The notes beneath the pieces were generated by a model that made no database searches, was not told the origin of the DNA, and worked only from the letters and a program-made list of their open reading frames with translations. The position numbers were made by a program, and so were the translations under genes. From the IMG/VR virus record IMGVR_UViG_3300021256_000077, positions 33,488 to 97,487 of that record: a stretch of 64,000 nucleotides of DNA. One strand, written 5' to 3'. Origin of the DNA: a virus. Its lineage: Duplodnaviria > Caudoviricetes. Below are positions 1 through 64,000 of this stretch, in pieces (position 1 is the stretch's first letter; each line of letters begins with the position of its first letter).

Positions 1-2
1 AT

Positions 3-587
3 GTACACCTTTGCCTTCACCACTTCATGGGCGTAGTCAATCAGCGACTGGTTGTACAGATCAAAGTCACGCTCGTACTCTTTGTACATATCGTTCATGG
101 TCTGTATTTCCTCGTCGTCATAGTAGCCACCCCACTCGGTGCTGTAGGTGCGCCGCGCTTCTTTTGCCGCCTGATCCTCCGGGCTTTCCCCGGCCACAAT
201 TTCTTCATACGGCTTATCGTTGTAGGCGATGTAGCCGTAATAGGCGGGCGTATTCATCATCTTCAGCCAGGCCTGTGCTGCGGCCTGATTGAAGAGCTTT
301 GTGCGTCTGGAAGCATTCGCCTTCAGGTACGCTTCGTCAGTGGCCACGGCATACTGGGCTTTCTTAATGCAAGCCTCCCAGTAAGCGTCCTTCCACTGTC
401 GGTTGTTGTCGTGGCAGTACTGTTCGACGGTTTCCCGGTCAATCACGTACTTCTTGCCACACTCGGTACACCATGCGTCCCTGTATGACATGGTGACCCA
501 TTCCCGGTTCTTCGGGAAAGCATCTAGCGGAAGGACTTTACCGCAGCGAATGCATGACTTATGTGGTACTGTGTTACTCTTCGCCAC
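3..587 (-). CDS. Zn-finger protein running off the window edge; possible terminase small subunit / packaging-associated protein
   Basis: Not in ORF track. GGAGG RBS, GTG start at 587, open to the window start: MAKSNTVPHKSCIRCGKVLPLDAF...AWCTECGKK...EWGGYYDDEEIQTMNDMYKEYERDF. The CxxC pair plus WG-x-Y motif resembles genes I recall upstream of terL in large Firmicute phages; function is inference. Confidence 0.5.
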   Translation of the reverse strand, partial: MAKSNTVPHKSCIRCGKVLPLDAFPKNREWVTMSYRDAWCTECGKKYVIDRETVEQYCHDNNRQWKDAYWEACIKKAQYAVATDEAYLKANASRRTKLFNQAAAQAWLKMMNTPAYYGYIAYNDKPYEEIVAGESPEDQAAKEARRTYSTEWGGYYDDEEIQTMNDMYKEYERDFDLYNQSLIDYAHEVVKAKVY

Positions 588-793
588 AATAACTTCCTCC
601 TTTTATGTCAGTTGTCTCCGTCGATGATAGCTTGTAATGCACGAATCAGCTCTATGCATGGGAAATCCGAACACCGCTCGCATTCCTCAAATGGTTTGAT
701 GATCATACCTGTTTCATCATGGCATTCGTCTCGCATTTCTTTCTCCTCTAATGAGTTATATAGGGTTCGGTTTACCGACATATGTTAGCACCA

Positions 794-845
794 CGGACAG
801 CCCCGGAGTCGAACCGGGCAACCGAAAGTCACCACTACGCCGCCC
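794..845 (-). ncRNA. Minimal tRNA-like RNA (acceptor stem + T-arm only)
   Basis: Minus strand GGGCGGC-20 nt-CCCGG TTCGACT CCGGG-GCTGTCC: 7-bp acceptor stem and perfect T-arm, no proper D or anticodon arm. Confidence 0.45.
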
Positions 846-976
846 GATGGCATCTGGCATATATCAGCACTGGTTTAATGGGTTGTTTATTCGCCCGTTC
901 GGGCAAGGATGTCAGACGCATCCGACATCCTCAAGCAAAGTCCGAAGACGTTTGCCGTAATTCCAAAATATGAAGG

Positions 977-1297
977 TTACTGTTCATAGAAAATTTCCAG
1001 CCCATAAGCCTTTGCCGCATCATGCTCAATCCGGCATCCTCTGGCGTTCTCCCAACCTTTGCAGAAATACACCGCATGGCAAAGACTCATGTTTTCCAGA
1101 GACTTGGCAAGAAAACAGAGCGGGATCTGAACCACGCCACGTTCCTTCATCTTCTCATCCGAATACCACTCGTCCGTGAAGAGAGTATTTACAATCTCAT
1201 AGCCCTTCGCTTCAAGCACTTTGATAGCACGTTCTCTGGTTTCGATAATTTCCTGTTCGGTCTTTCCAGCCATAGGCTGAGATAACATAGCTTTCAT
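977..1297 (-). CDS. DUF4406 / nucleoside-deoxyribosyltransferase-like protein
   Basis: Motifs SQPMxGK...LAKSLENMSLCHAVYFCKGWENARGCRIEH; AAGGAG RBS. Confidence 0.7.
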   Translation of the reverse strand: MKAMLSQPMAGKTEQEIIETRERAIKVLEAKGYEIVNTLFTDEWYSDEKMKERGVVQIPLCFLAKSLENMSLCHAVYFCKGWENARGCRIEHDAAKAYGLEIFYEQ

Positions 1298-1324
1298 GGA
1301 TCACCACTCCTTAAAGTGTTATTT

Positions 1325-1467
1325 AATGCGGGTCAGGATTTGCACCTGACATGGTGATGATATTGACCAACACTGCTGGATTTGCACCGAGTCAGTTTGC
1401 AGATTCGAACTGCGCTTCACACCACCGCTCGCTATGTGCTGCGTCTACCTATTTCCGCCACCGCAAT
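1325..1467 (-). ncRNA. tRNA-Leu-like shell RNA, copy 1 (expanded central arm)
   Basis: TGCGG TGGCGGAAATAGGTAGACGC ... ATGTCAGG TGCAAAT CCTGAC CCGCA; core shared with 3164-3349. Confidence 0.6.
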
Positions 1468-1796
1468 AAAGTCCAATTCACGTCACCAGCATTTTTATTA
1501 CATAGATCACACCGATCGCAACGAACAACCAATAAATCATGCCGGGCTTTTTATCCATGATACAGTCTCCTATTCAAGTTACATCCCGTGGCTTATATTC
1601 CGGGCAAAAGCACGGAGTTGTATTTTGCCATTCTTTTTCGGAAAGTGCCCTCGCCGTACCTCTTCCAGAACAAAAAGCTTTCGTTTTTGCATACTTGGCA
1701 TATTTGCATTTTTTACAAACAGCTTCGTTCGCATACGGAGTTGCATTCGATTTGCGTTTCAGCCACGTCTCATAGCGTCCCATGATCTATACCTCT

Positions 1797-2024
1797 TTAA
1801 TCAAGAACCGCCATTACAGGCTTTTCCAGTGTGACCTTTTGCCCACAATTGCAGCAATAGTTTGACATCTTTGGTGTAGGCATTCTGCAATGAGGACAGT
1901 AATATCTGCGGTTTTCAAACAGCAGTTGTTTTGCGGTGAAACGCTCTCGTATGCGTTGCCTCTGTTTTTCTGGTATGCCTGTGCTTTCCTTCGCAGCCGC
2001 ACGAATATACATATCCTCTACCAT
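1797..2024 (-). CDS. Small Zn-ribbon protein
   Basis: CPHC...YCCNCGQ motif. Confidence 0.6.
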   Translation of the reverse strand: MVEDMYIRAAAKESTGIPEKQRQRIRERFTAKQLLFENRRYYCPHCRMPTPKMSNYCCNCGQKVTLEKPVMAVLD

Positions 2025-2039
2025 TGTTCGCCATCTTCC

Positions 2040-2270
2040 TTAGCCGAAGTCAGGATAAACTACACTCCACTTATCTTCGACAATGCAATCGAAAACACGG
2101 CCAATATCAGGTGCACCCTGGATAGGATAACGAAGACCAGTATTGCTGTTGAACATGACGGTGTTGTTTTCCCATGTCCAATAGTCTCCGTCAAACGCCT
2201 CGTGGGCAATACACTTTCCGTTCCGCATTTCCCGGTATGCTTCTGCAAATGTCATTCGCATTTCCCCCAT
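2040..2270 (-). CDS. DUF2829 / Tad2-like small protein
   Basis: MTFAEAYREMRNGKCIAH...IVEDKWSVV matches the pattern MxFxEAlxxmkxGkkv...ilxdDWxiv. Confidence 0.5.
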   Translation of the reverse strand: MGEMRMTFAEAYREMRNGKCIAHEAFDGDYWTWENNTVMFNSNTGLRYPIQGAPDIGRVFDCIVEDKWSVVYPDFG

Positions 2271-2537
2271 TTATTCCCATTCTATGGGCTGGCCACAATA
2301 TGGACAGAATCTTGTTCCCATGTGCAGTCTCTGGACTCCCATGGCTCTGCTTGACACCGTGGAGCAATGCGGGCAATATGCATCACCGTACATATCCGTT
2401 TTTACCTTCTTCGGTTTCTTCAGCAATTCCAAAGCCGCTTTGGCAATGGACTGTACCTCGCTATTGCTGTGCCACTCACACCAGTTGTCATCCGTCAAGC
2501 CTTCAAGCCATCCCATTACCATTTCACGATCATTCAT
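2271..2537 (-). CDS. Zn-ribbon protein of the ALELLK paralog family
   Basis: MNDREMVMGWLE...AALELLK...CPHC...FCPYCGQPIEWE; RBS AAGGAAAGGA. Confidence 0.65.
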   Translation of the reverse strand: MNDREMVMGWLEGLTDDNWCEWHSNSEVQSIAKAALELLKKPKKVKTDMYGDAYCPHCSTVSSRAMGVQRLHMGTRFCPYCGQPIEWE

Positions 2538-3163
2538 TGTTTGTTCCTTTCCTTTCTGCTCCCACGCCAACCGCTCCGGGCATCCGCAGCAAGCGGCTTT
2601 TTCGGTAGCTGTCATTCTGCATCTGGCACAAGGATTATTCATACACATCATGATGTGATTCTTGAACATGATTGCTGGCCACCATCTCCTGCTGTATCCG
2701 CATGGTAGTTTTTGTGTCATAGAAAGTATCAAGCAAACCTTCTGCGCGGCACTTCGGACATTCGCACACCCATTGTCCGCACACACACTTAATGTCCCAC
2801 GGCTGATGATGCCGTTCGCAATATCCTTCCATGCTGGCCTCCTGTAGTAGAGATGCGATGTCCTTCTAAATGCCCATGCTAACCAGGCTCATCCTGCCCG
2901 AGTCTTGACCTATGCACGCTGACTGGACGTGCGCAGGACGCAGGTAAGATAAGCCCGTAACCTCTGGGCTGGAGTCACCCTGTTTAAATGTCCATGCTTG
3001 GTCCGCATCCAAAAGGCTCAGCGTGCATGGCTCTTACCGGAATGGAAAACCACGAATGATGCGGGCATCTCCCGTGGCGGGGTGCTACCCCTGATGCATG
3101 AAAAACGGGGCTACTTTCGCGGTTTGCAATTGCGCCCCGTAAAAGCCCGAAGGCTTTTATCTC

Positions 3164-3349
3164 AATGCGGGTGAGGATTTGCACCTCACATGACGTACTC
3201 TCCAAAATGCCAGCACTATTTCAGCGACGATTCGTACGTCTTACGTGTAGCGTCTACTTTAGCCGTGACCTGCGCCCCTGTAATCAGGTGTACTTGGATG
3301 ATAGACAACTATCCGCAGGAATGATGGCAATCTATTCCGCCACCGCATT
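3164..3349 (-). ncRNA. tRNA-Leu-like shell RNA, copy 2 (insert in D-loop)
   Basis: AATGCGG/CCGCATT 7-bp stem, TGGCGGAATAG-(~75 nt)-GTAGACGC, helix GACGTAC/GTACGTC, GTGAGG TGCAAAT CCTCAC. Confidence 0.6.
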
Positions 3350-3571
3350 CTTGAAAAAATGGGAACAACGCCGGAACGTCGATCCTTAAAAGCCTTGCGG
3401 TTTTTGCACGATGACACCGTCAAACTAGGACCTTCTGGATGTCAACCCGTCCGATCCTTACAACCTCGGTGATGCCTGAAGCCTGGGTCGATCTGTTTAT
3501 GCTGTGGCCTGGGTCGCTGACAACGACTGTACCACTGCCGCCTCCCGAGTGTGCTGTGCGGTTTCTTAGTG

Positions 3572-3647
3572 TGTCGGTGGTGGGATTTGAACCCACAGTT
3601 TTACGGTTTTAGAGACCGCCCCGTCTCGCCAATTGCGGCACACCGAC
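3572..3647 (-). tRNA. Amber-reading tRNA, anticodon CUA, Leu-like body
   Basis: GTCGGTG TG CCG CAATTGGCGAGA CGG G GCGGT CT CTA AA ACCGT AAAACT GTGGG TTCAAAT CCCAC CACCGAC A: full cloverleaf, anticodon at 3610-3612, A73, A15:U48, 3-bp D-stem, CCA not encoded. Confidence 0.92.
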
Positions 3648-3648
3648 G

Positions 3649-4242
3649 TTAATAGCCGTAAAGGTGGACGGGATTCAGAAACGGGTTGCTCAGTGTCTCC
3701 TGCATGTTTGCCCCGGCTGGAATCTGCCATACCGGGCCTTCTGGCTCAGCCTTAAGCCGCAAATGATACAGCATGTGATCATAGTCTTTCGGCGTCATGC
3801 TAAGCATCTTTGCCAGTTGGTATCCCAGCTCCCGCCGTTCTGGTGACGGGTCGTAGGTCGAAGGAAGCACGTGAGCAAGCGGTGACGGGTCAAGTGCCTC
3901 GTCATCCAGAATGAGTTGATCAAGAATCAAATCCTCGATCATCCACTGCCATGCCGTACCCCACACCGCGAACCAGTCCTCGTACTGCCCGTACTGTGGA
4001 ATCAGCCGCAGAATACGTTTACCATCTGAGGCCCACATGAAGTCGCAGAAACGGCTGAAGACATGCCGGAAGAAGAGGGTATCACCCGTTCCCCGTATGT
4101 AGAAAAGGCAGCGCAGAGCAAGGTTCGAGTCCTCGCTCCATGCCGCCTGGAATACATGAATCATTTCGTCCGGCGGAAGTCGGCTAAGCTTTCCCGCCAT
4201 GTCATACATCTTCTGAACCGCGCCATTCATTGGTTGCCTCAT
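3649..4242 (-). CDS. DUF2828-like (TROVE/Ro60-related) protein, N-terminal part only
   Basis: FQAAWSEDSNLALRCLFYIRGTGDTLFFR...LIPQYGQYEDW resembles the AlkllFylRD..G.GEr..Fr...ipeyGrwdDl pattern; ATGA overlap with the upstream stop. Confidence 0.6.
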   Translation of the reverse strand: MRQPMNGAVQKMYDMAGKLSRLPPDEMIHVFQAAWSEDSNLALRCLFYIRGTGDTLFFRHVFSRFCDFMWASDGKRILRLIPQYGQYEDWFAVWGTAWQWMIEDLILDQLILDDEALDPSPLAHVLPSTYDPSPERRELGYQLAKMLSMTPKDYDHMLYHLRLKAEPEGPVWQIPAGANMQETLSNPFLNPVHLYGY

Positions 4243-5480
4243 TTTAGTCTGATTGGATATGTGCAACGCCGTCCATATTCGCGTTCCATAACCAGAGCAA
4301 TGGCTCCAGGCTCTCCGCCCATCTCACACGCCACCGCATAGTCATTCATGCCGCAGATTGACGGGACGCGCAGGATCACGCTGTTGCCATCACGGGTTAC
4401 GCCCGCATTGAATTCCTCGGCCTTATGCAGATGGCCGCAAAGGAAGAAGTCCACAGGGACTCCGTAAAGGTTTACGCTGTCTCTGGCAATGTCGCTGATC
4501 TTCTTGCCAAACGCGCCGTCGCCATGAAGAAGCATGAAGTGGTAATCGAAGACGCTGAAGTACTCGCGCCGTTCGCCCTTGCCTTCCACGGAAACAAGCT
4601 CATTGTCCTGGAGTCTGGCTTTCAGATACCAGAGGATAATTCGCTCAAGGTTTTCATCCTCGAACTCGCGTGACTTCGCACCCAGCGGCCTGACCTCGGA
4701 ATGGTTGCCGTTCACAGCATGCACGACCACGTATGCGTATTCCGAAAGGGAATTAATCCATTCTGCGAGATATTCCGCAAGGTACATGGTCTGGTCGATC
4801 ACGCCGTACTCAAGTTTGGTGAGCTGGTTTTTATGAATCATACCGTCAATCATGTCGCCTACGAAACACAGGTGAACCACGCTGACTTCCTCGTGCATTA
4901 CGATGGCGGCCGCCTGATCAAGCAAGCTGTCCATCCGCTTCTCAAAGATTTCCCGGTTGTAGGCGTTCAGCACATCGTCCCCGCGAAGACCCTTGATGTT
5001 GAACTCCGCGCCGTAATGCATGTCGCCTATTCCAAGCACAAGCTCCCGGTTCTCGGTGCGATCCGTATAGACCGTGGGTGAAACTGGCGGGCGTTCAAGC
5101 TTGGGCATCTGTCGTGCGGCTTCCACGATGGCATCGGCCAGTTCCTGCCGTCTGGCATCGCTCCGCATGTAGGAATTGATTTCCCGCCTGAGGTCGCGCA
5201 GTTTCTGTTTGTCACCGTAGACCGAAGTGCCGTCGTAGGCCGTGACGTTTTCCTCATGGGGCGTGCTTGCACGACCCTGCTCAGCTTCCCCGGCCTCCAG
5301 GTCTGCCACGAACTCCATGCCCACCGCAGCCTTCCGCAGATGGTCGGGCGTCATGTCAAGGTCGTAGAGATCAACAAGTTCGCTCCAGTCTATATCGGCC
5401 TAGCCACGCTTCTTGGCGACCGCCTGTTCCAGAAGTTGTCGCCGTTCGGCCAGACACATCTCTTCAAATTTCCGTCCCAA
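4239..5480 (-). CDS. Calcineurin-like metallophosphoesterase (one in-frame TAG)
   Basis: GDMHYG, VGDMIDG, GNHSE, LLHGD, GHLH motifs. Reading through TAG 5400-5402 adds the N-terminus MGRKFEEM...KKRG*ADIDWSELVDLYDLDMTPDHLRK, with an RBS and a TTG start overlapping the upstream gene. Confidence 0.85.
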
Positions 5481-6180
5481 TTTCCTTTACCGCTCCTTCT
5501 GGCAGTCGTTCCATGTTTTGATCATAGAATATGCCGTTCTCGGATACGATGACCGTATCCATTGCGTAGTACATGCCAAGTCCCGTTTCCTGCCCGCCGT
5601 ACTGCGGTGCGCTCAGATGCCACGTGCGTCCGCCCCAGTGGAATATCCCTTCGGTGTCCACCCGGCATCGAGTGAGATCATGGAAGCCGCCAATCTTCCG
5701 CTCCATGGCTACGCGCTCCTGCCTGTCCAGCGTTTTCGGTCTGGGTGCGGATTTGCGCTTTACCTTGGGAATGGCCTCATCCAGCGTATCCATCACTTGC
5801 CGGAAAACGCGCCACTCCTCGGCGTCCCCATTGGGAATCCCGGGCGTAACGTGGCTGCCGATCTGCTCGGACACACTGGAGGGACATGAGGATACCGGGA
5901 TCTCCCTGGCCGCATGAACACGGGCCTTGTAGTCAGTCTCGATATCCTCCATGTCGCCCTGAAGCAGGAAATAGGCAAGGCTGTCCTAAAATCGCTTTAC
6001 TTTCATTTCTGGAGAGTAAAGGTCGCCATGGTCGTTATCCCAGTTGCGCAGGCAATAGGTTTCCCAGCGGCCTATCAGCTCGTTGGCAATCTCCATCCGT
6101 TCTTCGAAGCTGTCCGTTTCGACGAACCTCGGATACCCCGTCGGCTGCGCTATATGGAATCCTCTTCCCATGTTATCCAC
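5464..6180 (-). CDS. Hypothetical protein, 238 aa (one in-frame TAG)
   Basis: Track ORFs 5986-6180 and 5464-5952 are in the same frame, joined across TAG 5986-5988: KVKRF*DSLAYFLLQGDMEDIE. Confidence 0.8.
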
Positions 6181-6209
6181 CCTTCCCTATGTTTATATCA
6201 AACAAGTGG

Positions 6210-6833
6210 TCACTTTTCGCGCAACTCTTCCAGCGCACCCGCCGAAAGTAAGCCCATGTATATCTTGAGCATCTGATTTTCTTCGCTGTTCGGGTCATCA
6301 TCCTTGGCGAATTCTTCAAACGGTTTCAGCTCTTTGCTGTTCCGCCAGTTGATGAATGCCTGTGGATGTTCGAGTATGAGGTTCAAGAAATCGATAAAGT
6401 CGTTATATGCCTGGGGATGATCAAGCATGTCGTCGAGGTTCGGAAACTCGTCCTCATCGTCATCGTCCTCTTCTTCCGGCTCGTCCTCTTCCTCTTCGTC
6501 GAACCACGCTTTCCGCAGGTAGTCGAGATCGAACTTCGTCATATCCTCACCGTCCACATTCATGAACCAGGCATGCGCGTTGATTGCCTTCTTCACGTTG
6601 TTTTCCTCGATTGCCTGGGAGATCGCTTTCCCGGCCACCCCGGAATCTTCGTTGGCGTACTCGAGCAGAAGGCCGTAGATGACAAGATCAATTTCACCTT
6701 CGCTCGGATCGCAGACTCTGATCCAGCTCTTTACCGGATCATTCGCAAATTTTGCATGAGAATTAATCCAAAAATCTCCGTACATAAGTCCCTCCAAATT
6801 CTTCTCCCAGAAATAGGGATGTTTTTCTTCCAA
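6210..6833 (-). CDS. Acidic hypothetical protein
   Basis: 207 aa ORF with a long D/E tract; start uncertain. Confidence 0.6.
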   Translation of the reverse strand: MEEKHPYFWEKNLEGLMYGDFWINSHAKFANDPVKSWIRVCDPSEGEIDLVIYGLLLEYANEDSGVAGKAISQAIEENNVKKAINAHAWFMNVDGEDMTKFDLDYLRKAWFDEEEEDEPEEEDDDDEDEFPNLDDMLDHPQAYNDFIDFLNLILEHPQAFINWRNSKELKPFEEFAKDDDPNSEENQMLKIYMGLLSAGALEELREK

Positions 6834-6903
6834 AATCCGCGTTCAGATTTCAGGTGGACAATTTATCGACTTTCGATCTGGAACGCGAAATTTGAACTTG
6901 TTC

Positions 6904-7194
6904 TCACACTTGAGTGGTGAGTTCGGATGAAGCTGAACGTCTTACCCTGGCCAACCTGTCCGCCGCCACCTTTTTCTGCTCGTCTGTCATGTGCACTTTC
7001 CTCGGCGGGCTGATCCTAACCCAGCTTCGGGGAAACATCGCCACGATAGTGCCGTCATTGTCTTCCGGCCTCGTCTTGATCAACACATCGTCCGGGTGTT
7101 TCTTTGCAAGCCGCAGAATGGTGTTCTTCAGCTTCTTCTCGTCGCCACTTGCCCACACCGTTTCACTGTTCGTCCAATCGATTGCGCAATCCAT
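6904..7194 (-). CDS. Phage hypothetical protein
   Basis: GGAGGAG RBS; ...ENDGTIVAMFPRSWVRISPPRKVHMTDEQKK. Confidence 0.7.
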   Translation of the reverse strand: MDCAIDWTNSETVWASGDEKKLKNTILRLAKKHPDDVLIKTRPEDNDGTIVAMFPRSWVRISPPRKVHMTDEQKKVAADRLARVRRSASSELTTQV

Positions 7195-7306
7195 ATTCGT
7201 TTCTCCTCCACTCAACACTCAAGTCTAGTTTTGCTCTCCAATTTCGCGTTTCAAAGTCTGGGTGGACATTTTATCAGGTGCGACATCAGAACCGCCAAAT
7301 CAGGAA

Positions 7307-7636
7307 TCAATCCCTGACTTGAGCGTAGACTTCCAACCATCTGCGGTTGTTCGCCTCCACGATCTTTGCCACCGCCGACTGAAACGCCCGCCTGATCCGA
7401 TCCCGGCTAATCCCGGTGTACGAGGAAACGTCGCCCATCTGCATGCCCCGCTCCTAGCAAGCCACCACGCGCCCCTCCAGCTCGTCCAGGCCAGCCGACT
7501 CCTTAGCCGCATCAAGGGCGATGTAGGCCAGGATGGCGTCCTCCTTGGCTGGGGCCGCGCTCCGCTCCTGAATCTAGGCACGAACGATGCGGGCCTCACT
7601 CATCGGCAGGTAGCTCCAGTCTTCAATTCTCCTCAA
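7307..7636 (-). CDS. Sigma-70 region-4-like HTH protein (two in-frame TAGs; missed by ORF track)
   Basis: MRRIEDWSYLPMSEARIVRA*IQERS...AYIALDAAKESAGLDELEGRVVAC*ERGMQMGDVSSYTGISRDRIRRAFQSAVAKIVEANNRRW. TTG start overlaps the upstream TGA; TAGs at 7574-7576 and 7454-7456. Confidence 0.8.
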
Positions 7637-8067
7637 ATCCCATCCCCGCCTTCGGCGTTGATGGTCTTATCCTGTAGACCACCGCTTCCGCGCTGGCCTT
7701 CGCTTTCCCCGCTTTCGCCCGCCCCGTGCTTGGGCTTGCCCGCCTTGCCCGCCTTATCCTTTCGCATGGCTTCGTCGTACATCGCCTGTAGCTTTGCCAG
7801 CCTCACCTTGGTTTCCTTGTGCTCCTTGTTGAGCGCGTTGTACTCGTCGTCCGCCTCATCCAGGGTGCGCTGCATGTTGGCCAGCCGTTCATTCAAGGTC
7901 TCCACTTCGCTGATTCCGGCCACCGCGTTCACGATATCGTCCACGTGGCTTGCCATGATATTGCGGATGCGCTCCTTGGAAGACGCCACCCCGTTGCCCG
8001 TCTGCTTGGCCGCATCAAGTTTCCGCTTTGCGGACATCAGTTCATCAATCCAGCCTGAACTTGCCAT
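7633..8067 (-). CDS. Coiled-coil hypothetical protein
   Basis: AAAGGAGA RBS, heptad-rich sequence; first gene after the 8.14 kb promoter motif. Confidence 0.75.
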   Translation of the reverse strand: MASSGWIDELMSAKRKLDAAKQTGNGVASSKERIRNIMASHVDDIVNAVAGISEVETLNERLANMQRTLDEADDEYNALNKEHKETKVRLAKLQAMYDEAMRKDKAGKAGKPKHGAGESGESEGQRGSGGLQDKTINAEGGDGI

Positions 8068-8109
8068 TGTTATCTCTCCTTTCACTAGGGGTATCTTCTC
8101 CCCCTACGC

Positions 8110-8162
8110 TTTATAAGATCACAAGGTCACATGTTTTTTGCACGGGCCAGAAAAATTTTTTT
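8110..8162 (-). promoter_or_regulatory. Phage-specific promoter motif (CGTGCAA-N13-TTGTGATC-TTATA)
   Basis: One of six matching copies located just upstream of an RBS. Confidence 0.65.
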
Positions 8163-8196
8163 CGCCGCGGCCTGTTGACCACCCCGCCTGGTCCCT

Positions 8197-8630
8197 CGCG
8201 CGCGCGCACGCGTATATATAATTAATTAAATAATAGATTTAAATAAAATACTCTTAGATTTAGAGAGATATTGATTAAATAAAAAAAGATATAGAGTCAA
8301 CTCTATTAACAAAGTCCTATGTTTTAAGAACCTAGTTAAATTATAGAGTCTAGTATTAACAAACACCTTAATTAAAACATAAAAATACCATACAGTTAAC
8401 TCTATAAATATAATCCCTTCATGGAGTACTAGATACATACTCTATTTACTACATGCATTTAGTACTGAGTTTAAAACATAGATCTTAGTAGTTGGTAGTA
8501 TCTTTAAAACATACCAAAGATAATTTATTAGAACTATGTTTAAAATTATAAAGATCTATGTTTTGGTTTAGATAGAGTCGACTCTATTTATAAAGTTATA
8601 CGTTCTAAGAACCAAGTTTATATATAGAGC
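8197..8630. repeat. AT-rich repeated region at the strand-divergence point; candidate replication origin
   Basis: About 60-bp direct repeat (8291-8350 vs 8572-8630), each copy starting with the palindrome ATAGAGTC(A/G)ACTCTAT; very low GC compared with flanks. Confidence 0.6.
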
Positions 8631-9235
8631 CGGAAACGACGCCTGGGGGATGCTCGTTCGTCGGCACGTCGGTATGCGTCTGATGTGCTATGCTGCGATT
8701 GATTCAAGAAAGTTGACTGAAGGAAATTTTTATTTAAGCCGCAAAAAGGGGAAACAGGAACGTTTATGTTTTTTTTACCTACTCGCCCACTAGGTTATTA
8801 TGTTTTCGAACGTTAAGTTCCAGGCAATTTAATGCCACATCTGTTTTGCGATATTTGTGCGGCTATTACAAGTGCTCGGCCAGGCGTTGTCTACCATGTA
8901 ACTTTTATTATGACACAATAATTTTCGGCATTGTCAAGCTGCGTAAATTTATGTTGTATCAAATATTATTTTATCCAATACGATTTTCCAGTGCCGGATT
9001 TCATATCGAGTAGAAAGTGGAAGAAGACCGCGCATATTTTGAGTTGCGCTTGTTTTTAGTTTTTCTTTGCGGCTGAGGGCGAAGCTTAGCCTGGAGTTTT
9101 CCGGCGAAGGTGGGAGGTTGAGGTGGGGTGAGGAAAAGTTGACATGCGTTGAAAAGTATGTCGAAAAAAGGTTGCATGGGGGTTTAAAAAAAATTTATAG
9201 ATGTCAGACGTAAAATAATAAATCGTCTAAATCTC

Positions 9236-9620
9236 TGCTATACTTGAGTTGCCAAAGGGAACGGCGAAAGCCGAACCCCAAGGACAGGTCAGAATCCCCG
9301 AGTCGACCGGGAAAAGTCGACATCCGCACGAATCCCATCTCGCATGCGTGGCAATGCATGCGCGGTCGTTCCCCGTCTCACGTTTCCTGCGTGCCGTTGC
9401 GCGTTGTGACGGATTCCCACGCACTGCCCGCGCGTTGTGGGCTTGTGACCGGGCCATGGCTGTCCGTTTCCGCTGAACCTTGAAAAACGCATAGACCGGG
9501 AAAAGCTCCACAAGTAGCGGGCTTATTCTGAACTATGCGACCGCCCACGGTATACGTGGGATGAGCGACAGACGGGCGTCAGGCCCGGGCATACGTGCTC
9601 GGATTGTATCTGTTAACTCT
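9236..9620 (+). promoter_or_regulatory. Extended -10 promoter plus long structured leader with a boxA-like element
   Basis: TGcTATACT at 9236-9244; several GC hairpins; GAACCTTGAAAA at 9475-9486. Confidence 0.5.
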
Positions 9621-9657
9621 ACAACTCTGTCTATTTTGAAAAGGAAGGTATCTAACT

Positions 9658-10398
9658 ATGAAGAAGAATATCGCTGTGGAACTCTCTCTGCCTGAATCTA
9701 TCCTGTATCCTACTCTGTCTCGTGACTTTGAAGAAGTCAAGGCCTACTCTGACGCTACCCGCGCCTATGACAAGGCTGTCGCTGATGATAACGCTACCAC
9801 CACGTCTATTCAGACCGCGAAGGTGACAATGGACAGTGCCCGCGATGCCGTCGCTGAAAAGTCCCTGCGTACCTATGCCGTCAAGATGGAACAGCTCGCG
9901 CAAGAGGTGGGCAAGCCTGTTACCTACCTGAAAACCGTCTATCCGTACTATGCCACCTGTCAGATTTCCCATGATGGCGGGTATGGCGCGAATATCGCGA
10001 ATGACGGCGCGTGGGTGACGCTGTACGACGTCATCGACGTGGAAGCGTCCGGGATTGTGCGCAAGCTCTATCAGGAAGTCATGAAGCGCGTACAGGTCCA
10101 GTACATTCAGGAAGGATTCGCCACGGGCGAACTGGGCGAAAACACCGTATCCGGGAACTGGATTCGCAAGCAATTGCTCGAGATCGTCAGCAAGTACATC
10201 GACCCGGAAGGCGAATATCAGGCCGTAACCATGGATGTCAAGCAGATCGAGGGCGCGTTCCTGACCACCTTGAAGAACAAGACGAACGTGGTCAAGCTTC
10301 CGAAGGAAGACGAATTCGACCGGGTCGTGCTCAGAGTTCTGAACAGGATTTGCACAGGTGGCCACTATGAGTTCGAGGTCAAGAAGGCCCGCAAGTGA
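9658..10398 (+). CDS. Hypothetical protein, first gene of the rightward (early) operon
   Basis: Strong RBS AAAGGAAGGT, 246 aa, followed by a terminator. Confidence 0.8.
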   Translation: MKKNIAVELSLPESILYPTLSRDFEEVKAYSDATRAYDKAVADDNATTTSIQTAKVTMDSARDAVAEKSLRTYAVKMEQLAQEVGKPVTYLKTVYPYYATCQISHDGGYGANIANDGAWVTLYDVIDVEASGIVRKLYQEVMKRVQVQYIQEGFATGELGENTVSGNWIRKQLLEIVSKYIDPEGEYQAVTMDVKQIEGAFLTTLKNKTNVVKLPKEDEFDRVVLRVLNRICTGGHYEFEVKKARK

Positions 10399-10400
10399 TC

Positions 10401-10434
10401 GAAGGGGGTTCGCCCCCTTCCTTCTTTTTTTTTT
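10401..10434 (+). terminator. Rho-independent terminator
   Basis: GAAGGGG-GTTCG-CCCCTTC followed by a long T tract. Confidence 0.8.
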
Positions 10435-10828
10435 GTTCCTGGAACGACCAGCGCGTTCCAAGATTTTTTTTTTTTTTTTGGATTTTTTTTGGAGGTGCGA
10501 ACTATGGGATTGTTCATCACAAATTCTTCGGAACTCATGGAAATTCTCGGAGTTAATCAGGCCGTTGCTTCTAGCATGGCTAATAACATCGCTCGATACT
10601 TTGACAGTAGAAAAGAAAAGCTAATGACAACAATCGTTGTCATGTTTAAGACGCTTGCCCTTGCAGAGGTCATCGACGGCGAAACATTCGATTCAACGAC
10701 TATCTATTTCATGCTAGAAGATTGCTCATCCGCCCGCGAGTTCGTCGACGAGCTTCGCAAACTGAAGGAATACTATGCCTGAGGGCTGAACGGCCCTCTT
10801 TTTGTTTGGAAGAAAGGAAGGAATCATC

Positions 10829-11668
10829 ATGAAAAAAATTATTCGCGTTATCCGTAAAATGTGGCTACTCTCAAGAGAAACCGTCGCCCGCATCGTAACG
10901 ACCGCCCTGGCAATCATCGGAGCATACGAACAGGACAACGTCCCGGTCAAGATTTCCCTGAGCCGTGGCAACCGCAAGATCGGCAAGGCCTACAACTTTA
11001 GCACGATGCCCGTAATTACCTGTGGAGCATGCCACGACTGCAAACGGGGATGCTATGCCATGAAGTCAGCAGCCAGATACCCGACCTGCATCCGGGCATG
11101 GAGCAAGAACACATTCATGGTTAGACACTTCTTGTCCGATGTCTACGAACAGCTCACGGAAGAATTCCGCAGAGTGACCAAACCCGAAAACAAGTACTGT
11201 CGAATTCACGTGGCAGGTGAGTTCGAAGCGACCGACTACGCAAAACAGGCAATCGTGGACAAGACCACGAGAAAGTTCGGATGGGCAACACAGCCTATCG
11301 AGTTCACCCGGTGGGGTGAGCTTGCAATGTGGGTACAGCTTGCCCTGGAGCACCCGGACTGGACATTTTGGACCTACACCAAAATGCACTGGGTGGTCAA
11401 TCTGTACTGCCTGCTCCATGGCGGTAGGCATGCCGTCCCCCGCAACCTGACCATCATGTTCAGCCGTTGGGGGCTTCGAAGCAAGATCGACAACCCATAT
11501 GGATTCCCTGAGTTTATCACTGTTCTCACCGACGAGGGCGAGACCATGCCCGAAGGGTTCTGGGTCTGCCCCGGAAGGTGCAAGGAATGCAAGAAGGAAA
11601 CCAGCAAGGACGGCAAGTGCCACGGATGCCTTGCTAACGAAACCACTGTGACCGAGAACCATAACTGA
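10829..11668 (+). CDS. GP88-like (radical-SAM-related, Cys-rich) phage protein
   Basis: GNRKIG, TCGACHDCKRGCYA, RIHVAGEF, FWTYTK, NLTIMFS and C-terminal CPGRCKEC motifs. Confidence 0.7.
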   Translation: MKKIIRVIRKMWLLSRETVARIVTTALAIIGAYEQDNVPVKISLSRGNRKIGKAYNFSTMPVITCGACHDCKRGCYAMKSAARYPTCIRAWSKNTFMVRHFLSDVYEQLTEEFRRVTKPENKYCRIHVAGEFEATDYAKQAIVDKTTRKFGWATQPIEFTRWGELAMWVQLALEHPDWTFWTYTKMHWVVNLYCLLHGGRHAVPRNLTIMFSRWGLRSKIDNPYGFPEFITVLTDEGETMPEGFWVCPGRCKECKKETSKDGKCHGCLANETTVTENHN

Positions 11669-11957
11669 TGTGTGCCCGGGCGTGGTGGATTCCCGCCCGG
11701 GGAAAGGAAATGAATATGACAGATTATGAAATCATGCTGGAAAATATGCTGAATTATGAAGAAACGATGAGCGAAATTAATGCGGAAATTTACGAAAATG
11801 ATTGTATCTATGCGGAATGAGGAAAATACCCAATGCGGAAAATTCTAATGCAATTAATGGGCAAATTTGTCCACATAATCCATGCCGGAAATAATGCGCA
11901 AATTAACACATTAGCAGAATTTAATGGGCAAACCAACGAATAAAGGAGAAATGCATC

Positions 11958-14171
11958 ATGAAGTATGTACTGTATATGCCAAGTAAAAATATTGTTAAGG
12001 TATTCGACGTACGTGTTAAGAAAGACAGGCATGATATGTTCAATTTCATGCTGGAAAATTACGAAAATTGTGAGTCGTTCAAGATATATAGAGCGACGTT
12101 CGAGCTTGAACCTGTTTGGTGGACGGCGCGGAGTTTCCACGGCCAGGTCATGGAAATCGAGTTCGGCGACCGCTACGGGACGGTCTACGACACCATCTCG
12201 ATTCAGTATGGGGAGGAATGAGAAATGATCGCGATCTCTGGCAAATACGGCAACTTGGTATATGAAACCGTCGAACCAGAACCCGAACACGAACCCGCCA
12301 GGGTGGTCTACCATGGCCACCACTACGTGGAAGTGGATGGGCACATCTACGTAGAACCGGGCTATTACGCAGTCGATGACGGCAATCATCCGGGTTGGAT
12401 TGACACCTTCGTCACCAAAGAAGCTGCCCAGAAATGGGTGGAGCACCTTGAAAACGAGGGCTGTGCACCCTCATGTATCTACGTACTACATGATGAAGTA
12501 AACCGATGCGGAATTTGCAGATTATCGCAAATCCAATGCGGAAATTCTCGCAAATTGTCGCAAAATTAATGCGGAAAATTTGTAAATAATCGCAAATCCG
12601 TCCGGAAATTTCCGTGCGGATTTTTAGATTGTCGCAAAACGAAAGGAACAGTAATTATGATTAAGCAGATTAATAAACTTCAGGACTGGGTGCGGATGAA
12701 CTTCGAATTCATCCCTACTCGAATCGTCGCGAAACTTATGGAAGCCGGGGAAGACATCCCCGAACTGACCCCTACTGACGAGGAATACGACGACGTGCTG
12801 CCCATGTGGGGAACCATGTGGAGCTTCCATGAAGAACTCGATTCGAGCTTCATCAAAAAGATCGCGGAATGCGGATTCCGGGTATTCTATCAGGATGACC
12901 TTGGATATCTCATTGGAATTGACGGTGGCGGATATGACTTCATGGAAGCACACTGGCTTCCGTTGTATCGCGTATTTGGCGGAACGGATATTGACTAACA
13001 ACTAATGCGGACTTTCTCAGATATTTACACGCCAGGGCTGATTATCGCCCTGCGTTTTTAAGTGCGGAATTTTCGCGGAATTGAAAGGAGAAAAAATATG
13101 AGAACATATAAGCTATTTCGTGAAAAGAATGGCAAACTCTACCCCTTATTTGTAAACGCCAATGAGGAAGTGCCCGTTGGCGAATGGCTTACCGCTCAGA
13201 TCGGCGCGAAAGCTGATGATACGCATGTTAAATCCCGTCTTGGCGCGTTGTCACTTCGTCCGGGTTGGCACTCGTGCACCGTGCCGTTCACGGACTGGAT
13301 TGGCAAGAAAGGTACGGACGGAAAGCTGTATCAACGGCCCGGAACTGTGTGGGCTGAATGCGAAATTGACGGCGAACCGCAGGAAGTTACCGCCAGGAAC
13401 GGGCTGCGGGAACTCCCGGATACGTGGTATCACTTCCGCACCAACGCCAAGCAGATTTGGCCTTGGATCATTTCCCGGAAGATCAAAGTTGTGCGGACTC
13501 TGACCCATGAAGAGGTCGAGCGGATTTGCGAGTCGTACGGAATAAAAGCGCAGGAGGTGGCATAACATGGCAACCATCAGCACCAGGGACGGATATAAGT
13601 ATGTTCGCCTTGCGGAAATCCCCATGAACGATGGGAAGTTCAAGTTCAATGGTCGCGAATATGACTTGGATGCGGATTTTGAACCGATTGGATATCCCGA
13701 GTTTTACGACGATGAGGACGGTAAGCTGCGTTTCCTGTCCTATGTGGAACGTGAAGAGTGGCGCAACCCGCTCATGCTGGAAGTCGGGGAATACATGGAC
13801 GAGGTAATCATATACAGGGAGGAGAATGAAAATGACTAAGACTGAATTTATCGAGAGCATGCAGAACTTCATCGACGAACTCAAAGAAGGAAGTTGGGGG
13901 TGCTTTGATCCCTCAAAGGGTGTCACCCTTTTTGGAAACAAAAACTATGGTGAAATTTGGATTGATGTATCCGAAAGCTGCACGATCAACGCAAAGCTGT
14001 ACACCGCAACCGAAGAAGAAAAGAAAGGCTGAGGTGCGGAAAATGTTGAGATCAGAAATGTTGGAACAGGAACGCCGTGAGAAGCGCAATGCCATCACGA
14101 CGTTTTTGATTGAAGGAATCCTGACAGGCCTTATGGCAATGGGTCTGTTCTGGATGGCAATGCATGTGTGA
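11958..14171 (+). other. Run of small early hypothetical CDSs (11958-12221, 12225-12569, 12657-12998, 13098-13565, 13567-13839, 13826-14032)
   Basis: Consecutive + strand ORFs with AGGAG-type RBSs and TAA/TGA stops. Confidence 0.7.
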
Positions 14172-14187
14172 TGAAAGGAGAAATAAC

Positions 14188-15210
14188 ATGAATCTTTTAT
14201 CTCTCTTTTCCGGGATCGGAGCGTTCGAACGTGCGCTCCAGGAACTCGGCGCGGACTTCGACATCGTGAATTACTGCGAGGTCGATCCGTACGCCTCGAA
14301 AGCATATTCCCTTCTGCACAACATTCCAGAATCGCGGAATCTCTGGGATGTGCGGAAGGTGGATTGTAGGAGATACCCGTACGGGAAGCTTGATCTCCTG
14401 ACCTATGGCTTTCCATGTCAGGACATCAGCATTAACGGCAGGAAGCAGGGCTTCCGCAATGAGGACGGCACGACAACACGAAGCGGACTGTTTACGGAGG
14501 CCGTCCGTATCATCCGCGAGACCACGCCGAAGGTGGCGATTGCGGAAAATGTCAAGAACTTGCTGTCCACTGGGATGACGGAAGCACGTCAGATCGTGGC
14601 GGAAACGCTGAATCGATCTGGCTATAACAGCTATTGGGCAGTGCTGAATGCGCAAGGCTTCGGCATCCCGCAAGCCCGTGAGCGGGTGTTCATCGTCAGC
14701 ATCCGCAAAGATTTGGACGATGGGAGCTTCACCTTCCCTATCGGATTTCCGCTGACCAAACAGGTAGCGGACTTTCTGGATGCGGAAGTGCCAGAAAAGT
14801 TCGACATACCGGAATCACACAAGGCGGGCATGGAATGGCGAACCCACTATGAGAACATGGATGACCCGTTCGGCATCCACTGGGTCGGAAACCTCAATCA
14901 TTACAACTACCACAAGATGAACAGAGTCTATTCGGCGTACGGAAGCTGCGCCACTTTGGACACGGTTTCAGGTGGTGGTCGGGCAATGAAAATTCTCGCC
15001 CCGGATGGCAGGGTACGGTATCTCACCCCTGACGAGTACTTCAAATTGATGGGGTTTACGCAGGAAGACGTTGATCTTCTGCGGGCAAACGGGCTGAGCA
15101 ATTCCCGCCTGTATAAGATGGCCGGAAACAGCATCGTTGTCCCTGTCGCAAAGGCAGTATTGAAACAGGTTATCAATGCGGAATTTTCGCAGATCGAAAG
15201 GAGCGCATAA
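14188..15210 (+). CDS. DNA (cytosine-5) methyltransferase, orphan
   Basis: LFSGIG, GFPCQD, ENV, QARERVF and YKMAGNSI motifs. Confidence 0.93.
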   Translation: MNLLSLFSGIGAFERALQELGADFDIVNYCEVDPYASKAYSLLHNIPESRNLWDVRKVDCRRYPYGKLDLLTYGFPCQDISINGRKQGFRNEDGTTTRSGLFTEAVRIIRETTPKVAIAENVKNLLSTGMTEARQIVAETLNRSGYNSYWAVLNAQGFGIPQARERVFIVSIRKDLDDGSFTFPIGFPLTKQVADFLDAEVPEKFDIPESHKAGMEWRTHYENMDDPFGIHWVGNLNHYNYHKMNRVYSAYGSCATLDTVSGGGRAMKILAPDGRVRYLTPDEYFKLMGFTQEDVDLLRANGLSNSRLYKMAGNSIVVPVAKAVLKQVINAEFSQIERSA

Positions 15211-15212
15211 CA

Positions 15213-16728
15213 ATGACGGAATACAGAGTTTTGATAGTGACAGCCAATAATCGCACCATTCAGCTTGGTGTGATAACCGCTTCCCCTTCCGCAACGGTCG
15301 CGGAGTTTATTGGGGAACTTCATCGGGGATTCTACATCCCCCTTGGACTGCCGGAAGAGATGGTGAACGTAGTGTATAGCCGCAAAGATCACCTGTTCAT
15401 CGTGAAGGATTTACTTCATCGTGAAACCGTGTGCTATCTCCACCAGGTGGCGTAACGAATAAGGAGGAACGAACAATGGCTAACATTTTCACGGTCAAGC
15501 TCGAACGGATTGAAACTCTTATGGTTAACGTGATCGCAGATTCTGCGGAAGATGCGGAAGATATCGTCGAGTCCGCAGTATATGACGGACTTACAGTTTC
15601 GGACTTCTTTGAGAATGAAGTTGTCACGGAAAGTATCAGCGCCTCTGCCATGAGCAAGACCCGTGGTTATGGGGTTCAGATGCTTCCTGACGAGTTCTAC
15701 CCGGAAGAAGACGAGGGGGCGGGAGCATGAGTATATGGGAGTGGTTATGGCCCGACCTCTACTCGGGCCTCCCCCTTTTCAACTGCGGAATGAAGGTCGG
15801 GAAGATTTCCGTCAAGACCTGCGATAAATGCTACCTGCGGAGCGTCTGCAATATCTATGCAGAGCACGCCAACGATAAGAAGGAGGAAACGAAATGATTT
15901 ATACCGCTGAAGAAATGGAACTGCTCACAAACAATGTACAGCAGATTGAATCTTACCTGCGCGGATTGATGCCGGAAATTCGGAAGCCCATCCATATTGA
16001 GTTCGGCGATATCATTACCCACCCTGGTAACTATGGACGTGTGACGATGGAAAATGAGTACGAACTTATCGTTGATAATGATGATATCTGTGGTCGGCAT
16101 GGTTGCTTTACCCTCAATTTTTTCGGTAAAAGGTCTGACAGATCAGCTTGGACGGTTATTCCGATCTATACCCCGCGTGGTGCGGATTACATGATGAAAC
16201 TGTGCAGAGACTGGAAGGTTATCAAGTACAAGATTCTCGTTGAAATCAACAAGCAGAAATCGGAACTCGAACAACTGAAAAACTTTGAACTGTGAATAAG
16301 GAGGAAACGAAATGAAATGCTCTTGCGGATGCAATGAATTCTATGCACAGCAAATCTTGTATGTAAATGTGATTGTCGATGGTCATAACAATTTTCTGCG
16401 GAATGAGCATGAAAAAGAAACGGATAACTTTGTGCCGGGGCTAGATATTTATGACTGTGAAGCTCCGTACGGACCATTCATTTGTGTAAATTGCGGAGAA
16501 GTATATGACAAATTGGAGGGATGAACAATGGCAACCAAGATCAAAGACCTCAAGCATGGCGAGTTCTTCACGCTGAAACCCATTGCGGAACCTAAGGAAT
16601 CTCAGGTCTACGTCCGGGGCGAATATGATCGCTCCGAGCGGAAGTACTGGGCACAGAAATGGAACGACATCGGCGACGGCAAGTATCTGGACGGTAACCG
16701 CACTGTCTATACAGATTTCACATTCTGA
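15213..16728 (+). other. Small early hypothetical CDSs (15213-15455, 15476-15730, 15894-16295, 16312-16524, 16528-16728)
   Basis: Tightly packed ORFs, each with an RBS. Confidence 0.7.
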
Positions 16729-16742
16729 AAGGAGAATTGATT

Positions 16743-17621
16743 ATGGCTAAGTTCGATATTTATCAGATGGTAACCGACCGTATCCTGAACGACCTGAAAA
16801 ACGGCACTGTGCCGTGGGAAAAGCCGTGGACGAACACGACCGGGAATACGGTCGCCAGGTCGCACAACGATGGCCGGGTCTATTCCCTGCTGAATCAGAT
16901 GCTCCTCGGGATTCCGGGCGAATATGCAACCTTCACGCAGGTCAATAAGGAAGGTGGCAAGGTTAAGAAGGGCGCGAAGCAGAGCGTCGTGGTCTTCTAC
17001 AAGCTTATCCAGAAGAAGGAAAAGGTCACGGATGATGACGGCAACGAGGAAGAGACTACTGGCCGGAAGATTCCGATTCTGCGGTACTCCGGGGTCTTCC
17101 ATCTGGACGATACGGAAGGCATCAAGCCCAAGTACGTCAAGAGTGCAGGATTGAATGCGGACAATCACACGATTGATGAGATTGATGCGGTGGTTGCGGA
17201 CTATCTGAATCGCTCTGGCGTGGTGCTGCGCCACTATGAACAGGATAGTGCGTTCTATAACACCAAGTCGCACGAGGTGATCATGCCTAAGATCGGCCAG
17301 TTCAGAAATTCGGAAGCCTACTATGCTTCCCTCTTCCACGAACTCGGCCACAGCACCGGGAAAGCACTGGGACGCGACATGAGCGGGCAGAAAGAGAAGT
17401 ACAGCCGTGAGGAATTGGTCGCGGAGATTACTTCTTCCGTTCTCTGCAATCATTTCGGAATAGACTCCGCAAAATTGGAGCGGAACACGTCATCTTACAT
17501 CAAGGGATGGCTGAAGCCCTTGCAGGACGATCCGAAGATGGTCGTCTGGGCCGCAAATCGTGCGGAAAAGGCGGTCAACCTGATTCTGAACATCACGAAA
17601 ACGAACGAGGAGGATGAATGA
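16743..17621 (+). CDS. ardC: ArdC-like antirestriction / ssDNA-binding protein with zincin domain
   Basis: VPWEKPW, YSLLNQMLL, GGKVKKG, FHELGHSTG, YSREELVAE, SYIKGWL motifs. Confidence 0.88.
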   Translation: MAKFDIYQMVTDRILNDLKNGTVPWEKPWTNTTGNTVARSHNDGRVYSLLNQMLLGIPGEYATFTQVNKEGGKVKKGAKQSVVVFYKLIQKKEKVTDDDGNEEETTGRKIPILRYSGVFHLDDTEGIKPKYVKSAGLNADNHTIDEIDAVVADYLNRSGVVLRHYEQDSAFYNTKSHEVIMPKIGQFRNSEAYYASLFHELGHSTGKALGRDMSGQKEKYSREELVAEITSSVLCNHFGIDSAKLERNTSSYIKGWLKPLQDDPKMVVWAANRAEKAVNLILNITKTNEEDE

Positions 17622-18335
17622 TATGGCAAGCATGTACACGGACGGCAGGATGGTAATCATCATCGATATGGCTACATGGAACGGTAACCAGTATGGCCCT
17701 AGTTTCGAAGCGGACTTCTTCGAGAACGGAACTTTGAACTACATTGAGCAGATTAACTGCCGATGTGTGGACGATGTGCAGTACCTTATCGACCAAGCCA
17801 CCGACTGGAAGCTCGGGGTTGGCGACTATGTGGACGAACTTGAGGGTGAAACCGGGCATACGCCCGAAGATCGGCACGTTGACATAGATATCGTATGGGA
17901 AGCAAGCCCGAACGACCCGGAATACTTCAACTATGACAGCTGGACGGATGAGAATCGTCCGAACGACTGGACTTATGTAGTCCCGTGTCTGAATACCATT
18001 GCGAATATCGCAGAATGGCAGGGCAACATCACACATGAGCAGATTCTCGACGACTACAACAACGGTCGTCTGAGAATTCCCATGGGTTAAGGAGGAATGA
18101 GCATGAATAAGGAACGCAGGAAGTACATCCGTAACATCATCGAATCACTTGAGGTCGCAAAATCCGACCTCGAGCAGATTCGGGAAGAGGAACAGATGGC
18201 ATTCGACAATATGCCGGAAGGTTTACAGGCATCGGAACGGGGCGAAGCAATGGAAGATGCCATCTACAACCTGGAAGATGCGTTCGATTCCGTTGACAGC
18301 GCAATCGATACCCTGAACGAAATCATCGGGGAGGT

Positions 18336-18977
18336 ATGAGCATGAATATCCTTGTTGCATGCGAAGAATCACAAGAAGTTTGTAAGGCATTTCGTGAGCT
18401 TGGCCACGATGCCTTTTCTTGTGACATCGAATCTTGTTCCGGCGGGCATCCTGAGTGGCACATCGAAGGAGATGTCCTTCCCCTTCTCAATGGGAACTGC
18501 CAGTTTGAGACCGCCGACGGACTCACCCACTATCAGGCCGGAAGGTGGGACATGATCATCGCCTTCCCGCCTTGCACCCACCTCTCTTCTAGCGGCCAGC
18601 ACTGGTTTGCAAGAGGTTTGAAAGACCCGCAGCTCAGAGAGGATGGTGTTAAGTTCTTTATGCGGTTCGTAAATGCGGACTGCGACAGGATTGCAATCGA
18701 GAATCCGGTAGGAATCATGAGCACTCGGTATCGGAAGCCCGACCAAATCATTCAGCCGTGGATGTTTGGTCATGGCGAGACCAAGCAGACCTGCCTTTGG
18801 TTGAAAGGTCTGCCAAAACTTGTGCCGACCAACATTGTGGAAGGTCGAGAGCACAGAATCCTGGCGATGGGGCCGTCAGAAAATCGCCGGAAGATGAGGA
18901 GCAAGACCTATCACGGCGTAGCCCTTGCCATGGCAGCACAGTGGGGAAAGGAGTTGGATGACGATGTTCGGTTCTAA
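18336..18977 (+). CDS. Short phage-type C5 DNA methyltransferase-like protein
   Basis: LVACEESQ, AFPPCTHL, IENPVG, QPWMFGH, RSKTYHGVA motifs. Confidence 0.8.
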   Translation: MSMNILVACEESQEVCKAFRELGHDAFSCDIESCSGGHPEWHIEGDVLPLLNGNCQFETADGLTHYQAGRWDMIIAFPPCTHLSSSGQHWFARGLKDPQLREDGVKFFMRFVNADCDRIAIENPVGIMSTRYRKPDQIIQPWMFGHGETKQTCLWLKGLPKLVPTNIVEGREHRILAMGPSENRRKMRSKTYHGVALAMAAQWGKELDDDVRF

Positions 18978-19341
18978 TCCTACCCCGTTTTGGGGTGACA
19001 TCTTCTATGCGGATCTTGGAATTCCGCAGCCCGGTCAGTATGTGATCGGCAAGATTCGCCCGGTCGTGATTGTTTCCAACAACATGGGCAATCTTTACGG
19101 GAATACCATTACGGTAGTCCCCCTCACGAGTGGGCAGAAGCGGTTAAATCTGCCGACTCATATTGAGATTACCCCGGATGATATCCAGTCTTCCGGCGAT
19201 TATCTTAAGCCGTCAACGATCCTGACGGAACAGATAATGACTATCGATAAGACATGCCTTAAAGCATATATAGGCCGCATCAATTCGGTAGCTGTTATCG
19301 GCAAAATTTATGAAGCACTAAGAATTCAGTTAGCAATTTAA
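18964..19341 (+). CDS. PemK/MazF-family endoribonuclease, no adjacent antitoxin
   Basis: GDIFYADL, KIRPVVIVSN, VVPLTS, EQIMTIDK motifs. Confidence 0.88.
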   Translation: MFGSNPTPFWGDIFYADLGIPQPGQYVIGKIRPVVIVSNNMGNLYGNTITVVPLTSGQKRLNLPTHIEITPDDIQSSGDYLKPSTILTEQIMTIDKTCLKAYIGRINSVAVIGKIYEALRIQLAI

Positions 19342-19354
19342 GGAGGAGCGAACA

Positions 19355-22300
19355 ATGAACGAAGACCTGCGCGAAGCCATCCATGAATGGATTAAGGAAT
19401 TTGACCAGTACGAATGTGATGACACCGTTCTGCGTGATGAAATGGAACGGCTACTGGAGATAGAACGGGATGATGAACTGTATGAAAAAGCCCTGATTAT
19501 TCGGGGCATGATCATTGTTATTCAGCACGATCTCGATTACGGAGATTCGGAATTCGCTCCTGGCTATTGGCTGACTTGCGATGCGGACGAAATCTGCGAC
19601 CGGATTATTTGGATTCACAACTACAACAAGAAGAACGGAGGAAACTGAAATGGCAAAGATCATGAAGGACGGATGGCATATTGTGTGCGGCTATGAAGTG
19701 TACGTGGAAGACAACAGAATTCGGCGCGGGGTCAAGAAAGACTACAACGGTGGCCTTGTTCCGGCATGGCCTTATCAGTGGCTGGACAAGTACAACTGCT
19801 GGACCGAAGCTTGCGGAGTCACGGTGTCAGCTTTCCGCTCCGGGTTCTATCGTGGAACCTACGATATGAAGTGAGGAGGAACGAACAATGATTAAGAGCT
19901 ACAGTTTTGACGGTTGTGAAGTAAAGATCGAGCTGGAAAGCGGAAAGACCTATAAAGCCTATATGGGCGGGCTGTTCTACGGTCATTATGCGGCCTTCTT
20001 CGGATTCTTGGTTGCGGAAATTGAGTATGCCATCGGTAAACGTGCAGACGTTCCCAAGCTTCGGGGTATGACGTGGAACGAGATGTGGGCAATCAAAGAT
20101 GAACTGGTCGATCATATCAAGAGTACGCATTATCTTGACGATGAAAACAAAGCACACTTTTTTACAGCTCTGTGCAGTGCCCTTCCTGACAAGCGTCACC
20201 TCGGCGATGGGCATGCATGGACAGATGGCGAAACAATCTATGTTGATAACAAACTGCTGCGCGAAAAGTTGGCCGATGTTATCGAGATGATCGATGATAA
20301 CGTGAAAGCTCCCACCGGATATTACGATCCGAGCGACGGCGTTGATGATGATGTGACCGGATGGCACTACATCGATATCGATTAAGGAAGAACTGCGCTA
20401 GACAAGGGGGTGACGATATGGACTTTACGGAAATCTGGAACGAAGCCTACAACATTTACGCTGACTTCGCTGTAGCCGATGAGGAAGAAGCCGTGCGTCA
20501 GCTTAACAAATTCCTGGCGGAAGTTATCAATGATGGTCAGCTTAGTGTGGCCGATGCCATCTATATGGCGAACGACGTGATTACTACTTTCGAACTGTAA
20601 TTGGAGGAATGATTATGTACAGAACTTTGAATAAGAACTTCTGCTTCTATGCGGTAGAGTACGACGGCGTCACGACCATTCATGGATTCAGCAGTGACGT
20701 CAGCCCGGATGTTTTCTTTACCAACGTGGCCAGGACCATTGCCTTTGATGACTGCACGAATGAGAACGTTACGGGAATCTACTGGCATGGTGAGCGGGTA
20801 TTTTACAATGGATGGAAGCCCGGAATGGTGTACATCTTCTGCTTCTGCAATCTGGATCGCAAAGTTGTATGGGAAGGCAGCTTCCCCGAATGGGATCATT
20901 AAGGAGGAATGGTTATGAAGACACGCAAAATCTTGGACATCTGTGAGTTCGGAGTACACGTGATCTGCATCAAGACCGACGAGAAAACTAATCCGTATCG
21001 AATTTACCACATCAAATGGTACGACGGACGCAAGCACAAGAAATTGTTAGCAAAGTATCAGGACTTTTACAGCGTCATGTACCACATCCTGAGTCTTTAC
21101 TGCGGAATCAACACTTAACTCAGGAAATAGAATCCAAAAATCGCGTCCAGACCTCGGGATGATAAATTGATCGACCTTGGGTCTGGAACGCGAAATTGTA
21201 TGAAAAACTATTGTAATTGTGGAGGTTTGAAGTATGAAAAAGTTTGATGTTATTACTCGGTATGCTACCTATCCGAACTGCTACCTGAATCAGTCAGAGT
21301 ACTCCAACAATAATCACATCTATTTGGCCATCTGGTCGGAAGAAGAGGGGCCGATCAGCAATCTGACCGTCAATGTGGACGGCATTGAGGCTTATCCTAA
21401 GAACTATAGCTGCGTGGACATCAATAATTTCCCGGAAGCGGACGCAGTCATCCGCAAGCTCAAGATCGGCAAGGCAACCGAGCGTTGCATCTGGTCTGGA
21501 ATGTGCATGTATCCGATCTACGAGTTTGACATGGCGAAAATCAACGCCGTGATGGGCAGAAAAGTGTACGTTGTGGAGTTTGACATCCAGAGAAACCGCA
21601 CGACCTACTTCTACAACTACTTTACCTTTGCGGCAAACGCCAAGGATGCTTGTGAGATTGCAAAGCGGAACTGGAAAGCCAGTTGGCACATGTTCCATAT
21701 CCATGCAGTGAAATCGACCGTACAGAATCCTGACTGGTTGAGTGTTAAGAGCCGGGAAAACAAGGAATATAAGGGAAAGGACAGCATGGAGCGGTTCGTC
21801 TGCACCGATGACAGACCGTGGAAAAAATAATTTCACATCGTTGCAATAAAAACACAGAAATTGTTCCTTTATAAGCATAAGGAGGTATGAACATGAGGTT
21901 CAATAAGAACGATATCGTGATCAACTGGAATGAAGACTTTGTATGGAATCTGGAAACCGTTATCACTAATAATGAAATTTACATTCCGACGTTAAATTTC
22001 GAGTTTTGGAGTTCGGATGCTTTGAACGACATTGTCGATGAAATGCGTGCCGCAAAGGGATACAAGACGATCCTGCACTTCGATGATCCTTCGCCGGAAG
22101 ATAAAGACCCGGAAGTGTGGTATGACTTTTACATTGACGTGGCCAAGCATGGAGACAAGACCGGGCCTTGCATCTGGGCGAGTGTGCAAAATACCGACGC
22201 TGATGATAATAACACCTACTATACCATCGACCTGACCGATGAAGAAAGGCACGTGATTTACGAATGGTTGGATGAGCAGTGTCGGGAACATGAAGGCAAG

Positions 22301-23183
22301 TCGCTTGAAGAACTGACGAACGAGTATGTGTGAGGAGGAAAAACGATGAAACGACTGGTTTATGACGGCGACATCTACACCATTTCTTCTGCGGCCAAGA
22401 CCCCGGAAGAAGCAATTGAAACCCTGACACTTACGACTGAAGGATACTGCCTCGGACCTGAAGACCTGTGCGACACCGACCCGGAGTTTTTGGCGGAGAA
22501 CTTCGCCGACTTCGAAGAGATGAGCGCGTATGACGAAGATGTGCGAATCAATCACCTGGCGGAAGAGTGGGGACTCACCCCCGCTGAAATCGACTACCTG
22601 AGATGAGGAGGAACAAATCATGGAAAAGAAGTATGCAGTACTGATCAACGACAAACTGGCCGAGGAATTCGACAACTACAAGGAAGCCGCAACCTTCGCG
22701 CTGTGCAAGACCTGCGGATATGGCGACAAGATTTCGCTTTGCATGCCGGACGGCAAACGGGTAACGGTTCGGAAGGGTTATACGATTCCTGATGCAAATG
22801 ACCGCGAAGTAGTTGGCAAGCTTGCAAAGGATGAATTTCATTACGGCGTTCGCCACTTCCAGCTTGACCGGATTTACTCTGACCTTGCGATGGATGCCGA
22901 AGGATATCCGCTCATCGCGCTTGGATCGCTGTCAACCGCAGATTATCTGAATCTTACGTTGGCTGTATCCCTGGCGTTGCGTGAATACGAAGAAGGGCAT
23001 CCGTTTTTGATCGAACGTATCGACTTTGGTATTCATGCCCCTGAAAACTGGCAGGAAATTTGCGATAAGGTGAATGCAGAAACGGCGCAGCTCGGCATCA
23101 ATCATGATCTGAGTAAGGTTATGAAATACTTCCGCACAAAATACGCCCAGTACATTGACAATAACCGCACAATTGCGATCTGA
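19355..23183 (+). other. Run of hypothetical CDSs (19355-19648, 19650-19874, 19888-20385, 20418-20600, 20609-20902, 20909-21118, 21234-21830 with DUF4313-like N-terminus, 21887-22333, 22346-22606, 22620-23183)
   Basis: Packed + strand ORFs with RBSs; 21234 has the LTVN...DINNFP...SGMCMYP pattern. Confidence 0.7.
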
Positions 23184-23196
23184 GGAGGCCGATATT

Positions 23197-23790
23197 ATGG
23201 AAATGAATTACAGAGCTTACAGGATTGATGGTCTTGGGACAATCAGAACGGTAACAGAGAATGACGAACTCTGGTTCTATGTAATTGATGTGTTGAGAGC
23301 GATTGATATTTCAGCTTCCGCAGGGCTTACAATAAAGAATTCGTCCGTTCTTTCGTCACACAGCAGAAAAATCCGTGACATGGAAACTAGGCTTATGATG
23401 TGGGTTGTAAATGCCTGTGGCGTCCGTCAGTACATTTCAAGAAGAGCTGAATTTTTTGCCCGCAACAATACAGAAAAAGAGCTGGCTTTATGCAGTTGGG
23501 TAGATGAAGTGTCAGACGAATACGTGCCAAGCAAGCCAAGGTACAAGACAGTTCGCTCATTGGCGAAGGATTTGAATTTCGGGTGTCGGGAACTGTACAA
23601 GAAGCTTCTGGACGACAACATCTTGGAGTCGGTTGACGGTGTACTTCTCCCGACGCAGCAGACCAAGCTGTCTGGCTTGATGGCTCTTGTAATGACACGC
23701 AACATTTATGACACGCAGTACAACGTGTTATCGTATGTGACTGATAAAGGATGCAAGTACTTCAAGGAAAAATATTCCAAGGCAATATGA
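23197..23790 (+). CDS. BRO-N / antirepressor-like protein
   Basis: GTIRTVTENDELWFYVIDV N-terminus; TVRSLAKDL...VTDKGCKYF KilAC-like C-terminus. Confidence 0.7.
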   Translation: MEMNYRAYRIDGLGTIRTVTENDELWFYVIDVLRAIDISASAGLTIKNSSVLSSHSRKIRDMETRLMMWVVNACGVRQYISRRAEFFARNNTEKELALCSWVDEVSDEYVPSKPRYKTVRSLAKDLNFGCRELYKKLLDDNILESVDGVLLPTQQTKLSGLMALVMTRNIYDTQYNVLSYVTDKGCKYFKEKYSKAI

Positions 23791-23819
23791 CAACACCCCT
23801 GCGACGATTTTGTAAAAGA

Positions 23820-23854
23820 AAACAGCCCGCAGGCAACATTCCTGGGGCTGTTTT
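23820..23854 (+). terminator. Rho-independent terminator
   Basis: AAACAGCCC...GGGCTGTTTT. Confidence 0.65.
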
Positions 23855-24197
23855 GTGATTACGATTACAAAGGAGAAAGCGAACAATGACACAGAACGAA
23901 TGGTATAAGAAAGCCGAAGCAGAAATCAATCCTGTTATGGCACAGGTTGCCAGAATCATTAATGCAAAGCGCGAACATCCGGTGAAGATTGAGTACCTTG
24001 TAGAAACCGAGGAAAGCATCCAGTCCTACCCTGAATTCCATCAGCGGTATCATCACATGCGTCCTGATCGTGAGTGCATCTACATCTGGGAAGTCCGTGA
24101 TGGATTTGACTACCTGCTGTATGTAGTGAACATCGAAGGCGACTCAGTCCTGACTGCAATCTATGAAGCCATGAATCTGATTGCGGAAAAGTTCTGA

Positions 24198-24806
24198 TCA
24201 GACCGCCCGCAGAAAACCAACCGCAAGGCCAAGAATGCGGACTGGTTCGGCTGGATCTTCCGACACGAACATCGGGGCATATGCCATGTTCTCTGCGGAA
24301 AGCGTAAGCCCATCAGGTCGATGGTAGACGTGCTTGAGTGTTGCTTCATCTCCTATTAATACTGCGGCAATCTGACCGTCATCCACATCCGGCTGTCGGC
24401 GAATGAGCACGATGTCTCCTTCGAGGAACTTTGGAACCATGCTGTCACCCTTGCAGCGAAGTGCGAAATCACATTGCATATCAGGAACATTGACCTCCCC
24501 TTCCAGATTTTGCTCCGCAAGAATTGGAGTACCGCAGGCAATGGTACCTAAAATGGGAACCTTATGAAATGTAGGTTCGAAAATGTTGTCGGGCATAGAT
24601 ACTTCGTACATGGTTCCCATCAGGTAGTTGACCTTTACATTGAGAGCCTTGGCAATGGCCTCAATACGTGACTTTGATAACTCGATTTTCCCGTCTTCTA
24701 TTTTGGCGATTGTCGTTCTGGATTTGTAACCGAGCATCTCAGCCAGGGCTGTTTGAGTCATCCCAAGCTCCATGCGTCGGTTGCGGATGCGTTCGTTAAT
24801 CGTCAT
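24198..24806 (-). CDS. CI/LexA-like repressor (HTH-XRE + peptidase S24)
   Basis: RIRNRRMELGMTQTALAEMLG HTH; IACG cleavage site, GDSM and ATLKH catalytic motifs. Confidence 0.93.
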   Translation of the reverse strand: MTINERIRNRRMELGMTQTALAEMLGYKSRTTIAKIEDGKIELSKSRIEAIAKALNVKVNYLMGTMYEVSMPDNIFEPTFHKVPILGTIACGTPILAEQNLEGEVNVPDMQCDFALRCKGDSMVPKFLEGDIVLIRRQPDVDDGQIAAVLIGDEATLKHVYHRPDGLTLSAENMAYAPMFVSEDPAEPVRILGLAVGFLRAV

Positions 24807-24840
24807 ATGGATACCTCCTTCGGACGCATTGTAACACATG

Positions 24841-24914
24841 TGTGACTTAAAATCAACAGTGTGCTTGACAGAGCCTGACCTCAGTGATATGATTCATGTG
24901 TGATCTTAAATCAC
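24841..24914 (+). promoter_or_regulatory. sigmaA promoter flanked by two operator-like palindromes
   Basis: TTGACA (24865) -17 bp- TATGAT (24888); TGTGACTTAAAATCAACA and TGTGATCTTAAATCAC on either side, divergent from the repressor. Confidence 0.75.
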
Positions 24915-26264
24915 TTCCAGCCTTGTCGATCACCATCATAATAGGAGGAAACAATGAGGCAGTTCTTTTTAACTGGAAGAAACCCTGACCTGAACGAATA
25001 CGAATGGGCAGTCATCAGAGCGGAGAACAAGAAATCGGCCATTGAGAATGCAAAGATTTCCTATGGCTGGACATCGATTGTGACTCATGCCTCCGCAAGT
25101 CAGGCCTGCATCTTCTGTGAAAGAAGGAATAAGACATGATGACGCCTCAGGAAATCCGTGAGCGTCTGAAAGAGATCGATGCCCAGTTCGGAGTCATGCA
25201 CATCCTGCTCAACAAGAAGGTCAAGTACATGAGTGCGGAAGACACGCACTACGTGATCATGCAAATGCAGAAAATTCTCATCTGTATCGGAAACATCTTC
25301 CAAGTCGCACAGAATGCGAAGAAACCAAAGAAAGGTGAGCTTCAAGATGAACAAGGAACTGGAACATCAACTTGATCTGGCACTCGATGCGGTGATCCGG
25401 GCAGAATCCTTCGACGATCTTGCTCAGGCGGACGATCTGATGACCGATCTGCTGATAAAAACACGGTATCCGCAGGAATTGGGAGAGGTTCACACCCTCT
25501 TCCATGAACTCTGGATGGAAAAATCAAGAAAATTTTTCAAGTCGTGCAAAAAACAATCGATTTTAGCCTCTTATATATCGTAAGGGGGTGAAAGACCATG
25601 TTCAAGAAGGCGTTCTGCCTGAGCTGCAACTGTTTGAGGGACACATACATCGCAGCCCACAGAAAACCGCTCCGCCTGACCAAGCACTGCCGAGTTTGCG
25701 GATTCGAAATCGCCGACTACAGCCGCGAAGGATCGTATCTGCAAGCATTCCGGGAAGCCTGGGCATGGAATCAGTCATGAGTCCCGATACACCGCTGGAT
25801 ATGCAGGAAACCATCATCCGCATTGATCCGGCCGCCAAACGAGCGTACATCACATCAACCGAGGTCAGCCGTCATGATCGCCTGTTGTACTTGGGCAATC
25901 TGGCAAAGGCAAAAAAGCGTGGCAAAGTGATCCGCGATGACCGTGATGTAACGGAAATTGAAATCCCTGCAAACTGGATTATCCTATCGACCTCAAAAAA
26001 GGAGAGATTCGCACATGAGCAATTTTGAAACTTCCAATCGTGACCTTGAGCAGTTCCTGTGGGTGCATGGCTTTGTTCCTACCCATACCGAAAAGACCCC
26101 AGACTTCCTGACCAAGTGGGTGTTCGAGAATACCCCTGACCTGAAGAAGTGCCTGGAGGAATACCCGGCCGTGGTGGAACGCCGTCGTCGCAATCGTCCC
26201 CCGAAGTTTGCGGCATAATTAACCGCTTTGGTGTATAATAACGAGCAACGAGAGGAGCACCAAC

Positions 26265-27257
26265 ATGAAACATTTTGAAATCACCGAAGTATGGGCAAAA
26301 GACTGGCTGACAAAAATTCTCCCGAGTACCCGTGATCTGTATGTGGAGCGTGTCAACCGTACTCTTGGGCAGTGGGAACAGGACTTTAACATTACCATTG
26401 TTCCGTATCAGGTCAGCTCCATCACCATGTGGCATGTTACTGGCATCAATAAGGCTGAGATCGGTGTATGGACGATGGCTCTCCGGCAGCGCATTACCCC
26501 TGGAAGTTACAATGGTTACATGTCCGCAGTACGTAGCTTCCTTGATTGGTGTTACAACCGTGATGTAATCCTTGATAAGAACGGTGATCCGCTGAATACC
26601 AATCTGATGTCATGTATCAAGAGCGAGAAGGTTCCTGACAAGACTGAATCGCCACAATGGGAGCGCAAAGTACCCCGCGTTCTGACGATTGAGGACGTCA
26701 ATGAAATCATGGCAGAGATGGGCAATACGAGAAAGGTTGAGCGCAACCGGGCGATAGCCGCACTGATGATCTACAGTGGTCTGCGTACAACAGAAGTTTG
26801 CGAACTGACAGTTGGCGGAGTCCTGGGCGTAGAGCACGGCACGATTTACTGCAAGCGCAAGGGTGGTAAATGGTGTACGGTAGTTGTTGCAGAAGCTTTC
26901 TACCCGTATCTCAATGCTTATTTGAAGGTGCGCGAAGGAAGCATGGGCAGAGATGATTACCTGTTCACAAGCGGTGATGGTGGCCCTATGTCCCGCAAAA
27001 CCCTGTACTGCATTCTTGCTCCAATCCAGAAGAAACTTGGTCTTGCATCCGGTGGACATGCGCTTCGTGCTGCGTTTGCCAGTGAAGTTGCCAGACTTGG
27101 TGGTCCTGGTATTGCAAGGGACGCGCTGAACCATAAGCACATTCAGATCACGGATCGGTACATTGAGTCTTCTGTTGAGCAGCGTCGTGAGATTATCAAT
27201 CATCTCGCTTACGCTCCGTATGAAGACGAAATAGATGACAACCTCTTTGACTTATAA
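26265..27257 (+). CDS. Tyrosine recombinase / integrase
   Basis: Catalytic set GLRTTEV, KGGK, HALR, LNH, TDRY. Confidence 0.9.
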   Translation: MKHFEITEVWAKDWLTKILPSTRDLYVERVNRTLGQWEQDFNITIVPYQVSSITMWHVTGINKAEIGVWTMALRQRITPGSYNGYMSAVRSFLDWCYNRDVILDKNGDPLNTNLMSCIKSEKVPDKTESPQWERKVPRVLTIEDVNEIMAEMGNTRKVERNRAIAALMIYSGLRTTEVCELTVGGVLGVEHGTIYCKRKGGKWCTVVVAEAFYPYLNAYLKVREGSMGRDDYLFTSGDGGPMSRKTLYCILAPIQKKLGLASGGHALRAAFASEVARLGGPGIARDALNHKHIQITDRYIESSVEQRREIINHLAYAPYEDEIDDNLFDL

Positions 27258-27599
27258 ACAACAATAAAGGAAGGAAGAAAACAATGATTATTGATCTGAG
27301 TCAGGAGCTTTCCATGTTAAATGCGAAGCTTAAAGAGGTTAAGAACGAAGCGAAAGTTGCCAACAAAAGGCTTGATTATTTGTTTGACCAAGAAGATGGA
27401 TTCACTGAATACAATAAACAGATGAAGGTAGTGCTCGAGATCGAAGATGTAGAATATGCTCTCGAATACGCCATTCATATGCTTGAGAAGTGTGTGACAC
27501 GCAAAAGAAATTAACAACGACAACAACGAACAACCATAACAAGAAATCACAACTTGTTATGGTTGTTTTCTTTTGCGCAAAAATGAGGAGGTAAATGTT

Positions 27600-28601
27600 A
27601 TGCCCTTGAAGTTTGGTGCGGCAACACGCAAATCCGCAAAGCTGAAAATCGGTATCGGAGGTCCCTCCGGTTCCGGCAAAACCATGTCTGCCCTGCTGAT
27701 GGCCTACGGCATGATGAAAGAAGCGTACCCCAATCTGCCTGATGACGAAATCTGGGCAAAGATTTGCATCATCGACACTGAAAACGAATCCGGCAGCCTG
27801 TACACCAATATGCAGGTCGGTGCGACACACATCGGCACTTACAATGCCATCAATCTTGAGCCTCCGTTCGAAGCGGAAAGCTACATCAACGCCATCAAAC
27901 TGGCGGAGCAGAACGATCAGGAAGTTCTGATCATTGACTCCATCTCCCACGCTTGGGCGGGCGAGGGTGGTGCTCTTGAACGGCAGTCCAACATCGCAAG
28001 CCGTACCGGGAACTCCTACACGGCATGGAAAGAACCGAAGAAGGACATGAACAAGATGATGAACGCGATCCTTCAAAGCAAGTGCCATGTGATCTGCAAT
28101 ATCCGTGCGAAGACCGAGTATGCACAGGAGAAGGACAGCAAGGGCAAGACCATTGTCCGCAACCTTGGCATGGGCCTGATCACCCAGTCCGAATCCCAGT
28201 ACGAATACACGGTTCTGCTGATGCTGGACAACGCGCATACAGCAACCGCAGAGAAGGATCGCACCGCGCTGTTTGATGGCAAGTACTTTGTGGTAACGCC
28301 GGATACGGGACGCAGCCTGTATCGCTGGCTTCTGGAATCCAAACCCGAGCCTCCCGCCGAGCTGAAGGAAGAGGAAGAGCCGAAGGCCGCACCCAAGGCG
28401 AAGCCCAAAGCTGAGACCAAGCCCGTCGATAAGGCAAAGCTCCTGAAGGTAAACGAAGCAGTCACCAAGCTTGTCAAGAGTGGCAAGCGTGATGAGACCC
28501 TGGCCAAGGTCAATGAGATCATCGGACGTGAGGATGGCAACTATTATGCCGTCACCGATGGAGCACTGATCGAAAAACTGTTTGAAACATTCTGCGTTTA
28601 A
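27600..28601 (+). CDS. AAA_24 / Sak4-like ATPase (recombination)
   Basis: GPSGSGKT, IDTE and IIDSISHAW motifs; lies next to SSB. Confidence 0.85.
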   Translation: MPLKFGAATRKSAKLKIGIGGPSGSGKTMSALLMAYGMMKEAYPNLPDDEIWAKICIIDTENESGSLYTNMQVGATHIGTYNAINLEPPFEAESYINAIKLAEQNDQEVLIIDSISHAWAGEGGALERQSNIASRTGNSYTAWKEPKKDMNKMMNAILQSKCHVICNIRAKTEYAQEKDSKGKTIVRNLGMGLITQSESQYEYTVLLMLDNAHTATAEKDRTALFDGKYFVVTPDTGRSLYRWLLESKPEPPAELKEEEEPKAAPKAKPKAETKPVDKAKLLKVNEAVTKLVKSGKRDETLAKVNEIIGREDGNYYAVTDGALIEKLFETFCV

Positions 28602-28618
28602 GAGAAGGAGAAGAAAGT

Positions 28619-28999
28619 ATGAATCAGATCACTTTCAATGGACATCTCGCCCGTGATCCCGAGACCCGTACCGTCAACAACCAGGAAGTTGTCAGCTTCA
28701 CCGTGGGTAGCACATCTGCGGTAAAGAATGAGAACGGCGATTACAACACCATGTGGTATTCCTGCTCTGTCTGGGGCAAGTTTGGCAATCGCATTGCCAA
28801 CATGCATAAGGGTGACCCGATTATGGTAACTGGCAGCCTGAACGTGCGTAACTATGCGAAGCGCGATGGCACGAACGCTTATTCCCTGGATGTGCGCGTT
28901 ACCGATTACTCCATCATGGGATCTCCCAAGCGCAATGAGGCCGTGGCTACACCTGCCCCTGCTCAGTCTCAGCCCGCAGATGACGATCTTCCCTTCTAA
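28619..28999 (+). CDS. ssb: Single-stranded DNA-binding protein
   Basis: GHLARDPE N-terminus, KGD motif, DDDLPF tail. Confidence 0.95.
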   Translation: MNQITFNGHLARDPETRTVNNQEVVSFTVGSTSAVKNENGDYNTMWYSCSVWGKFGNRIANMHKGDPIMVTGSLNVRNYAKRDGTNAYSLDVRVTDYSIMGSPKRNEAVATPAPAQSQPADDDLPF

Positions 29000-29086
29000 T
29001 TGATTCATTCTACCCGGCGCGGATAACGGCAACCATGTAACGAACAACGAAGCGCCGCTACTTTTAAATTAAAGGAGCGGCCAGAT

Positions 29087-29656
29087 ATGACAACCAATCA
29101 GGAAATGGAAGTTCTGAAGAAGTACGATCACGTTATCACTAATGTTGTCAAGAGTTTTCGTTCCCGCGCGTTATATGGTTCGCGCATTGACTTTGAAGAT
29201 TTGAAGCAGGAGGCCGTAATTGCTGCGCTTCAATGGATTCGTCAGTATGAAACGCCGGAAGACGTCCCTTATGTATCAAAGTATGCGATGCTTAACGCTA
29301 TGTGCAGTCTGTGTATCAAGTATCTCTGGTATTCATATCCAGACCGTGCAAGCAGTATGCAGCAGTATCAGTCAATCGACATAGTGCTACTGCATGATGC
29401 ACAGCAGGAAGCGATCAATAAATCCACGCTGAGTCGTTGCGTGGATTATGATGAGGAATTCGCTTCTATTATCGACATCAAAGACTTCATTAATAATCTT
29501 GATGCTTCGGACAGCGAAATTCTCTGTCTCCGCATGCAAGGTTATACCTATGCACAGATTGCATCAATGTGTCACATCGATACGTCCACAGTTTGCCGCA
29601 GATTGAAACGCATGATGAAGCGTTTCCAGGATGGAGAAGGGGCGACAAGCGCATGA
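29087..29656 (+). CDS. Phage sigma-70/ECF-like sigma factor
   Basis: DFEDLKQEA (region 2); GYTYAQIASMCHIDTSTVCRRLKR (region 4). Confidence 0.8.
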   Translation: MTTNQEMEVLKKYDHVITNVVKSFRSRALYGSRIDFEDLKQEAVIAALQWIRQYETPEDVPYVSKYAMLNAMCSLCIKYLWYSYPDRASSMQQYQSIDIVLLHDAQQEAINKSTLSRCVDYDEEFASIIDIKDFINNLDASDSEILCLRMQGYTYAQIASMCHIDTSTVCRRLKRMMKRFQDGEGATSA

Positions 29657-31491
29657 CAATGGAAGAAGCAGTCCGCGACTATGCTGATCGTTACCTTTCT
29701 CCATATAAGATGCGCAAAAAGGCAGACGGATCGGTGGAATACTTTGCAAAGGAATGCCCGGTCTGTCATTCGCCAAAGCAGTACAAGTTTTCCATCAACA
29801 GTCACACAGGGTTCGCGCATTGCTTCCGTGGTGGCTGTGATTTCCATGGTTCCATCTACAAATTGCTGAGCATGGCGGGCGAAAAGCCCGTCAACATCAA
29901 AAATCAGGAAAAAGTTGGTGACTTCATGGCGGTTAAGAAGAATTATCGGCAGCCCAAGGAAGATACTGTCCCGCTGACGGATAAATGCCGCGAGTATATG
30001 CACAGGCGTGGCTTCAGTGACGAAACCATCGACGCTTTTGACCTCGTGTCAGATAAAAACGGCAATATCGTTTTTAATTTCACGAAGGATGGCAAGCTTG
30101 TGTACCGCAAGTTCCGCAAGCCGGAAAAATACGTGCAGGGACATGGCGAAAAGGAATGGACGTCGCCCGGATCGATGGAAGTGCTCTGGAATATGGACAA
30201 AATCAATCCCGAACTGCCCGTTTACCTGACGGAAGGACAGTTCGATGCCATGGCACTGTTCGAAGCGGGATTCTGTAACGTTGTGAGTGTTCCGGCGGGC
30301 TGCAATCACACCCAGTGGATCGACAACTGTTGGGAATTCATCGAGCAGGTCAAAACGTGGGTGATTTTCGGTGATTCAGACGAACCTGGTCAGCAGATGG
30401 TCAGCACGCTGAAGACTCGCCTATCCGTGAGCCAGGTGAAGTTCATTCCCATCGAAGCGTACCCCGCCAAGGACAGCGGTGACCTCATGAAAGATGCCAA
30501 CGAGATTCTGATTCGCCGTGGAGCGGATGGAATCAAGGAAGTGCTCGATCAGGCAGAGGATACCGTGATAAGCGGACTCCTGGACTTTGGCGAGATCGAA
30601 TATCAGGACCCGACCACCATTCCGCGCATTCCCACAGGGTTCAAAGGACTGGATGAAGCAATCGGCGGCTTCCTTGAAGGCGGACTCAGCGTCATCACGG
30701 GTGAAACCGGAAAAGGCAAATCCACAGTGTGCGGCCTGATGCTTCTGAATGCCATTGAGCGTGGTTTTAACTGTGCTATGTACTCTGGAGAGCTGACAAA
30801 AGAAGAACTTACGCAGTGGATCTTCCCCGAGGTGGCCGGAGACAGTTATTTGGTAGCCAAAGAGGACTCACGCGTCAAGAAAACCTTCGCAGTGCTCCCC
30901 GCCGCAACCGCCCAGCGCATCAATGAGTATCTGGCCGGAAGACTCTGGCTGTATGACAACAAAGCGGACGATATTCACACGTCCGTCATCGATTCCATCA
31001 CGTCGAAATTCGAAATTGCCGTCCGCAGGTTCGGAACAAAGCTCCTCATGGTCGATAACGTCATGTCTCTGACCATGAGCATGGAAGAAAATGAGAACGC
31101 AGCGCAGGCATACGTCATTCAGATGCTCAAACGCTTCGCTATGAAGTACAGCGTGCACATTCTGCTCGTTGCGCACCTCAACAAGTCCTTCAATGGGGCA
31201 ATGCCGGGGGTAAATTTCATTTCCGGCAACTCGATCATCTCAAAAACCGCCGATCAGGTCATTCTTCTGCACGAACAGCGCATGAAAGTGCTGAAAAACC
31301 GCATGGATGGCCGCAAAAAGACGATTCCATACGTCTATTGCCCTGCTTCGAAGCGGATTTATGAGGAATCCGTCGGAGATTTGTATCCCTGCAGCTGGAA
31401 TAAGGAAGGAATCCCGAAACCTCCGGTTGATATCGGCACAATCGAAGGTTTCAAGCCCATTCTTCCCCCGGCTGAAGAAAATCCGTTCTGA
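29653..31491 (+). CDS. Bifunctional primase-helicase (T7 gp4/Twinkle-like)
   Basis: CPVC...HCFRGGC Zn finger, TEGQFDAM and DSDEPG TOPRIM, GETGKGKS Walker A, LVAH. Confidence 0.92.
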   Translation: MTMEEAVRDYADRYLSPYKMRKKADGSVEYFAKECPVCHSPKQYKFSINSHTGFAHCFRGGCDFHGSIYKLLSMAGEKPVNIKNQEKVGDFMAVKKNYRQPKEDTVPLTDKCREYMHRRGFSDETIDAFDLVSDKNGNIVFNFTKDGKLVYRKFRKPEKYVQGHGEKEWTSPGSMEVLWNMDKINPELPVYLTEGQFDAMALFEAGFCNVVSVPAGCNHTQWIDNCWEFIEQVKTWVIFGDSDEPGQQMVSTLKTRLSVSQVKFIPIEAYPAKDSGDLMKDANEILIRRGADGIKEVLDQAEDTVISGLLDFGEIEYQDPTTIPRIPTGFKGLDEAIGGFLEGGLSVITGETGKGKSTVCGLMLLNAIERGFNCAMYSGELTKEELTQWIFPEVAGDSYLVAKEDSRVKKTFAVLPAATAQRINEYLAGRLWLYDNKADDIHTSVIDSITSKFEIAVRRFGTKLLMVDNVMSLTMSMEENENAAQAYVIQMLKRFAMKYSVHILLVAHLNKSFNGAMPGVNFISGNSIISKTADQVILLHEQRMKVLKNRMDGRKKTIPYVYCPASKRIYEESVGDLYPCSWNKEGIPKPPVDIGTIEGFKPILPPAEENPF

Positions 31492-31501
31492 GGAGGTCAA
31501 T

Positions 31502-32350
31502 ATGAACTACAGTTTTTCGTCTCTGTCGCTCTACCGCACCTGTCCGCAGGCATATTACCTCCTGAAAGTACCGCATGGACGAATTTCGCGCAGAAAAAGT
31601 GATCGAAAGCCGTTCTCACGGCCAAATCCGAGGGTTCAACACCGTTTGGTGCGCATGCCGCAGAAGTACAGGATTGCGCTGACCACCCATATCAAGGACG
31701 TCCCAAACTTTTTCGCTCAATTTGGTACTCTGGGGCACTCCATCCTTGAACGCTGGGAGAAAGGCAAGATTCCGATGCTTGCCATGGCCGAAACTTACGA
31801 CAAAGAGTTCGAGCAGGTCGTGACAGTTGATCCCCCGCCCTTCCCGCGTGGCATGTACCAGAAACTTCGTGATCTTGGATACAAATATTTCGACACCTTC
31901 AACGATTTCGACTATGAGAACTACGAAATTCTTGAGGTGGAGAAGCAATTTCGCATTGAACTATGTGACCGGGGCTTCGTTGGTCTGGCCGACCTCATCC
32001 TGCGCAATCTTGCGACGGGTGGTATCGAGATTATCGATCACAAGTCGAAGAGCGCGAACAGTATGAAGAAGGAGCTGAACATATACAAGCGTCAGCTCTA
32101 CCTTTATGCGGCTTATGTGAATGAAAAGTATGGCGAGTTCCCTACCCGCCTTCGTTTCAACATGTTCCGTGAAGGCACGTGGATCGATATCGACTTCAGT
32201 CTGGACGAGTATGAGGAAACCCTGGACTGGATGCGGGATACCATCAGGATGATTGAGTCCGATACAACGTGGGAAGCCAGACCAAAGAGCTATTACTGCC
32301 GCTACATATGCGGAGCCGCCGATGCCTGTACTGTCGAAGGGAGATGGTGA
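31502..32350 (+). CDS. PD-(D/E)XK (RecB/Cas4-like) exonuclease
   Basis: SFSSLSLYRTCP, GTLGHSILE, GLADL, IDHKS, QLYLY, C-terminal Cys cluster. Confidence 0.88.
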   Translation: MNYSFSSLSLYRTCPQAYYLLKVPHGRISRRKSDRKPFSRPNPRVQHRLVRMPQKYRIALTTHIKDVPNFFAQFGTLGHSILERWEKGKIPMLAMAETYDKEFEQVVTVDPPPFPRGMYQKLRDLGYKYFDTFNDFDYENYEILEVEKQFRIELCDRGFVGLADLILRNLATGGIEIIDHKSKSANSMKKELNIYKRQLYLYAAYVNEKYGEFPTRLRFNMFREGTWIDIDFSLDEYEETLDWMRDTIRMIESDTTWEARPKSYYCRYICGAADACTVEGRW

Positions 32351-32351
32351 G

Positions 32352-35300
32352 TTGGTTATTTACCATTTGCACTCCGATGACTCGCTTCTGGACTCTGCCA
32401 CGGACTTTTCAGAGTATGTAGAGCTGGCCAAAGCGCAGGGTATGACGGCCATCGCCTCGACCGAGCATGGAATCCACCGCAACTGGGCTAAAAAGAAGAT
32501 GATGTGCGACGAGGCTGGACTGAAATTCCTCTGCGGCGTGGAAATCTACCTGACAGAACAGCTCGAACCAAAGGTAAAGGACAATTACCACACGGTTTTG
32601 ATTGCAAAGAACGCCGAAGGACTCCGTGAACTGCATCGAATCGTGCTCATCAGCACCCGGGATGACCACACCTACTATAAAAACCGCATTTCCTTCGATG
32701 AGTTCATGATGATCAGCGACAATGTCATAAAAATCTCGGCCTGTGTTCAGTCTCCTCTGTGTAAATTGCCGGAAGATCATCCCCGCTACATGGAACTGGC
32801 CAGACATTACGACTGGCTCGAGATTCAGCACCACAATATGTCCTCTCAGCGCAACTACAACCTGCGTCTGCTTGACCTTTCCAGCAAGACAGGCATCCCG
32901 CTCATTGCCGGGACAGATACACACAGCTCCAATGAGTACAAGAAACGCTGCAGGGACATTCTTATGCGGTACAAGCATCAGCATTACGAAGATGAAGATG
33001 CCTGCGACCTCACCTGGAAGACCGAAGAGGAGCTGATCAAGGCTTACGAAGCTCAGGGCGTGCTTCCCCGTAGCGTGTACATGGAAGCCATTCATCAGAC
33101 CGATGTCATGGCCGCATCAGTAGAGGATATTCCACTTGATACGGATATCAAGTACCCAATTCTGTACGGGACAAGGGAAGCGGACGCCAAGAAGTTCGAA
33201 GAGCGCATCGAAGAGATGTTTGTCCAGAAGCTCGAGCAGGGCGTGATCCCGCTTGAAGAGGAAGAAAGCTTCCGGGAATCCATGGCTGAGGAAATCCGCG
33301 TATTCCAGAAGCTTCATATGGACGGTTTCATGCTTTCCATGTCCGAACTTCTGTCATGGTGTCACAAGGAAGGGATTTACACGGGTCCAGCGCGTGGTTC
33401 TGTCGGCGGTTCAAGAGTGGCCTACGTGCTTGGCATCATCGATATGAATCCTGAGGAACTGCACACCGTGTTTTCCCGCTTTGCCAACGAGGACCGTGTT
33501 GAGGTTGGCGATATCGATACCGACTGCATCACATCCGAGCGTCCACGCATCTTCGAGTACATCACAAAACGGTTCGGTGCGGCCTACGTTGCCCGTGTTG
33601 GTTCGTATGGTACGCTGGCCGACCTTGCCATCATCGACTGTGTCGGCGGTGCGCTTGCTGAGGAGTGGAGTATGGCTCATGAAGATGCCGATCCCGCCAG
33701 AAATCCCTACTCGCTCCAGAAAATTAAAGGCATCAAAGCCAAATGGAAAGCCGATCCTGACGCAGCCAGGGCTGCCTACCCGGAAATCTTCACCTACTAT
33801 GACGGCCTTCGTGGCGTGAAGACAAGTCAGAGTGTGCATCCAGCCGGAATGGTGATCTCCCCCGTCATGATTACGGATCGCTACGGGCTGATGCATAAGG
33901 ATGGCGAACTCTGCCTTCTTTTTGATATGGATACCACCCATGATGTGGGGCTTGTGAAGTACGATTTCCTCGGATTGAAAACCCTGTCCGTAATCCAGGA
34001 CACCTGTAAGTACGCCAAATATCCGATGCCAAAGTACCACACTATGGACTGGAAAGATCAAGATGTATGGAGAGATATTGCCGCTGATCCCATTTCCATT
34101 TTCCAGTTTGAATCCAAGTTCGCGGCCGATGCCCTGAAACGGTTTAAGCCACACAGTCTGGAAGATCTCTCGCTCGTAACAGCCTGTATCCGTCCGAGCG
34201 GTGCAAGCTACAGAGAGAAAGTCTTCGAGCATATCCCCAATACGAATCCAACACCCGAGATGGATGAGGTGTTCAAGGATTCGCTTGGCTACTGCGTCTA
34301 TCAGGAGCAGATCATTCAGGCACTCATCACATTGTGCGGCTTCAGCGGTGGTCAGGCTGATACCATTCGACGCGCCATCGCATCGAAAAAGCCGGAGAAG
34401 ATTGAAGCGGCCATTCCGAAGATCAGAGATGGCTACTGTTCCGTTTCCACCAAGCCACGCGAAGTGGCCGAGAAGGAAGTGTCAGATTTCCTTCAAGTGA
34501 TACAGGACGCAAGCGGTTATTCCTTTGGTTACAACCATTCCATCGGATATTGCCTTGTTTCCTACATCTGCGGATGGCTGCGTTACTACTTCCCGTGTGA
34601 GTACATCGCCGCCTATCTGAACAACGCCGACAACGACGCTGATCTGGATACCGGACGCGCTCTGGCAAAGCGGTATCACATTGATGTACTGCCGCCAAAG
34701 TTTGGGCTGGCCAAGAGTTCCTTCCAGCCATACCCGGATAAGAAACAGATCGTTCAGGGACTCCAGGCGATCAAGGGATGCGGTATTTCTCACGGCGATG
34801 CGCTGTATGAGCTGTCGCAGAACAAGTACGACTGCTTCATTGATTTGCTGATCGACATCAAGACCAAGACGAAGATCAACTCGACTTTGCTTCAGTCTCT
34901 GATCGACATTGATTTCTTCTCCGACTTCGGTAATCAGACCGAACTGACTTCCATCATGTCATTTTATGAGAAGTACGCCGGAAAGAAGACACTGAAGAAA
35001 GCCGAGTATGAAAAGTCTCCCCTGCTCAGCATCATCCGAAGGAACAGTACAGGGCTGACGAAGGCCGGAAAGGAAGCAGCCACGTGGACAATTACCAATC
35101 CTCTTGGCTTCCTGCATGGCCTTGAGGATTTCGTACGCAGTCGCAACATGCCCGGGCCAAGCGTAATGACCAAGGCTCTGAACTACAGGCGCGTCATGGG
35201 TTTCCTCGGCTTCATTTCCGGCAGAGACGAAGACCGTCCCGTGCTCTATGTCAGGGCATGCTATCCGCTCAAGAGAAAGAGAGACGGCGTGCTGTTCGGG

Positions 35301-35477
35301 TATTCCATTCAGACGGTTTCACTTGGCAGCGGAATAGAGTCGCGCTTTACCATCTTCAAGGAAGTGTACGACCTCGATCCCATCAAGGAAGATGACTTCA
35401 TCCGTTGTCACAGTTGGAAGCCAGACCGTGGTTACTACGTAATGACCGCATATGAAAAGCTCTACATTGAGCCATAA
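32352..35477 (+). CDS. dnaE: DNA polymerase III alpha subunit (family C)
   Basis: PHP domain HLHSDDSLLD/TEHG, ARGSVGGS, DIDTD, SVHPAG, KYDFLGL, YQEQ, YSFGYNHS. Confidence 0.95.
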   Translation: MVIYHLHSDDSLLDSATDFSEYVELAKAQGMTAIASTEHGIHRNWAKKKMMCDEAGLKFLCGVEIYLTEQLEPKVKDNYHTVLIAKNAEGLRELHRIVLISTRDDHTYYKNRISFDEFMMISDNVIKISACVQSPLCKLPEDHPRYMELARHYDWLEIQHHNMSSQRNYNLRLLDLSSKTGIPLIAGTDTHSSNEYKKRCRDILMRYKHQHYEDEDACDLTWKTEEELIKAYEAQGVLPRSVYMEAIHQTDVMAASVEDIPLDTDIKYPILYGTREADAKKFEERIEEMFVQKLEQGVIPLEEEESFRESMAEEIRVFQKLHMDGFMLSMSELLSWCHKEGIYTGPARGSVGGSRVAYVLGIIDMNPEELHTVFSRFANEDRVEVGDIDTDCITSERPRIFEYITKRFGAAYVARVGSYGTLADLAIIDCVGGALAEEWSMAHEDADPARNPYSLQKIKGIKAKWKADPDAARAAYPEIFTYYDGLRGVKTSQSVHPAGMVISPVMITDRYGLMHKDGELCLLFDMDTTHDVGLVKYDFLGLKTLSVIQDTCKYAKYPMPKYHTMDWKDQDVWRDIAADPISIFQFESKFAADALKRFKPHSLEDLSLVTACIRPSGASYREKVFEHIPNTNPTPEMDEVFKDSLGYCVYQEQIIQALITLCGFSGGQADTIRRAIASKKPEKIEAAIPKIRDGYCSVSTKPREVAEKEVSDFLQVIQDASGYSFGYNHSIGYCLVSYICGWLRYYFPCEYIAAYLNNADNDADLDTGRALAKRYHIDVLPPKFGLAKSSFQPYPDKKQIVQGLQAIKGCGISHGDALYELSQNKYDCFIDLLIDIKTKTKINSTLLQSLIDIDFFSDFGNQTELTSIMSFYEKYAGKKTLKKAEYEKSPLLSIIRRNSTGLTKAGKEAATWTITNPLGFLHGLEDFVRSRNMPGPSVMTKALNYRRVMGFLGFISGRDEDRPVLYVRACYPLKRKRDGVLFGYSIQTVSLGSGIESRFTIFKEVYDLDPIKEDDFIRCHSWKPDRGYYVMTAYEKLYIEP

Positions 35478-36169
35478 AATTTTCAGAACCGTGCAAGAAA
35501 AGCACGGTTTTGTTTCCATATACCTCTGAGGAGGTGAAAAGTTGTTTGTCCAGATTGAACGGGATACTTTTGTGAACTCGGAAGAAGTGGATGTGATCAT
35601 GTCTCCCGGTGGCATAAGCGTGGAGCGTGTCCGCGATTACTGTGAGAAGTACTCCTTGTATTTCGATGTTTCCAAAAAGCTCGGTCACGGGAGTTACGTT
35701 CTGCTGAAGAGTGGACGCATGCTCTGCGTTTCAAAGACCCCAAGACAGGTGGCGGGCATCCTGAACACCGGGAACACCCGACAGTTCAAAAACACACGGG
35801 AGCAAACGATTCTTCTTGAAAAGGTGAAGCCACCACCCGAGCCTGAGATTGAACCCGTTCCAGTACCTGAAGGTGTTGAGCGATTTAAGTTGGAGGAATT
35901 CGATGAATATTGACAGGTTTGGCGTTCTGTCCGACATCTCCGCACACATTCGCAAGCTTGAAGAAGGGTGGCCTGGCTGGGATGACGATGAAATGGAGTA
36001 CATCACGCCCGAGTCCATCATGTATGCCATCCGAGTCCTTCGAAACAACTGTAAAGACCCGTCATTTCTCGACTTTCTTTACATGCTTGAAGGACGGGTA
36101 CAGAAGATGATGATTAAAGTTCCGAAGCCGGATAAAGAGGATTACAAGGACGAGATTTTTTAAGGAGGA

Positions 36170-36604
36170 ATGCCTATGGAAGTATTGTTCAAGAAACACG
36201 TTCCCGAACTGACAGCCCCGGCAGAAATTGCAATGGGTGACTGGATCGATCTGAGGGCCGCAGAAGATGTGTTTATGAAGAAGGGTGACTTTGCCATCAT
36301 CTCGCTCGGCCTGTCTGTCAAGCTGCCCGAAGGATATGAGATGCTGATTGCTCCGCGCTCCAGCACCTACAAAAACTTTGGCATCATTCAGGCCAACAGC
36401 ATAGGCATCATCGACGAGTCCTATTGCGGCGACGATGATGTGCTCGGATTCCCCGCCATTGCACTGCGGGATACAGCCATCCATGTCAACGACCGCATCT
36501 GTCAGTTCCGCATCATCCGGCATCAGCCCAGCTTTTTTCTCAGCGAAGTGAAGCATCTGAGTGATATAAGCCGGGGTGGATTTGGAAGTACGGGGGTGCT
36601 GTGA
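36170..36604 (+). CDS. dut: Trimeric dUTPase
   Basis: IDLRA, PRSS, GIIDESYCG, RICQF, RGGFGSTG. Confidence 0.95.
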   Translation: MPMEVLFKKHVPELTAPAEIAMGDWIDLRAAEDVFMKKGDFAIISLGLSVKLPEGYEMLIAPRSSTYKNFGIIQANSIGIIDESYCGDDDVLGFPAIALRDTAIHVNDRICQFRIIRHQPSFFLSEVKHLSDISRGGFGSTGVL

Positions 36605-36807
36605 TGGCAACCTATGATCCGAAAGCAGCGGCTGAGGCTCAGCGAAAGTACTGCGAAGAGCACAAATAGCCAGTATTCTTCAGCGAAGTATGCTGGCTGT
36701 GCAATAAAAACATCTTCATAGAGGACGGCGGGTTCAGCGTGGAGGAAGCCGGAAGCATGCTTATCACCGGACATCTCCATGGCTGTCACGCAACCTTTGT
36801 GGAGTAA
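36604..36807 (+). CDS. Small Cys/His protein (one in-frame TAG; missed by ORF track)
   Basis: MATYDPKAAAEAQRKYCEEHK*PVFFSEVCWLCNKNIF...SVEEAGSMLITG; fills the dut-nrdD gap; TAG at 36667-36669. Confidence 0.75.
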
Positions 36808-36820
36808 AGGAGAGAAGCGA

Positions 36821-39800
36821 ATGACTGTAATCAAACGGGACGGGCGCGAAGTACCTTTCGATGCCCAGAAAATTGTCGATGCCATTTCTTCCGCGATGGC
36901 CGAAACTGAAGCCGGGGTCGATGAAGCCCTGGCTCAATTCATCGCGAACAAGATTGCGGCGGTTGACCACACCCAGACCGTGGAAGAGATTCAGGATCTG
37001 GTCGAGCATTACCTCATGTCAAGCGAACGGAAGGACGTAGCCAAGCGTTACATCCTTTACCGCGCTGAACGTACAAGGAAGCGTAACCTGAACAGCGACA
37101 TTGTCAAACAGGTATGGGAGAAGACAAATGCATCCAATGTGGTGAATGCCAACGCCAACGTTGACGAGCATTCATTTGGCGGCAGAAAGAACGAGGCTGC
37201 GTCAGCCATCCAGAAGCAGATTGCTCTTGACTACAACATGAGTCCTGAGGTTTCTGCGGCTCATAAAGACGGATGGATTTACGAGCACGATCTGGATGCT
37301 TTCAATGTTGGAAGTCATAACTGTTTATTCTTGGACTTTGAACACATCTTTGAGGATGGTTTCGCCACGCGCAATGGTGATGTCCGTTCTCCCGGTTCTT
37401 ACTCAACGGCCTGTCAGCAGGTCGCGGTTGCATTCCAGCTGCAAAGTCAATGCCAGTTCGGTTTCCCAATGTAACACTGCCGAACTAAAACGATGCTAAC
37501 CACCACAGTGGGGTTCCCTATTTGGGAGCTAACGGAGAAGGGACGCTGTCCTGACTGCGTGATTAACTGACGATAGCAATATCGTTAAGTGATTGTAACG
37601 ACTATCCTTCGGGAGTAGGGCATACACAGGTATGTTCGAAACGCATCGGTAACCGTACAGGTTGCAAGAAATAGTCTGGCTGTATTTCATCTTCTTTGGA
37701 ATACAGAGGGGTGTAGCCAGTCTGCATATCGATTCCGACCTCGCACCTTATGTGAAGAAGTCGTTCTCGAAATACTATGCGGACGGGCTGTGGTGGATCG
37801 AAGGTATCAAAGATGCCAATTTGGATGAACTTGTAAGCAAGGCATCCGTTGGACAGCCTGATCACGACCACCTCAAGGCATATGACTATGCAGTAGTAAT
37901 GTTGGAACGTGAGGGCAAACAGGCAAGCGAAGCCCTCTACCATAACCTTAATACCCTTATTGATCGGGGGCTTATGCAGGCAACTGCGTAATGAACATGT
38001 GGTGAACCCAAACGGGGTGTCGGGGTAACCCGGCTAACGGTAAAAGCTAAACGCAAGCATGCTGATACCGTGCCAAGTTTCATAGTAAGCAGGAGGTATT
38101 ATGAAGGTAGATAATCCCATTGAGTACGTAGGAGCACACTATACAAATAATCAAGGTGTTGCTTACACGGTGCTGTCGTATGAAGGTATGAACCATAATA
38201 ATCAGAGAACATATACCATTCAGTTCGACGATTCAAAACTCGTGCGTCATGGAATCACCTTATCAAATATGAACAAGGGGTCTGTAAAAGATTACTTTGC
38301 TCCCATCGTGCACGGAGTTGGAGCTTTGGGATTTGTAAGGAAAAATGATAATCTTCACGCCTATCACACTTGGGCTTCAATGTTGGAGCGGTGCTACAAA
38401 GAGAACTGCCCTTCATACAAATGGTATGGAGCAGACGGTGTCACCGTGTGTGAGAGGTGGAAACGGTTCGATTACTTCCTTGAAGATCTGCCGACATTAC
38501 CCGGATATGACGAAGAACAATTCAGGCTGAAACAAATTAAACTGGATAAAGACATCAGAATCAAAGGCTCAAAGATTTATTCGCCAGAAACATGTTGTTT
38601 TGTTTCTCATTCTGACAACATGAAGGACGCATTTGCAAGATACAATTCAGAGAAGTCCAGAAAGATTGCAGTCTTTCCAGACGGACATGAAGAACTGGTT
38701 CTTAATCTGACGGATTTTTGTGCCGAACACAACATCAATTACAGAAACGTATACCACAGGCTTAACGATGATCAAAAGGTCGATCTGAACGGTTTTCACT
38801 TTTACTATGAAAAAGGTGTAACGACTATTCCTAGGCGGCGAAATTCCGCAACAGAAGTAGGGCCGTCTGAGATGACGGTGGGTGAAAACCCCTTAAATCG
38901 AAGTGCCACACATCCTGCGTAAGGATGAAGAGATAGTCTACTCCGCTTTGAAATATCGGGAAACCGACGGTACGAAAGCGAATCAAGAGCAGGCAGCCAG
39001 GTTCCTTTTACCTCAATTAATTACGGTAGGGATACCTCGCCTGAAGGACGACTGGTTACAAGATGGCTACTTGAATCTTCCATTTCTGGTATTGGTAAGC
39101 ACCATCTGACCAGTATCTTCCCGATTGGAATCTTCCAGATGAAGAAGGGTGTCAACGCCGCACCCGGCGATCCCAACTACGATCTGAAGCAGTTGGCGAT
39201 CAAATCAATGTCCAAAAGAATTTATCCGAACTGGGTAAATTGCGATTTCTCTGAGGCCCACGAAGACCTCAACAACCCGGACACATACTTCGGGACAATG
39301 GGTTGCCGCACCATGCTTGGCCGTGATGTAAACGGTTATGGCTATCAGCGCGTTGGTCGTGGCAATAACATCCCGATCACCATCATCCTTCCGAAGATTG
39401 GCATTGAGTACGGTATCTGCACTGGCAAACGTACTACTGCCGACCTCGACGGATTCTGGGCCAAGCTGGATGAGATTCTGGCTCTGACCGAAAAGGCATT
39501 CCTTGAGCGGTGGGATATCCTGCGCAGTCAGTCTCCCAAATCCGCTACCTTCATGTATGACAATGGCACGATTGTGGACGCTGACAAGTGTACTGATACT
39601 GTTGAACCCGCGCTCTGTCATAACACATTTGCCTTCGGGTACATCGGCATTGCTGAAATGTGCGAGGCTCTCTTCGGTACAAACCACGCCAGGGATGCAT
39701 ATGCTCATGCCTTCGCCCTGAAGGTGGTCGCGCACATCAACCAGTACGCCAAGGAGTTTACAGCACGGAATAATCTCAACGGCGCGTGCTATGCAACTCC

Positions 39801-40299
39801 CGCCGAAAGTCTGTGCTATACCGCCATGAATAAACTCAAGGCCCAGTATGGAATCATCAAGAACGTAACCGACCGCGAATGGCTGACCAACTCACATCAT
39901 GTTCCCGTCTGGGAAAAGGTATCCATCTACGACAAGCTTCGCATTGAGGCTCCGTTCTGCCGCTATCCCACCGCCGGGTGCATCACCTACATCGAGTGTG
40001 AGTCCACCTTCATGAACAACACGAAGGCCATCGAGGACATCATCGACTATGCCGCCAACCTCGATATCCCCTACCTCGCATTCAATTTCCCGATTGACAC
40101 CTGTTTGGATTGTGGATATCAGGGTGAGTTTGATGCGGCCTGCCCTGAGTGCGGTGGTGAGAACATCCTGCAGCTTCGGCGCGTAACCGGATACCTGACG
40201 CAGGACTACCGCAACTTTAACCACGGCAAGCAGGAAGAAGTTAAAGCGCGTGTGAAACATTCGGCCTACACAAGCTTCGGAGATACACACAGTGTCTGA
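36821..40299 (+). CDS. nrdD: Anaerobic (class III) ribonucleotide reductase in three exons: 36821-37462, 37710-37957, 38979-40299
   Basis: ATP cone VIKRDG; spliced product reads QCQFG|GVAS and YHNLNTL|ESRAGSQVPFTSINYG; MGCRT, ATPAE and RRVTGYL glycyl-radical motifs. Confidence 0.93.
37463..37709 (+). mobile_element. Group I intron 1 in nrdD (no ORF)
   Basis: Exon ends in U, P1 TTCGGT/GCCGAA, core GTAACGACTATC and AAGAAATAGTCT, terminal G; removal restores the frame. Confidence 0.88.
37958..38978 (+). mobile_element. Group I intron 2 in nrdD carrying a homing endonuclease
   Basis: P1 CCCT/GGGG, core GTAACGACTATT and GAAGAGATAGTCTA, terminal G; CT|C junction restores a Leu codon. Confidence 0.88.
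38101..38922 (+). CDS. Intron-encoded HNH-related homing endonuclease
   Basis: YHTWASMLERCY, YGADGVTVCERW, LDKD, IYSPETCCFV; strong AGGAGGT RBS. Confidence 0.82.
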   Translation: MKVDNPIEYVGAHYTNNQGVAYTVLSYEGMNHNNQRTYTIQFDDSKLVRHGITLSNMNKGSVKDYFAPIVHGVGALGFVRKNDNLHAYHTWASMLERCYKENCPSYKWYGADGVTVCERWKRFDYFLEDLPTLPGYDEEQFRLKQIKLDKDIRIKGSKIYSPETCCFVSHSDNMKDAFARYNSEKSRKIAVFPDGHEELVLNLTDFCAEHNINYRNVYHRLNDDQKVDLNGFHFYYEKGVTTIPRRRNSATEVGPSEMTVGENPLNRSATHPA

Positions 40300-40819
40300 G
40301 CATTTCCCCTTTGTCTCAGGGATCAACTATGAAAGCATGGTTGATGGCAGTGGAGTGAGGACAGTCATCTTTCTTTCGGGCTGTCCTCACCACTGTCCCG
40401 GCTGTCAGAATCCCGATACCTGGGCCGAGGATTTCGGGAAGCAGGCGGATATGAATCTGATCCATGAGATTGCGGATGAGTACCACAAACGGCGCGGTTA
40501 TCTTTCCGGCGTTACGCTCAGTGGCGGCGATCCCCTGTATCATCCAGACCAGACGCTGTACTTCTGGACGCGCCTGAACGATGCCATTAAAGAGCTTGCC
40601 GGGGATAACGCTCAGAACACAAACCTGTGGATTTACACGGGCTACACGTGGGAGATCATTCAGCAACGCATGTTGAGAGATCCCGCTCTTCGAAGTTTGG
40701 TCAACACCTACACTGACGTAATTGTGGACGGTCCCTTCGTTCAGTCACTTGCCGACAAACGTCTGGCATTCCGTGGCTCGAGCAATCAGCGGATCATTCA
40801 CGTGAAAGGAAACGGGTAA
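40292..40819 (+). CDS. nrdG: Anaerobic RNR activating enzyme
   Basis: DGSGVR, CPHHCPGCQN, LSGGDP, DGPF, RGSSNQR. Confidence 0.95.
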   Translation: MSEHFPFVSGINYESMVDGSGVRTVIFLSGCPHHCPGCQNPDTWAEDFGKQADMNLIHEIADEYHKRRGYLSGVTLSGGDPLYHPDQTLYFWTRLNDAIKELAGDNAQNTNLWIYTGYTWEIIQQRMLRDPALRSLVNTYTDVIVDGPFVQSLADKRLAFRGSSNQRIIHVKGNG

Positions 40820-41018
40820 TGAAAGTCTCGAGTATTCTCATTATCTTTCTGGCGGTGACGGCTCTTGTTCTGCGTGGCATTGTTTTGTACAGGCAAACGC
40901 ACGTGAACGCTGCCGATCCCACCAGTGGCAACAGCATGCTTCTTGCCCATCTGTCAGACTTCTGCATTCTTGGCATGGGTATTACCGCGATTATCACAAG
41001 GATTGTGGAGGGTGGCAC

Positions 41019-41336
41019 ATGATAAAGTGGGTTAACAGCAGTTACAACCAATGGATTCTTCTGTAGGGTAACAGCCTGATTGATCAGCAGGAACTTGCCA
41101 ATATCATCACTACGAACAACGGACATATGTACCGTATCCCGTAGGAAAAGAGTGCAAAGTTCGCCTACAGTACAGCATCAGATCTGGACGAGGTAAAGCA
41201 CATCTGTGAGCAGGCAGCACTCTACGCCCTGCGTCAACACGTCAAGATGCTTGAACAGGCCATCATCGACTAGGAAACGATGTTGCCGCCGGAAGGAGAT
41301 GATGACACAGATGTCGCTGTACCTCCTGTGCCTTGA
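41019..41336 (+). CDS. Hypothetical protein, 105 aa (three in-frame TAGs; missed by ORF track)
   Basis: ATGA overlap with the upstream stop; WILL*GNS, YRIP*EKS, EQAIID*ETML; TAGs at 41064, 41142, 41271; ends in TGA overlapping the ruvC-like start. Confidence 0.72.
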
Positions 41337-41859
41337 TCTTTCCATGAGAGCACCGGGATTTGCCGTCCTGGAATACAACCCGGATACCAAAGCGGTGCGT
41401 ATTCTTGAGACGTCCCGCCTGAATCATAAAGGATCGAAGGCCACACACGGACAGATGTAGATGGATATCGAAGATCATATGAATTCGATCTTCGACCGCT
41501 ACAAAGATAAGAAACTGATCCTCGTCAAGGAAGAAGTCTTCACCACCCGCTCCAACATCAACACCGGGCTGACCATAGCCAAGGTACATGGCATAGCTGA
41601 TCTCGTTGCGGCCCGCCATGGATACCCTGACTTCCATCAGCTTGGTACAACGGCCATCAAACGAATCCTGACGGGCGATGGAAAAGCCGAAAAGAATATG
41701 GTTGCGGAAGCGACCATGCGCTATGTAGGGCCGCATGAATACGGTTCGGACGATGAGTCGGATGCCGTCGCCGTTGGTCTTGCGTGGCTGATTGAAGAGA
41801 AACTGTTGAAGGGAGTGAAGAAGGATGCCGCTGAAAAAGGGCGAGGCTCTCCCAGATGA
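41299..41859 (+). CDS. RuvC-like Holliday junction resolvase (one in-frame TAG)
   Basis: LCLDLSMRAPGFAV and VKEE...IKRILTGDGKAEK...DDESDAVAV halves are in frame across TAG 41458-41460 (HGQM*MDIEDH). Confidence 0.88.
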
Positions 41860-43793
41860 CGCCACCATGTATGTGATCATGCCGATTCCGAGGGCTGCCA
41901 CAAAGCTGAAGATGAAATGTAAGGTAATTCATGAAGGTGAGAAGATCGATGTGGTCGCGGACTATAATATCGAGGACATTCAGAATTTCCGCAAAGACTT
42001 CATCGATAACGTAGGCGATGATGAGTTCAACGTAAGGTATACACTCACTGATCAGGGAAGGGCAATGCTCGGAATCAAAGCATAAAAAATTTTCATCCCC
42101 GTGCAAATTTTTCAAGAAATTGTTTCCTTTTATCTTAGGAGGCAAAGAAAGGAAGAATTCACGGGGGTGTTTTTATGATTGACTTCCCAACGCCATTCTT
42201 CACATGCGGTTCGTGCATTCATTTCAAGCATGACTGCCCTTGTGTAAAGAGACAATACTTTATCCTGACACTCGACCCGGACTATCAGCAGTACTTCTTC
42301 AACAAGGACTACGCAGTCTACAACCCGACGCATCGTATCTGTAGGTACTATGTGCCGCATAAGAAGTACCCCGACCTGATGCGCGTCTGGCATGGCTTCG
42401 ACTGGTACTACGACAACTGGTGTCTGGAGCGTGGCCGTAACGTCATCATTCATCCGGCCCTTCCTCTTCGCCGCAAAAGGAAACGCGAGTTCGATTCTTT
42501 TCTGATTCCCGAGTGCGATTTCCTGAACGCGAAGATCATCAATGACGAAGGGATTATCCGATACGTCCGCTACTATCGGCTTGAGAAGAAGCGAAACGAT
42601 CCTGAACATCCCGAGCTTCATATTGAGGAGGGCGGCTACATTCGCTGTACGCCGGAAGAAGGGTTTGTGGTGCTGGATCACTGGTGGGAGGACGAGGACG
42701 AAGATGACTGATCACGATTACGACAAGCATCTCATACGCTATGCCGTGCCAAGAACCACAAGCATGGTTCGCTCCGACAATGCGGGCGGGTTTTTCTACA
42801 CGGCCTACGTTGAGATCACCGCGCTTGAGCCAGACGCCCAGCCGGATACAACCGGGCAGTACAAATGCCCTTATCTCCGGCAGAATCCATTCCAGACATG
42901 GGATGGCAAGAGTGCACACCGCTTCGAGAATGACAAGTACAACAAATTCATACCGCCCGAATACCGAAGATACCCAGACTACATGCAGCTTATCTTCAGG
43001 CGTATGGGACATCAGAAGGATTATGAAGAGGCCAAGGCCGCGATGCAGAAGATGGATTTCAAAAATCCCAAAGATGTACGTACATGCTTGAACCGACGTT
43101 GGCTTGGAACAGCCGAACATATTGAGCGGCTTCCACGAATTGCCATGGACATCCACCCAGGCTTCCGCACTTACAAGGCCATCCGCGCTCCACTGCAGCC
43201 CTATCAGCGCGAAGACAAGATCTTCCTCGCTCTGCCGACAGACCTGTTCGAGAGCTATGACGAAGCCCTGGAGGAAGCGACTGCCAGGTGCATGGACTAC
43301 ATCAATCACGCCATCATCAAACGCAAGCTTGAATGGCATGAAGATGTGGAACAGATCATGGCTTGGATACCCGAAGAAGAGCGTGGCAGTGCGAGGATGA
43401 TGCTTTCTACTCTGAGCTGGAGTGAGACTTCCCAACTCGGTTTCGACGGCAAGAAGGTGTATTTCCGCACCACCCCAGAGATACCATGGGAGACCATTTA
43501 TGAGACGAGAGGAACAGAGCCACATGACAGTGATCGAATCATTGTCCAACCGGACATTTGAAGCCACCTACAACGAGACTGAAAAGACACTCATCGTCCG
43601 CTATAAGAAGTTTGGCGGCGACGAAGTGTTGCTACTTCTCGAGAAGGTTGGCGGGTGGATTTCAACCACCATACTCCTGACGGAGGACTATCGCGTCGTT
43701 CCCATGGACGTGGCCGACGCGCTTCAGGCCTATCTCACTGTATACCTCACAGACATTGAAGACTTTTTTGAAAGAAAGGATGATTTGTTTTGA
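41825..43793 (+). other. Hypothetical CDSs (41825-42085, 42175-42711, 42704-43561, 43523-43793)
   Basis: Overlapping + strand ORFs without recognisable motifs. Confidence 0.65.
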
Positions 43794-44425
43794 TGGATGT
43801 ACAACTGATTCGTTACACACCAGACCCTGATCACATCTGTGGATTGGCGGCCGCCGAATGCTACAGCAGTAACAACCCGTACAAGGCCTTGGAAGTTGCC
43901 ATGGCGGGCGGTCACGAATCCGTAGCCGAGCACGCCACATTCACCTTCTCGATCAGAGGAATTTCACGGACGGCCCTCGCCCAGCTCACGCGCCACAGGA
44001 TTGCAAGCTTTTCCGTTCAGTCTCAGCGGTATGTCAACATCACAGACAATGATGTGGTCACGCCGGAGACAATCCCGGAGAAGTACCGCAAAGACTGGGA
44101 CGATATCGTGAAAAAGGCTGGCATCCTGTACGTGCATATGGTGGAGGACGGTGTGCCCAAGGAAGACGCCCGGTTCATTATCCCGCAGGGTGTTACGACA
44201 AACCTGACCATGACGATGAATGCCCGTGAACTCAGGCACTTCTTCTCACTCAGGTGCTGTAACCGTGCCCAGTGGGAGATCAGGCAGCTTGCATGCGCGA
44301 TGCTTGATCTGGTGAAACCCATTGCCCCAATTCTGTTTGACAATGCAGGGCCTGCCTGTGTGCGTGGCAAGTGCCCGGAGAAAAAGCCCTGCGGACATCC
44401 ATGGAAGGAGACGACGAAGGAATGA
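43790..44425 (+). CDS. thyX: Flavin-dependent thymidylate synthase
   Basis: GHESVAEH, QLTRHRIASFSVQSQRY, NARELRHF, LRCCNRAQWEIR. Confidence 0.95.
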   Translation: MMDVQLIRYTPDPDHICGLAAAECYSSNNPYKALEVAMAGGHESVAEHATFTFSIRGISRTALAQLTRHRIASFSVQSQRYVNITDNDVVTPETIPEKYRKDWDDIVKKAGILYVHMVEDGVPKEDARFIIPQGVTTNLTMTMNARELRHFFSLRCCNRAQWEIRQLACAMLDLVKPIAPILFDNAGPACVRGKCPEKKPCGHPWKETTKE

Positions 44426-45110
44426 ACATACTCCCTGTAGAGAACATTGAAGAGTCCTACGCCTTGAAGAACTTGTTTCACGGCAAATGCCCTGCATGCC
44501 ACGCCAACGTAACACGTAGAACTGATGATCCCATAATCCGTTACTGCCCCAACTGCGGACAGAGCATGGACTGGAATATAAATGATAAGGAAAAGGAGAC
44601 TGATTGTATGGGTTCTAAACTCGACCTTTCCGCCCCCTGGCAGGCTTACCGCAGCAAGTTGAATGCGCTGTTCGGCGGTGATGACGAAGTAACTGTCAGC
44701 GATGTCTTCAGCGAGGGCACTGGTTATGTCGTCCACATTGAAGTCAAGAGCCACTCGAAGTTCAGCGCACTCTCCAAGCTCCTGCCCAAGGAGGTCGCCT
44801 TCGGCAACGTTGTGCTGAAGATTCTGCTCTATGACAAGGCGAACGGTGCTGACGGCGATGATTACGTGGCTCTGTTCAACGATGCTTTCCGTGGCAATCC
44901 CGTGTTCAACAGCGTGCTCGATCTCACAGACTTTGCGGATACCCACCACTATTTTGTGCAGTTTGAGCCGACCGTGGTGCAGTACTTCGATGATGATCTG
45001 CGTGACCCGAACGGCTACTGGACTGGCCTGATTCAGGACGTTGCACGCGACGTATTCGTCGATTGCCCTCTGGGCGTTTCCTTCAATACCATTCCCATGG
45101 ATGATGACAC

Positions 45111-45545
45111 ATGGGAGTAACATTCATTACCACGCTCCTGCCCATCATAACCGAGAGCATCTTCGTTCCGTCTCTGGATACCTACAGCATTGTCGTGCTG
45201 ATTCCAAAGGCGGACGAGGATGTCCTCGTCAAACTGAGAAAGGTAGCCGAGCACGAAGGAGTCCACGAATGGCCCGGTCTTCCCTATGACCGGAAAGACA
45301 AGGGATTCATTCTTTCAGCACAGTCCAGGCGTCCGCCATTGGTTTGCGACGGAGATCTTAACATATTCCATGCACCGGGTTATGCCTACAAAGGACAGTT
45401 GGTGCGGTTGATACTCACCATCTTCAATGAAGATGATCACCTCTACTGGGAACTGAGAGCAGTACAGCTATTCCGGTGGCGCGATAATCCCCTGCTCCAG
45501 GCATTTGGTGAAGCGGTCAATCTGGACGATGTATATGTGAGGTGA
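45111..45545 (+). CDS. Degenerate DUF2815 / gp2.5-like OB-fold protein
   Basis: YSIVVLIPKAD...LSAQSRRPPLV...YKGQLVR...LRAVQ pattern. Confidence 0.45.
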   Translation: MGVTFITTLLPIITESIFVPSLDTYSIVVLIPKADEDVLVKLRKVAEHEGVHEWPGLPYDRKDKGFILSAQSRRPPLVCDGDLNIFHAPGYAYKGQLVRLILTIFNEDDHLYWELRAVQLFRWRDNPLLQAFGEAVNLDDVYVR

Positions 45546-46487
45546 TAGACATGGATTACCCGGAAAATGAACAGTGGCAGCCCGGGATGGAAGGCGAATG
45601 CCATAAGTGCCGCAGAGAAAAATACTGTCGCAGGATTTGCCGACAGTTCAAGGATAGAGTTCGGAGAGAGCTGATTGGTGTAGCGGTAAAGATGGCAAAT
45701 GAAGCTCTCGAAAAGAAACATGCTGAGGAGGCTGAAGCCGATGACAAACTACGAGTGGATCACGAGCATGAATCGTGAACACCTGGCCAACTTCCTCTGC
45801 CTGATGATCAAAGTTTCCGGCGGCTGTGAGCGGGGTGAATGCCCCTACGAACCCTATAAGAAGAACGACGGGTTCTGCGTCGATGACTGGTTCGATGCCG
45901 ACGTGAATGATAAGGGTGGTACGGATGATTGAGATGATGGCATTCTGTATCGGAATCATCTGCGTACCCATGCTCCTTTCCTATCTGCTCGATGAGGTGA
46001 TTTTTTGTTCAAACGAAGAAGGCGACCGCGCTACTATGAACTGATTCGGTTCGTATGTATGCGCTGTTGCCTCGAATTCAAACTTGACACACGACTGATT
46101 CAACGAAAACGACATTACCATTTCTTTGGAAACTACTGGACAGCCCCATGTCCCGTCTGCCATGAACAACTCATCAGCCGGGATGTGGAGGCTGTTTCTT
46201 TTCATGATGAATTGAAGAGGGGGTTACTGCATGACAGTCAGTGAGTTCGCCTGTGAGGCGAAGCTTTCCCATCTGGCCGCATACATCTGTGATCTGATGT
46301 GCAAGGCCGACGATCAGGATATCATGCCCGAGAAGATCAACATTTACCGTCAGGCTGTAGAAGCTTTACTTGCCGAGGTTGCTTACCTCGAAAAAGTAAA
46401 AGAACGCTGCAAGGCGGGCATCGCCATCAATACACTGGATGCTGTTGTCCGTCCAGTTTCCGAAATCCACACGACGGGGGTTGGCTT

Positions 46488-46913
46488 ATGAAACGCTACC
46501 TTCACATCTGCGAAGTCTGCGGCAAGCAAGAATTTCTGACACCCAAAGAAGCCTATGATCAGGGCTGGGATTATCCCCCGCACTTTGGGATATACGGCAT
46601 GCTTTCACCCCGCACCTGCCCGAACTGCACGATTGATCAGACGGTATGGTTCGCACTGCAAAGCGGCAAAAAGATCACAGAATTGCCGAAACGCATGATT
46701 GATACGATCAAGCGAATTCAGGGAGAACCAGAGAATCTCATTTATGATGAGTACCCTGCAAGCAAATATCCTGACTGGAAATCGGGAAGTCTATACAACG
46801 TTGGTGATCTCGTACTGTACGAGCAGGACGAATATGAATGCAAAAAGGCACATATAAGTATTGAATCTCCGGCGAGTGATACCGCACATTGGGAATCTCG
46901 CAGACGGACATGA
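46488..46913 (+). CDS. Zn-ribbon protein with C-terminal CBM5/12-like module
   Basis: CEVC...CPNC followed by WKSGSLYNVGDLVLYEQDEYECKKAHIS...W. Confidence 0.55.
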   Translation: MKRYLHICEVCGKQEFLTPKEAYDQGWDYPPHFGIYGMLSPRTCPNCTIDQTVWFALQSGKKITELPKRMIDTIKRIQGEPENLIYDEYPASKYPDWKSGSLYNVGDLVLYEQDEYECKKAHISIESPASDTAHWESRRRT

Positions 46914-46930
46914 TAAGGAGGACAACAACA

Positions 46931-47986
46931 GTGGCACGTAAGCTTGCAAGCATAGAGCGAGTATGGAAAGTCGAGCCGATTGAAGGCGCGGACAAGATCG
47001 AACTGGTACACGTTCTCGGATGGCAGTGCGTTGTAAACAAAGGACAGTTCAAGCCCATGGACCTCGGCGTGTATTTCGAGATTGATTCTTTCCTTCCGAT
47101 TCAGCCTGAGTTTGAGTTCCTGAGAACTTCGAGCTACCGGAAGTCGGACATCATGGGAGAAGGATTCAAGCTCAAGACCATGCGGTTCAAGGGTCAGATA
47201 TCGCAGGGGCTTCTGCTTCCTCTGTCCGTCTTCGGTGATCTGTTCAAGGATGCTACAGTCGGTCAAGCCGTAGCAAGTACACTTGGTGTAAGAAAATGGG
47301 AAGAGGAAGAGCGTGCAACTACTGGCGGCACGGTAATCGGTGGCCTTCCCTACGATGTTCCTAAGTCAAATGAAGACCGAATTCAAAATTTTCCTGAACT
47401 GCTTGAGGAATTCCGTGGCCTGGAGTATTACATCTCCACCAAGATGGACGGTTCTTCCCACTCCATCTCAATTGATACTAACGGTGTGCATGTAACCGGG
47501 CACAACTACGAGTACAAGGATGACGGGTCTAGTTCCTTCTATGAGTTCGTCAAAAAGAATAGTTATCTGGACAGGATCATGCACTATGCTGAGACTCACC
47601 AGTTCACGATTCAGACGCTGACCATTCAGGGCGAGTTCTGTGCCCCGGGCGTTCAGGGAAATCCCGTGAAGCTCACACGACCCGAGTGGTATGTCTTCAC
47701 CATCCGGGTAAACGGCAAGCGGGTCTCGCTGGATGAGATGCTCAAAATCTGTAGAGACATTGATATCCCGACCGTTCCGATTGAAGAGCGTGGCTTTGAC
47801 CTTCCGTCGATATATCCGACAGTAGATGCAGTACTCGAACGTGCCGAAGGCTACTATTCTACTGGAAGCCGCAAAGAAGGTATCGTCATCCGGCCTACCG
47901 AGCCTGTATTCTCGAAGACGATCAGCGCAAGCCTGTCCATGAAGGCTGTAAGCAACACGTACCTTCTGAAGAAGAAAGGTGACTGA
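46931..47986 (+). CDS. ATP-dependent RNA ligase, DRB0094-like family
   Basis: RKLASI, IEGADKIE, YFEIDS, SQGLLLP, KMDGSS, QGE, EGIV motifs. Confidence 0.9.
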   Translation: MARKLASIERVWKVEPIEGADKIELVHVLGWQCVVNKGQFKPMDLGVYFEIDSFLPIQPEFEFLRTSSYRKSDIMGEGFKLKTMRFKGQISQGLLLPLSVFGDLFKDATVGQAVASTLGVRKWEEEERATTGGTVIGGLPYDVPKSNEDRIQNFPELLEEFRGLEYYISTKMDGSSHSISIDTNGVHVTGHNYEYKDDGSSSFYEFVKKNSYLDRIMHYAETHQFTIQTLTIQGEFCAPGVQGNPVKLTRPEWYVFTIRVNGKRVSLDEMLKICRDIDIPTVPIEERGFDLPSIYPTVDAVLERAEGYYSTGSRKEGIVIRPTEPVFSKTISASLSMKAVSNTYLLKKKGD

Positions 47987-48318
47987 GATGACGGTTGGAG
48001 AACTGATTGAACTTCTTAAGGAAGAAAACCCCGATGCCTTGGTTTATACCATGGACAACTCCGATGACATTGCGCTGCTTGCTACAACGGTGAGCCGAAA
48101 TATTCTCGTCGGAAAAGATGAGACAGTGGTCATTCACTGACAGAGAGGATGAGCTGTGTGAAAGTACACGTCTGGATTAGAACGGATGTTGTCGGAAGTG
48201 AAGTTGAAGATACTCTGGAACTTGATGATAACCTGACGGATGAAGAGATTGAAAGCGAAGCCCGGGACTACATTTTCAATTTTATTGAATGGGGCTGGAT
48301 GAAAGTGGAGGAAAGTCA

Positions 48319-48948
48319 ATGGGACAGTTAATCACATTTGAAGGAATCGACTGCTGCGGGAAGACCACTCAGATCAACCTGCTTCTGGATGATCTGGTGA
48401 GCAAATACAATAAGAGCGCGATGTACACCCGCGAACCCGGCGGATGTATTGTGGCCGAGCACATTCGCGGTATTCTGCTTGATCCGGCTACCCCGCCCAT
48501 GTGCAATACGACCGAGGCCCTGCTGTTTGCCGCCAGTCGCTCCGAGCATTTCAACAAAATCGTGAAGTTCGGCCTTGATCAGTACGACCTCGTCATCAGT
48601 GACCGCTTCTGCGATTCTTCCGTGGCCTATCAGGGTGGCGGCCGCGAAATGGACCTGGAGCGCATCATGCAGATCAACGATCTATTCCTCGAAGGATTCC
48701 GCCCTGCCCTCACCTTCTATCTGCGGCTTGAAGTGGATGACATGTACAGCCGGATGAAAGAGCGGGATGAGGTTCAGACACAGGATCGCATGGAGTCACA
48801 GGGCCGTGAGTTCTACGAGCGCGTGGTTGCCACCTATGACTGGCTTGCCACTGAGCACGCCGACCGGATTGTAACACTGGACGCCATGCAGGATATTGAC
48901 ACCATCCATGATCAGATTTGCGGCACACTCGAGGCCCGCATTTTTTGA
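48319..48948 (+). CDS. tmk: Thymidylate kinase
   Basis: FEGIDCCGKTTQ, TREPGG, DRFCDSSVAYQG. Confidence 0.95.
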   Translation: MGQLITFEGIDCCGKTTQINLLLDDLVSKYNKSAMYTREPGGCIVAEHIRGILLDPATPPMCNTTEALLFAASRSEHFNKIVKFGLDQYDLVISDRFCDSSVAYQGGGREMDLERIMQINDLFLEGFRPALTFYLRLEVDDMYSRMKERDEVQTQDRMESQGREFYERVVATYDWLATEHADRIVTLDAMQDIDTIHDQICGTLEARIF

Positions 48949-49229
48949 GTCGTGATTTCTTCAGCATCTACCTCGGATTCCTTGACATGTACAAGGGCAA
49001 CATCAACGTGCATCTCGTAAATCATACCGTTTGGGACGATGATGGCAGCGAATGTTACGGCCTTACAGTATGGGAGGATAACGAGGTAGATGTTTTTATT
49101 TGTACCACTGAAAGCGACCCGGTCGATACCCTGGTACACGAACTGGCACATGTGCTCGTCGGCTGGGAGCATGATCACGACGAAGAGTGGGAAGCCGCAT
49201 ATAAAAAAATTTTGGATGGCGTGCAATAA
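48945..49229 (+). CDS. Small zincin-like (HExxH) protein
   Basis: TLVHELAHV...HDEEW. Confidence 0.6.
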   Translation: MSRDFFSIYLGFLDMYKGNINVHLVNHTVWDDDGSECYGLTVWEDNEVDVFICTTESDPVDTLVHELAHVLVGWEHDHDEEWEAAYKKILDGVQ

Positions 49230-50138
49230 ACAGGTCGATTTTGTTTCTTTACTATACTGGAGGGGGAATAAGGGTATGGCATTAATTGATGCACTGGTAT
49301 GGATCGCCTTCTTCATTAGCATTGTAATCTCGTCATTCGTTTTCGGAATGATGTACGGGATGAGTGACGAGCATTCATTCCGTGCTTTCCTGAAGCATCT
49401 GTTTTGTTCACAACGAAGGAGTTGATTGATCAATGTATATTATCCTGGCCATCCTGAGTGGGTTGGTGGTGCTGACCACGATCATGTTGTTTCTCACGAT
49501 CAGAATCAATCAAGACTTGGATGAGATATCCAGTTCTCAGATTGATATTATGAAGACACAGAATGACATCATGGAAAGCCAGATCGACATTCTCAAAACG
49601 CAGCGTGATCTTATTCAGTCCCAGCGCGACATATGCGAAACACATAGAAAAATGTACGAGTATTTCGAATACATTATCAAAGCCATTGGGGGTGAAAAAG
49701 ATGACTGGCAAGGATCTGATCAAGTGGATTAAAGACCACAAGGCCGAAGAAATGATCGTGACAATCCGTGACGATTACCGCTTTGACAATGGCGGTTGGT
49801 ATCTTGACGCGAATGAAATCTACACCGTGTATGGCCGCGATGGTCAGGGACTTTTCATGGGTAACTACGCCAAATACCTTCCCGAAGATACCGAACATCC
49901 GCACAACTATATCGTACTATGAGGTGATGAGCGATGACTGTGACATGTGAGCTGTTTGACTATTCAGATTCTCATCCAATCGACAACCCGAAAGTGATCG
50001 TCAAAAGTACCGGAACCGACACGGATCTTATCTCCATTGAATTCCTTGGTGTGAGCGTCATGGTGTCCGTCGGAGACATCATGAAGGCAGTCAATGCATG
50101 CACTTACGTACCGTAATCTAAAGGAACAGGTGATTAAG

Positions 50139-50702
50139 ATGGGAGCAAGATGGAAACACTTTAAGACAGTCTGGCGGCACAAGAAGGCCGTATACCGCGA
50201 ATGTAAGGCCTGCGGTATTACATGGCAGGGTATCGCCCATGACCTGTCCAAGTTCAGCCGCATCGAATTTGCACCTTCTGCAAAATACTTCCAGGGAAAC
50301 CGCAGCCCGATTGAAGCCGAGAAGGATGACTGCGGATACAGTGCAGCATGGCTTCATCACAAGGGACACAACCCACACCACTGGGAATACTGGACGGATT
50401 TCGGTGAGGACGGCGAGATCATCTGTAACCGAATCCCCTACCGCTACGTTGTCGAAATGGTCTGCGACTGGATTGGCGCGGGGCAGACCTATGCCGCAGG
50501 AGCGTGGACGCAGGATGATCCCATCAATTACTATTACAAGGTGCGCAAGGGACGACACTTCCATCCAGAGACTGAAGACTTAATCGTCAAGTTCCTGCTC
50601 TGTATCAAGACTGAGGGACTTGATGCTTTTCATAAAATGGCCCGATGTGAGGGCGAGTTTGCATACCTTGCAACTGACTATGAGGGGTTGATGATACCGT
50701 GA
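50139..50702 (+). CDS. DUF5662 / HD-like protein
   Basis: HDLSKF, WLHHKGHNPHHWEYW, EMVCDW. Confidence 0.75.
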   Translation: MGARWKHFKTVWRHKKAVYRECKACGITWQGIAHDLSKFSRIEFAPSAKYFQGNRSPIEAEKDDCGYSAAWLHHKGHNPHHWEYWTDFGEDGEIICNRIPYRYVVEMVCDWIGAGQTYAAGAWTQDDPINYYYKVRKGRHFHPETEDLIVKFLLCIKTEGLDAFHKMARCEGEFAYLATDYEGLMIP

Positions 50703-51685
50703 CATTCGAAGAATGGAAGACAAAGCTCGACACACAGCAAACGATTGAGTCGGCCAGGTGGCTCAGTGTAGCACTGGACGATCAGTTTGTCCGCGCCGTG
50801 ATCTCCAATCTTCTGGACTATGTCAAGGAGCTTTCAGAGGATGTCATTCGCCTGAACTTGGCCCAGTTCGACAGTGAAGCGATAGCTAAGCGCGACGCCT
50901 TCCTGTCCGATGAAAACGGCAAAGCATTGAATGAATATTTCCAAAGCGTGTGGGGTGATCTTGATGATGAATGAACTGGTATATGTGGTCAGGGTTGACG
51001 GTGAGGTCGCCATCGAAACTGAAGATGTCGAATTTGCCCTGATCTTTGTTGAGGGGTTACTTGATCGGTATTACGCCGACACCGAGATGACGATTACGAT
51101 CAAGAGAGAAGAAGGACACGTTTATGAAAGAAGCACGCCTGTTGGCATTTGAGGAAGTAAGCAAGCTGAACCATATGTGCGGCGATGTATGGCTTGAACT
51201 GGCAGACCGGGAGCATCACAAGTATGAGCTGTTCCCGGTTTTTATTTTGCGCTGCACACCGACCGAAACCATTGCCGAAGGAGACGGCTGTTGGAGTTTC
51301 AAGAACGACCAGTATGGAAGCCACTGGCGTTGCTGGTCTGACAGGCCATCTTCGGAACAGACCATTGAGGAGGGATGACAATGAAAAAGGGTGACTGGGT
51401 TGACATGATCGAAGAGATTAATGGCCTGGTGGATGACATGAACGACACGCCGGAAGCCGCAATAAGAAATGATTGTATAGACGAAGTTCTCGACATTGTT
51501 TACAAGTACAAGGACAATGTCGATTGTGTCAGCTACCCGCTGTATTCCATCCTCTACTACAATTACGGCAATTCTCCGGCAGTCAGCGTATTCCCCGACC
51601 GTTCAGTTGCGGTTAATTTCGCTTCGACACTGATTGGCCGCTATGATGTGGTGAACTTCAAGGTGCAGTCAACGGAGGACTTCGA

Positions 51686-51871
51686 ATGACGAGAAGAGAC
51701 TTGGTTGAGTTGGCAGAGCTTTAGGAACGATACGAGCTTGAGTGTGAGAGTCAGTGCGAGGATTGCTCATATGCGCTGCTCGATCCTGATACGCCCGCCT
51801 TTCCAAATTATTACTGCCCGTAGAAAGAAACGTACCGCATGGTGTGTGAGAGATTGGAGGATATACAATGA
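51686..51871 (+). CDS. Small Cys-rich protein (two in-frame TAGs; missed by ORF track)
   Basis: MTRRDLVELAEL*ERYELEC...NYYCP*KETY; GGAGG RBS and ATGA overlaps at both ends; TAGs at 51722 and 51821. Confidence 0.8.
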
Positions 51872-52578
51872 GTCATTTCCCTGTTTCCGTTATTCACAGA
51901 GGAGATCAGGATGTTGAAGAACTTCTTGCCCCGTACAATGAGAACATCGAGGTTGAGCCTTACATCGAGTACACCAGACAACAGGCCATTGAGCACGCCA
52001 GAAAGTACCGCGCCAATAGACTGAAGGATGCTTCCGATGAAGAGTGCTGGAAGGATGTGGCCGAAGATTATGAGCAGGACAGAGTTGATGCCGATGGAAA
52101 TCTTTGGTCAACCTATAACCCGAAGTCCAAGTGGGACTGGTGGTCTTTCGGCGGCCGCTGGAGTGGTGAACTGATCACGAAGTCTGGTGAATACCTCGAC
52201 GAGTGTCTGGTAAAAGAAATCGATACTACGCTGAATAAAGTTGAATATAGAAATGCCCTGCGCTTCTGGGATGTGTATGTCGACAAGAAACCTCTGGAAC
52301 CTGGAGAGACTGAAGAACAGTACAGTTCTTTCTACAAGGAGAGCTACTTTAAAGACAGGTATCTGGATCGTGAGACCTACGCCAAATGTCAGGCAACATT
52401 CTTTACCCGGGCGGTGGTTACGCCGGATGGAGAGTGGCATGAGGCCGGGGAGATGGGTTGGTTCGGATGTTCGTCTGAAACCGGAGAAGAGTGGCGCGAC
52501 TGGGTGGAACACTTCAAGGAACGGTACATCGACCCTTACCTTGACATGACACTCACGATGATTGACTGCCACATTTAA
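51868..52578 (+). CDS. Phage hypothetical protein
   Basis: MSHF...STYNPKSKWDWW..GGRW...TPDGEWHE.G.MGWFG...DCHI pattern. Confidence 0.8.
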   Translation: MSHFPVSVIHRGDQDVEELLAPYNENIEVEPYIEYTRQQAIEHARKYRANRLKDASDEECWKDVAEDYEQDRVDADGNLWSTYNPKSKWDWWSFGGRWSGELITKSGEYLDECLVKEIDTTLNKVEYRNALRFWDVYVDKKPLEPGETEEQYSSFYKESYFKDRYLDRETYAKCQATFFTRAVVTPDGEWHEAGEMGWFGCSSETGEEWRDWVEHFKERYIDPYLDMTLTMIDCHI

Positions 52579-52633
52579 GGAGCCTATAATGGATTCGGAC
52601 GAAAGGATAGTCCTTTCGTTCTGTTAATGGGGA

Positions 52634-52669
52634 GGAGTAGCTACGTGGCGGCTACTCCTTTTTATTTTT
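52634..52669 (+). terminator. Rho-independent terminator
   Basis: AGGAGTAGC...GCTACTCCT followed by a T tract. Confidence 0.75.
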
Positions 52670-52683
52670 GCAGAGGTGAGAAG

Positions 52684-55600
52684 ATGGCAGACCTTAAAGA
52701 AGTGATAAATGAGCTTCGGTATTGTATAGATGTGGCTGATCAGTACGACTTTATAGAAGAAACCGTCCGAGTGCCAGTACTGCGAGGAGCACTTGAACTG
52801 TTGGAAGATAAGAAGCCGTGGACTCCTACATTCAACTGCGGTAAAGCATACTGCGGTAAATGCTCACAGAGAATTCCCAAGAAGCATGTCATGAAATCAC
52901 ATTACTGTAGCAACTGCGGGTGTGCGATTGACTGGCCAGATCCCGACTGGGGCATTGGACGCTATGCGTGAGGTGCGGATATGAACCCGATGAAGAATAA
53001 AAAGATGTACAAATCAGTACTGACCAACGGTGATATTACAATCGACATCGAGTGCAGCCGTTTCTCTTGCGGCATCAACCTTCCGGCGGGAGTAGCCTAT
53101 ACAGTTCTTGACGGCATAGAATATCTGGACGGCAAGCAGGCCTGGATTGAAATCAGAGAGGACAAAAACGGATATGACTGACATAGAGAAAGTGATGCTC
53201 GGACTTCAGCTTCACGCGCTAGCCTTCTGGGATGATGACCGTTGCTGCCCATACTTCGGAAGCGATAAATGTACCTCACAGTTATGTAACGATGCGTTGG
53301 AACTGCTTAAAGAACAACAGTCAGAAATCGAACGCTTGGAACATGATCTCGCCGTGACACAGGACAACCTGAATTACTACGTCAATGGTAATGCTTAAGA
53401 CAGGGAGGCTGTGAAGCTAGATGACCGACACGGAGAAGCTTATAAGAGCACTTGAGCGTGCCAAACAACAATCGGCGGACAATGGCATTGACCGCATTAT
53501 CGTTCCATTCAAGGAAACGGATATGATTTTGGAATTGCTAAAAGAGAAGGAAACAAAGGATCAATGCCTTAAAACAAAGTGCACAATATGTCCGCATTGT
53601 GATAATTGCGATGTCGATGAAAACGGGAATGTGCGAAATTGTATAAATGAAATGTGCGAAATTGGATAAATGAAATCCGAAGGAAGGGCAGCAAAATGGA
53701 GATAAACGACTTAGAAGGGCTATGGCTTGGTATCTGCATGATCGCATTCGTTGTTGTTGCCACTGTTACGGTATTGTTTGCAGTCACATGGGAAAAGATT
53801 GATCTGATTTATGACATTGTGAGGAAAAAGAGATTGGACGGTGACAACCATGATTGACCGGGAGAAGGTTATTAAAGGACTAGAGTGTTGCAGAGAAATG
53901 GACGGTCATGCATGCCAAAAATGTCCTTATGTCAGTGACTGTAATAATATGTCTGCCGGAATTCCGCATCTCGCTTCCGATGCTCTGGAACTGCTGAAAG
54001 AACAGGAACCCGGGAAAGTGTTTCATGCGAAAGATCGCAGTATAAATGAGACTTACGGTAAAACAGGATTCTGCCCGCGATGCAATCAGCTAGTAGTATG
54101 GGGAGTCAATAGACGCTATTGCGGATTCTGTGGGAAGGGGCTGATATGGGATGCCCGACCGGAAGACAGTTATCGAAGGACTGGAAAAATGTAAACGCTG
54201 CGAGTGTGACGATTGCACAGAAATAGGCGCATCTCACACTCCGTGGGATTGTCCTGCGTACGATAATTTTGTCGAGAATGCCATTACCCTGTTGAAAGAA
54301 CGGGAAGCGAATAAGCCGAAAATTGGACATTGGATTTTTGAAAGTCAGTATTACGAAGCGTGGTCGCACACTTGCAGCGAATGCGGTAAACGCACGACAA
54401 CAAAGGTAAATGAGTTTGCAAATTGGTGCTGGAACTGTGGAGCAAAGATGGGCGGTGAAGCGGAATGACTGACCTGGAGAAGGTACGAAAAGGACTGGAT
54501 TTGTGTCTTAGCGGAGAATCTTCTGTGTGTAATGACTGTCCGTATGATGCTGAATGTAAAGAGGCAACAGGTATAGGCCCATCTCCGTTACGTCGTGATG
54601 CTCTTGAGTTGCTGAAGGAGCAGGAGCCTGTGAAGCCAATCAGATTAGAAAACTGGTGGGAATGTCCATCTTGCGGTGGAAACATAGTTGCTAACATGAA
54701 GTATTGTCCGGGATGTGGAAGGTCGGTGAAGTGGAATGAGTGACATGGAAAGTGTTGTGCAAGCACTGAAAGAATCGTTAAGGAATCAATATTGTGGATT
54801 TATTGACGATGTTGGTGATGTGTATGCAGTTTCTGAAGAAACAATAAAAGATACTCTTGAACTGTTGAAATGGCAAGCAGGAACAATAAAAGGTTTGGAA
54901 CAAGCGCTAAAGGAAACACTTGAAGTTGTTTCCGAACAGAAAAACGTTGTCCAATGTGGAGAATGCAGATATTACAGCAATGGGTTTTGTTACAATCCCA
55001 ACACTTATGATGATGTAATAACGTGCGGAAATACCTCGCCGGATTGGTCCTGCGCAGATGGGAAAAGGCGGTGAGGCAAAATGATAGTTTTTGAATTAAC
55101 AATGCCACATTGTGGTTCGTGGAATGGAAAATGGTCGCAAGCAGATAAGTTGCATATTCGAACGAAAGACGAAAGGAAAGTTCCAAAGGAGTGTTGGGGA
55201 AAGGACTATTTCTATAGTTGGGATGATGGCTGGACGGCTTGCGTTTCAGTAACACGAATGAGTGCGAACGAAGCCAGAAAGCTTGAAAGAAAAACGGACG
55301 GTTTTTGCGGATACGATTGGATGATTAGAAGCATTTGCGAAAAAGGTTTTATCGAGCCGGAAAGGCGGTGAGTGGATGGCAAGATTGCCTGCCGGATGGA
55401 TATTTATCCCCAAATATAAAGACCCGATCACAATCACCGTGGAGCAAAGGGAACTTGTGTGCTGTGAGAATTGTATACACGGTTGTGATTGGGATTACGG
55501 AAGATGGAAGTGCATCAAAAACGGCGGGATGCACGCACCTGATTGGTTCTGTGCTGACGGAGAGGCAGTGAAATGAAATGAAAGAGATCATCATAGAAGT

Positions 55601-58600
55601 GCCTGACAGATTTGGACGAGAGCTGAAACCTGAGAAGGTAAACAGTGAAATCAAAGGGGAACTTGTCCGATGCGAAAAATGCATCTATGGAGACGACTTT
55701 GATTGTCCCGCTCCACTTCCAACCGGATACCTTTGTCAAAAAGGACACGGATCACACACTGGTGATTGGTACTGCGCAGATGGTGAAAGGCGAGAAATAA
55801 ATGATTGAAGAAATGTACTACGATGCGTTCGAAAACACCTATGTCCTGGAGCTAGATTTAAACGCGCCGCCAGAACGGTACACACCCTTGTTCAGGGGAA
55901 TAAATGGCATGTGGATTGAATCATGGACGGTCAATAACGATAGTAGTTTGCGCATGGACATCGCCTTCACCGAGGATCAGTATTATGACGATTACTGGCA
56001 CAACGCCATTGTCCAAGACATGTGCGAGAAAAACCACTGTACATTGTCCCAGCTCAAATACGTTGTCATGCCGGAACACGAGTTTGATGAATGTGTCGCC
56101 AAAAGGATTGATGCGGAATGAGACAGATAGATGCAGATGCGCTGTGGAACAATATGGAAGCAGCGGATTGGTACAATAACGCTGACCGCGACGAAATTGC
56201 CGAGAAACTTGTTTTGGAAGCTCCTACTGTTGGCGAATGGATCAGTGTTAAGGATCATCTTCCTCCGAGCGAGAAACATGTACTGGCTAAGACAGACAAG
56301 TATGAATGCGTAGCTTTCTACGCCGAAAGATTCTCTGTTTCAGTAGGATACTATACTGACGATGAAATTAACTGTGAATACAACGAAGACTTGGATGAAT
56401 ACTTCCTGATCGAAGGTTGGTACGAGGTTGTCCATAACTGGGAAGATTACTCAAGTGTCACGATTGAGGACGAAGTAATTGGCTGGATGGATTTGCCGGA
56501 GAGGTAGAAGGAGTAAGTATGATTAGATGGGATTACTCGCTTAACTGGAAATATATCGTCGACAAAATGGAAGAGAAGTTTGGACTTAAACCAGACTCTA
56601 CAGAGAAGCTTTCGATGGGCGATATCCAGAGGAAGATCGAAAAGATCTGGGTAGAATATGTAGATATTCTAGATGAGAAATACGCAGAAGCTGAGATTGT
56701 AGATTCTCTGAACAAGGAGATGGCGTGATGAGTTCGCCGTTAACAGCAGACGAAGTTGATAAGCTTGCTAGAAAATATCTCTGGCAAGCTTTTTGGTTGG
56801 AGAGAAAAACCGGGGAGCTGGAAGTCATCTGCATGGACATGATCGGCTATGCCAGTCGAGGAAAGATTCTGGTGTACAAAAAGACTGACCCGCATTTGAA
56901 TAGCATGAGCATGGAGTACTTCTATGACCCGTTCGTTGACTACGATAAAGACTGGCGACTGTGGGACAACGAACCGACCGAAGAAGAAAGGAAGTCTGCG
57001 GAATGGAAGACAGCATAAAGAGGTGTCCGTTATGTGGCGGCAACGCGGCTATAAGTTTCTGGCTAGAAGAAGATTTTGACAGCTACGCAGCCGGAAGAAT
57101 TCGATGTTCTGAATGCTTCGTAACACTAGAGTGTCGGTTGAAGATTCAGTTCAACACGAATAAGAATCCAGGCGAAACTTTTATGAATCTTGAGAAGAAA
57201 CTGAAAAACACTTGGAATAGCCGCGTGGAAGGAGATTGATCATGATGGCTGAGAAAACAGTAATCCCGCATCGTAACTACAAGTACCTGTCCGACTACTG
57301 GTGTGAGTGTGGATGGCATCTCGGGAAGAAAGGCTCAGTAAAATACTGCGCCGACTGCGGAAGGAGGATTGATTGGGATGGCTGCCTGTGAAAGAGATGA
57401 ACTCGATGAATTCATGACCGCTCTGGAGAATGCGGGCATCCTTTCCGGCTGGTCAAAGTTTATGGGCAGAACAGAGGAGATAACGTGCAGAGACTGTCTT
57501 CTGAATCGTAACTGTCCTTGCGGATACTCTGCCGGGAACGCTGCTTGTCTGACGGTAAGACAGCAATACGCCACGACCGCGATGAACAACGCGCTATACA
57601 GAAAAATTATGGAAGAACAGGACGCTTACCAAGACGAGATGGATGGTATCGCCGAGCAATACGAAATGGAGTGTTCGCAGTGATAGTTAAATATGAGCCA
57701 AACAAGATCACCGCGACTTTGAGAGCTGTTGTAGCCGGAGAGTTTCACGACGGTGCTACGGGAGAAACAGTTCGCCGCTGTGTGGAGCAGCTCTTAAGTG
57801 CCGGGTTCGATGTTAACGTAAAACTAAAGTATTACACCATGGACCGCATTTCGATAGAAGAAACAAAGATCACAGCAGCTTTGTGGTTAAGAGTTACTGG
57901 AGAGTTTTACGACGACGAAGCATCAGAAGAAACACTTCGCTACTGTGTTGAGCAGGACCTGGAAGACGCTGGGTTTTACGCTGATGTAAGCGTGATGAGG
58001 AATGGAAAATGAGCTACAAGTAACGGAAACCGAAATGGTGTCCGCTGAAGAAAAAGGAGGAAGCCGCAAATGACAGGGCAGAAACTGATTAATTGGATCG
58101 TAGAGCACAACGCACAGGATATGCAGTGCGTAGTTCAATACCGTGATGGCGGTGGCCTTTACTCTGGAGGCGACATACCAGAGTTCCCGATACTCGCTTC
58201 ATATAAAGGCTGCGACATCCCGTATGATGACGATGTAAAGATCAATTACGATACGGACGAACCGAACTGCTTCGTTCTTTGAGGAGTGGTGCTTATGACT
58301 TGTGCTAACTGCCCGTACTGCGTTCAATACTTGCAGGATGCGCAGGGCATTCCGTGCATCGCCTGCCTCAAAATGCCGAGCAACAATCCTGCCGGGTGCG
58401 GATATATGATCATCGACATTGCAGATTACACGCAAGGCAGAGCATGGTTCTGTCCGCTGAAGGAATAGGAGGATCATCATGAGACCAATCGATTGTGATG
58501 CTTTGGTAAAATTCCTGCGAGATATGGCCGAGTGCGATTCATGTCACAACTACAATGGAATAAAGTGTAGAGCATGCCTGTGGGATGACGTGATTACTGC

Positions 58601-60238
58601 CGTAGATGACTTCGGTGACAATCATCCGATGACCTTTGGACACTGGAGACAAGAACATGGATATGCAACAGCGGGAGGCGATCCCGTTTTTGTTTGCGGC
58701 TCATGCGGTGGATCGCTTCATGTGTATGGAGTAGAACATCCAATCGGACATCGTGCCACGAACAGCGACGGCGAATATAAAGAAAGCCTGTACACCACAA
58801 GAGAAGCAGCTCAGAAGAAGGCAGACATCCTGAACCTTTTCGAACACAATGACTCGTGGACGTGGAAGGTTGATGAGAAGGAAGTAGTCCAGGAATCCGT
58901 AGAGCCACTCTGGTTTTACGGAAGTTACTACCCTCTTTCCGGCGAGTTATTTGTGCTGGAAGGCTGTGCTTACGAAGACCTGCCAGAAAAGCGCAGAATG
59001 CATAGAGATGTGATTTTGAACGGGACGACATACGATTTCGCCATGCCGTACGACGAATCGATCAAAGACTGGAACAGCCTGGTTGCCTATGTTCGCGATA
59101 GGTACAAACTAATAAAGGAAGTAAAGGAGTAGAAAGACAATGGGAAGTAATAGCTGGAGAGACAGCCCGATTACAGACAAGCAGTTGGCATACATCAGGC
59201 AGATGCAGCTCGATGCCGACATGAACGGTGCAATTCCCCTGCCCCCTTTCAGAGGTGATACGAAAGGCGCGGCATGCGATTACATCAACGAGAATAAGGG
59301 TAAACAGTTTGCGGCGTTTGACTTTTATGGCCACGGCGACAACTACGGAGACAGGGTGTGAATATGGATAAGTGGATGGAGCTTAAGGAAACCATACAGG
59401 AACTGCACGACAACAATTCCGATAAGCCGGATGTTGAGAACGTCACGCGCTTCCTGCTGAACTTGATGAATGTCAAGGAGGTAAACGAAGAAAAGCCGCA
59501 GAATGTCGACATAAGAAACTGTATTAGCCTCTGGTGCGACGACATCACATTCTGCCATGTAAACTGCGACTGGATGGACTGCCCGCGAAACTACAAAAAC
59601 ATCCGGGATAAGACGATCCCCCACTCTTACTTCATTGGCATCCCAGACGACTGCCCAAAGAAACTGGAGGAATAAAATGAGTTATGACATTCGATTTGCC
59701 GTGAAGGTTGCCGGGACAGATAAAGACATCTATGCGGTGATCGGCCATCCCGAGTACGACAGTCCGACCTACAATCTCCGTCAAATTTTCGTCAAGTGTA
59801 TGGACTGGGATTACGATCAGGGTGAGTGGTACAGGATGGATGAGGTCATTCCGAAGATTGAGCACGGCGTTCATGAACTGGCATTCCACGAAAAGAAATA
59901 TAAGCCACTTGAGCCGAAGAACGGATGGGGTCAGGTTTCGTCGGCGATGATGTGCTTGCAGTCGATACTGGACTGGTTCAAGGACCCCTGGAATCGCGGA
60001 TGGAATGAAGACATACCGATTGAATGCATATACATGGCGTGGTGATCAGCCGTCATCAAAGATGTGTTCAAAATCAAGGAGGAGGCAGTTGCTTATGAAG
60101 ATTTCAAAAGACGAATGTGACAAAGATTTTGCTGAAAAGAAATTGGAATTGTCGGAAGAAAAATGCGGACAATGCGAGTACTTATACTTGTGCCCATATA
60201 TGGCCAGAGCGATGGAAGAAGTTGTAGAAGGAGACTGA
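52684..60238 (+). other. Array of small, partly paralogous Cys-rich hypothetical CDSs
   Basis: Recurring modules DxEKVxxGLExC, ALELLKEQ, C-terminal YCxxCG and DWxCADGE. Confidence 0.7.
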
Positions 60239-60242
60239 GATC

Positions 60243-61109
60243 ATGATTGACATTTTTAAGATTGACTATGCGATTACACATTCCACGAATTTCCATGCGG
60301 ATGATGTGTTCGGGGTTGCCCTCCTGCAAATCATACGCGAAGATCTTCCCATAGTCCGCACAATCAACCCCACGCCTGAACAGCTCGATGACCTTAAAAA
60401 TCATCGAGCTTTTGTTTTTGACCTCGGCTGCCAGTTTGGGTTTCCCGAGTACGACCATCATCAGCCAGATAAAGCTCTTCGGCCAGATGGCAATCCTTAT
60501 TGCGGCTTCGGATTATTGTGGCGTGACTTCGGCCACATCGTATGCCCTACCCAGAAAGCGTGGGAGAAGGTTGATCGTGACCTCATCCTCCCCATTGACC
60601 TCGCTGACAACGGCGTTGAACCTTCTACCCTTTCATCCGCAATCAAGGCGTTCAACCCGACGTGGGACGAAAAGTGGGAGGACGAGGATTCTGCTTTCTG
60701 GAATGCCGAGATATTTGCAGAGCGTGTTCTCCGGTATTACATCAGAAACGCCAACTCCGCAGAAAAGGCTGCCGACCTCGTCCGCAATAGCCGCAAAGAA
60801 GATCAGGGACGTATCCTTGTTCTCGAGCAGTTCCTTCCATGGCAGGACACGGTGGTGGAAGAAATGCCCGAGATCATGTTCGTTGTCTATCCCTCGAAGC
60901 GCGGTGGCTACTGCACGCAGACGGTTCCCAATTATCCCGGCTCGTTCCGTGGCAGAATGGAATTCCCTACCCGTTGGCTCGGCCACCCGGATGCCAGCCT
61001 CGGCATGACCTTCTGCCACCCCAATAACTTCCTGTGCAATTCCAAGACGCAGGAGAACGCAATCAATGTTGCCTCCATCGCAATCAAAGAATGGAAAGGA
61101 GCGGAGTGA
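60243..61109 (+). CDS. MYG1 / UPF0160-family (DHH-like) nuclease
   Basis: THSTNFHADD, YDHHQ, GLLW, IDLADNG, FCHPNNF. Confidence 0.88.
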   Translation: MIDIFKIDYAITHSTNFHADDVFGVALLQIIREDLPIVRTINPTPEQLDDLKNHRAFVFDLGCQFGFPEYDHHQPDKALRPDGNPYCGFGLLWRDFGHIVCPTQKAWEKVDRDLILPIDLADNGVEPSTLSSAIKAFNPTWDEKWEDEDSAFWNAEIFAERVLRYYIRNANSAEKAADLVRNSRKEDQGRILVLEQFLPWQDTVVEEMPEIMFVVYPSKRGGYCTQTVPNYPGSFRGRMEFPTRWLGHPDASLGMTFCHPNNFLCNSKTQENAINVASIAIKEWKGAE

Positions 61110-61811
61110 TATGACCTGCAGCTGTTACGCCACGCTTGTCAGGGAAAAGGGATACTGCTCTGACCGGAACTCAACATGCAGCGGTAATTGCCCCAACTGC
61201 CCACATTATATTGCGGTTGGGTGGACGTGGAGGTGTGGTCGCAAATGACGATCGAAAAAGCTTTGGATGCATGGAAGCAGATGCTCTCGGAGATTGACGA
61301 AGAGAACTGGCTGTTCGTTGGTACGATAAACCCGGAGATGGTACAGATTGCCATCGACGCTATTCAAAAGGAGATCGACCGCAATGACAGGGCGTGAACT
61401 GATCAAGTGGATACTGGATAACCATGCCGAGTACTGCATGATAGAAGTCCAGTACCGTGACAAAGACAGGGTCTACGAAGGTACTGATAAGGATCCGTTG
61501 CTCATCACCACTTCCCCCGGGCAGGATGAGTACGGATGGTACAACCGAGTGATTCTTTGAAAGGTGCGAATAAAATGAATTGGATTAAAGTGTATATCCC
61601 GAAAGATCCCGATCCCTGGTACTTGAACACCGACCTGATCACGGACTTCTGCTATAATAGCGAAACAAACAAGACCACAATTTGCTTTGTGGGTGAAGAG
61701 GGCGATGGAAGACAATTCGACGGTGACCTTACACGCCTGCTCTGGAATGAGATAACACGGGCCTGTTTCGATTGACTGGCAAACGTGATATAATCCAGTC
61801 GGAGGTGTACC

Positions 61812-62744
61812 ATGTTAACAAGTATCGAAATATGTGCTGGAGCCGGCGGCCAGGCACTTGGGCTTTCGCAGGCGGGATTCGAGCATGTAGCCCTTGTAGA
61901 ATTCGAGGAAGATTATTGCAAAACACTTCGTACCAATCGCCCTGACTGGAATGTAATCTGTGGCGATGTCCGTAAATTCGACGGATGGCCATACAGATTC
62001 AAGATAGATTTACTGGCAGGGGGCGTCCCCTGCCCTCCTTTTTCAATTGCAGGAAAACAGCTTGGAGCTGACGATGAGCGCGACTTGTTTCCAGAAATGC
62101 TCAGACTCGTTGAAGAGATAGCACCACGCGCCGTTATGATTGAGAATGTTCGTGGTTTTCTCGACCCTGCCTTTGCCGAATACCGTGCCCACATTTTCGA
62201 GCGGCTTGATCACCTCGGATATAACGCACAGATCAAACTTTTGCAGGCATCTGACTATGGCGTTCCACAACTGCGGCCAAGGATTGTCATAGTCGGTATT
62301 CGTAAAGATATCAGGAAGACGTTCGAATATCCTGATCCACACCCGGAAGACACCCCTACTGTTGGAGAAACGCTCAGCGATCTAATGTCTGCTGCTGGAT
62401 GGAAGGGCGTAAAAGATTGGAAAGAGACCGCAAATAAAATCGCCCCGACCATTGTTGGTGGTTCTAAAAAACATGGCGGCCCCGACCTCGGCCCCGTTCG
62501 TGCGCGTAAAGCATGGGCTGAACTCGGCGTGGACGGCAATGGCGTGGCCAACGAACCACCCGCTTCCGATTTTGAAGGCATGCCAAAGCTCACGCCAAGG
62601 ATGATTGCCCGTATACAGGGTTTCCCCGACGACTGGGATTTTGGTCCGAAGAAAACAGCTGCATGCAGGATGATCGGCAACGCATTTCCTCCCCCGGTCG
62701 CAAAAGCTGTCGGAGAAAAGATAAAGGAGATTCTTGAATCATGA
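61812..62744 (+). CDS. C5 DNA methyltransferase of an NgoMIV-like R-M pair
   Basis: CAGAGG, GGVPCPPFS, ENV, QLRPR, APTIVGGSKKHGGPDLGP, IGNAFPP; preceded by TGaTATAAT at 61786-61794. Confidence 0.92.
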   Translation: MLTSIEICAGAGGQALGLSQAGFEHVALVEFEEDYCKTLRTNRPDWNVICGDVRKFDGWPYRFKIDLLAGGVPCPPFSIAGKQLGADDERDLFPEMLRLVEEIAPRAVMIENVRGFLDPAFAEYRAHIFERLDHLGYNAQIKLLQASDYGVPQLRPRIVIVGIRKDIRKTFEYPDPHPEDTPTVGETLSDLMSAAGWKGVKDWKETANKIAPTIVGGSKKHGGPDLGPVRARKAWAELGVDGNGVANEPPASDFEGMPKLTPRMIARIQGFPDDWDFGPKKTAACRMIGNAFPPPVAKAVGEKIKEILES

Positions 62745-63598
62745 ATGCCATCATCTCCGATGAACGAAAACGCTATCATCAAAAGCTTGTAAGCGAAAAG
62801 GTTTTTACCATTGATAAGTCTGGCATCCCAAGTAATGCCGACCGAGCAAGCCGTCTTTCCTGTTCGATCGGCAAATACATTGCCAATAGACTTCATGCAT
62901 CCGTCAGTGATAAAAGCGTAGGCCAGACTATGGGATCTAAATTCGAACAGATCACGATGGAATTTCTGCGTGACACATTTCTCAAAATTGATCTGCCTTT
63001 CCCGTCATCATGGCATATTATCCGGCTCGGTAATAACAATCCCATTAAGATCAGTGACTTCGCCCAGTATGAACACCTTGACTATCTTGCCACCCTCATG
63101 GCCAGAACACCTGAACTTGCCACGACCCTCGGCATGGAATACACGGTCAACCCCGACATTGTCATATACCGGGATCCTGTTCCTGATACCGACATGAACC
63201 GCGTGCAATTAATCGTGGATGACCAGTCCGCATTCTTTGCAGACCTGAGGGAACGTGATGGTCACCTTCCCCTTCTTCATGCTTCCATTTCCACCAAGTG
63301 GACGATGCGAAGCGACAGGGCACAGAACAGCCGCACGGAGGCTCTGAATCTGATACGCAACAGGAAAGGTCATCTGCCACATATCGTTGCCGTAACCGGG
63401 GAGCCGATGCCCGGAAGGATAGCTTCCATTGCCATGGGTACGGGCGACATTGACTGCGTATATCACTTCGCCCTGTATGAGTTGGTAGAAGCTGTCCATC
63501 AAATCAATGCCGAGGATTCGATAGAAATGCTAGACAACCTGATCCAGGGAAAACGTCTCAAAGATATCAGCGACCTCTCCATTGATCTTTTGTCCTGA
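62741..63598 (+). CDS. NgoMIV-family type II restriction endonuclease
   Basis: PSNAD, AQYEHL, PDIV, LHASISTKWTMRSDRAQNSRTEALNLIRNRKGHLPH, GTGDIDCVYH; ATGA-coupled to the MTase. Confidence 0.9.
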   Translation: MNAIISDERKRYHQKLVSEKVFTIDKSGIPSNADRASRLSCSIGKYIANRLHASVSDKSVGQTMGSKFEQITMEFLRDTFLKIDLPFPSSWHIIRLGNNNPIKISDFAQYEHLDYLATLMARTPELATTLGMEYTVNPDIVIYRDPVPDTDMNRVQLIVDDQSAFFADLRERDGHLPLLHASISTKWTMRSDRAQNSRTEALNLIRNRKGHLPHIVAVTGEPMPGRIASIAMGTGDIDCVYHFALYELVEAVHQINAEDSIEMLDNLIQGKRLKDISDLSIDLLS

Positions 63599-63789
63599 AC
63601 TCACCACTCAGTGGGCGTTATTTGCCTCAATTTCGCGTTCCAGCCCCAAAGTGGGATAAATACCAGTCCAAAACCAGAAGCCCGTTTTTGGGCCAAAAAC
63701 CATGCACAAATAGGATGCTGCAGAAATGCAGCATTTTTTGTTTGCAATCTTCCCGACTATGGGCTACACTATAGCCGGGTCTTGAAAGG

Positions 63790-63999
63790 ATGTTGCGTTT
63801 GGAAATAGAAGAAGTTCGCTCCGTCATGGAAGAGACCCTGCAAAAGTACCTTGACAACTTTATATCAATTATTCCATCACCTCCTGACGGTAAGGAGGAT
63901 AACGATACAACGATGAATAGAGCATGGGTTAACATTGGATCAAAAGAACACCCGGTCATGAAACATCTGAGTGGCAAGACTCAGGACGAACTGAATGAC
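63790..63999 (+). CDS. Partial CDS, possibly the N-terminus of an integrase
   Basis: Open to the window end; ...KHLSGKTQDELND resembles arm-binding GKT..E segments. Confidence 0.3.
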   Translation, partial: MLRLEIEEVRSVMEETLQKYLDNFISIIPSPPDGKEDNDTTMNRAWVNIGSKEHPVMKHLSGKTQDELND

Positions 64000-64000
64000 A

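Follow-up and report, generated by a model that had tools for sequence, protein, structure and literature searches.

The genome analysed here is very likely that of a temperate, siphovirus-like phage in which TAG would serve as a leucine codon; its host is probably a Firmicute. The window, that is, the whole 64,000-nucleotide stretch of DNA under study, comes from a virus record of 97,487 bp, which has a GC content of 49% and about 50 in-frame TAGs overall, located in about 25 genes. The initial annotation had reported 11 in-frame TAGs interrupting 7 genes of the window, which is borne out by read-through open reading frames (ORFs) built with TAA and TGA as sole stops; at each of the twelve TAG coordinates it gave, a TAG is present on the strand named. 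Some 40 more in-frame TAGs are found just beyond the window, in genes for terminase, portal, capsid and tail proteins, and the tape-measure gene (4898 aa) carries 16. The relevant features of the window are:

3572-3647, minus strand: suppressor tRNA with anticodon CUA (ARAGORN; Rfam RF00005, 53.5 bits, E 1e-8)
4239-5480, minus strand: metallophosphoesterase/exonuclease, 413 aa, TAG 5400 at codon 27 (PHROG 284 exonuclease, E 4e-54; Pfam Metallophos)
5464-6180, minus strand: conserved gene of unknown function, 238 aa, TAG 5986 at codon 65
7307-7603, minus strand: small regulator resembling a sigma factor, close to the beginning of the late arm, TAGs 7574 and 7454 (PHROG 3512 sigma factor, weak, E 2e-4)
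24198-24839, minus strand: CI/LexA-like repressor of the lysogeny module, without TAG (PHROG 4 repressor, E 3e-41)
26265-27257, plus strand: tyrosine integrase of the lysogeny module, without TAG (PHROG 1 integrase, E 1e-28)
36604-36807, plus strand: small Cys-rich DUF7445-like protein, encoded upstream of nrdD, TAG 36667 at codon 22 (Pfam DUF7445, E 4e-4, below cut-off)
41019-41336, plus strand: 105-aa ORF filling the nrdG-ruvC gap, TAGs 41064, 41142 and 41271 (gene structure only)
41299-41859, plus strand: RuvC-like Holliday junction resolvase, 186 aa, TAG 41458 at codon 54 (Pfam RuvC, E 6e-11; PHROG 159, E 8e-21)
51686-51871, plus strand: 61-aa Cys-rich ORF, TAGs 51722 and 51821 (gene structure only)
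56505-59132, plus strand: three gene-end TAGs (56505, 58466 and 59130), inside or next to AAGGAG ribosome-binding sites

Evidence that TAG is a sense codon

Homology to relatives, counted in the true gene frames, crosses 28 TAGs compared with one TGA and one TAA, both of the latter at gene junctions, in agreement with the initial impression that TAA and TGA interruptions are not comparable to those by TAG. Making TAG a sense codon raises both coding density and total coding score, whereas the same change to TGA or TAA lowers both; the comparison of coding density with TAG as stop or sense, proposed at the outset, gives a gain from 0.82 to 0.85 over the record. Real genes had also been said to end mostly in TAA or TGA, and table 11 gene calls in the window, although crude, end in TGA 63 times, in TAA 37 times and in TAG 5 times. 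TAA and TGA are still stops, and the other codons appear to be standard, the family matches of table 11 translations being full-length. In the stretch that it shares with the record, an independent IMG/VR contig of 99% identity has every one of the TAGs, and relatives at 30-60% identity have in-frame TAGs of their own at other Leu/Ile/Val positions. Opposite TAG the relatives mostly use CTG, which is two steps away from it, and the TAGs are therefore not single fresh nonsense hits.

TAG 41458 separates the first catalytic Asp of the RuvC-like resolvase from its Glu/Asp half, and the Pfam RuvC match (residues 11-161 of the read-through protein) spans the TAG at residue 54, confirming that read-through joins the two halves. 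The start/stop overlaps noticed earlier at read-through ORFs are present as ATGA at 41019, 51686 and 51868, the first between the start of the 105-aa ORF and the stop of the upstream ORF 40819-41022, the other two at either end of the 61-aa ORF. Homology searches found no homologue of the 105-aa ORF and none of significance for the 61-aa ORF, and for the five of the 11 window TAGs that these contain (41064, 41142, 41271, 51722 and 51821) the evidence is gene structure without homology. TAG 56505, originally counted among the read-through contexts and thought compatible with Tyr, interrupts no gene: it is a gene-end TAG two codons before a back-up TAA/TGA, as are TAGs 58466 and 59130, whose back-up stops follow after 10 and 5 codons. 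If TAG is leucine, these three genes acquire short tails and terminate at the back-up stop.

TAG positions most often correspond to leucine in relatives

The contexts of the TAGs had initially been taken to favour leucine, an assignment that four independent tests support at the level of sequence: a two-way residue tally, homologue columns, the phage tRNA and the tRNAs of its relatives. The forward tally covers 31 TAG sites of the phage and the reverse tally the phage residues at 23 sites opposite relatives' TAGs. Residues of relatives opposite TAG (n = 115) are L 0.37, I 0.11, K 0.10, M 0.05 and Q 0.03, those opposite true Leu codons L 0.45, I 0.12, V 0.07 and M 0.07, and those opposite Gln codons Q 0.24 and E 0.14; the profile opposite TAG thus matches the profile opposite true Leu codons. 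In both tallies the likelihood is highest for Leu, with Gln worse by 19 (forward) and 27 (reverse) log units. With Leu set to 0, the combined lnL is -9.6 for Met, -14.1 for Ile, -21.7 for Val and -46.6 for Gln, and Tyr is also far below. The suggested alignment of read-through proteins with a tally of their TAG columns therefore yields Leu as the best residue, with neither Gln (4/115) nor Tyr (2/115) dominant.

Individual columns range from invariant Leu to polar. Of 58 distant homologues without recoding, 51 have Leu and none has Gln in the RuvC column (motif HGQ[RK]L), and one relative, G001, has TTG at this position. Leu is found opposite TAG 5986 in 7/7 relatives (local identity 0.64-0.93) and opposite TAG 7454 (xLMxGY) in 6/6 aligned relatives. 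At TAG 7574 relatives have Leu and one, G003, has TAG; relatives also have TAGs of their own in this sigma-like gene. Alignments to relatives cross TAG 5400, where the closest has Leu and the others are mixed. Among 70 homologues at TAG 36667, Leu is commonest (L 22, V 11, Y 10, I 6) and the closest relative has Tyr. Well-aligned polar columns are terL codon 22 (Lys in 7, Leu in 1), capsid codon 71 (Thr in all relatives) and one tape-measure site (Gln/Lys in relatives, Gln in the closest).

A phage tRNA with anticodon CUA and leucine-type features

The CUA tRNA is the only tRNA that ARAGORN finds in the 97-kb record. It has a type I shape with a 6-nt variable loop, G1-C72 and A73, and CCA is not encoded. 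When compared with E. coli leuW, leuX, tyrT, serT and glnV, its D arm, UG-CCGC-AAUUGGCGAG-ACGG, contains AAUUGG..AG-ACG as in leuW and leuX, unlike tyrT and serT (AGCGG) or glnV. A Leu-type D-loop/T-loop corner was defined by A14, A15 with U48, G18G19 two bases after A15, G19-C56 and U54-A58. The D loop AAUUGGCGAG, set against AAUUGGUAG of leuW, conforms to this corner: the tRNA has A15 with U48, G18G19, a U before the T stem and the T loop UUCAAAU. It lacks the long variable arm (type II) of bacterial tRNA-Leu, and the tRNA-Gln features U1-A72/G73 of E. coli glnV are likewise absent. Six related phages encode a CUA tRNA at the same place upstream of terL, with A73 in 6/6 and a long variable region in 5/6. 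In E. coli the Leu determinants are A73, A15-U48 and G18G19, the anticodon and long arm being dispensable (PMC9976931), and one bacterial leucyl-tRNA synthetase (LeuRS) has been shown to charge short-arm tRNA-Leu (PMC6614811). On these tRNA-Leu-type features, the CUA tRNA is predicted to accept leucine, which for a short-loop tRNA would involve a host LeuRS presumed to be that of a Firmicute.

Distribution of TAG and a possible translational gate

Per 1000 codons, the late (virion) arm has 3.03 TAGs and the other regions 0.72. Repressor, integrase, primase-helicase and DNA polymerase genes contain none, and repressor and integrase are uninterrupted under table 11. Within genes, TAG is found preferentially in the first 75 codons; its median relative position in the gene is 0.20, that of Leu codons 0.51 (Mann-Whitney p 3e-5). 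Wrong start choices and a few doubtful ORFs in the crude calls may slightly inflate this 5' skew. The fourfold density in the late arm together with the clustering near gene starts suggests a translational gate. We hypothesize that the host LeuRS charges the CUA tRNA by means of A73 and the D-loop/T-loop corner, leaving the anticodon unread, and that the charged tRNA would compete with host release factor 1 (RF1) at UAG. TAG-bearing genes, i.e. most virion genes, the sigma-like regulator, RuvC and the exonuclease, would then yield full-length protein only after the CUA tRNA has accumulated, and in this way recoding would gate the lytic programme, a role already proposed for phages that read TAG as Gln. 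Release factor and synthetase genes were sought in the record and none were found, including RF2 and anti-RF1 genes. A scan of genome contigs for a host match found none, and we infer a standard-code host solely from the TAG-free early genes.

Alternative explanations

Several other readings of the TAGs have to be weighed against leucine. Insertion of glutamine through a Gln-type suppressor, known from crAss-like and Lak phages as code 15, is the sole TAG reassignment for phages in the searched literature and would fit the tape-measure site with Gln in the closest relative, but it is very improbable given that Gln is so rare opposite TAG, occurs in 0/23 sites of the reverse tally, is missing from the RuvC column and has the lowest of the combined likelihoods listed, and that the CUA tRNA has G1-C72 and A73 rather than the glnV-type ends. 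Another residue, be it Met, Ile, Val, Tyr or pyrrolysine, is somewhat less improbable though still unlikely. Ile, Val and Met together make up about 20% of residues opposite TAG, and at the forward sites alone Met is merely 2.8 log units behind Leu; the combined likelihoods, however, place all three, and Tyr, below Leu. Methionyl-tRNA synthetase (MetRS) requires a CAU anticodon, which is the main ground for excluding Met, and recognition by MetRS, IleRS and ValRS in general depends on their own anticodons, which counts against all three residues. Identity rules of tRNAs are covered in PMC9976931. A73 long-arm tRNAs could in principle be of the Tyr type, but the D loop AAUUGG is of the Leu type and, as noted, Tyr is hardly seen opposite TAG. 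Pyrrolysine is brought up by the ARAGORN label 'Pyl' for the CUA tRNA; the tRNA nonetheless scores as an ordinary one with normal full D and T loops, and a search of the phage record for a tRNA-synt_2d (PylS-like class II core) domain found none.

That the TAGs are damage or artefact, i.e. a decaying prophage or assembly errors with an incidental CUA tRNA, would suit a temperate genome with repressor and integrase and a metagenome assembly. This has next to no probability, as the interruptions are TAG-specific, the same TAGs recur in the independent contig, the more distant relatives have TAGs elsewhere as well as CUA tRNAs, and the opposing codons are mostly two steps off. Partial, timed suppression, in which TAG is mainly a stop, late read-through is low or moderate and the inserted residue is of little weight, has about as small a chance of being correct as a residue other than Leu or Gln. 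Host RF1 should still compete at UAG, and the record offers no RF2 or anti-RF1 gene; the TAGs sit near gene starts, where premature stops cost little; polar residues are tolerated in some columns; and close back-up stops follow the three gene-end TAGs. Against this, the many TAGs in the tape-measure, terminase, portal and capsid genes mean that useful yields would need efficient read-through, and the conserved Leu columns in RuvC and at 5986 and 7454 mean that the inserted residue matters. Partial suppression overlaps with the preferred reading, TAG as leucine, more than it excludes it.

Comparison with known recoding systems

In phages with a code unlike that of their host, Borges et al. (bioRxiv 10.1101/2021.08.26.457843) observed TAG to Gln, TGA to Trp and no other reassignment, and they argue that GlnRS and TrpRS are specially capture-prone. 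TAG to Gln (code 15) has been validated by metaproteomics (PMC9523058), while 'code 16' as used for huge phages by Al-Shayeb et al. (PMC7162821) is a placeholder to switch off TAG, with the residue left unresolved. In the searched phage literature, recoded TAG is thus reported as glutamine only, from which TAG to Leu differs, consistent with the initial statement that such a phage code had not been described. Like the recoded gut phages and prophages of Borges et al., the phage combines a single in-frame stop codon with a phage suppressor tRNA of matching anticodon, has its recoding mostly in structural and late genes with replication and lysogeny genes standard, and resembles the temperate members of that group; the role proposed for such recoding is in lytic timing. 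It differs from them in the residue, so that the captured enzyme would be LeuRS, in its GC content, which is not low, and in the sparseness and 5' skew of its TAGs (about 50 in 97 kb). Such sparse, 5'-skewed recoding would be missed by coding-density screens that ask for a 10% gain (PMC13037316), the gain here being that from 0.82 to 0.85.

The description as a 'table-16-like code' applies to the meaning of TAG and does not extend to a link in lineage or mechanism. NCBI translation table 16 (chlorophycean mitochondrial) likewise has TAG as leucine with TAA and TGA as stops, and UAG to Leu occurs in some ciliates (PMC11687900). Those are genome-wide organelle or nuclear codes of unrelated eukaryotic lineages, whereas here a virus would impose the meaning on a presumably standard-code host, and in part of its genes.

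Another parallel is the leucine-inserting amber suppressor supP/Su6 of E. coli, derived from the leuX tRNA-Leu(CAA) by the one-base change from CAA to CUA. LeuRS ignores the anticodon and therefore still charges this tRNA-Leu body when it carries CUA; the phage tRNA similarly combines a tRNA-Leu-type body and a CUA anticodon with predicted LeuRS charging. The supP/Su6 suppressors are mutants, obtained in the laboratory, of a cellular tRNA with a long arm; here it is a natural short-loop phage gene on which phage genes would depend. The phage tRNA has its short variable loop and A73 in common with the Streptomyces type I tRNA-Leu(CAA) (PMC6614811) and resembles it in the acceptor and T arms; the Streptomyces tRNA differs in its anticodon (CAA, not CUA) and Actinomycete hosts. 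Charging of the Streptomyces tRNA needs a special LeuRS domain (PMC6614811), which the LeuRS of the phage's host may or may not have. In the phage collection, full-length matching is best for the tRNA-Leu(caa) of Streptomyces phage Comrade (NC_048728.1; 74.6% identity, weak at E 0.05) and for the tRNAs, near-identical to it, of five sister Streptomyces phage genomes.

Genome architecture and probable host

The phage record is a single contig of 97,487 bp (GC 0.49; window at bases 33488-97487), classed as linear in IMG/VR and estimated by CheckV to be 84% complete. PHROG and Pfam scans revealed two arms. The minus-strand arm occupies the first 41.6 kb or so of the genome, ending at window 8.4 kb, and carries the genes for the large terminase and the portal, other virion genes that match no family and a tail gene of 4898 aa. 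Genes for a Ro60-like RNA-binding protein, an exonuclease and a sigma-like protein follow. The plus-strand arm carries methyltransferases, an anti-restriction protein, a CI/LexA-like repressor (encoded on the minus strand), a tyrosine integrase, a primase-helicase, a DNA polymerase, NrdD/NrdG, RuvC, an RNA ligase and a thymidylate kinase. Based on the presence of a repressor and an integrase, and on a TerL nearest to those of phages of Clostridium, Bacillus and other Firmicutes (25-31% identity), the phage is temperate and its host is probably a Firmicute. A TerL search against genome contigs returned no prophage or host, and a RuvC search of viral and metagenome contigs no close relative. Two paralogous DNA methyltransferases (PHROG 116) and the anti-restriction protein (PHROG 7245), found at window 14164-17621 and 61812-62744, make up an anti-defence set within the TAG-free arm.

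TAG is used as a sense codon

The suppressor tRNA gene and the seven ORFs that contain in-frame TAGs when only TAA and TGA are treated as stops are:
3572-3647, minus: tRNA gene with anticodon CUA
4239-5480, minus: exonuclease (TAG 5400)
5464-6180, minus: 238-aa protein (TAG 5986)
7307-7603, minus: sigma-like protein (TAGs 7574 and 7454)
36604-36807, plus: DUF7445-like protein (TAG 36667)
41019-41336, plus: ORF with three TAGs
41299-41859, plus: RuvC (TAG 41458)
51686-51871, plus: ORF with two TAGs

These ORFs hold all 11 TAGs that the initial annotation had assigned to seven genes, each at its listed position. Its proposal that read-through joins the two halves of RuvC is borne out by a Pfam RuvC match covering residues 11-161 (E 6e-11); the TAG is residue 54, after the N-terminal catalytic Asp and before the Glu/Asp half, making this an unambiguous read-through case. 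Homologues of the exonuclease, the 238-aa protein and the sigma-like protein in related phages align across their TAGs. ORFs 41019-41336 and 51686-51871, for which homology searches found no match, occupy gaps that are empty under table 11 and are bounded by ATGA overlaps with their neighbours, as expected from the suggestion that read-through fills intergenic gaps with start/stop overlaps. The DUF7445-like ORF gave no match as query in one protein homology search. Around 40 further in-frame TAGs are found in virion genes outside the window, with two in terL, one in the portal gene and others distributed over the tail gene and additional genes.

Making TAG a sense codon raised coding density from 0.82 to 0.85 and increased the total coding score, and doing the same for TGA or TAA lowered both. 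When alignments to relatives were confined to true gene frames, homology was found to cross 28 TAGs versus one TGA and one TAA, both of which are gene junctions. Two broader homology controls, a six-frame translation with all stops written as X and the use of all long ORFs of the relatives, were abandoned due to off-frame and antisense alignments between related DNA, and the frame-restricted count was used instead. The coding score on either side of a stop did not discriminate as a control because adjacent genes often lie in one frame. An independent IMG/VR contig (L004, 97-100% protein identity) carries TAG at all sites of the shared stretch. The restriction of crossed stops to TAG and the retention of the same TAGs in L004 exclude prophage decay and assembly error as far as these data allow. 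TAG is almost certainly a sense codon in this phage.

When TAG is read through, genome positions 6873-21569 (L002:74-14770, minus, a locus of the same genome) form a single open frame of 4898 codons containing 16 TAGs. This frame, presumably encoding a tape-measure or tail-length protein, is unusually long for a 97-kb phage and may represent one protein or several.

Some TAGs are located at gene ends. ORFs 56118-56516, 58286-58498 and 58479-59150 all end in TAG (56505, 58466 and 59130) adjoining AAGGAG, with a back-up TAA or TGA following after 2-10 codons. The first and last of these ORFs both begin with MRxID.DAL and the one between them is Cys-rich. Such gene-end TAGs may be former stops, kept as harmless since recoding. 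Five more TAGs reported by a crude gene caller (29387, 31961, 36719, 49917 and 60225) fall in antisense ORFs or upstream of real starts and are not counted as recoded sites.

TAG most probably stands for leucine

To identify the inserted residue, 11 related loci were collected through a TerL search of IMG/VR (50-99% identity) and four records were taken whole. Opposite the phage TAGs (31 sites, 115 residues), relatives carry L 0.37, I 0.11, K 0.10, M 0.05, V 0.04 and Q 0.03. In the same alignments, true Leu codons face L 0.45, I 0.12, V 0.07 and M 0.07, and Gln codons face Q 0.24, E 0.14 and K 0.09. The relatives are likewise recoded, and at 23 distinct positions opposite their TAGs the phage has L 9, I 4, V 3 and no Gln. 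Leu is the maximum of the site-weighted log-likelihood in the forward direction (Met -2.8, Ile -11.4, Val -14.1, Gln -19.2), in the reverse direction (Ile -2.7, Gln -27.5) and in both combined (Leu 0).

Individual columns follow the same pattern. Among distant non-recoded homologues, 51 of 58 have Leu at the RuvC TAG column, which belongs to the motif HGQ[RK]L, and the DUF7445-like column contains L 22, V 11, Y 10 and I 6 out of 70. Relatives have Leu at TAG 5986 (7/7) and TAG 7454 (6/6) and either Leu or TAG at 7574; the closest relative has TTG at 41458 and Leu at 5400, where the remaining relatives are mixed. A few columns depart from a simple Leu pattern, specifically, terL codon 22 (mostly Lys), capsid codon 71 (Thr) and one tail-gene site (Gln/Lys), and are read as variable surface positions.

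Glutamine, the residue of the well-described phage TAG recoding, would be the default reading, yet its combined log-likelihood is -46.6 relative to Leu and Q makes up just 0.03 of the residues opposite TAG. Met and Ile do occur in these columns and are closer to Leu, with combined values of -9.6 and -14.1, respectively; both readings were likewise rejected. Tyr is ruled out by the alignments, and pyrrolysine was rejected as the record contains no PylS-type core domain. The assignment of TAG to leucine made in the initial annotation agrees with all three likelihoods and with the distant homologues, and we consider it very probable.

The suppressor tRNA and its charging

The sole tRNA of the whole record has a CUA anticodon. 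The cloverleaf is clean (Rfam score 53.5 bits) and shows G1-C72 and A73, a D arm with a 3-bp stem, a C13/A22 mismatch and D loop AAUUGGCGAG, a 6-nt variable loop with a final U and the T loop UUCAAAU. The D arm is shared with E. coli leuW (AAUUGGUAG-ACGC) and leuX (AAUCGGUAG-ACGC); tyrT and serT of E. coli carry AGCGG, and glnV has U1-A72 and G73. In a phage collection, the tRNA is best matched over its full length by short-arm tRNA-Leu(CAA) genes from Streptomyces phages (74.6% identity, E 0.05), a likeness that may serve as a lead only, and blastn against E. coli genomes gave no match.

CUA tRNAs are present at the same place in six related lineages, 2.4-4.6 kb upstream of terL, all with A73 and five of the six with long variable regions of about 14-30 nt. 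That of the closest relative (IMGVR_UViG_3300021255_001460, L006:8118-8215; 98 nt, 30-nt variable arm, A73) was overlooked by ARAGORN and scores 44.8 bits with Rfam; surveys based on ARAGORN alone would undercount long-arm suppressors of this type. A long arm together with A73 narrows bacterial tRNA identity to Leu or Tyr and, with Tyr ruled out by the alignments, Leu is left.

Recognition by E. coli LeuRS does not depend on the anticodon or the long arm, and charging persists in variants that lack both arms (PMC9976931). A Streptomyces LeuRS charges tRNA-Leu of both the short-arm and the long-arm type (PMC6614811). Searches of the record found no release factor, no tRNA-synt_1-family class I core domain (the family that LeuRS belongs to) and no core domain of the PylS type. 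Leu is established as the only hydrophobic residue served by a synthetase that ignores the anticodon (covered in PMC9976931), and given that the record encodes neither of these synthetase domains, the tRNA is likely charged by the host LeuRS.

The end of a Ro60/TROVE-like RNA-binding gene (3649-4266, minus; PHROG 850, E 6e-13, with a weak DUF2828 match) precedes the 5' end of the tRNA gene by one base, and a phage RNA ligase (PHROG 968) is encoded at 46889-47986 on the plus strand. This pair of genes hints at care or repair of tRNA around the suppressor. Near the tRNA (900-3700), neither a Y-RNA-like family nor any other was detected with Rfam.

A possible timing gate on late genes

TAG density is 3.03 per 1000 codons in the late arm versus 0.72 elsewhere, and lysogeny and replication genes contain none. 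TAGs are concentrated at gene starts, with a median relative position of 0.20 versus 0.51 for Leu codons of the same genes (Mann-Whitney p 3e-5, a test that still includes the five TAGs of the crude gene caller); codons 1-75 hold 56% of TAGs versus 15% of Leu codons. In the sigma-like gene, which is located near the head of the late arm, there are two TAGs, one of which recurs at its column in the related phage locus G003. Homologues in at least five relatives have TAGs of their own, and this regulator keeps TAGs among relatives at only 30% identity. No sigma-70-type promoter consensus was found on either strand of 3300-8700, versus 4.6 +/- 1.9 in shuffles, nor was a sigma-70-like promoter found for the suppressor tRNA. 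The missing consensus is compatible with late transcription requiring a phage factor.

As in the model for code 15 phages, late proteins would be made only after the suppressor tRNA is present. An early TAG would keep failed translation cheap, and the lytic programme would be licensed as the phage tRNA-Leu(CUA) accumulates. We regard such a gate on late expression as an evenly balanced possibility. Slightly more tentative is the wider proposal of a distinct, recurrent TAG-to-Leu code in a clade of rumen/gut Firmicute phages, combining a translational gate with, in this phage, loss of the long arm to give a natural type I leucine suppressor; the gate in this clade is suggested by the preference of TAGs for codons 1-75 of late genes and by the sigma-like late regulator.

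Relation to known phage recoding

Recoding of TAG to Gln and TGA to Trp with suppressor tRNAs is well described in phages. These were the sole recodings seen in phages with a non-host code in the preprint of Borges et al.; metaproteomic validation concerns code 15 (PMC9523058), and later surveys just apply code 15. In Al-Shayeb et al., 'code 16' served only as a device that left the residue unresolved. The initial annotation knew of no description of a phage with TAG as Leu, and a full-text literature search, with subscription journals mostly outside its scope, likewise returned no such report. TAG-to-Leu as a natural phage code appears to be new, stop recoding by suppressor tRNAs being already known. 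The mechanism is unsurprising in hindsight, because amber suppressors that insert leucine are a classical finding of E. coli genetics.

At present, phage-recoded TAG is assumed to be glutamine and pipelines translate such genomes by code 15, with the leading model holding GlnRS and TrpRS to be the enzymes open to phage capture. A TAG-to-Leu phage clade would mean that a third synthetase, the anticodon-blind LeuRS, is exploited, and that proteins in databases are mistranslated, Gln being placed where Leu is conserved in terminase, portal, capsid, RuvC and others. Coding-density screens miss recoding that is sparse and 5'-skewed. The compact natural tRNA-Leu(CUA) genes, some of them short-arm, offer a means to test the timing of phage late expression by suppressor tRNAs, and a possible tool in Firmicutes.

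A split nrdD gene

The nrdD gene lies in pieces at window 36779-40299, with 36779-37474 matching PHROG 487 positions 3-227 and 39139-40299 matching positions 341-714. Between them is an HNH endonuclease ORF (38101-38922), and about 110 profile positions are covered by neither match. The break looks like an intron or other insertion with a homing endonuclease. Rfam detected no group I intron in 37300-39300. Separately, the closest relative has a sub-threshold group I intron match at L006:20902-21107 (33.2 bits, gathering score 50, E 7e-5).

Follow-up and report, generated by a model that had tools for sequence, protein, structure and literature searches.

A phage CUA tRNA with a leucine-type body and a short variable region: a probable leucine-inserting amber suppressor for late genes

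[quoted passage not shown] The window (i.e. the whole stretch of DNA that was analyzed, 64,000 nt) corresponds to positions 33488-97487 of one virus contig of 97,487 bp, which is linear and estimated to be 84% complete. Coordinates below are those of the window unless the contig is named.

The tRNA gene and its surroundings

ARAGORN called one tRNA in the 64-kb window, at 3571-3647 on the minus strand, with the anticodon CUA. Rfam model RF00005 matched 3572-3647 on the same strand over the full model, with a score of 53.5 bits (gathering score, 29) and an E-value of 1e-8. This tRNA is also the sole one in the 97,487-bp contig, and an Rfam scan of window positions 1-9700 at a permissive threshold returned nothing besides it, including no ribozyme after the tRNA. 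Its parts are as follows.

3572-3647, minus strand: tRNA with a CUA anticodon and, on a Leu-type body, a short variable region (ARAGORN, Rfam, covariance model)
3610-3612, minus strand: anticodon CUA in the loop CUCUAAA; the plus strand shows TAG (sequence)
3621-3638, minus strand: D-arm with a 3-bp stem, a C13.A22 mismatch and the loop elements A14, A15, UU and G18G19 (sequence)
3597-3602, minus strand: variable region AAAACU, 6 nt, the last base being U48 (sequence)
3572, minus strand: discriminator A73; CCA is not encoded (sequence)

The acceptor stem is paired at 7 of 7 positions and begins with G1-C72; the anticodon stem and the T-stem are each paired at 5 of 5. U8 and G9 are present, the T-loop is UUCAAAU, and the D-loop, AAUUGGCGAGA, contains A14, A15 and G18G19. 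From the sequence, U48 is predicted to be the tertiary partner of A15. After A73, the trailer begins CAC. A prior reading of the same DNA, made from the letters without database searches (the sequence-only reading), had listed CUA, G1-C72, A73, A15:U48, the 3-bp D-stem and the 6-nt variable region; all were present, and the D-loop letters that it gave are those of the minus strand.

ARAGORN labelled the gene tRNA-Pyl because of the anticodon alone. A tRNA-Pyl has a small D-loop without G18G19, a 6-bp anticodon stem and a 3-nt variable loop. The label was rejected, as the molecule has G18G19, a 5-bp anticodon stem, a 6-nt variable region and a standard T-loop. The tRNA at 3572-3647 is real.

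The neighboring genes and one distant gene with a bearing on the analysis are listed next.

3-587, minus strand: C-terminal part of a 291-aa gene that opens the packaging/late block; the large terminase subunit (TerL), the portal and others lie beyond the left edge of the window
3649-4266, minus strand: 205-aa gene, PHROG 850 "RNA-binding protein", in the orientation of the tRNA and with its end 1 nt ahead of it
4239-5480, minus strand: exonuclease with one in-frame TAG (residue 27), upstream of the tRNA on the same strand
41206-41859, plus strand: RuvC-like resolvase, its halves joined by an in-frame TAG at 41458-41460 (residue 85); Pfam RuvC covers residues 42-192

TerL starts about 3.9 kb downstream of the CUA tRNA on the same strand. 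When the 205-aa neighbor was compared with a protein atlas, only unnamed clusters were returned, all below 0.9. A scan for consensus promoters and terminators revealed no sigma-70-like site around the tRNA, and terminator-like sites did not exceed the shuffled expectation. Over window positions 3000-4600, no metatranscriptome contig from four runs covered 3572-3647; ordinary RNA-seq rarely captures tRNAs. Positions 3165-3504 were covered by metatranscriptome contigs of the source sample. Two look-alike non-coding stretches on the minus strand, 3164-3349 and 1325-1467, each have a T-arm-like hairpin followed by CCGCA, with a Leu-like 5' part at the end opposite to the hairpin. They share a 29-nt repeat (93% identical) with a compensatory change in the hairpin, and their fold z-score is only -1.45. 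In a phage collection, neither 20 kb of the window (megablast) nor the tRNA region (blastn) had a match.

In-frame TAG codons

In the late genes of this phage, TAG codes for an amino acid. The late block occupies the minus strand from contig position 600 to about 43,100; the portion inside the window contains the exonuclease and small genes. The PHROG and Pfam matches of late genes extend over their TAGs. The TAG-containing genes identified in the late block, all on the minus strand, include the following.

Late block, minus strand: terminase large subunit, TAG at residues 14 and 22 (PHROG/Pfam)
Late block, minus strand: portal, TAG at residue 60 (PHROG/Pfam)
Late block, minus strand: 428-aa head protein (p428), TAG at residues 75 and 148
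Late block, minus strand: 279-aa protein (p279), four TAGs
Late block, minus strand: Dit, TAG at residues 31 and 175
Late block, minus strand: 1,140-aa tail protein, TAG at residues 70 and 1134

With TAG taken as sense, the tape measure becomes one frame of 4,898 aa with 16 TAGs (contig 6873-21569, minus strand, outside the window), which joins six or more consecutive standard-code fragments on that strand. Gene calling with the standard code would divide it into at least 17 pieces. At 4,898 aa, the tape measure is remarkably long, given a phage contig of 97 kb.

A rough gene call placed 36 TAGs among the 11,092 codons of the late arm, in which 22 of 22 genes ended in TAA or TGA; the plus-strand arm, which makes up most of the window, held 11 TAGs among 10,212 codons. 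The phage has what characterizes a suppressor system: an anticodon complementary to a stop codon, and in-frame TAGs inside conserved domains of its genes. Two of the 11 plus-arm TAGs end their genes, with a TGA or TAA 2-5 codons later (56505-56516 and 59130-59150); these TAGs probably do terminate translation, the second stop codon being a back-up while the suppressor is at work.

The late-gene TAGs are concentrated toward gene starts. The first quarter of the gene contains 23 of the 36 (p about 1e-6), and 12 of 20 when the tape measure is set aside (p about 9e-4); the first TAG falls within the first fifth in 10 of 12 TAG-containing genes.

Kinship of the tRNA body

Prophages with related portals were found in Clostridia MAGs labelled Eubacteriales, Acutalibacteraceae, Christensenellales-like and others. 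Three Clostridia genomes with related prophages supplied the comparison set of 84 distinct tRNAs. Among these host-type tRNAs, the closest was tRNA-Leu(CAA), with 56/75 and 57/74 positions identical although the CUA tRNA lacks the arm. The top His, Ser and Thr tRNAs came next, and those for Tyr, Lys and Gln were far lower. A single pair distinguishes the acceptor stem, GUCGGUG/CACCGAC, from that of Leu(CAA), GCCGGUG/CACCGGC. The anticodon loop, CUCUAAA, differs from the CUCAAAA of Clostridia Leu(CAA) by the single change A35U, and A36-A37-A38 is kept. In bacteria, A36-A37-A38 normally attracts a modification of A37 that aids the reading of codons starting with U; the CUA tRNA may be modified in the same way.

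The D-arm pattern is common to 21 of 21 aligned long-armed Leu tRNAs, from which the CUA tRNA departs in having C13 rather than G13 and one extra base after G19. A73 occurs in nearly all of the Leu tRNAs compared, as it does here. The variable region measures 6 nt, compared to 10-18 nt in host Leu tRNAs, and the molecule lacks both the long class II arm and the leucine anticodon (NAG or YAA) that characterize a bacterial tRNA-Leu. A covariance model built from 21 long-armed Leu tRNAs gave the CUA tRNA 55.6 bits; a Ser model gave it 44.4. The best non-Leu tRNA under the same Leu model, a tRNA-Thr, reached 53.3 bits, a margin of only about 2 bits. Because the model only weakly separates the CUA tRNA from class-I tRNAs, its score is taken as supportive, not decisive.

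Taken as a whole, the comparison supports a Leu-type body for the CUA tRNA. The sequence-only reading had proposed such a body, a single change from CAA to CUA, and the rejection of Gln and Tyr, and these proposals held: the nearest tRNA is Leu(CAA), with which the anticodon loop agrees outside the one change, and the score under the Leu model is 11 bits above that under the Ser model. In related hosts, Gln tRNAs have U1-A72 and G73, compared to G1-C72 and A73 in the CUA tRNA, and Tyr tRNAs carry G15, compared to A15.

Residues of homologs at the TAG positions

For an estimate of the amino acid inserted at TAG, the residues that homologs have at the same alignment columns were tallied. TAG residue 60 of the portal (X60; other TAG residues are named likewise) is L in 82 of 90 database homologs. 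As a single query against viral contigs, the portal matched an identical fragment only (L004). A profile scan of IMG/VR with the portal alignment as the query yielded 80 related loci, in which the TAG columns were read using tblastn. Among these relatives, portal X60 is L in 66 of 83, p279 X54 is L in 48 of 50, and p428 X75 is L in 65 of 78; p279 X67 is occupied by L (35), I (10) and V (3), and p279 X264 by L (24) and I (10). TerL X14 is a conserved column dominated by Ile (I 38, L 9, V 6). At X85 of RuvC, 9 of 10 homologs have L. The columns at TerL X22, p279 X195, p428 X148 and TMP X1255 are variable and uninformative. Within the 10-kb flanks that were used, most of the 16 tape-measure TAGs were without aligned relatives, and a search at an E-value of 1e-8 for homologs of Dit, with its TAGs X31 and X175, found none.

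Leucine dominates six of the seven conserved TAG columns, and Ile, Met, Phe and Val are minor residues in most TAG columns. The summed column log-odds (in bits) were +13.2 for Leu, -8.1 for Ile, -17.4 for Met, -21.9 for Lys, -28.9 for Gln, -30.7 for Tyr and -33.0 for Ser. The in-frame TAGs that the relatives themselves carry also fall on Leu columns: L is present in 82/82 at a portal TAG of L014, in 84/84 at a portal TAG of L070 and in 76/76 at a p428 TAG of L041. The reading of TAG as leucine in this phage is therefore supported by alignment; it had been expected on sequence grounds, and the TAG columns do align with Leu and not with Gln, Tyr or Ser.

CUA tRNAs of related phages

The related phages have CUA tRNAs at the same place, about 2.4-2.9 kb before TerL. 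Of 24 that were compared, 22 have A73, most of them together with the Leu D-arm. The 24 have 17 different acceptor stems, almost all fully paired, and variable regions in the family measure 5, 6, 7, 8, 11, 16, 17, 18 or 19 nt. Two complete class-II Leu-type CUA tRNAs of 86 nt, L152 (G001:C35:100736-100820) and L153 (G001:C59:291007-291091), come from a MAG of Eubacteriales that holds a related prophage and also has RF1. Two related phages carry, in addition, short-armed tRNAs with true Leu anticodons (UAA, 75 nt, L032:1192-1266; CAA, 76 nt, L090:4287-4362), which are class-I-shaped and have the same Leu D-arm and A73. The sampled region of L014 holds only a short-armed CUA tRNA, yet its TAG columns are cleanly Leu. 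In this phage group, the short arm thus recurs and is tolerated in a Leu-type tRNA. Leucine as the meaning of TAG in the present phage is favored by three lines that are independent of one another: the TAG columns, the closeness of the tRNA to Leu(CAA), and the Leu-type CUA tRNAs of the relatives.

Some other tRNAs in these loci are unusual. Those at L014:4923-5011 and L015:5106-5193 (88-89 nt, anticodon UAU) are long-armed though labelled Ile, and ARAGORN assigned a four-base anticodon, gttg, to the tRNA at L019:3841-3921.

A natural control was provided by Ser-type CUA tRNAs, which have G73 and a long arm (L072:7811-7898 and L082:2350-2433). They scored 78.4 and 68.6 bits with the Ser model, compared to 45.2 and 43.0 with the Leu model. 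The TAGs of L072 are located on Ser columns (portal, S in 83/83; TerL, S in 56/67). Since a Ser-type tRNA is accompanied by Ser columns in L072, the alignment is able to distinguish Leu from Ser, and its outcome is predicted by the type of tRNA body. Portal X17 of L082 is less clear (S 26, R 25, K 24); in L067, with no CUA tRNA seen in the stretch covered, the TAG column contains S (49) and A (31). The portal/TerL genes concerned (L072, L082, L067 and L066) are those of a sister clade within the same portal group. These alignments point to TAG-to-Ser reading beside TAG-to-Leu reading in related phages.

Charging of the tRNA and alternative explanations

The proposed course of events is as follows. 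The CUA tRNA would have been derived from tRNA-Leu(CAA) via the change of A35 to U35 and the loss of the long variable arm. After processing and CCA addition, it would be charged with leucine by the host LeuRS and would compete with RF1. Ribosomes would then read the 36 late-gene TAGs as leucine, among them those in the terminase, the portal, a protease/scaffold-like protein, Dit, the tail protein and the tape measure; a few middle genes that have a TAG, e.g. RuvC, would be served as well. Because the TAGs lie near gene starts, the tRNA is probably also a gate on late-gene expression that would set its timing: without the tRNA, late proteins would stop early and cheaply.

At the sequence level, the CUA tRNA keeps the elements relevant to LeuRS (A73, U8-A14, A15-U48, G18G19 and a standard T-loop). 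The E. coli LeuRS identifies its tRNA by A73, A15-U48, G18G19 and the D/T core, not by the variable arm or the anticodon (PMC9976931). Variants of tRNA-Leu without anticodon and variable arms are still charged (PMC9976931, citing Larkin 2002). The LeuRS of Streptomyces coelicolor charges a natural short-armed tRNA-Leu(CAA) (Fan et al., PMC6614811); the charging hinged on a particular LeuRS domain, and not every LeuRS may accept such a tRNA (PMC6614811).

The sequence-only reading had held that a phage synthetase may be dispensable, and a search of the 97-kb contig returned no PF00133 class-I synthetase and no RF-1 domain. One match to the PCRF release-factor domain (12.6 bits, below the cut-off) was located in the coiled-coil tape measure and was taken as spurious. 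As no synthetase gene was found in the contig, charging would come from the host. RF1 was present in 3 of 3 Clostridia genomes checked, and one phage gene has 16 TAGs; very efficient suppression would therefore be needed. It is unlikely, in our estimate, that the host LeuRS is insufficient for this and that a phage factor (a synthetase, a tRNA-modifying enzyme or an RF1 blocker) is furnished by the missing part of the genome. A second tRNA or a helper gene could sit elsewhere, the contig being linear and about 84% complete; the high suppression required in hosts with RF1 would accord with such a factor, and most of the phage genes, including the 205-aa neighbor of the tRNA, are without known function. 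On the other side are the negative domain search over 97 kb, the small number of genes of at least about 800 aa (just the tape measure, one tail protein and a plus-strand gene of 1,074 aa), and the agreement of the tRNA itself with the known LeuRS rules.

Charging by the host LeuRS, the preferred explanation, was also weighed against a functional CUA tRNA that inserts a different hydrophobic amino acid (Ile or Met) or a mixture, as might follow if its unusual body were misacylated. The Ile-dominated column at TerL X14 and the minor presence of Ile, Met, Phe and Val in most TAG columns would be in keeping with this, as would the atypical body (short arm, C13, extra D-loop base), and an alignment does not distinguish Leu alone from Leu mixed with Ile or Met. 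IleRS and MetRS, however, need their own anticodons, which CUA does not provide (PMC9976931). Together with the dominance of Leu in six of seven conserved columns, the 21-bit deficit of Ile relative to Leu, and the kinship with Leu(CAA), this makes the insertion of Ile or Met quite unlikely.

A suppressor of the code-15 type that inserts glutamine, or one that inserts tyrosine or lysine by virtue of the CUA anticodon, is very improbable. Mischarging with Gln or Lys in E. coli affects many engineered CUA tRNAs, which counts in its favor. Recoded phages that have been published read TAG as Gln (bioRxiv 10.1101/2021.08.26.457843; PMC9523058). Gln, Tyr and Lys are, however, nearly absent from the TAG columns, with the strongly negative log-odds given above; the identity pairs of the CUA tRNA depart from those of the related hosts' Gln and Tyr tRNAs; and in pairwise comparison the CUA tRNA has little in common with tRNAs for Gln, Lys and Tyr.

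A decayed or idle tRNA gene, together with TAGs that are genuine stops, errors of sequencing or signs of pseudogenes, is hardly credible: the tRNA-Pyl label, based on the anticodon, and the position of the tRNA outside the coverage of RNA contigs, which rarely capture tRNAs, could be cited for it, but all stems are perfect, relatives keep the tRNA ahead of the late block, with acceptor stems that are diverged yet still paired, the TAGs lie in conserved domains of essential genes with relatives' TAGs at the same or other Leu columns, and an identical portal/TerL stretch is present in an independent IMG/VR contig (L004).

Relation to known systems

The E. coli suppressor supP (Su6) is a tRNA-Leu in which CAA is mutated to CUA; it inserts Leu at UAG, LeuRS being blind to the anticodon. 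The phage tRNA resembles it in the single CAA-to-CUA change on a tRNA-Leu. It differs in that supP is a chromosomal laboratory mutant of class II with its arm kept, whereas the phage gene is natural and armless. TAG also stands for Leu in NCBI codes 16 and 22, those of chlorophycean and Scenedesmus mitochondria. The meaning, leucine, would be the same in the phage, but the mitochondrial codes are organelle-wide and eukaryotic, and here the code would belong to a phage module in a standard-code host.

Among phages coded differently from their hosts, only TAG-to-Gln and TGA-to-Trp had been observed (bioRxiv 10.1101/2021.08.26.457843). The crAss-like, Lak and other gut phages with code 15 (TAG to Gln) or code 4 (TGA to Trp) (10.1101/2021.08.26.457843; PMC9523058) are alike in having a phage-encoded CUA tRNA and TAGs concentrated in late and structural genes and avoided in early genes. 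They have no matching synthetase, charging by the host is assumed, and timing of late expression has been proposed. TAG is Gln in those phages; the present phage differs in its Leu-derived body, in the probable insertion of Leu and in sparse recoding (about 0.3% of late codons). Code 15 is associated with TAGs on Gln columns and with a tRNA having U1-A72 and G73, neither of which was found for this phage.

The armless body has parallels of its own. The type-I tRNA-Leu(CAA) of S. coelicolor shares the short variable loop and is leucylated by a bacterial LeuRS; in contrast to the phage tRNA, it has a sense anticodon, is non-viral, makes no use of A73 and depends on a special LeuRS domain (PMC6614811). 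The minimal E. coli tRNA-Leu (Larkin 2002, cited in PMC9976931) was armless and leucylated, but it was engineered and non-viral.

The literature that was searched contained no report of a natural TAG-to-Leu phage; TAG in phages was described there only as Gln. The mode of suppression is therefore known from gut phages and the armless Leu body has precedents; the new element would be leucine at TAG, as judged from the alignments.

Implications

A broader account may be offered tentatively, as possible yet somewhat short of probable: a phage lineage of rumen/gut Clostridia would have a private TAG-to-Leu code with Leu-derived suppressors whose class-II arm was shed to variable extents, apparently more than once, and a sister clade with a Ser-type suppressor swapped in would have a TAG-to-Ser code. 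If this is true, the LeuRS enzymes of Clostridia in nature take class-I-shaped tRNAs as substrates. What a recoded stop codon means would, moreover, be labile between related phages and would be set by the anticodon-blind synthetase (LeuRS or SerRS) that serves the captured tRNA body.

There are practical consequences. Annotation pipelines that apply code 15 would place Gln at conserved Leu positions in this phage. The short-armed Leu body may be regarded as a natural experiment on the requirements of LeuRS, and the short-armed CUA tRNA may serve as a scaffold in genetic-code engineering. The early placement of TAGs in late genes leads to a testable model of translational timing.

Leucine and serine stand out in that their synthetases disregard the anticodon. 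A codon would therefore gain a new meaning most readily through suppressors with a Leu or Ser body, and the present locus and its Ser-type cousins would be instances of phages that take that route to recoding.
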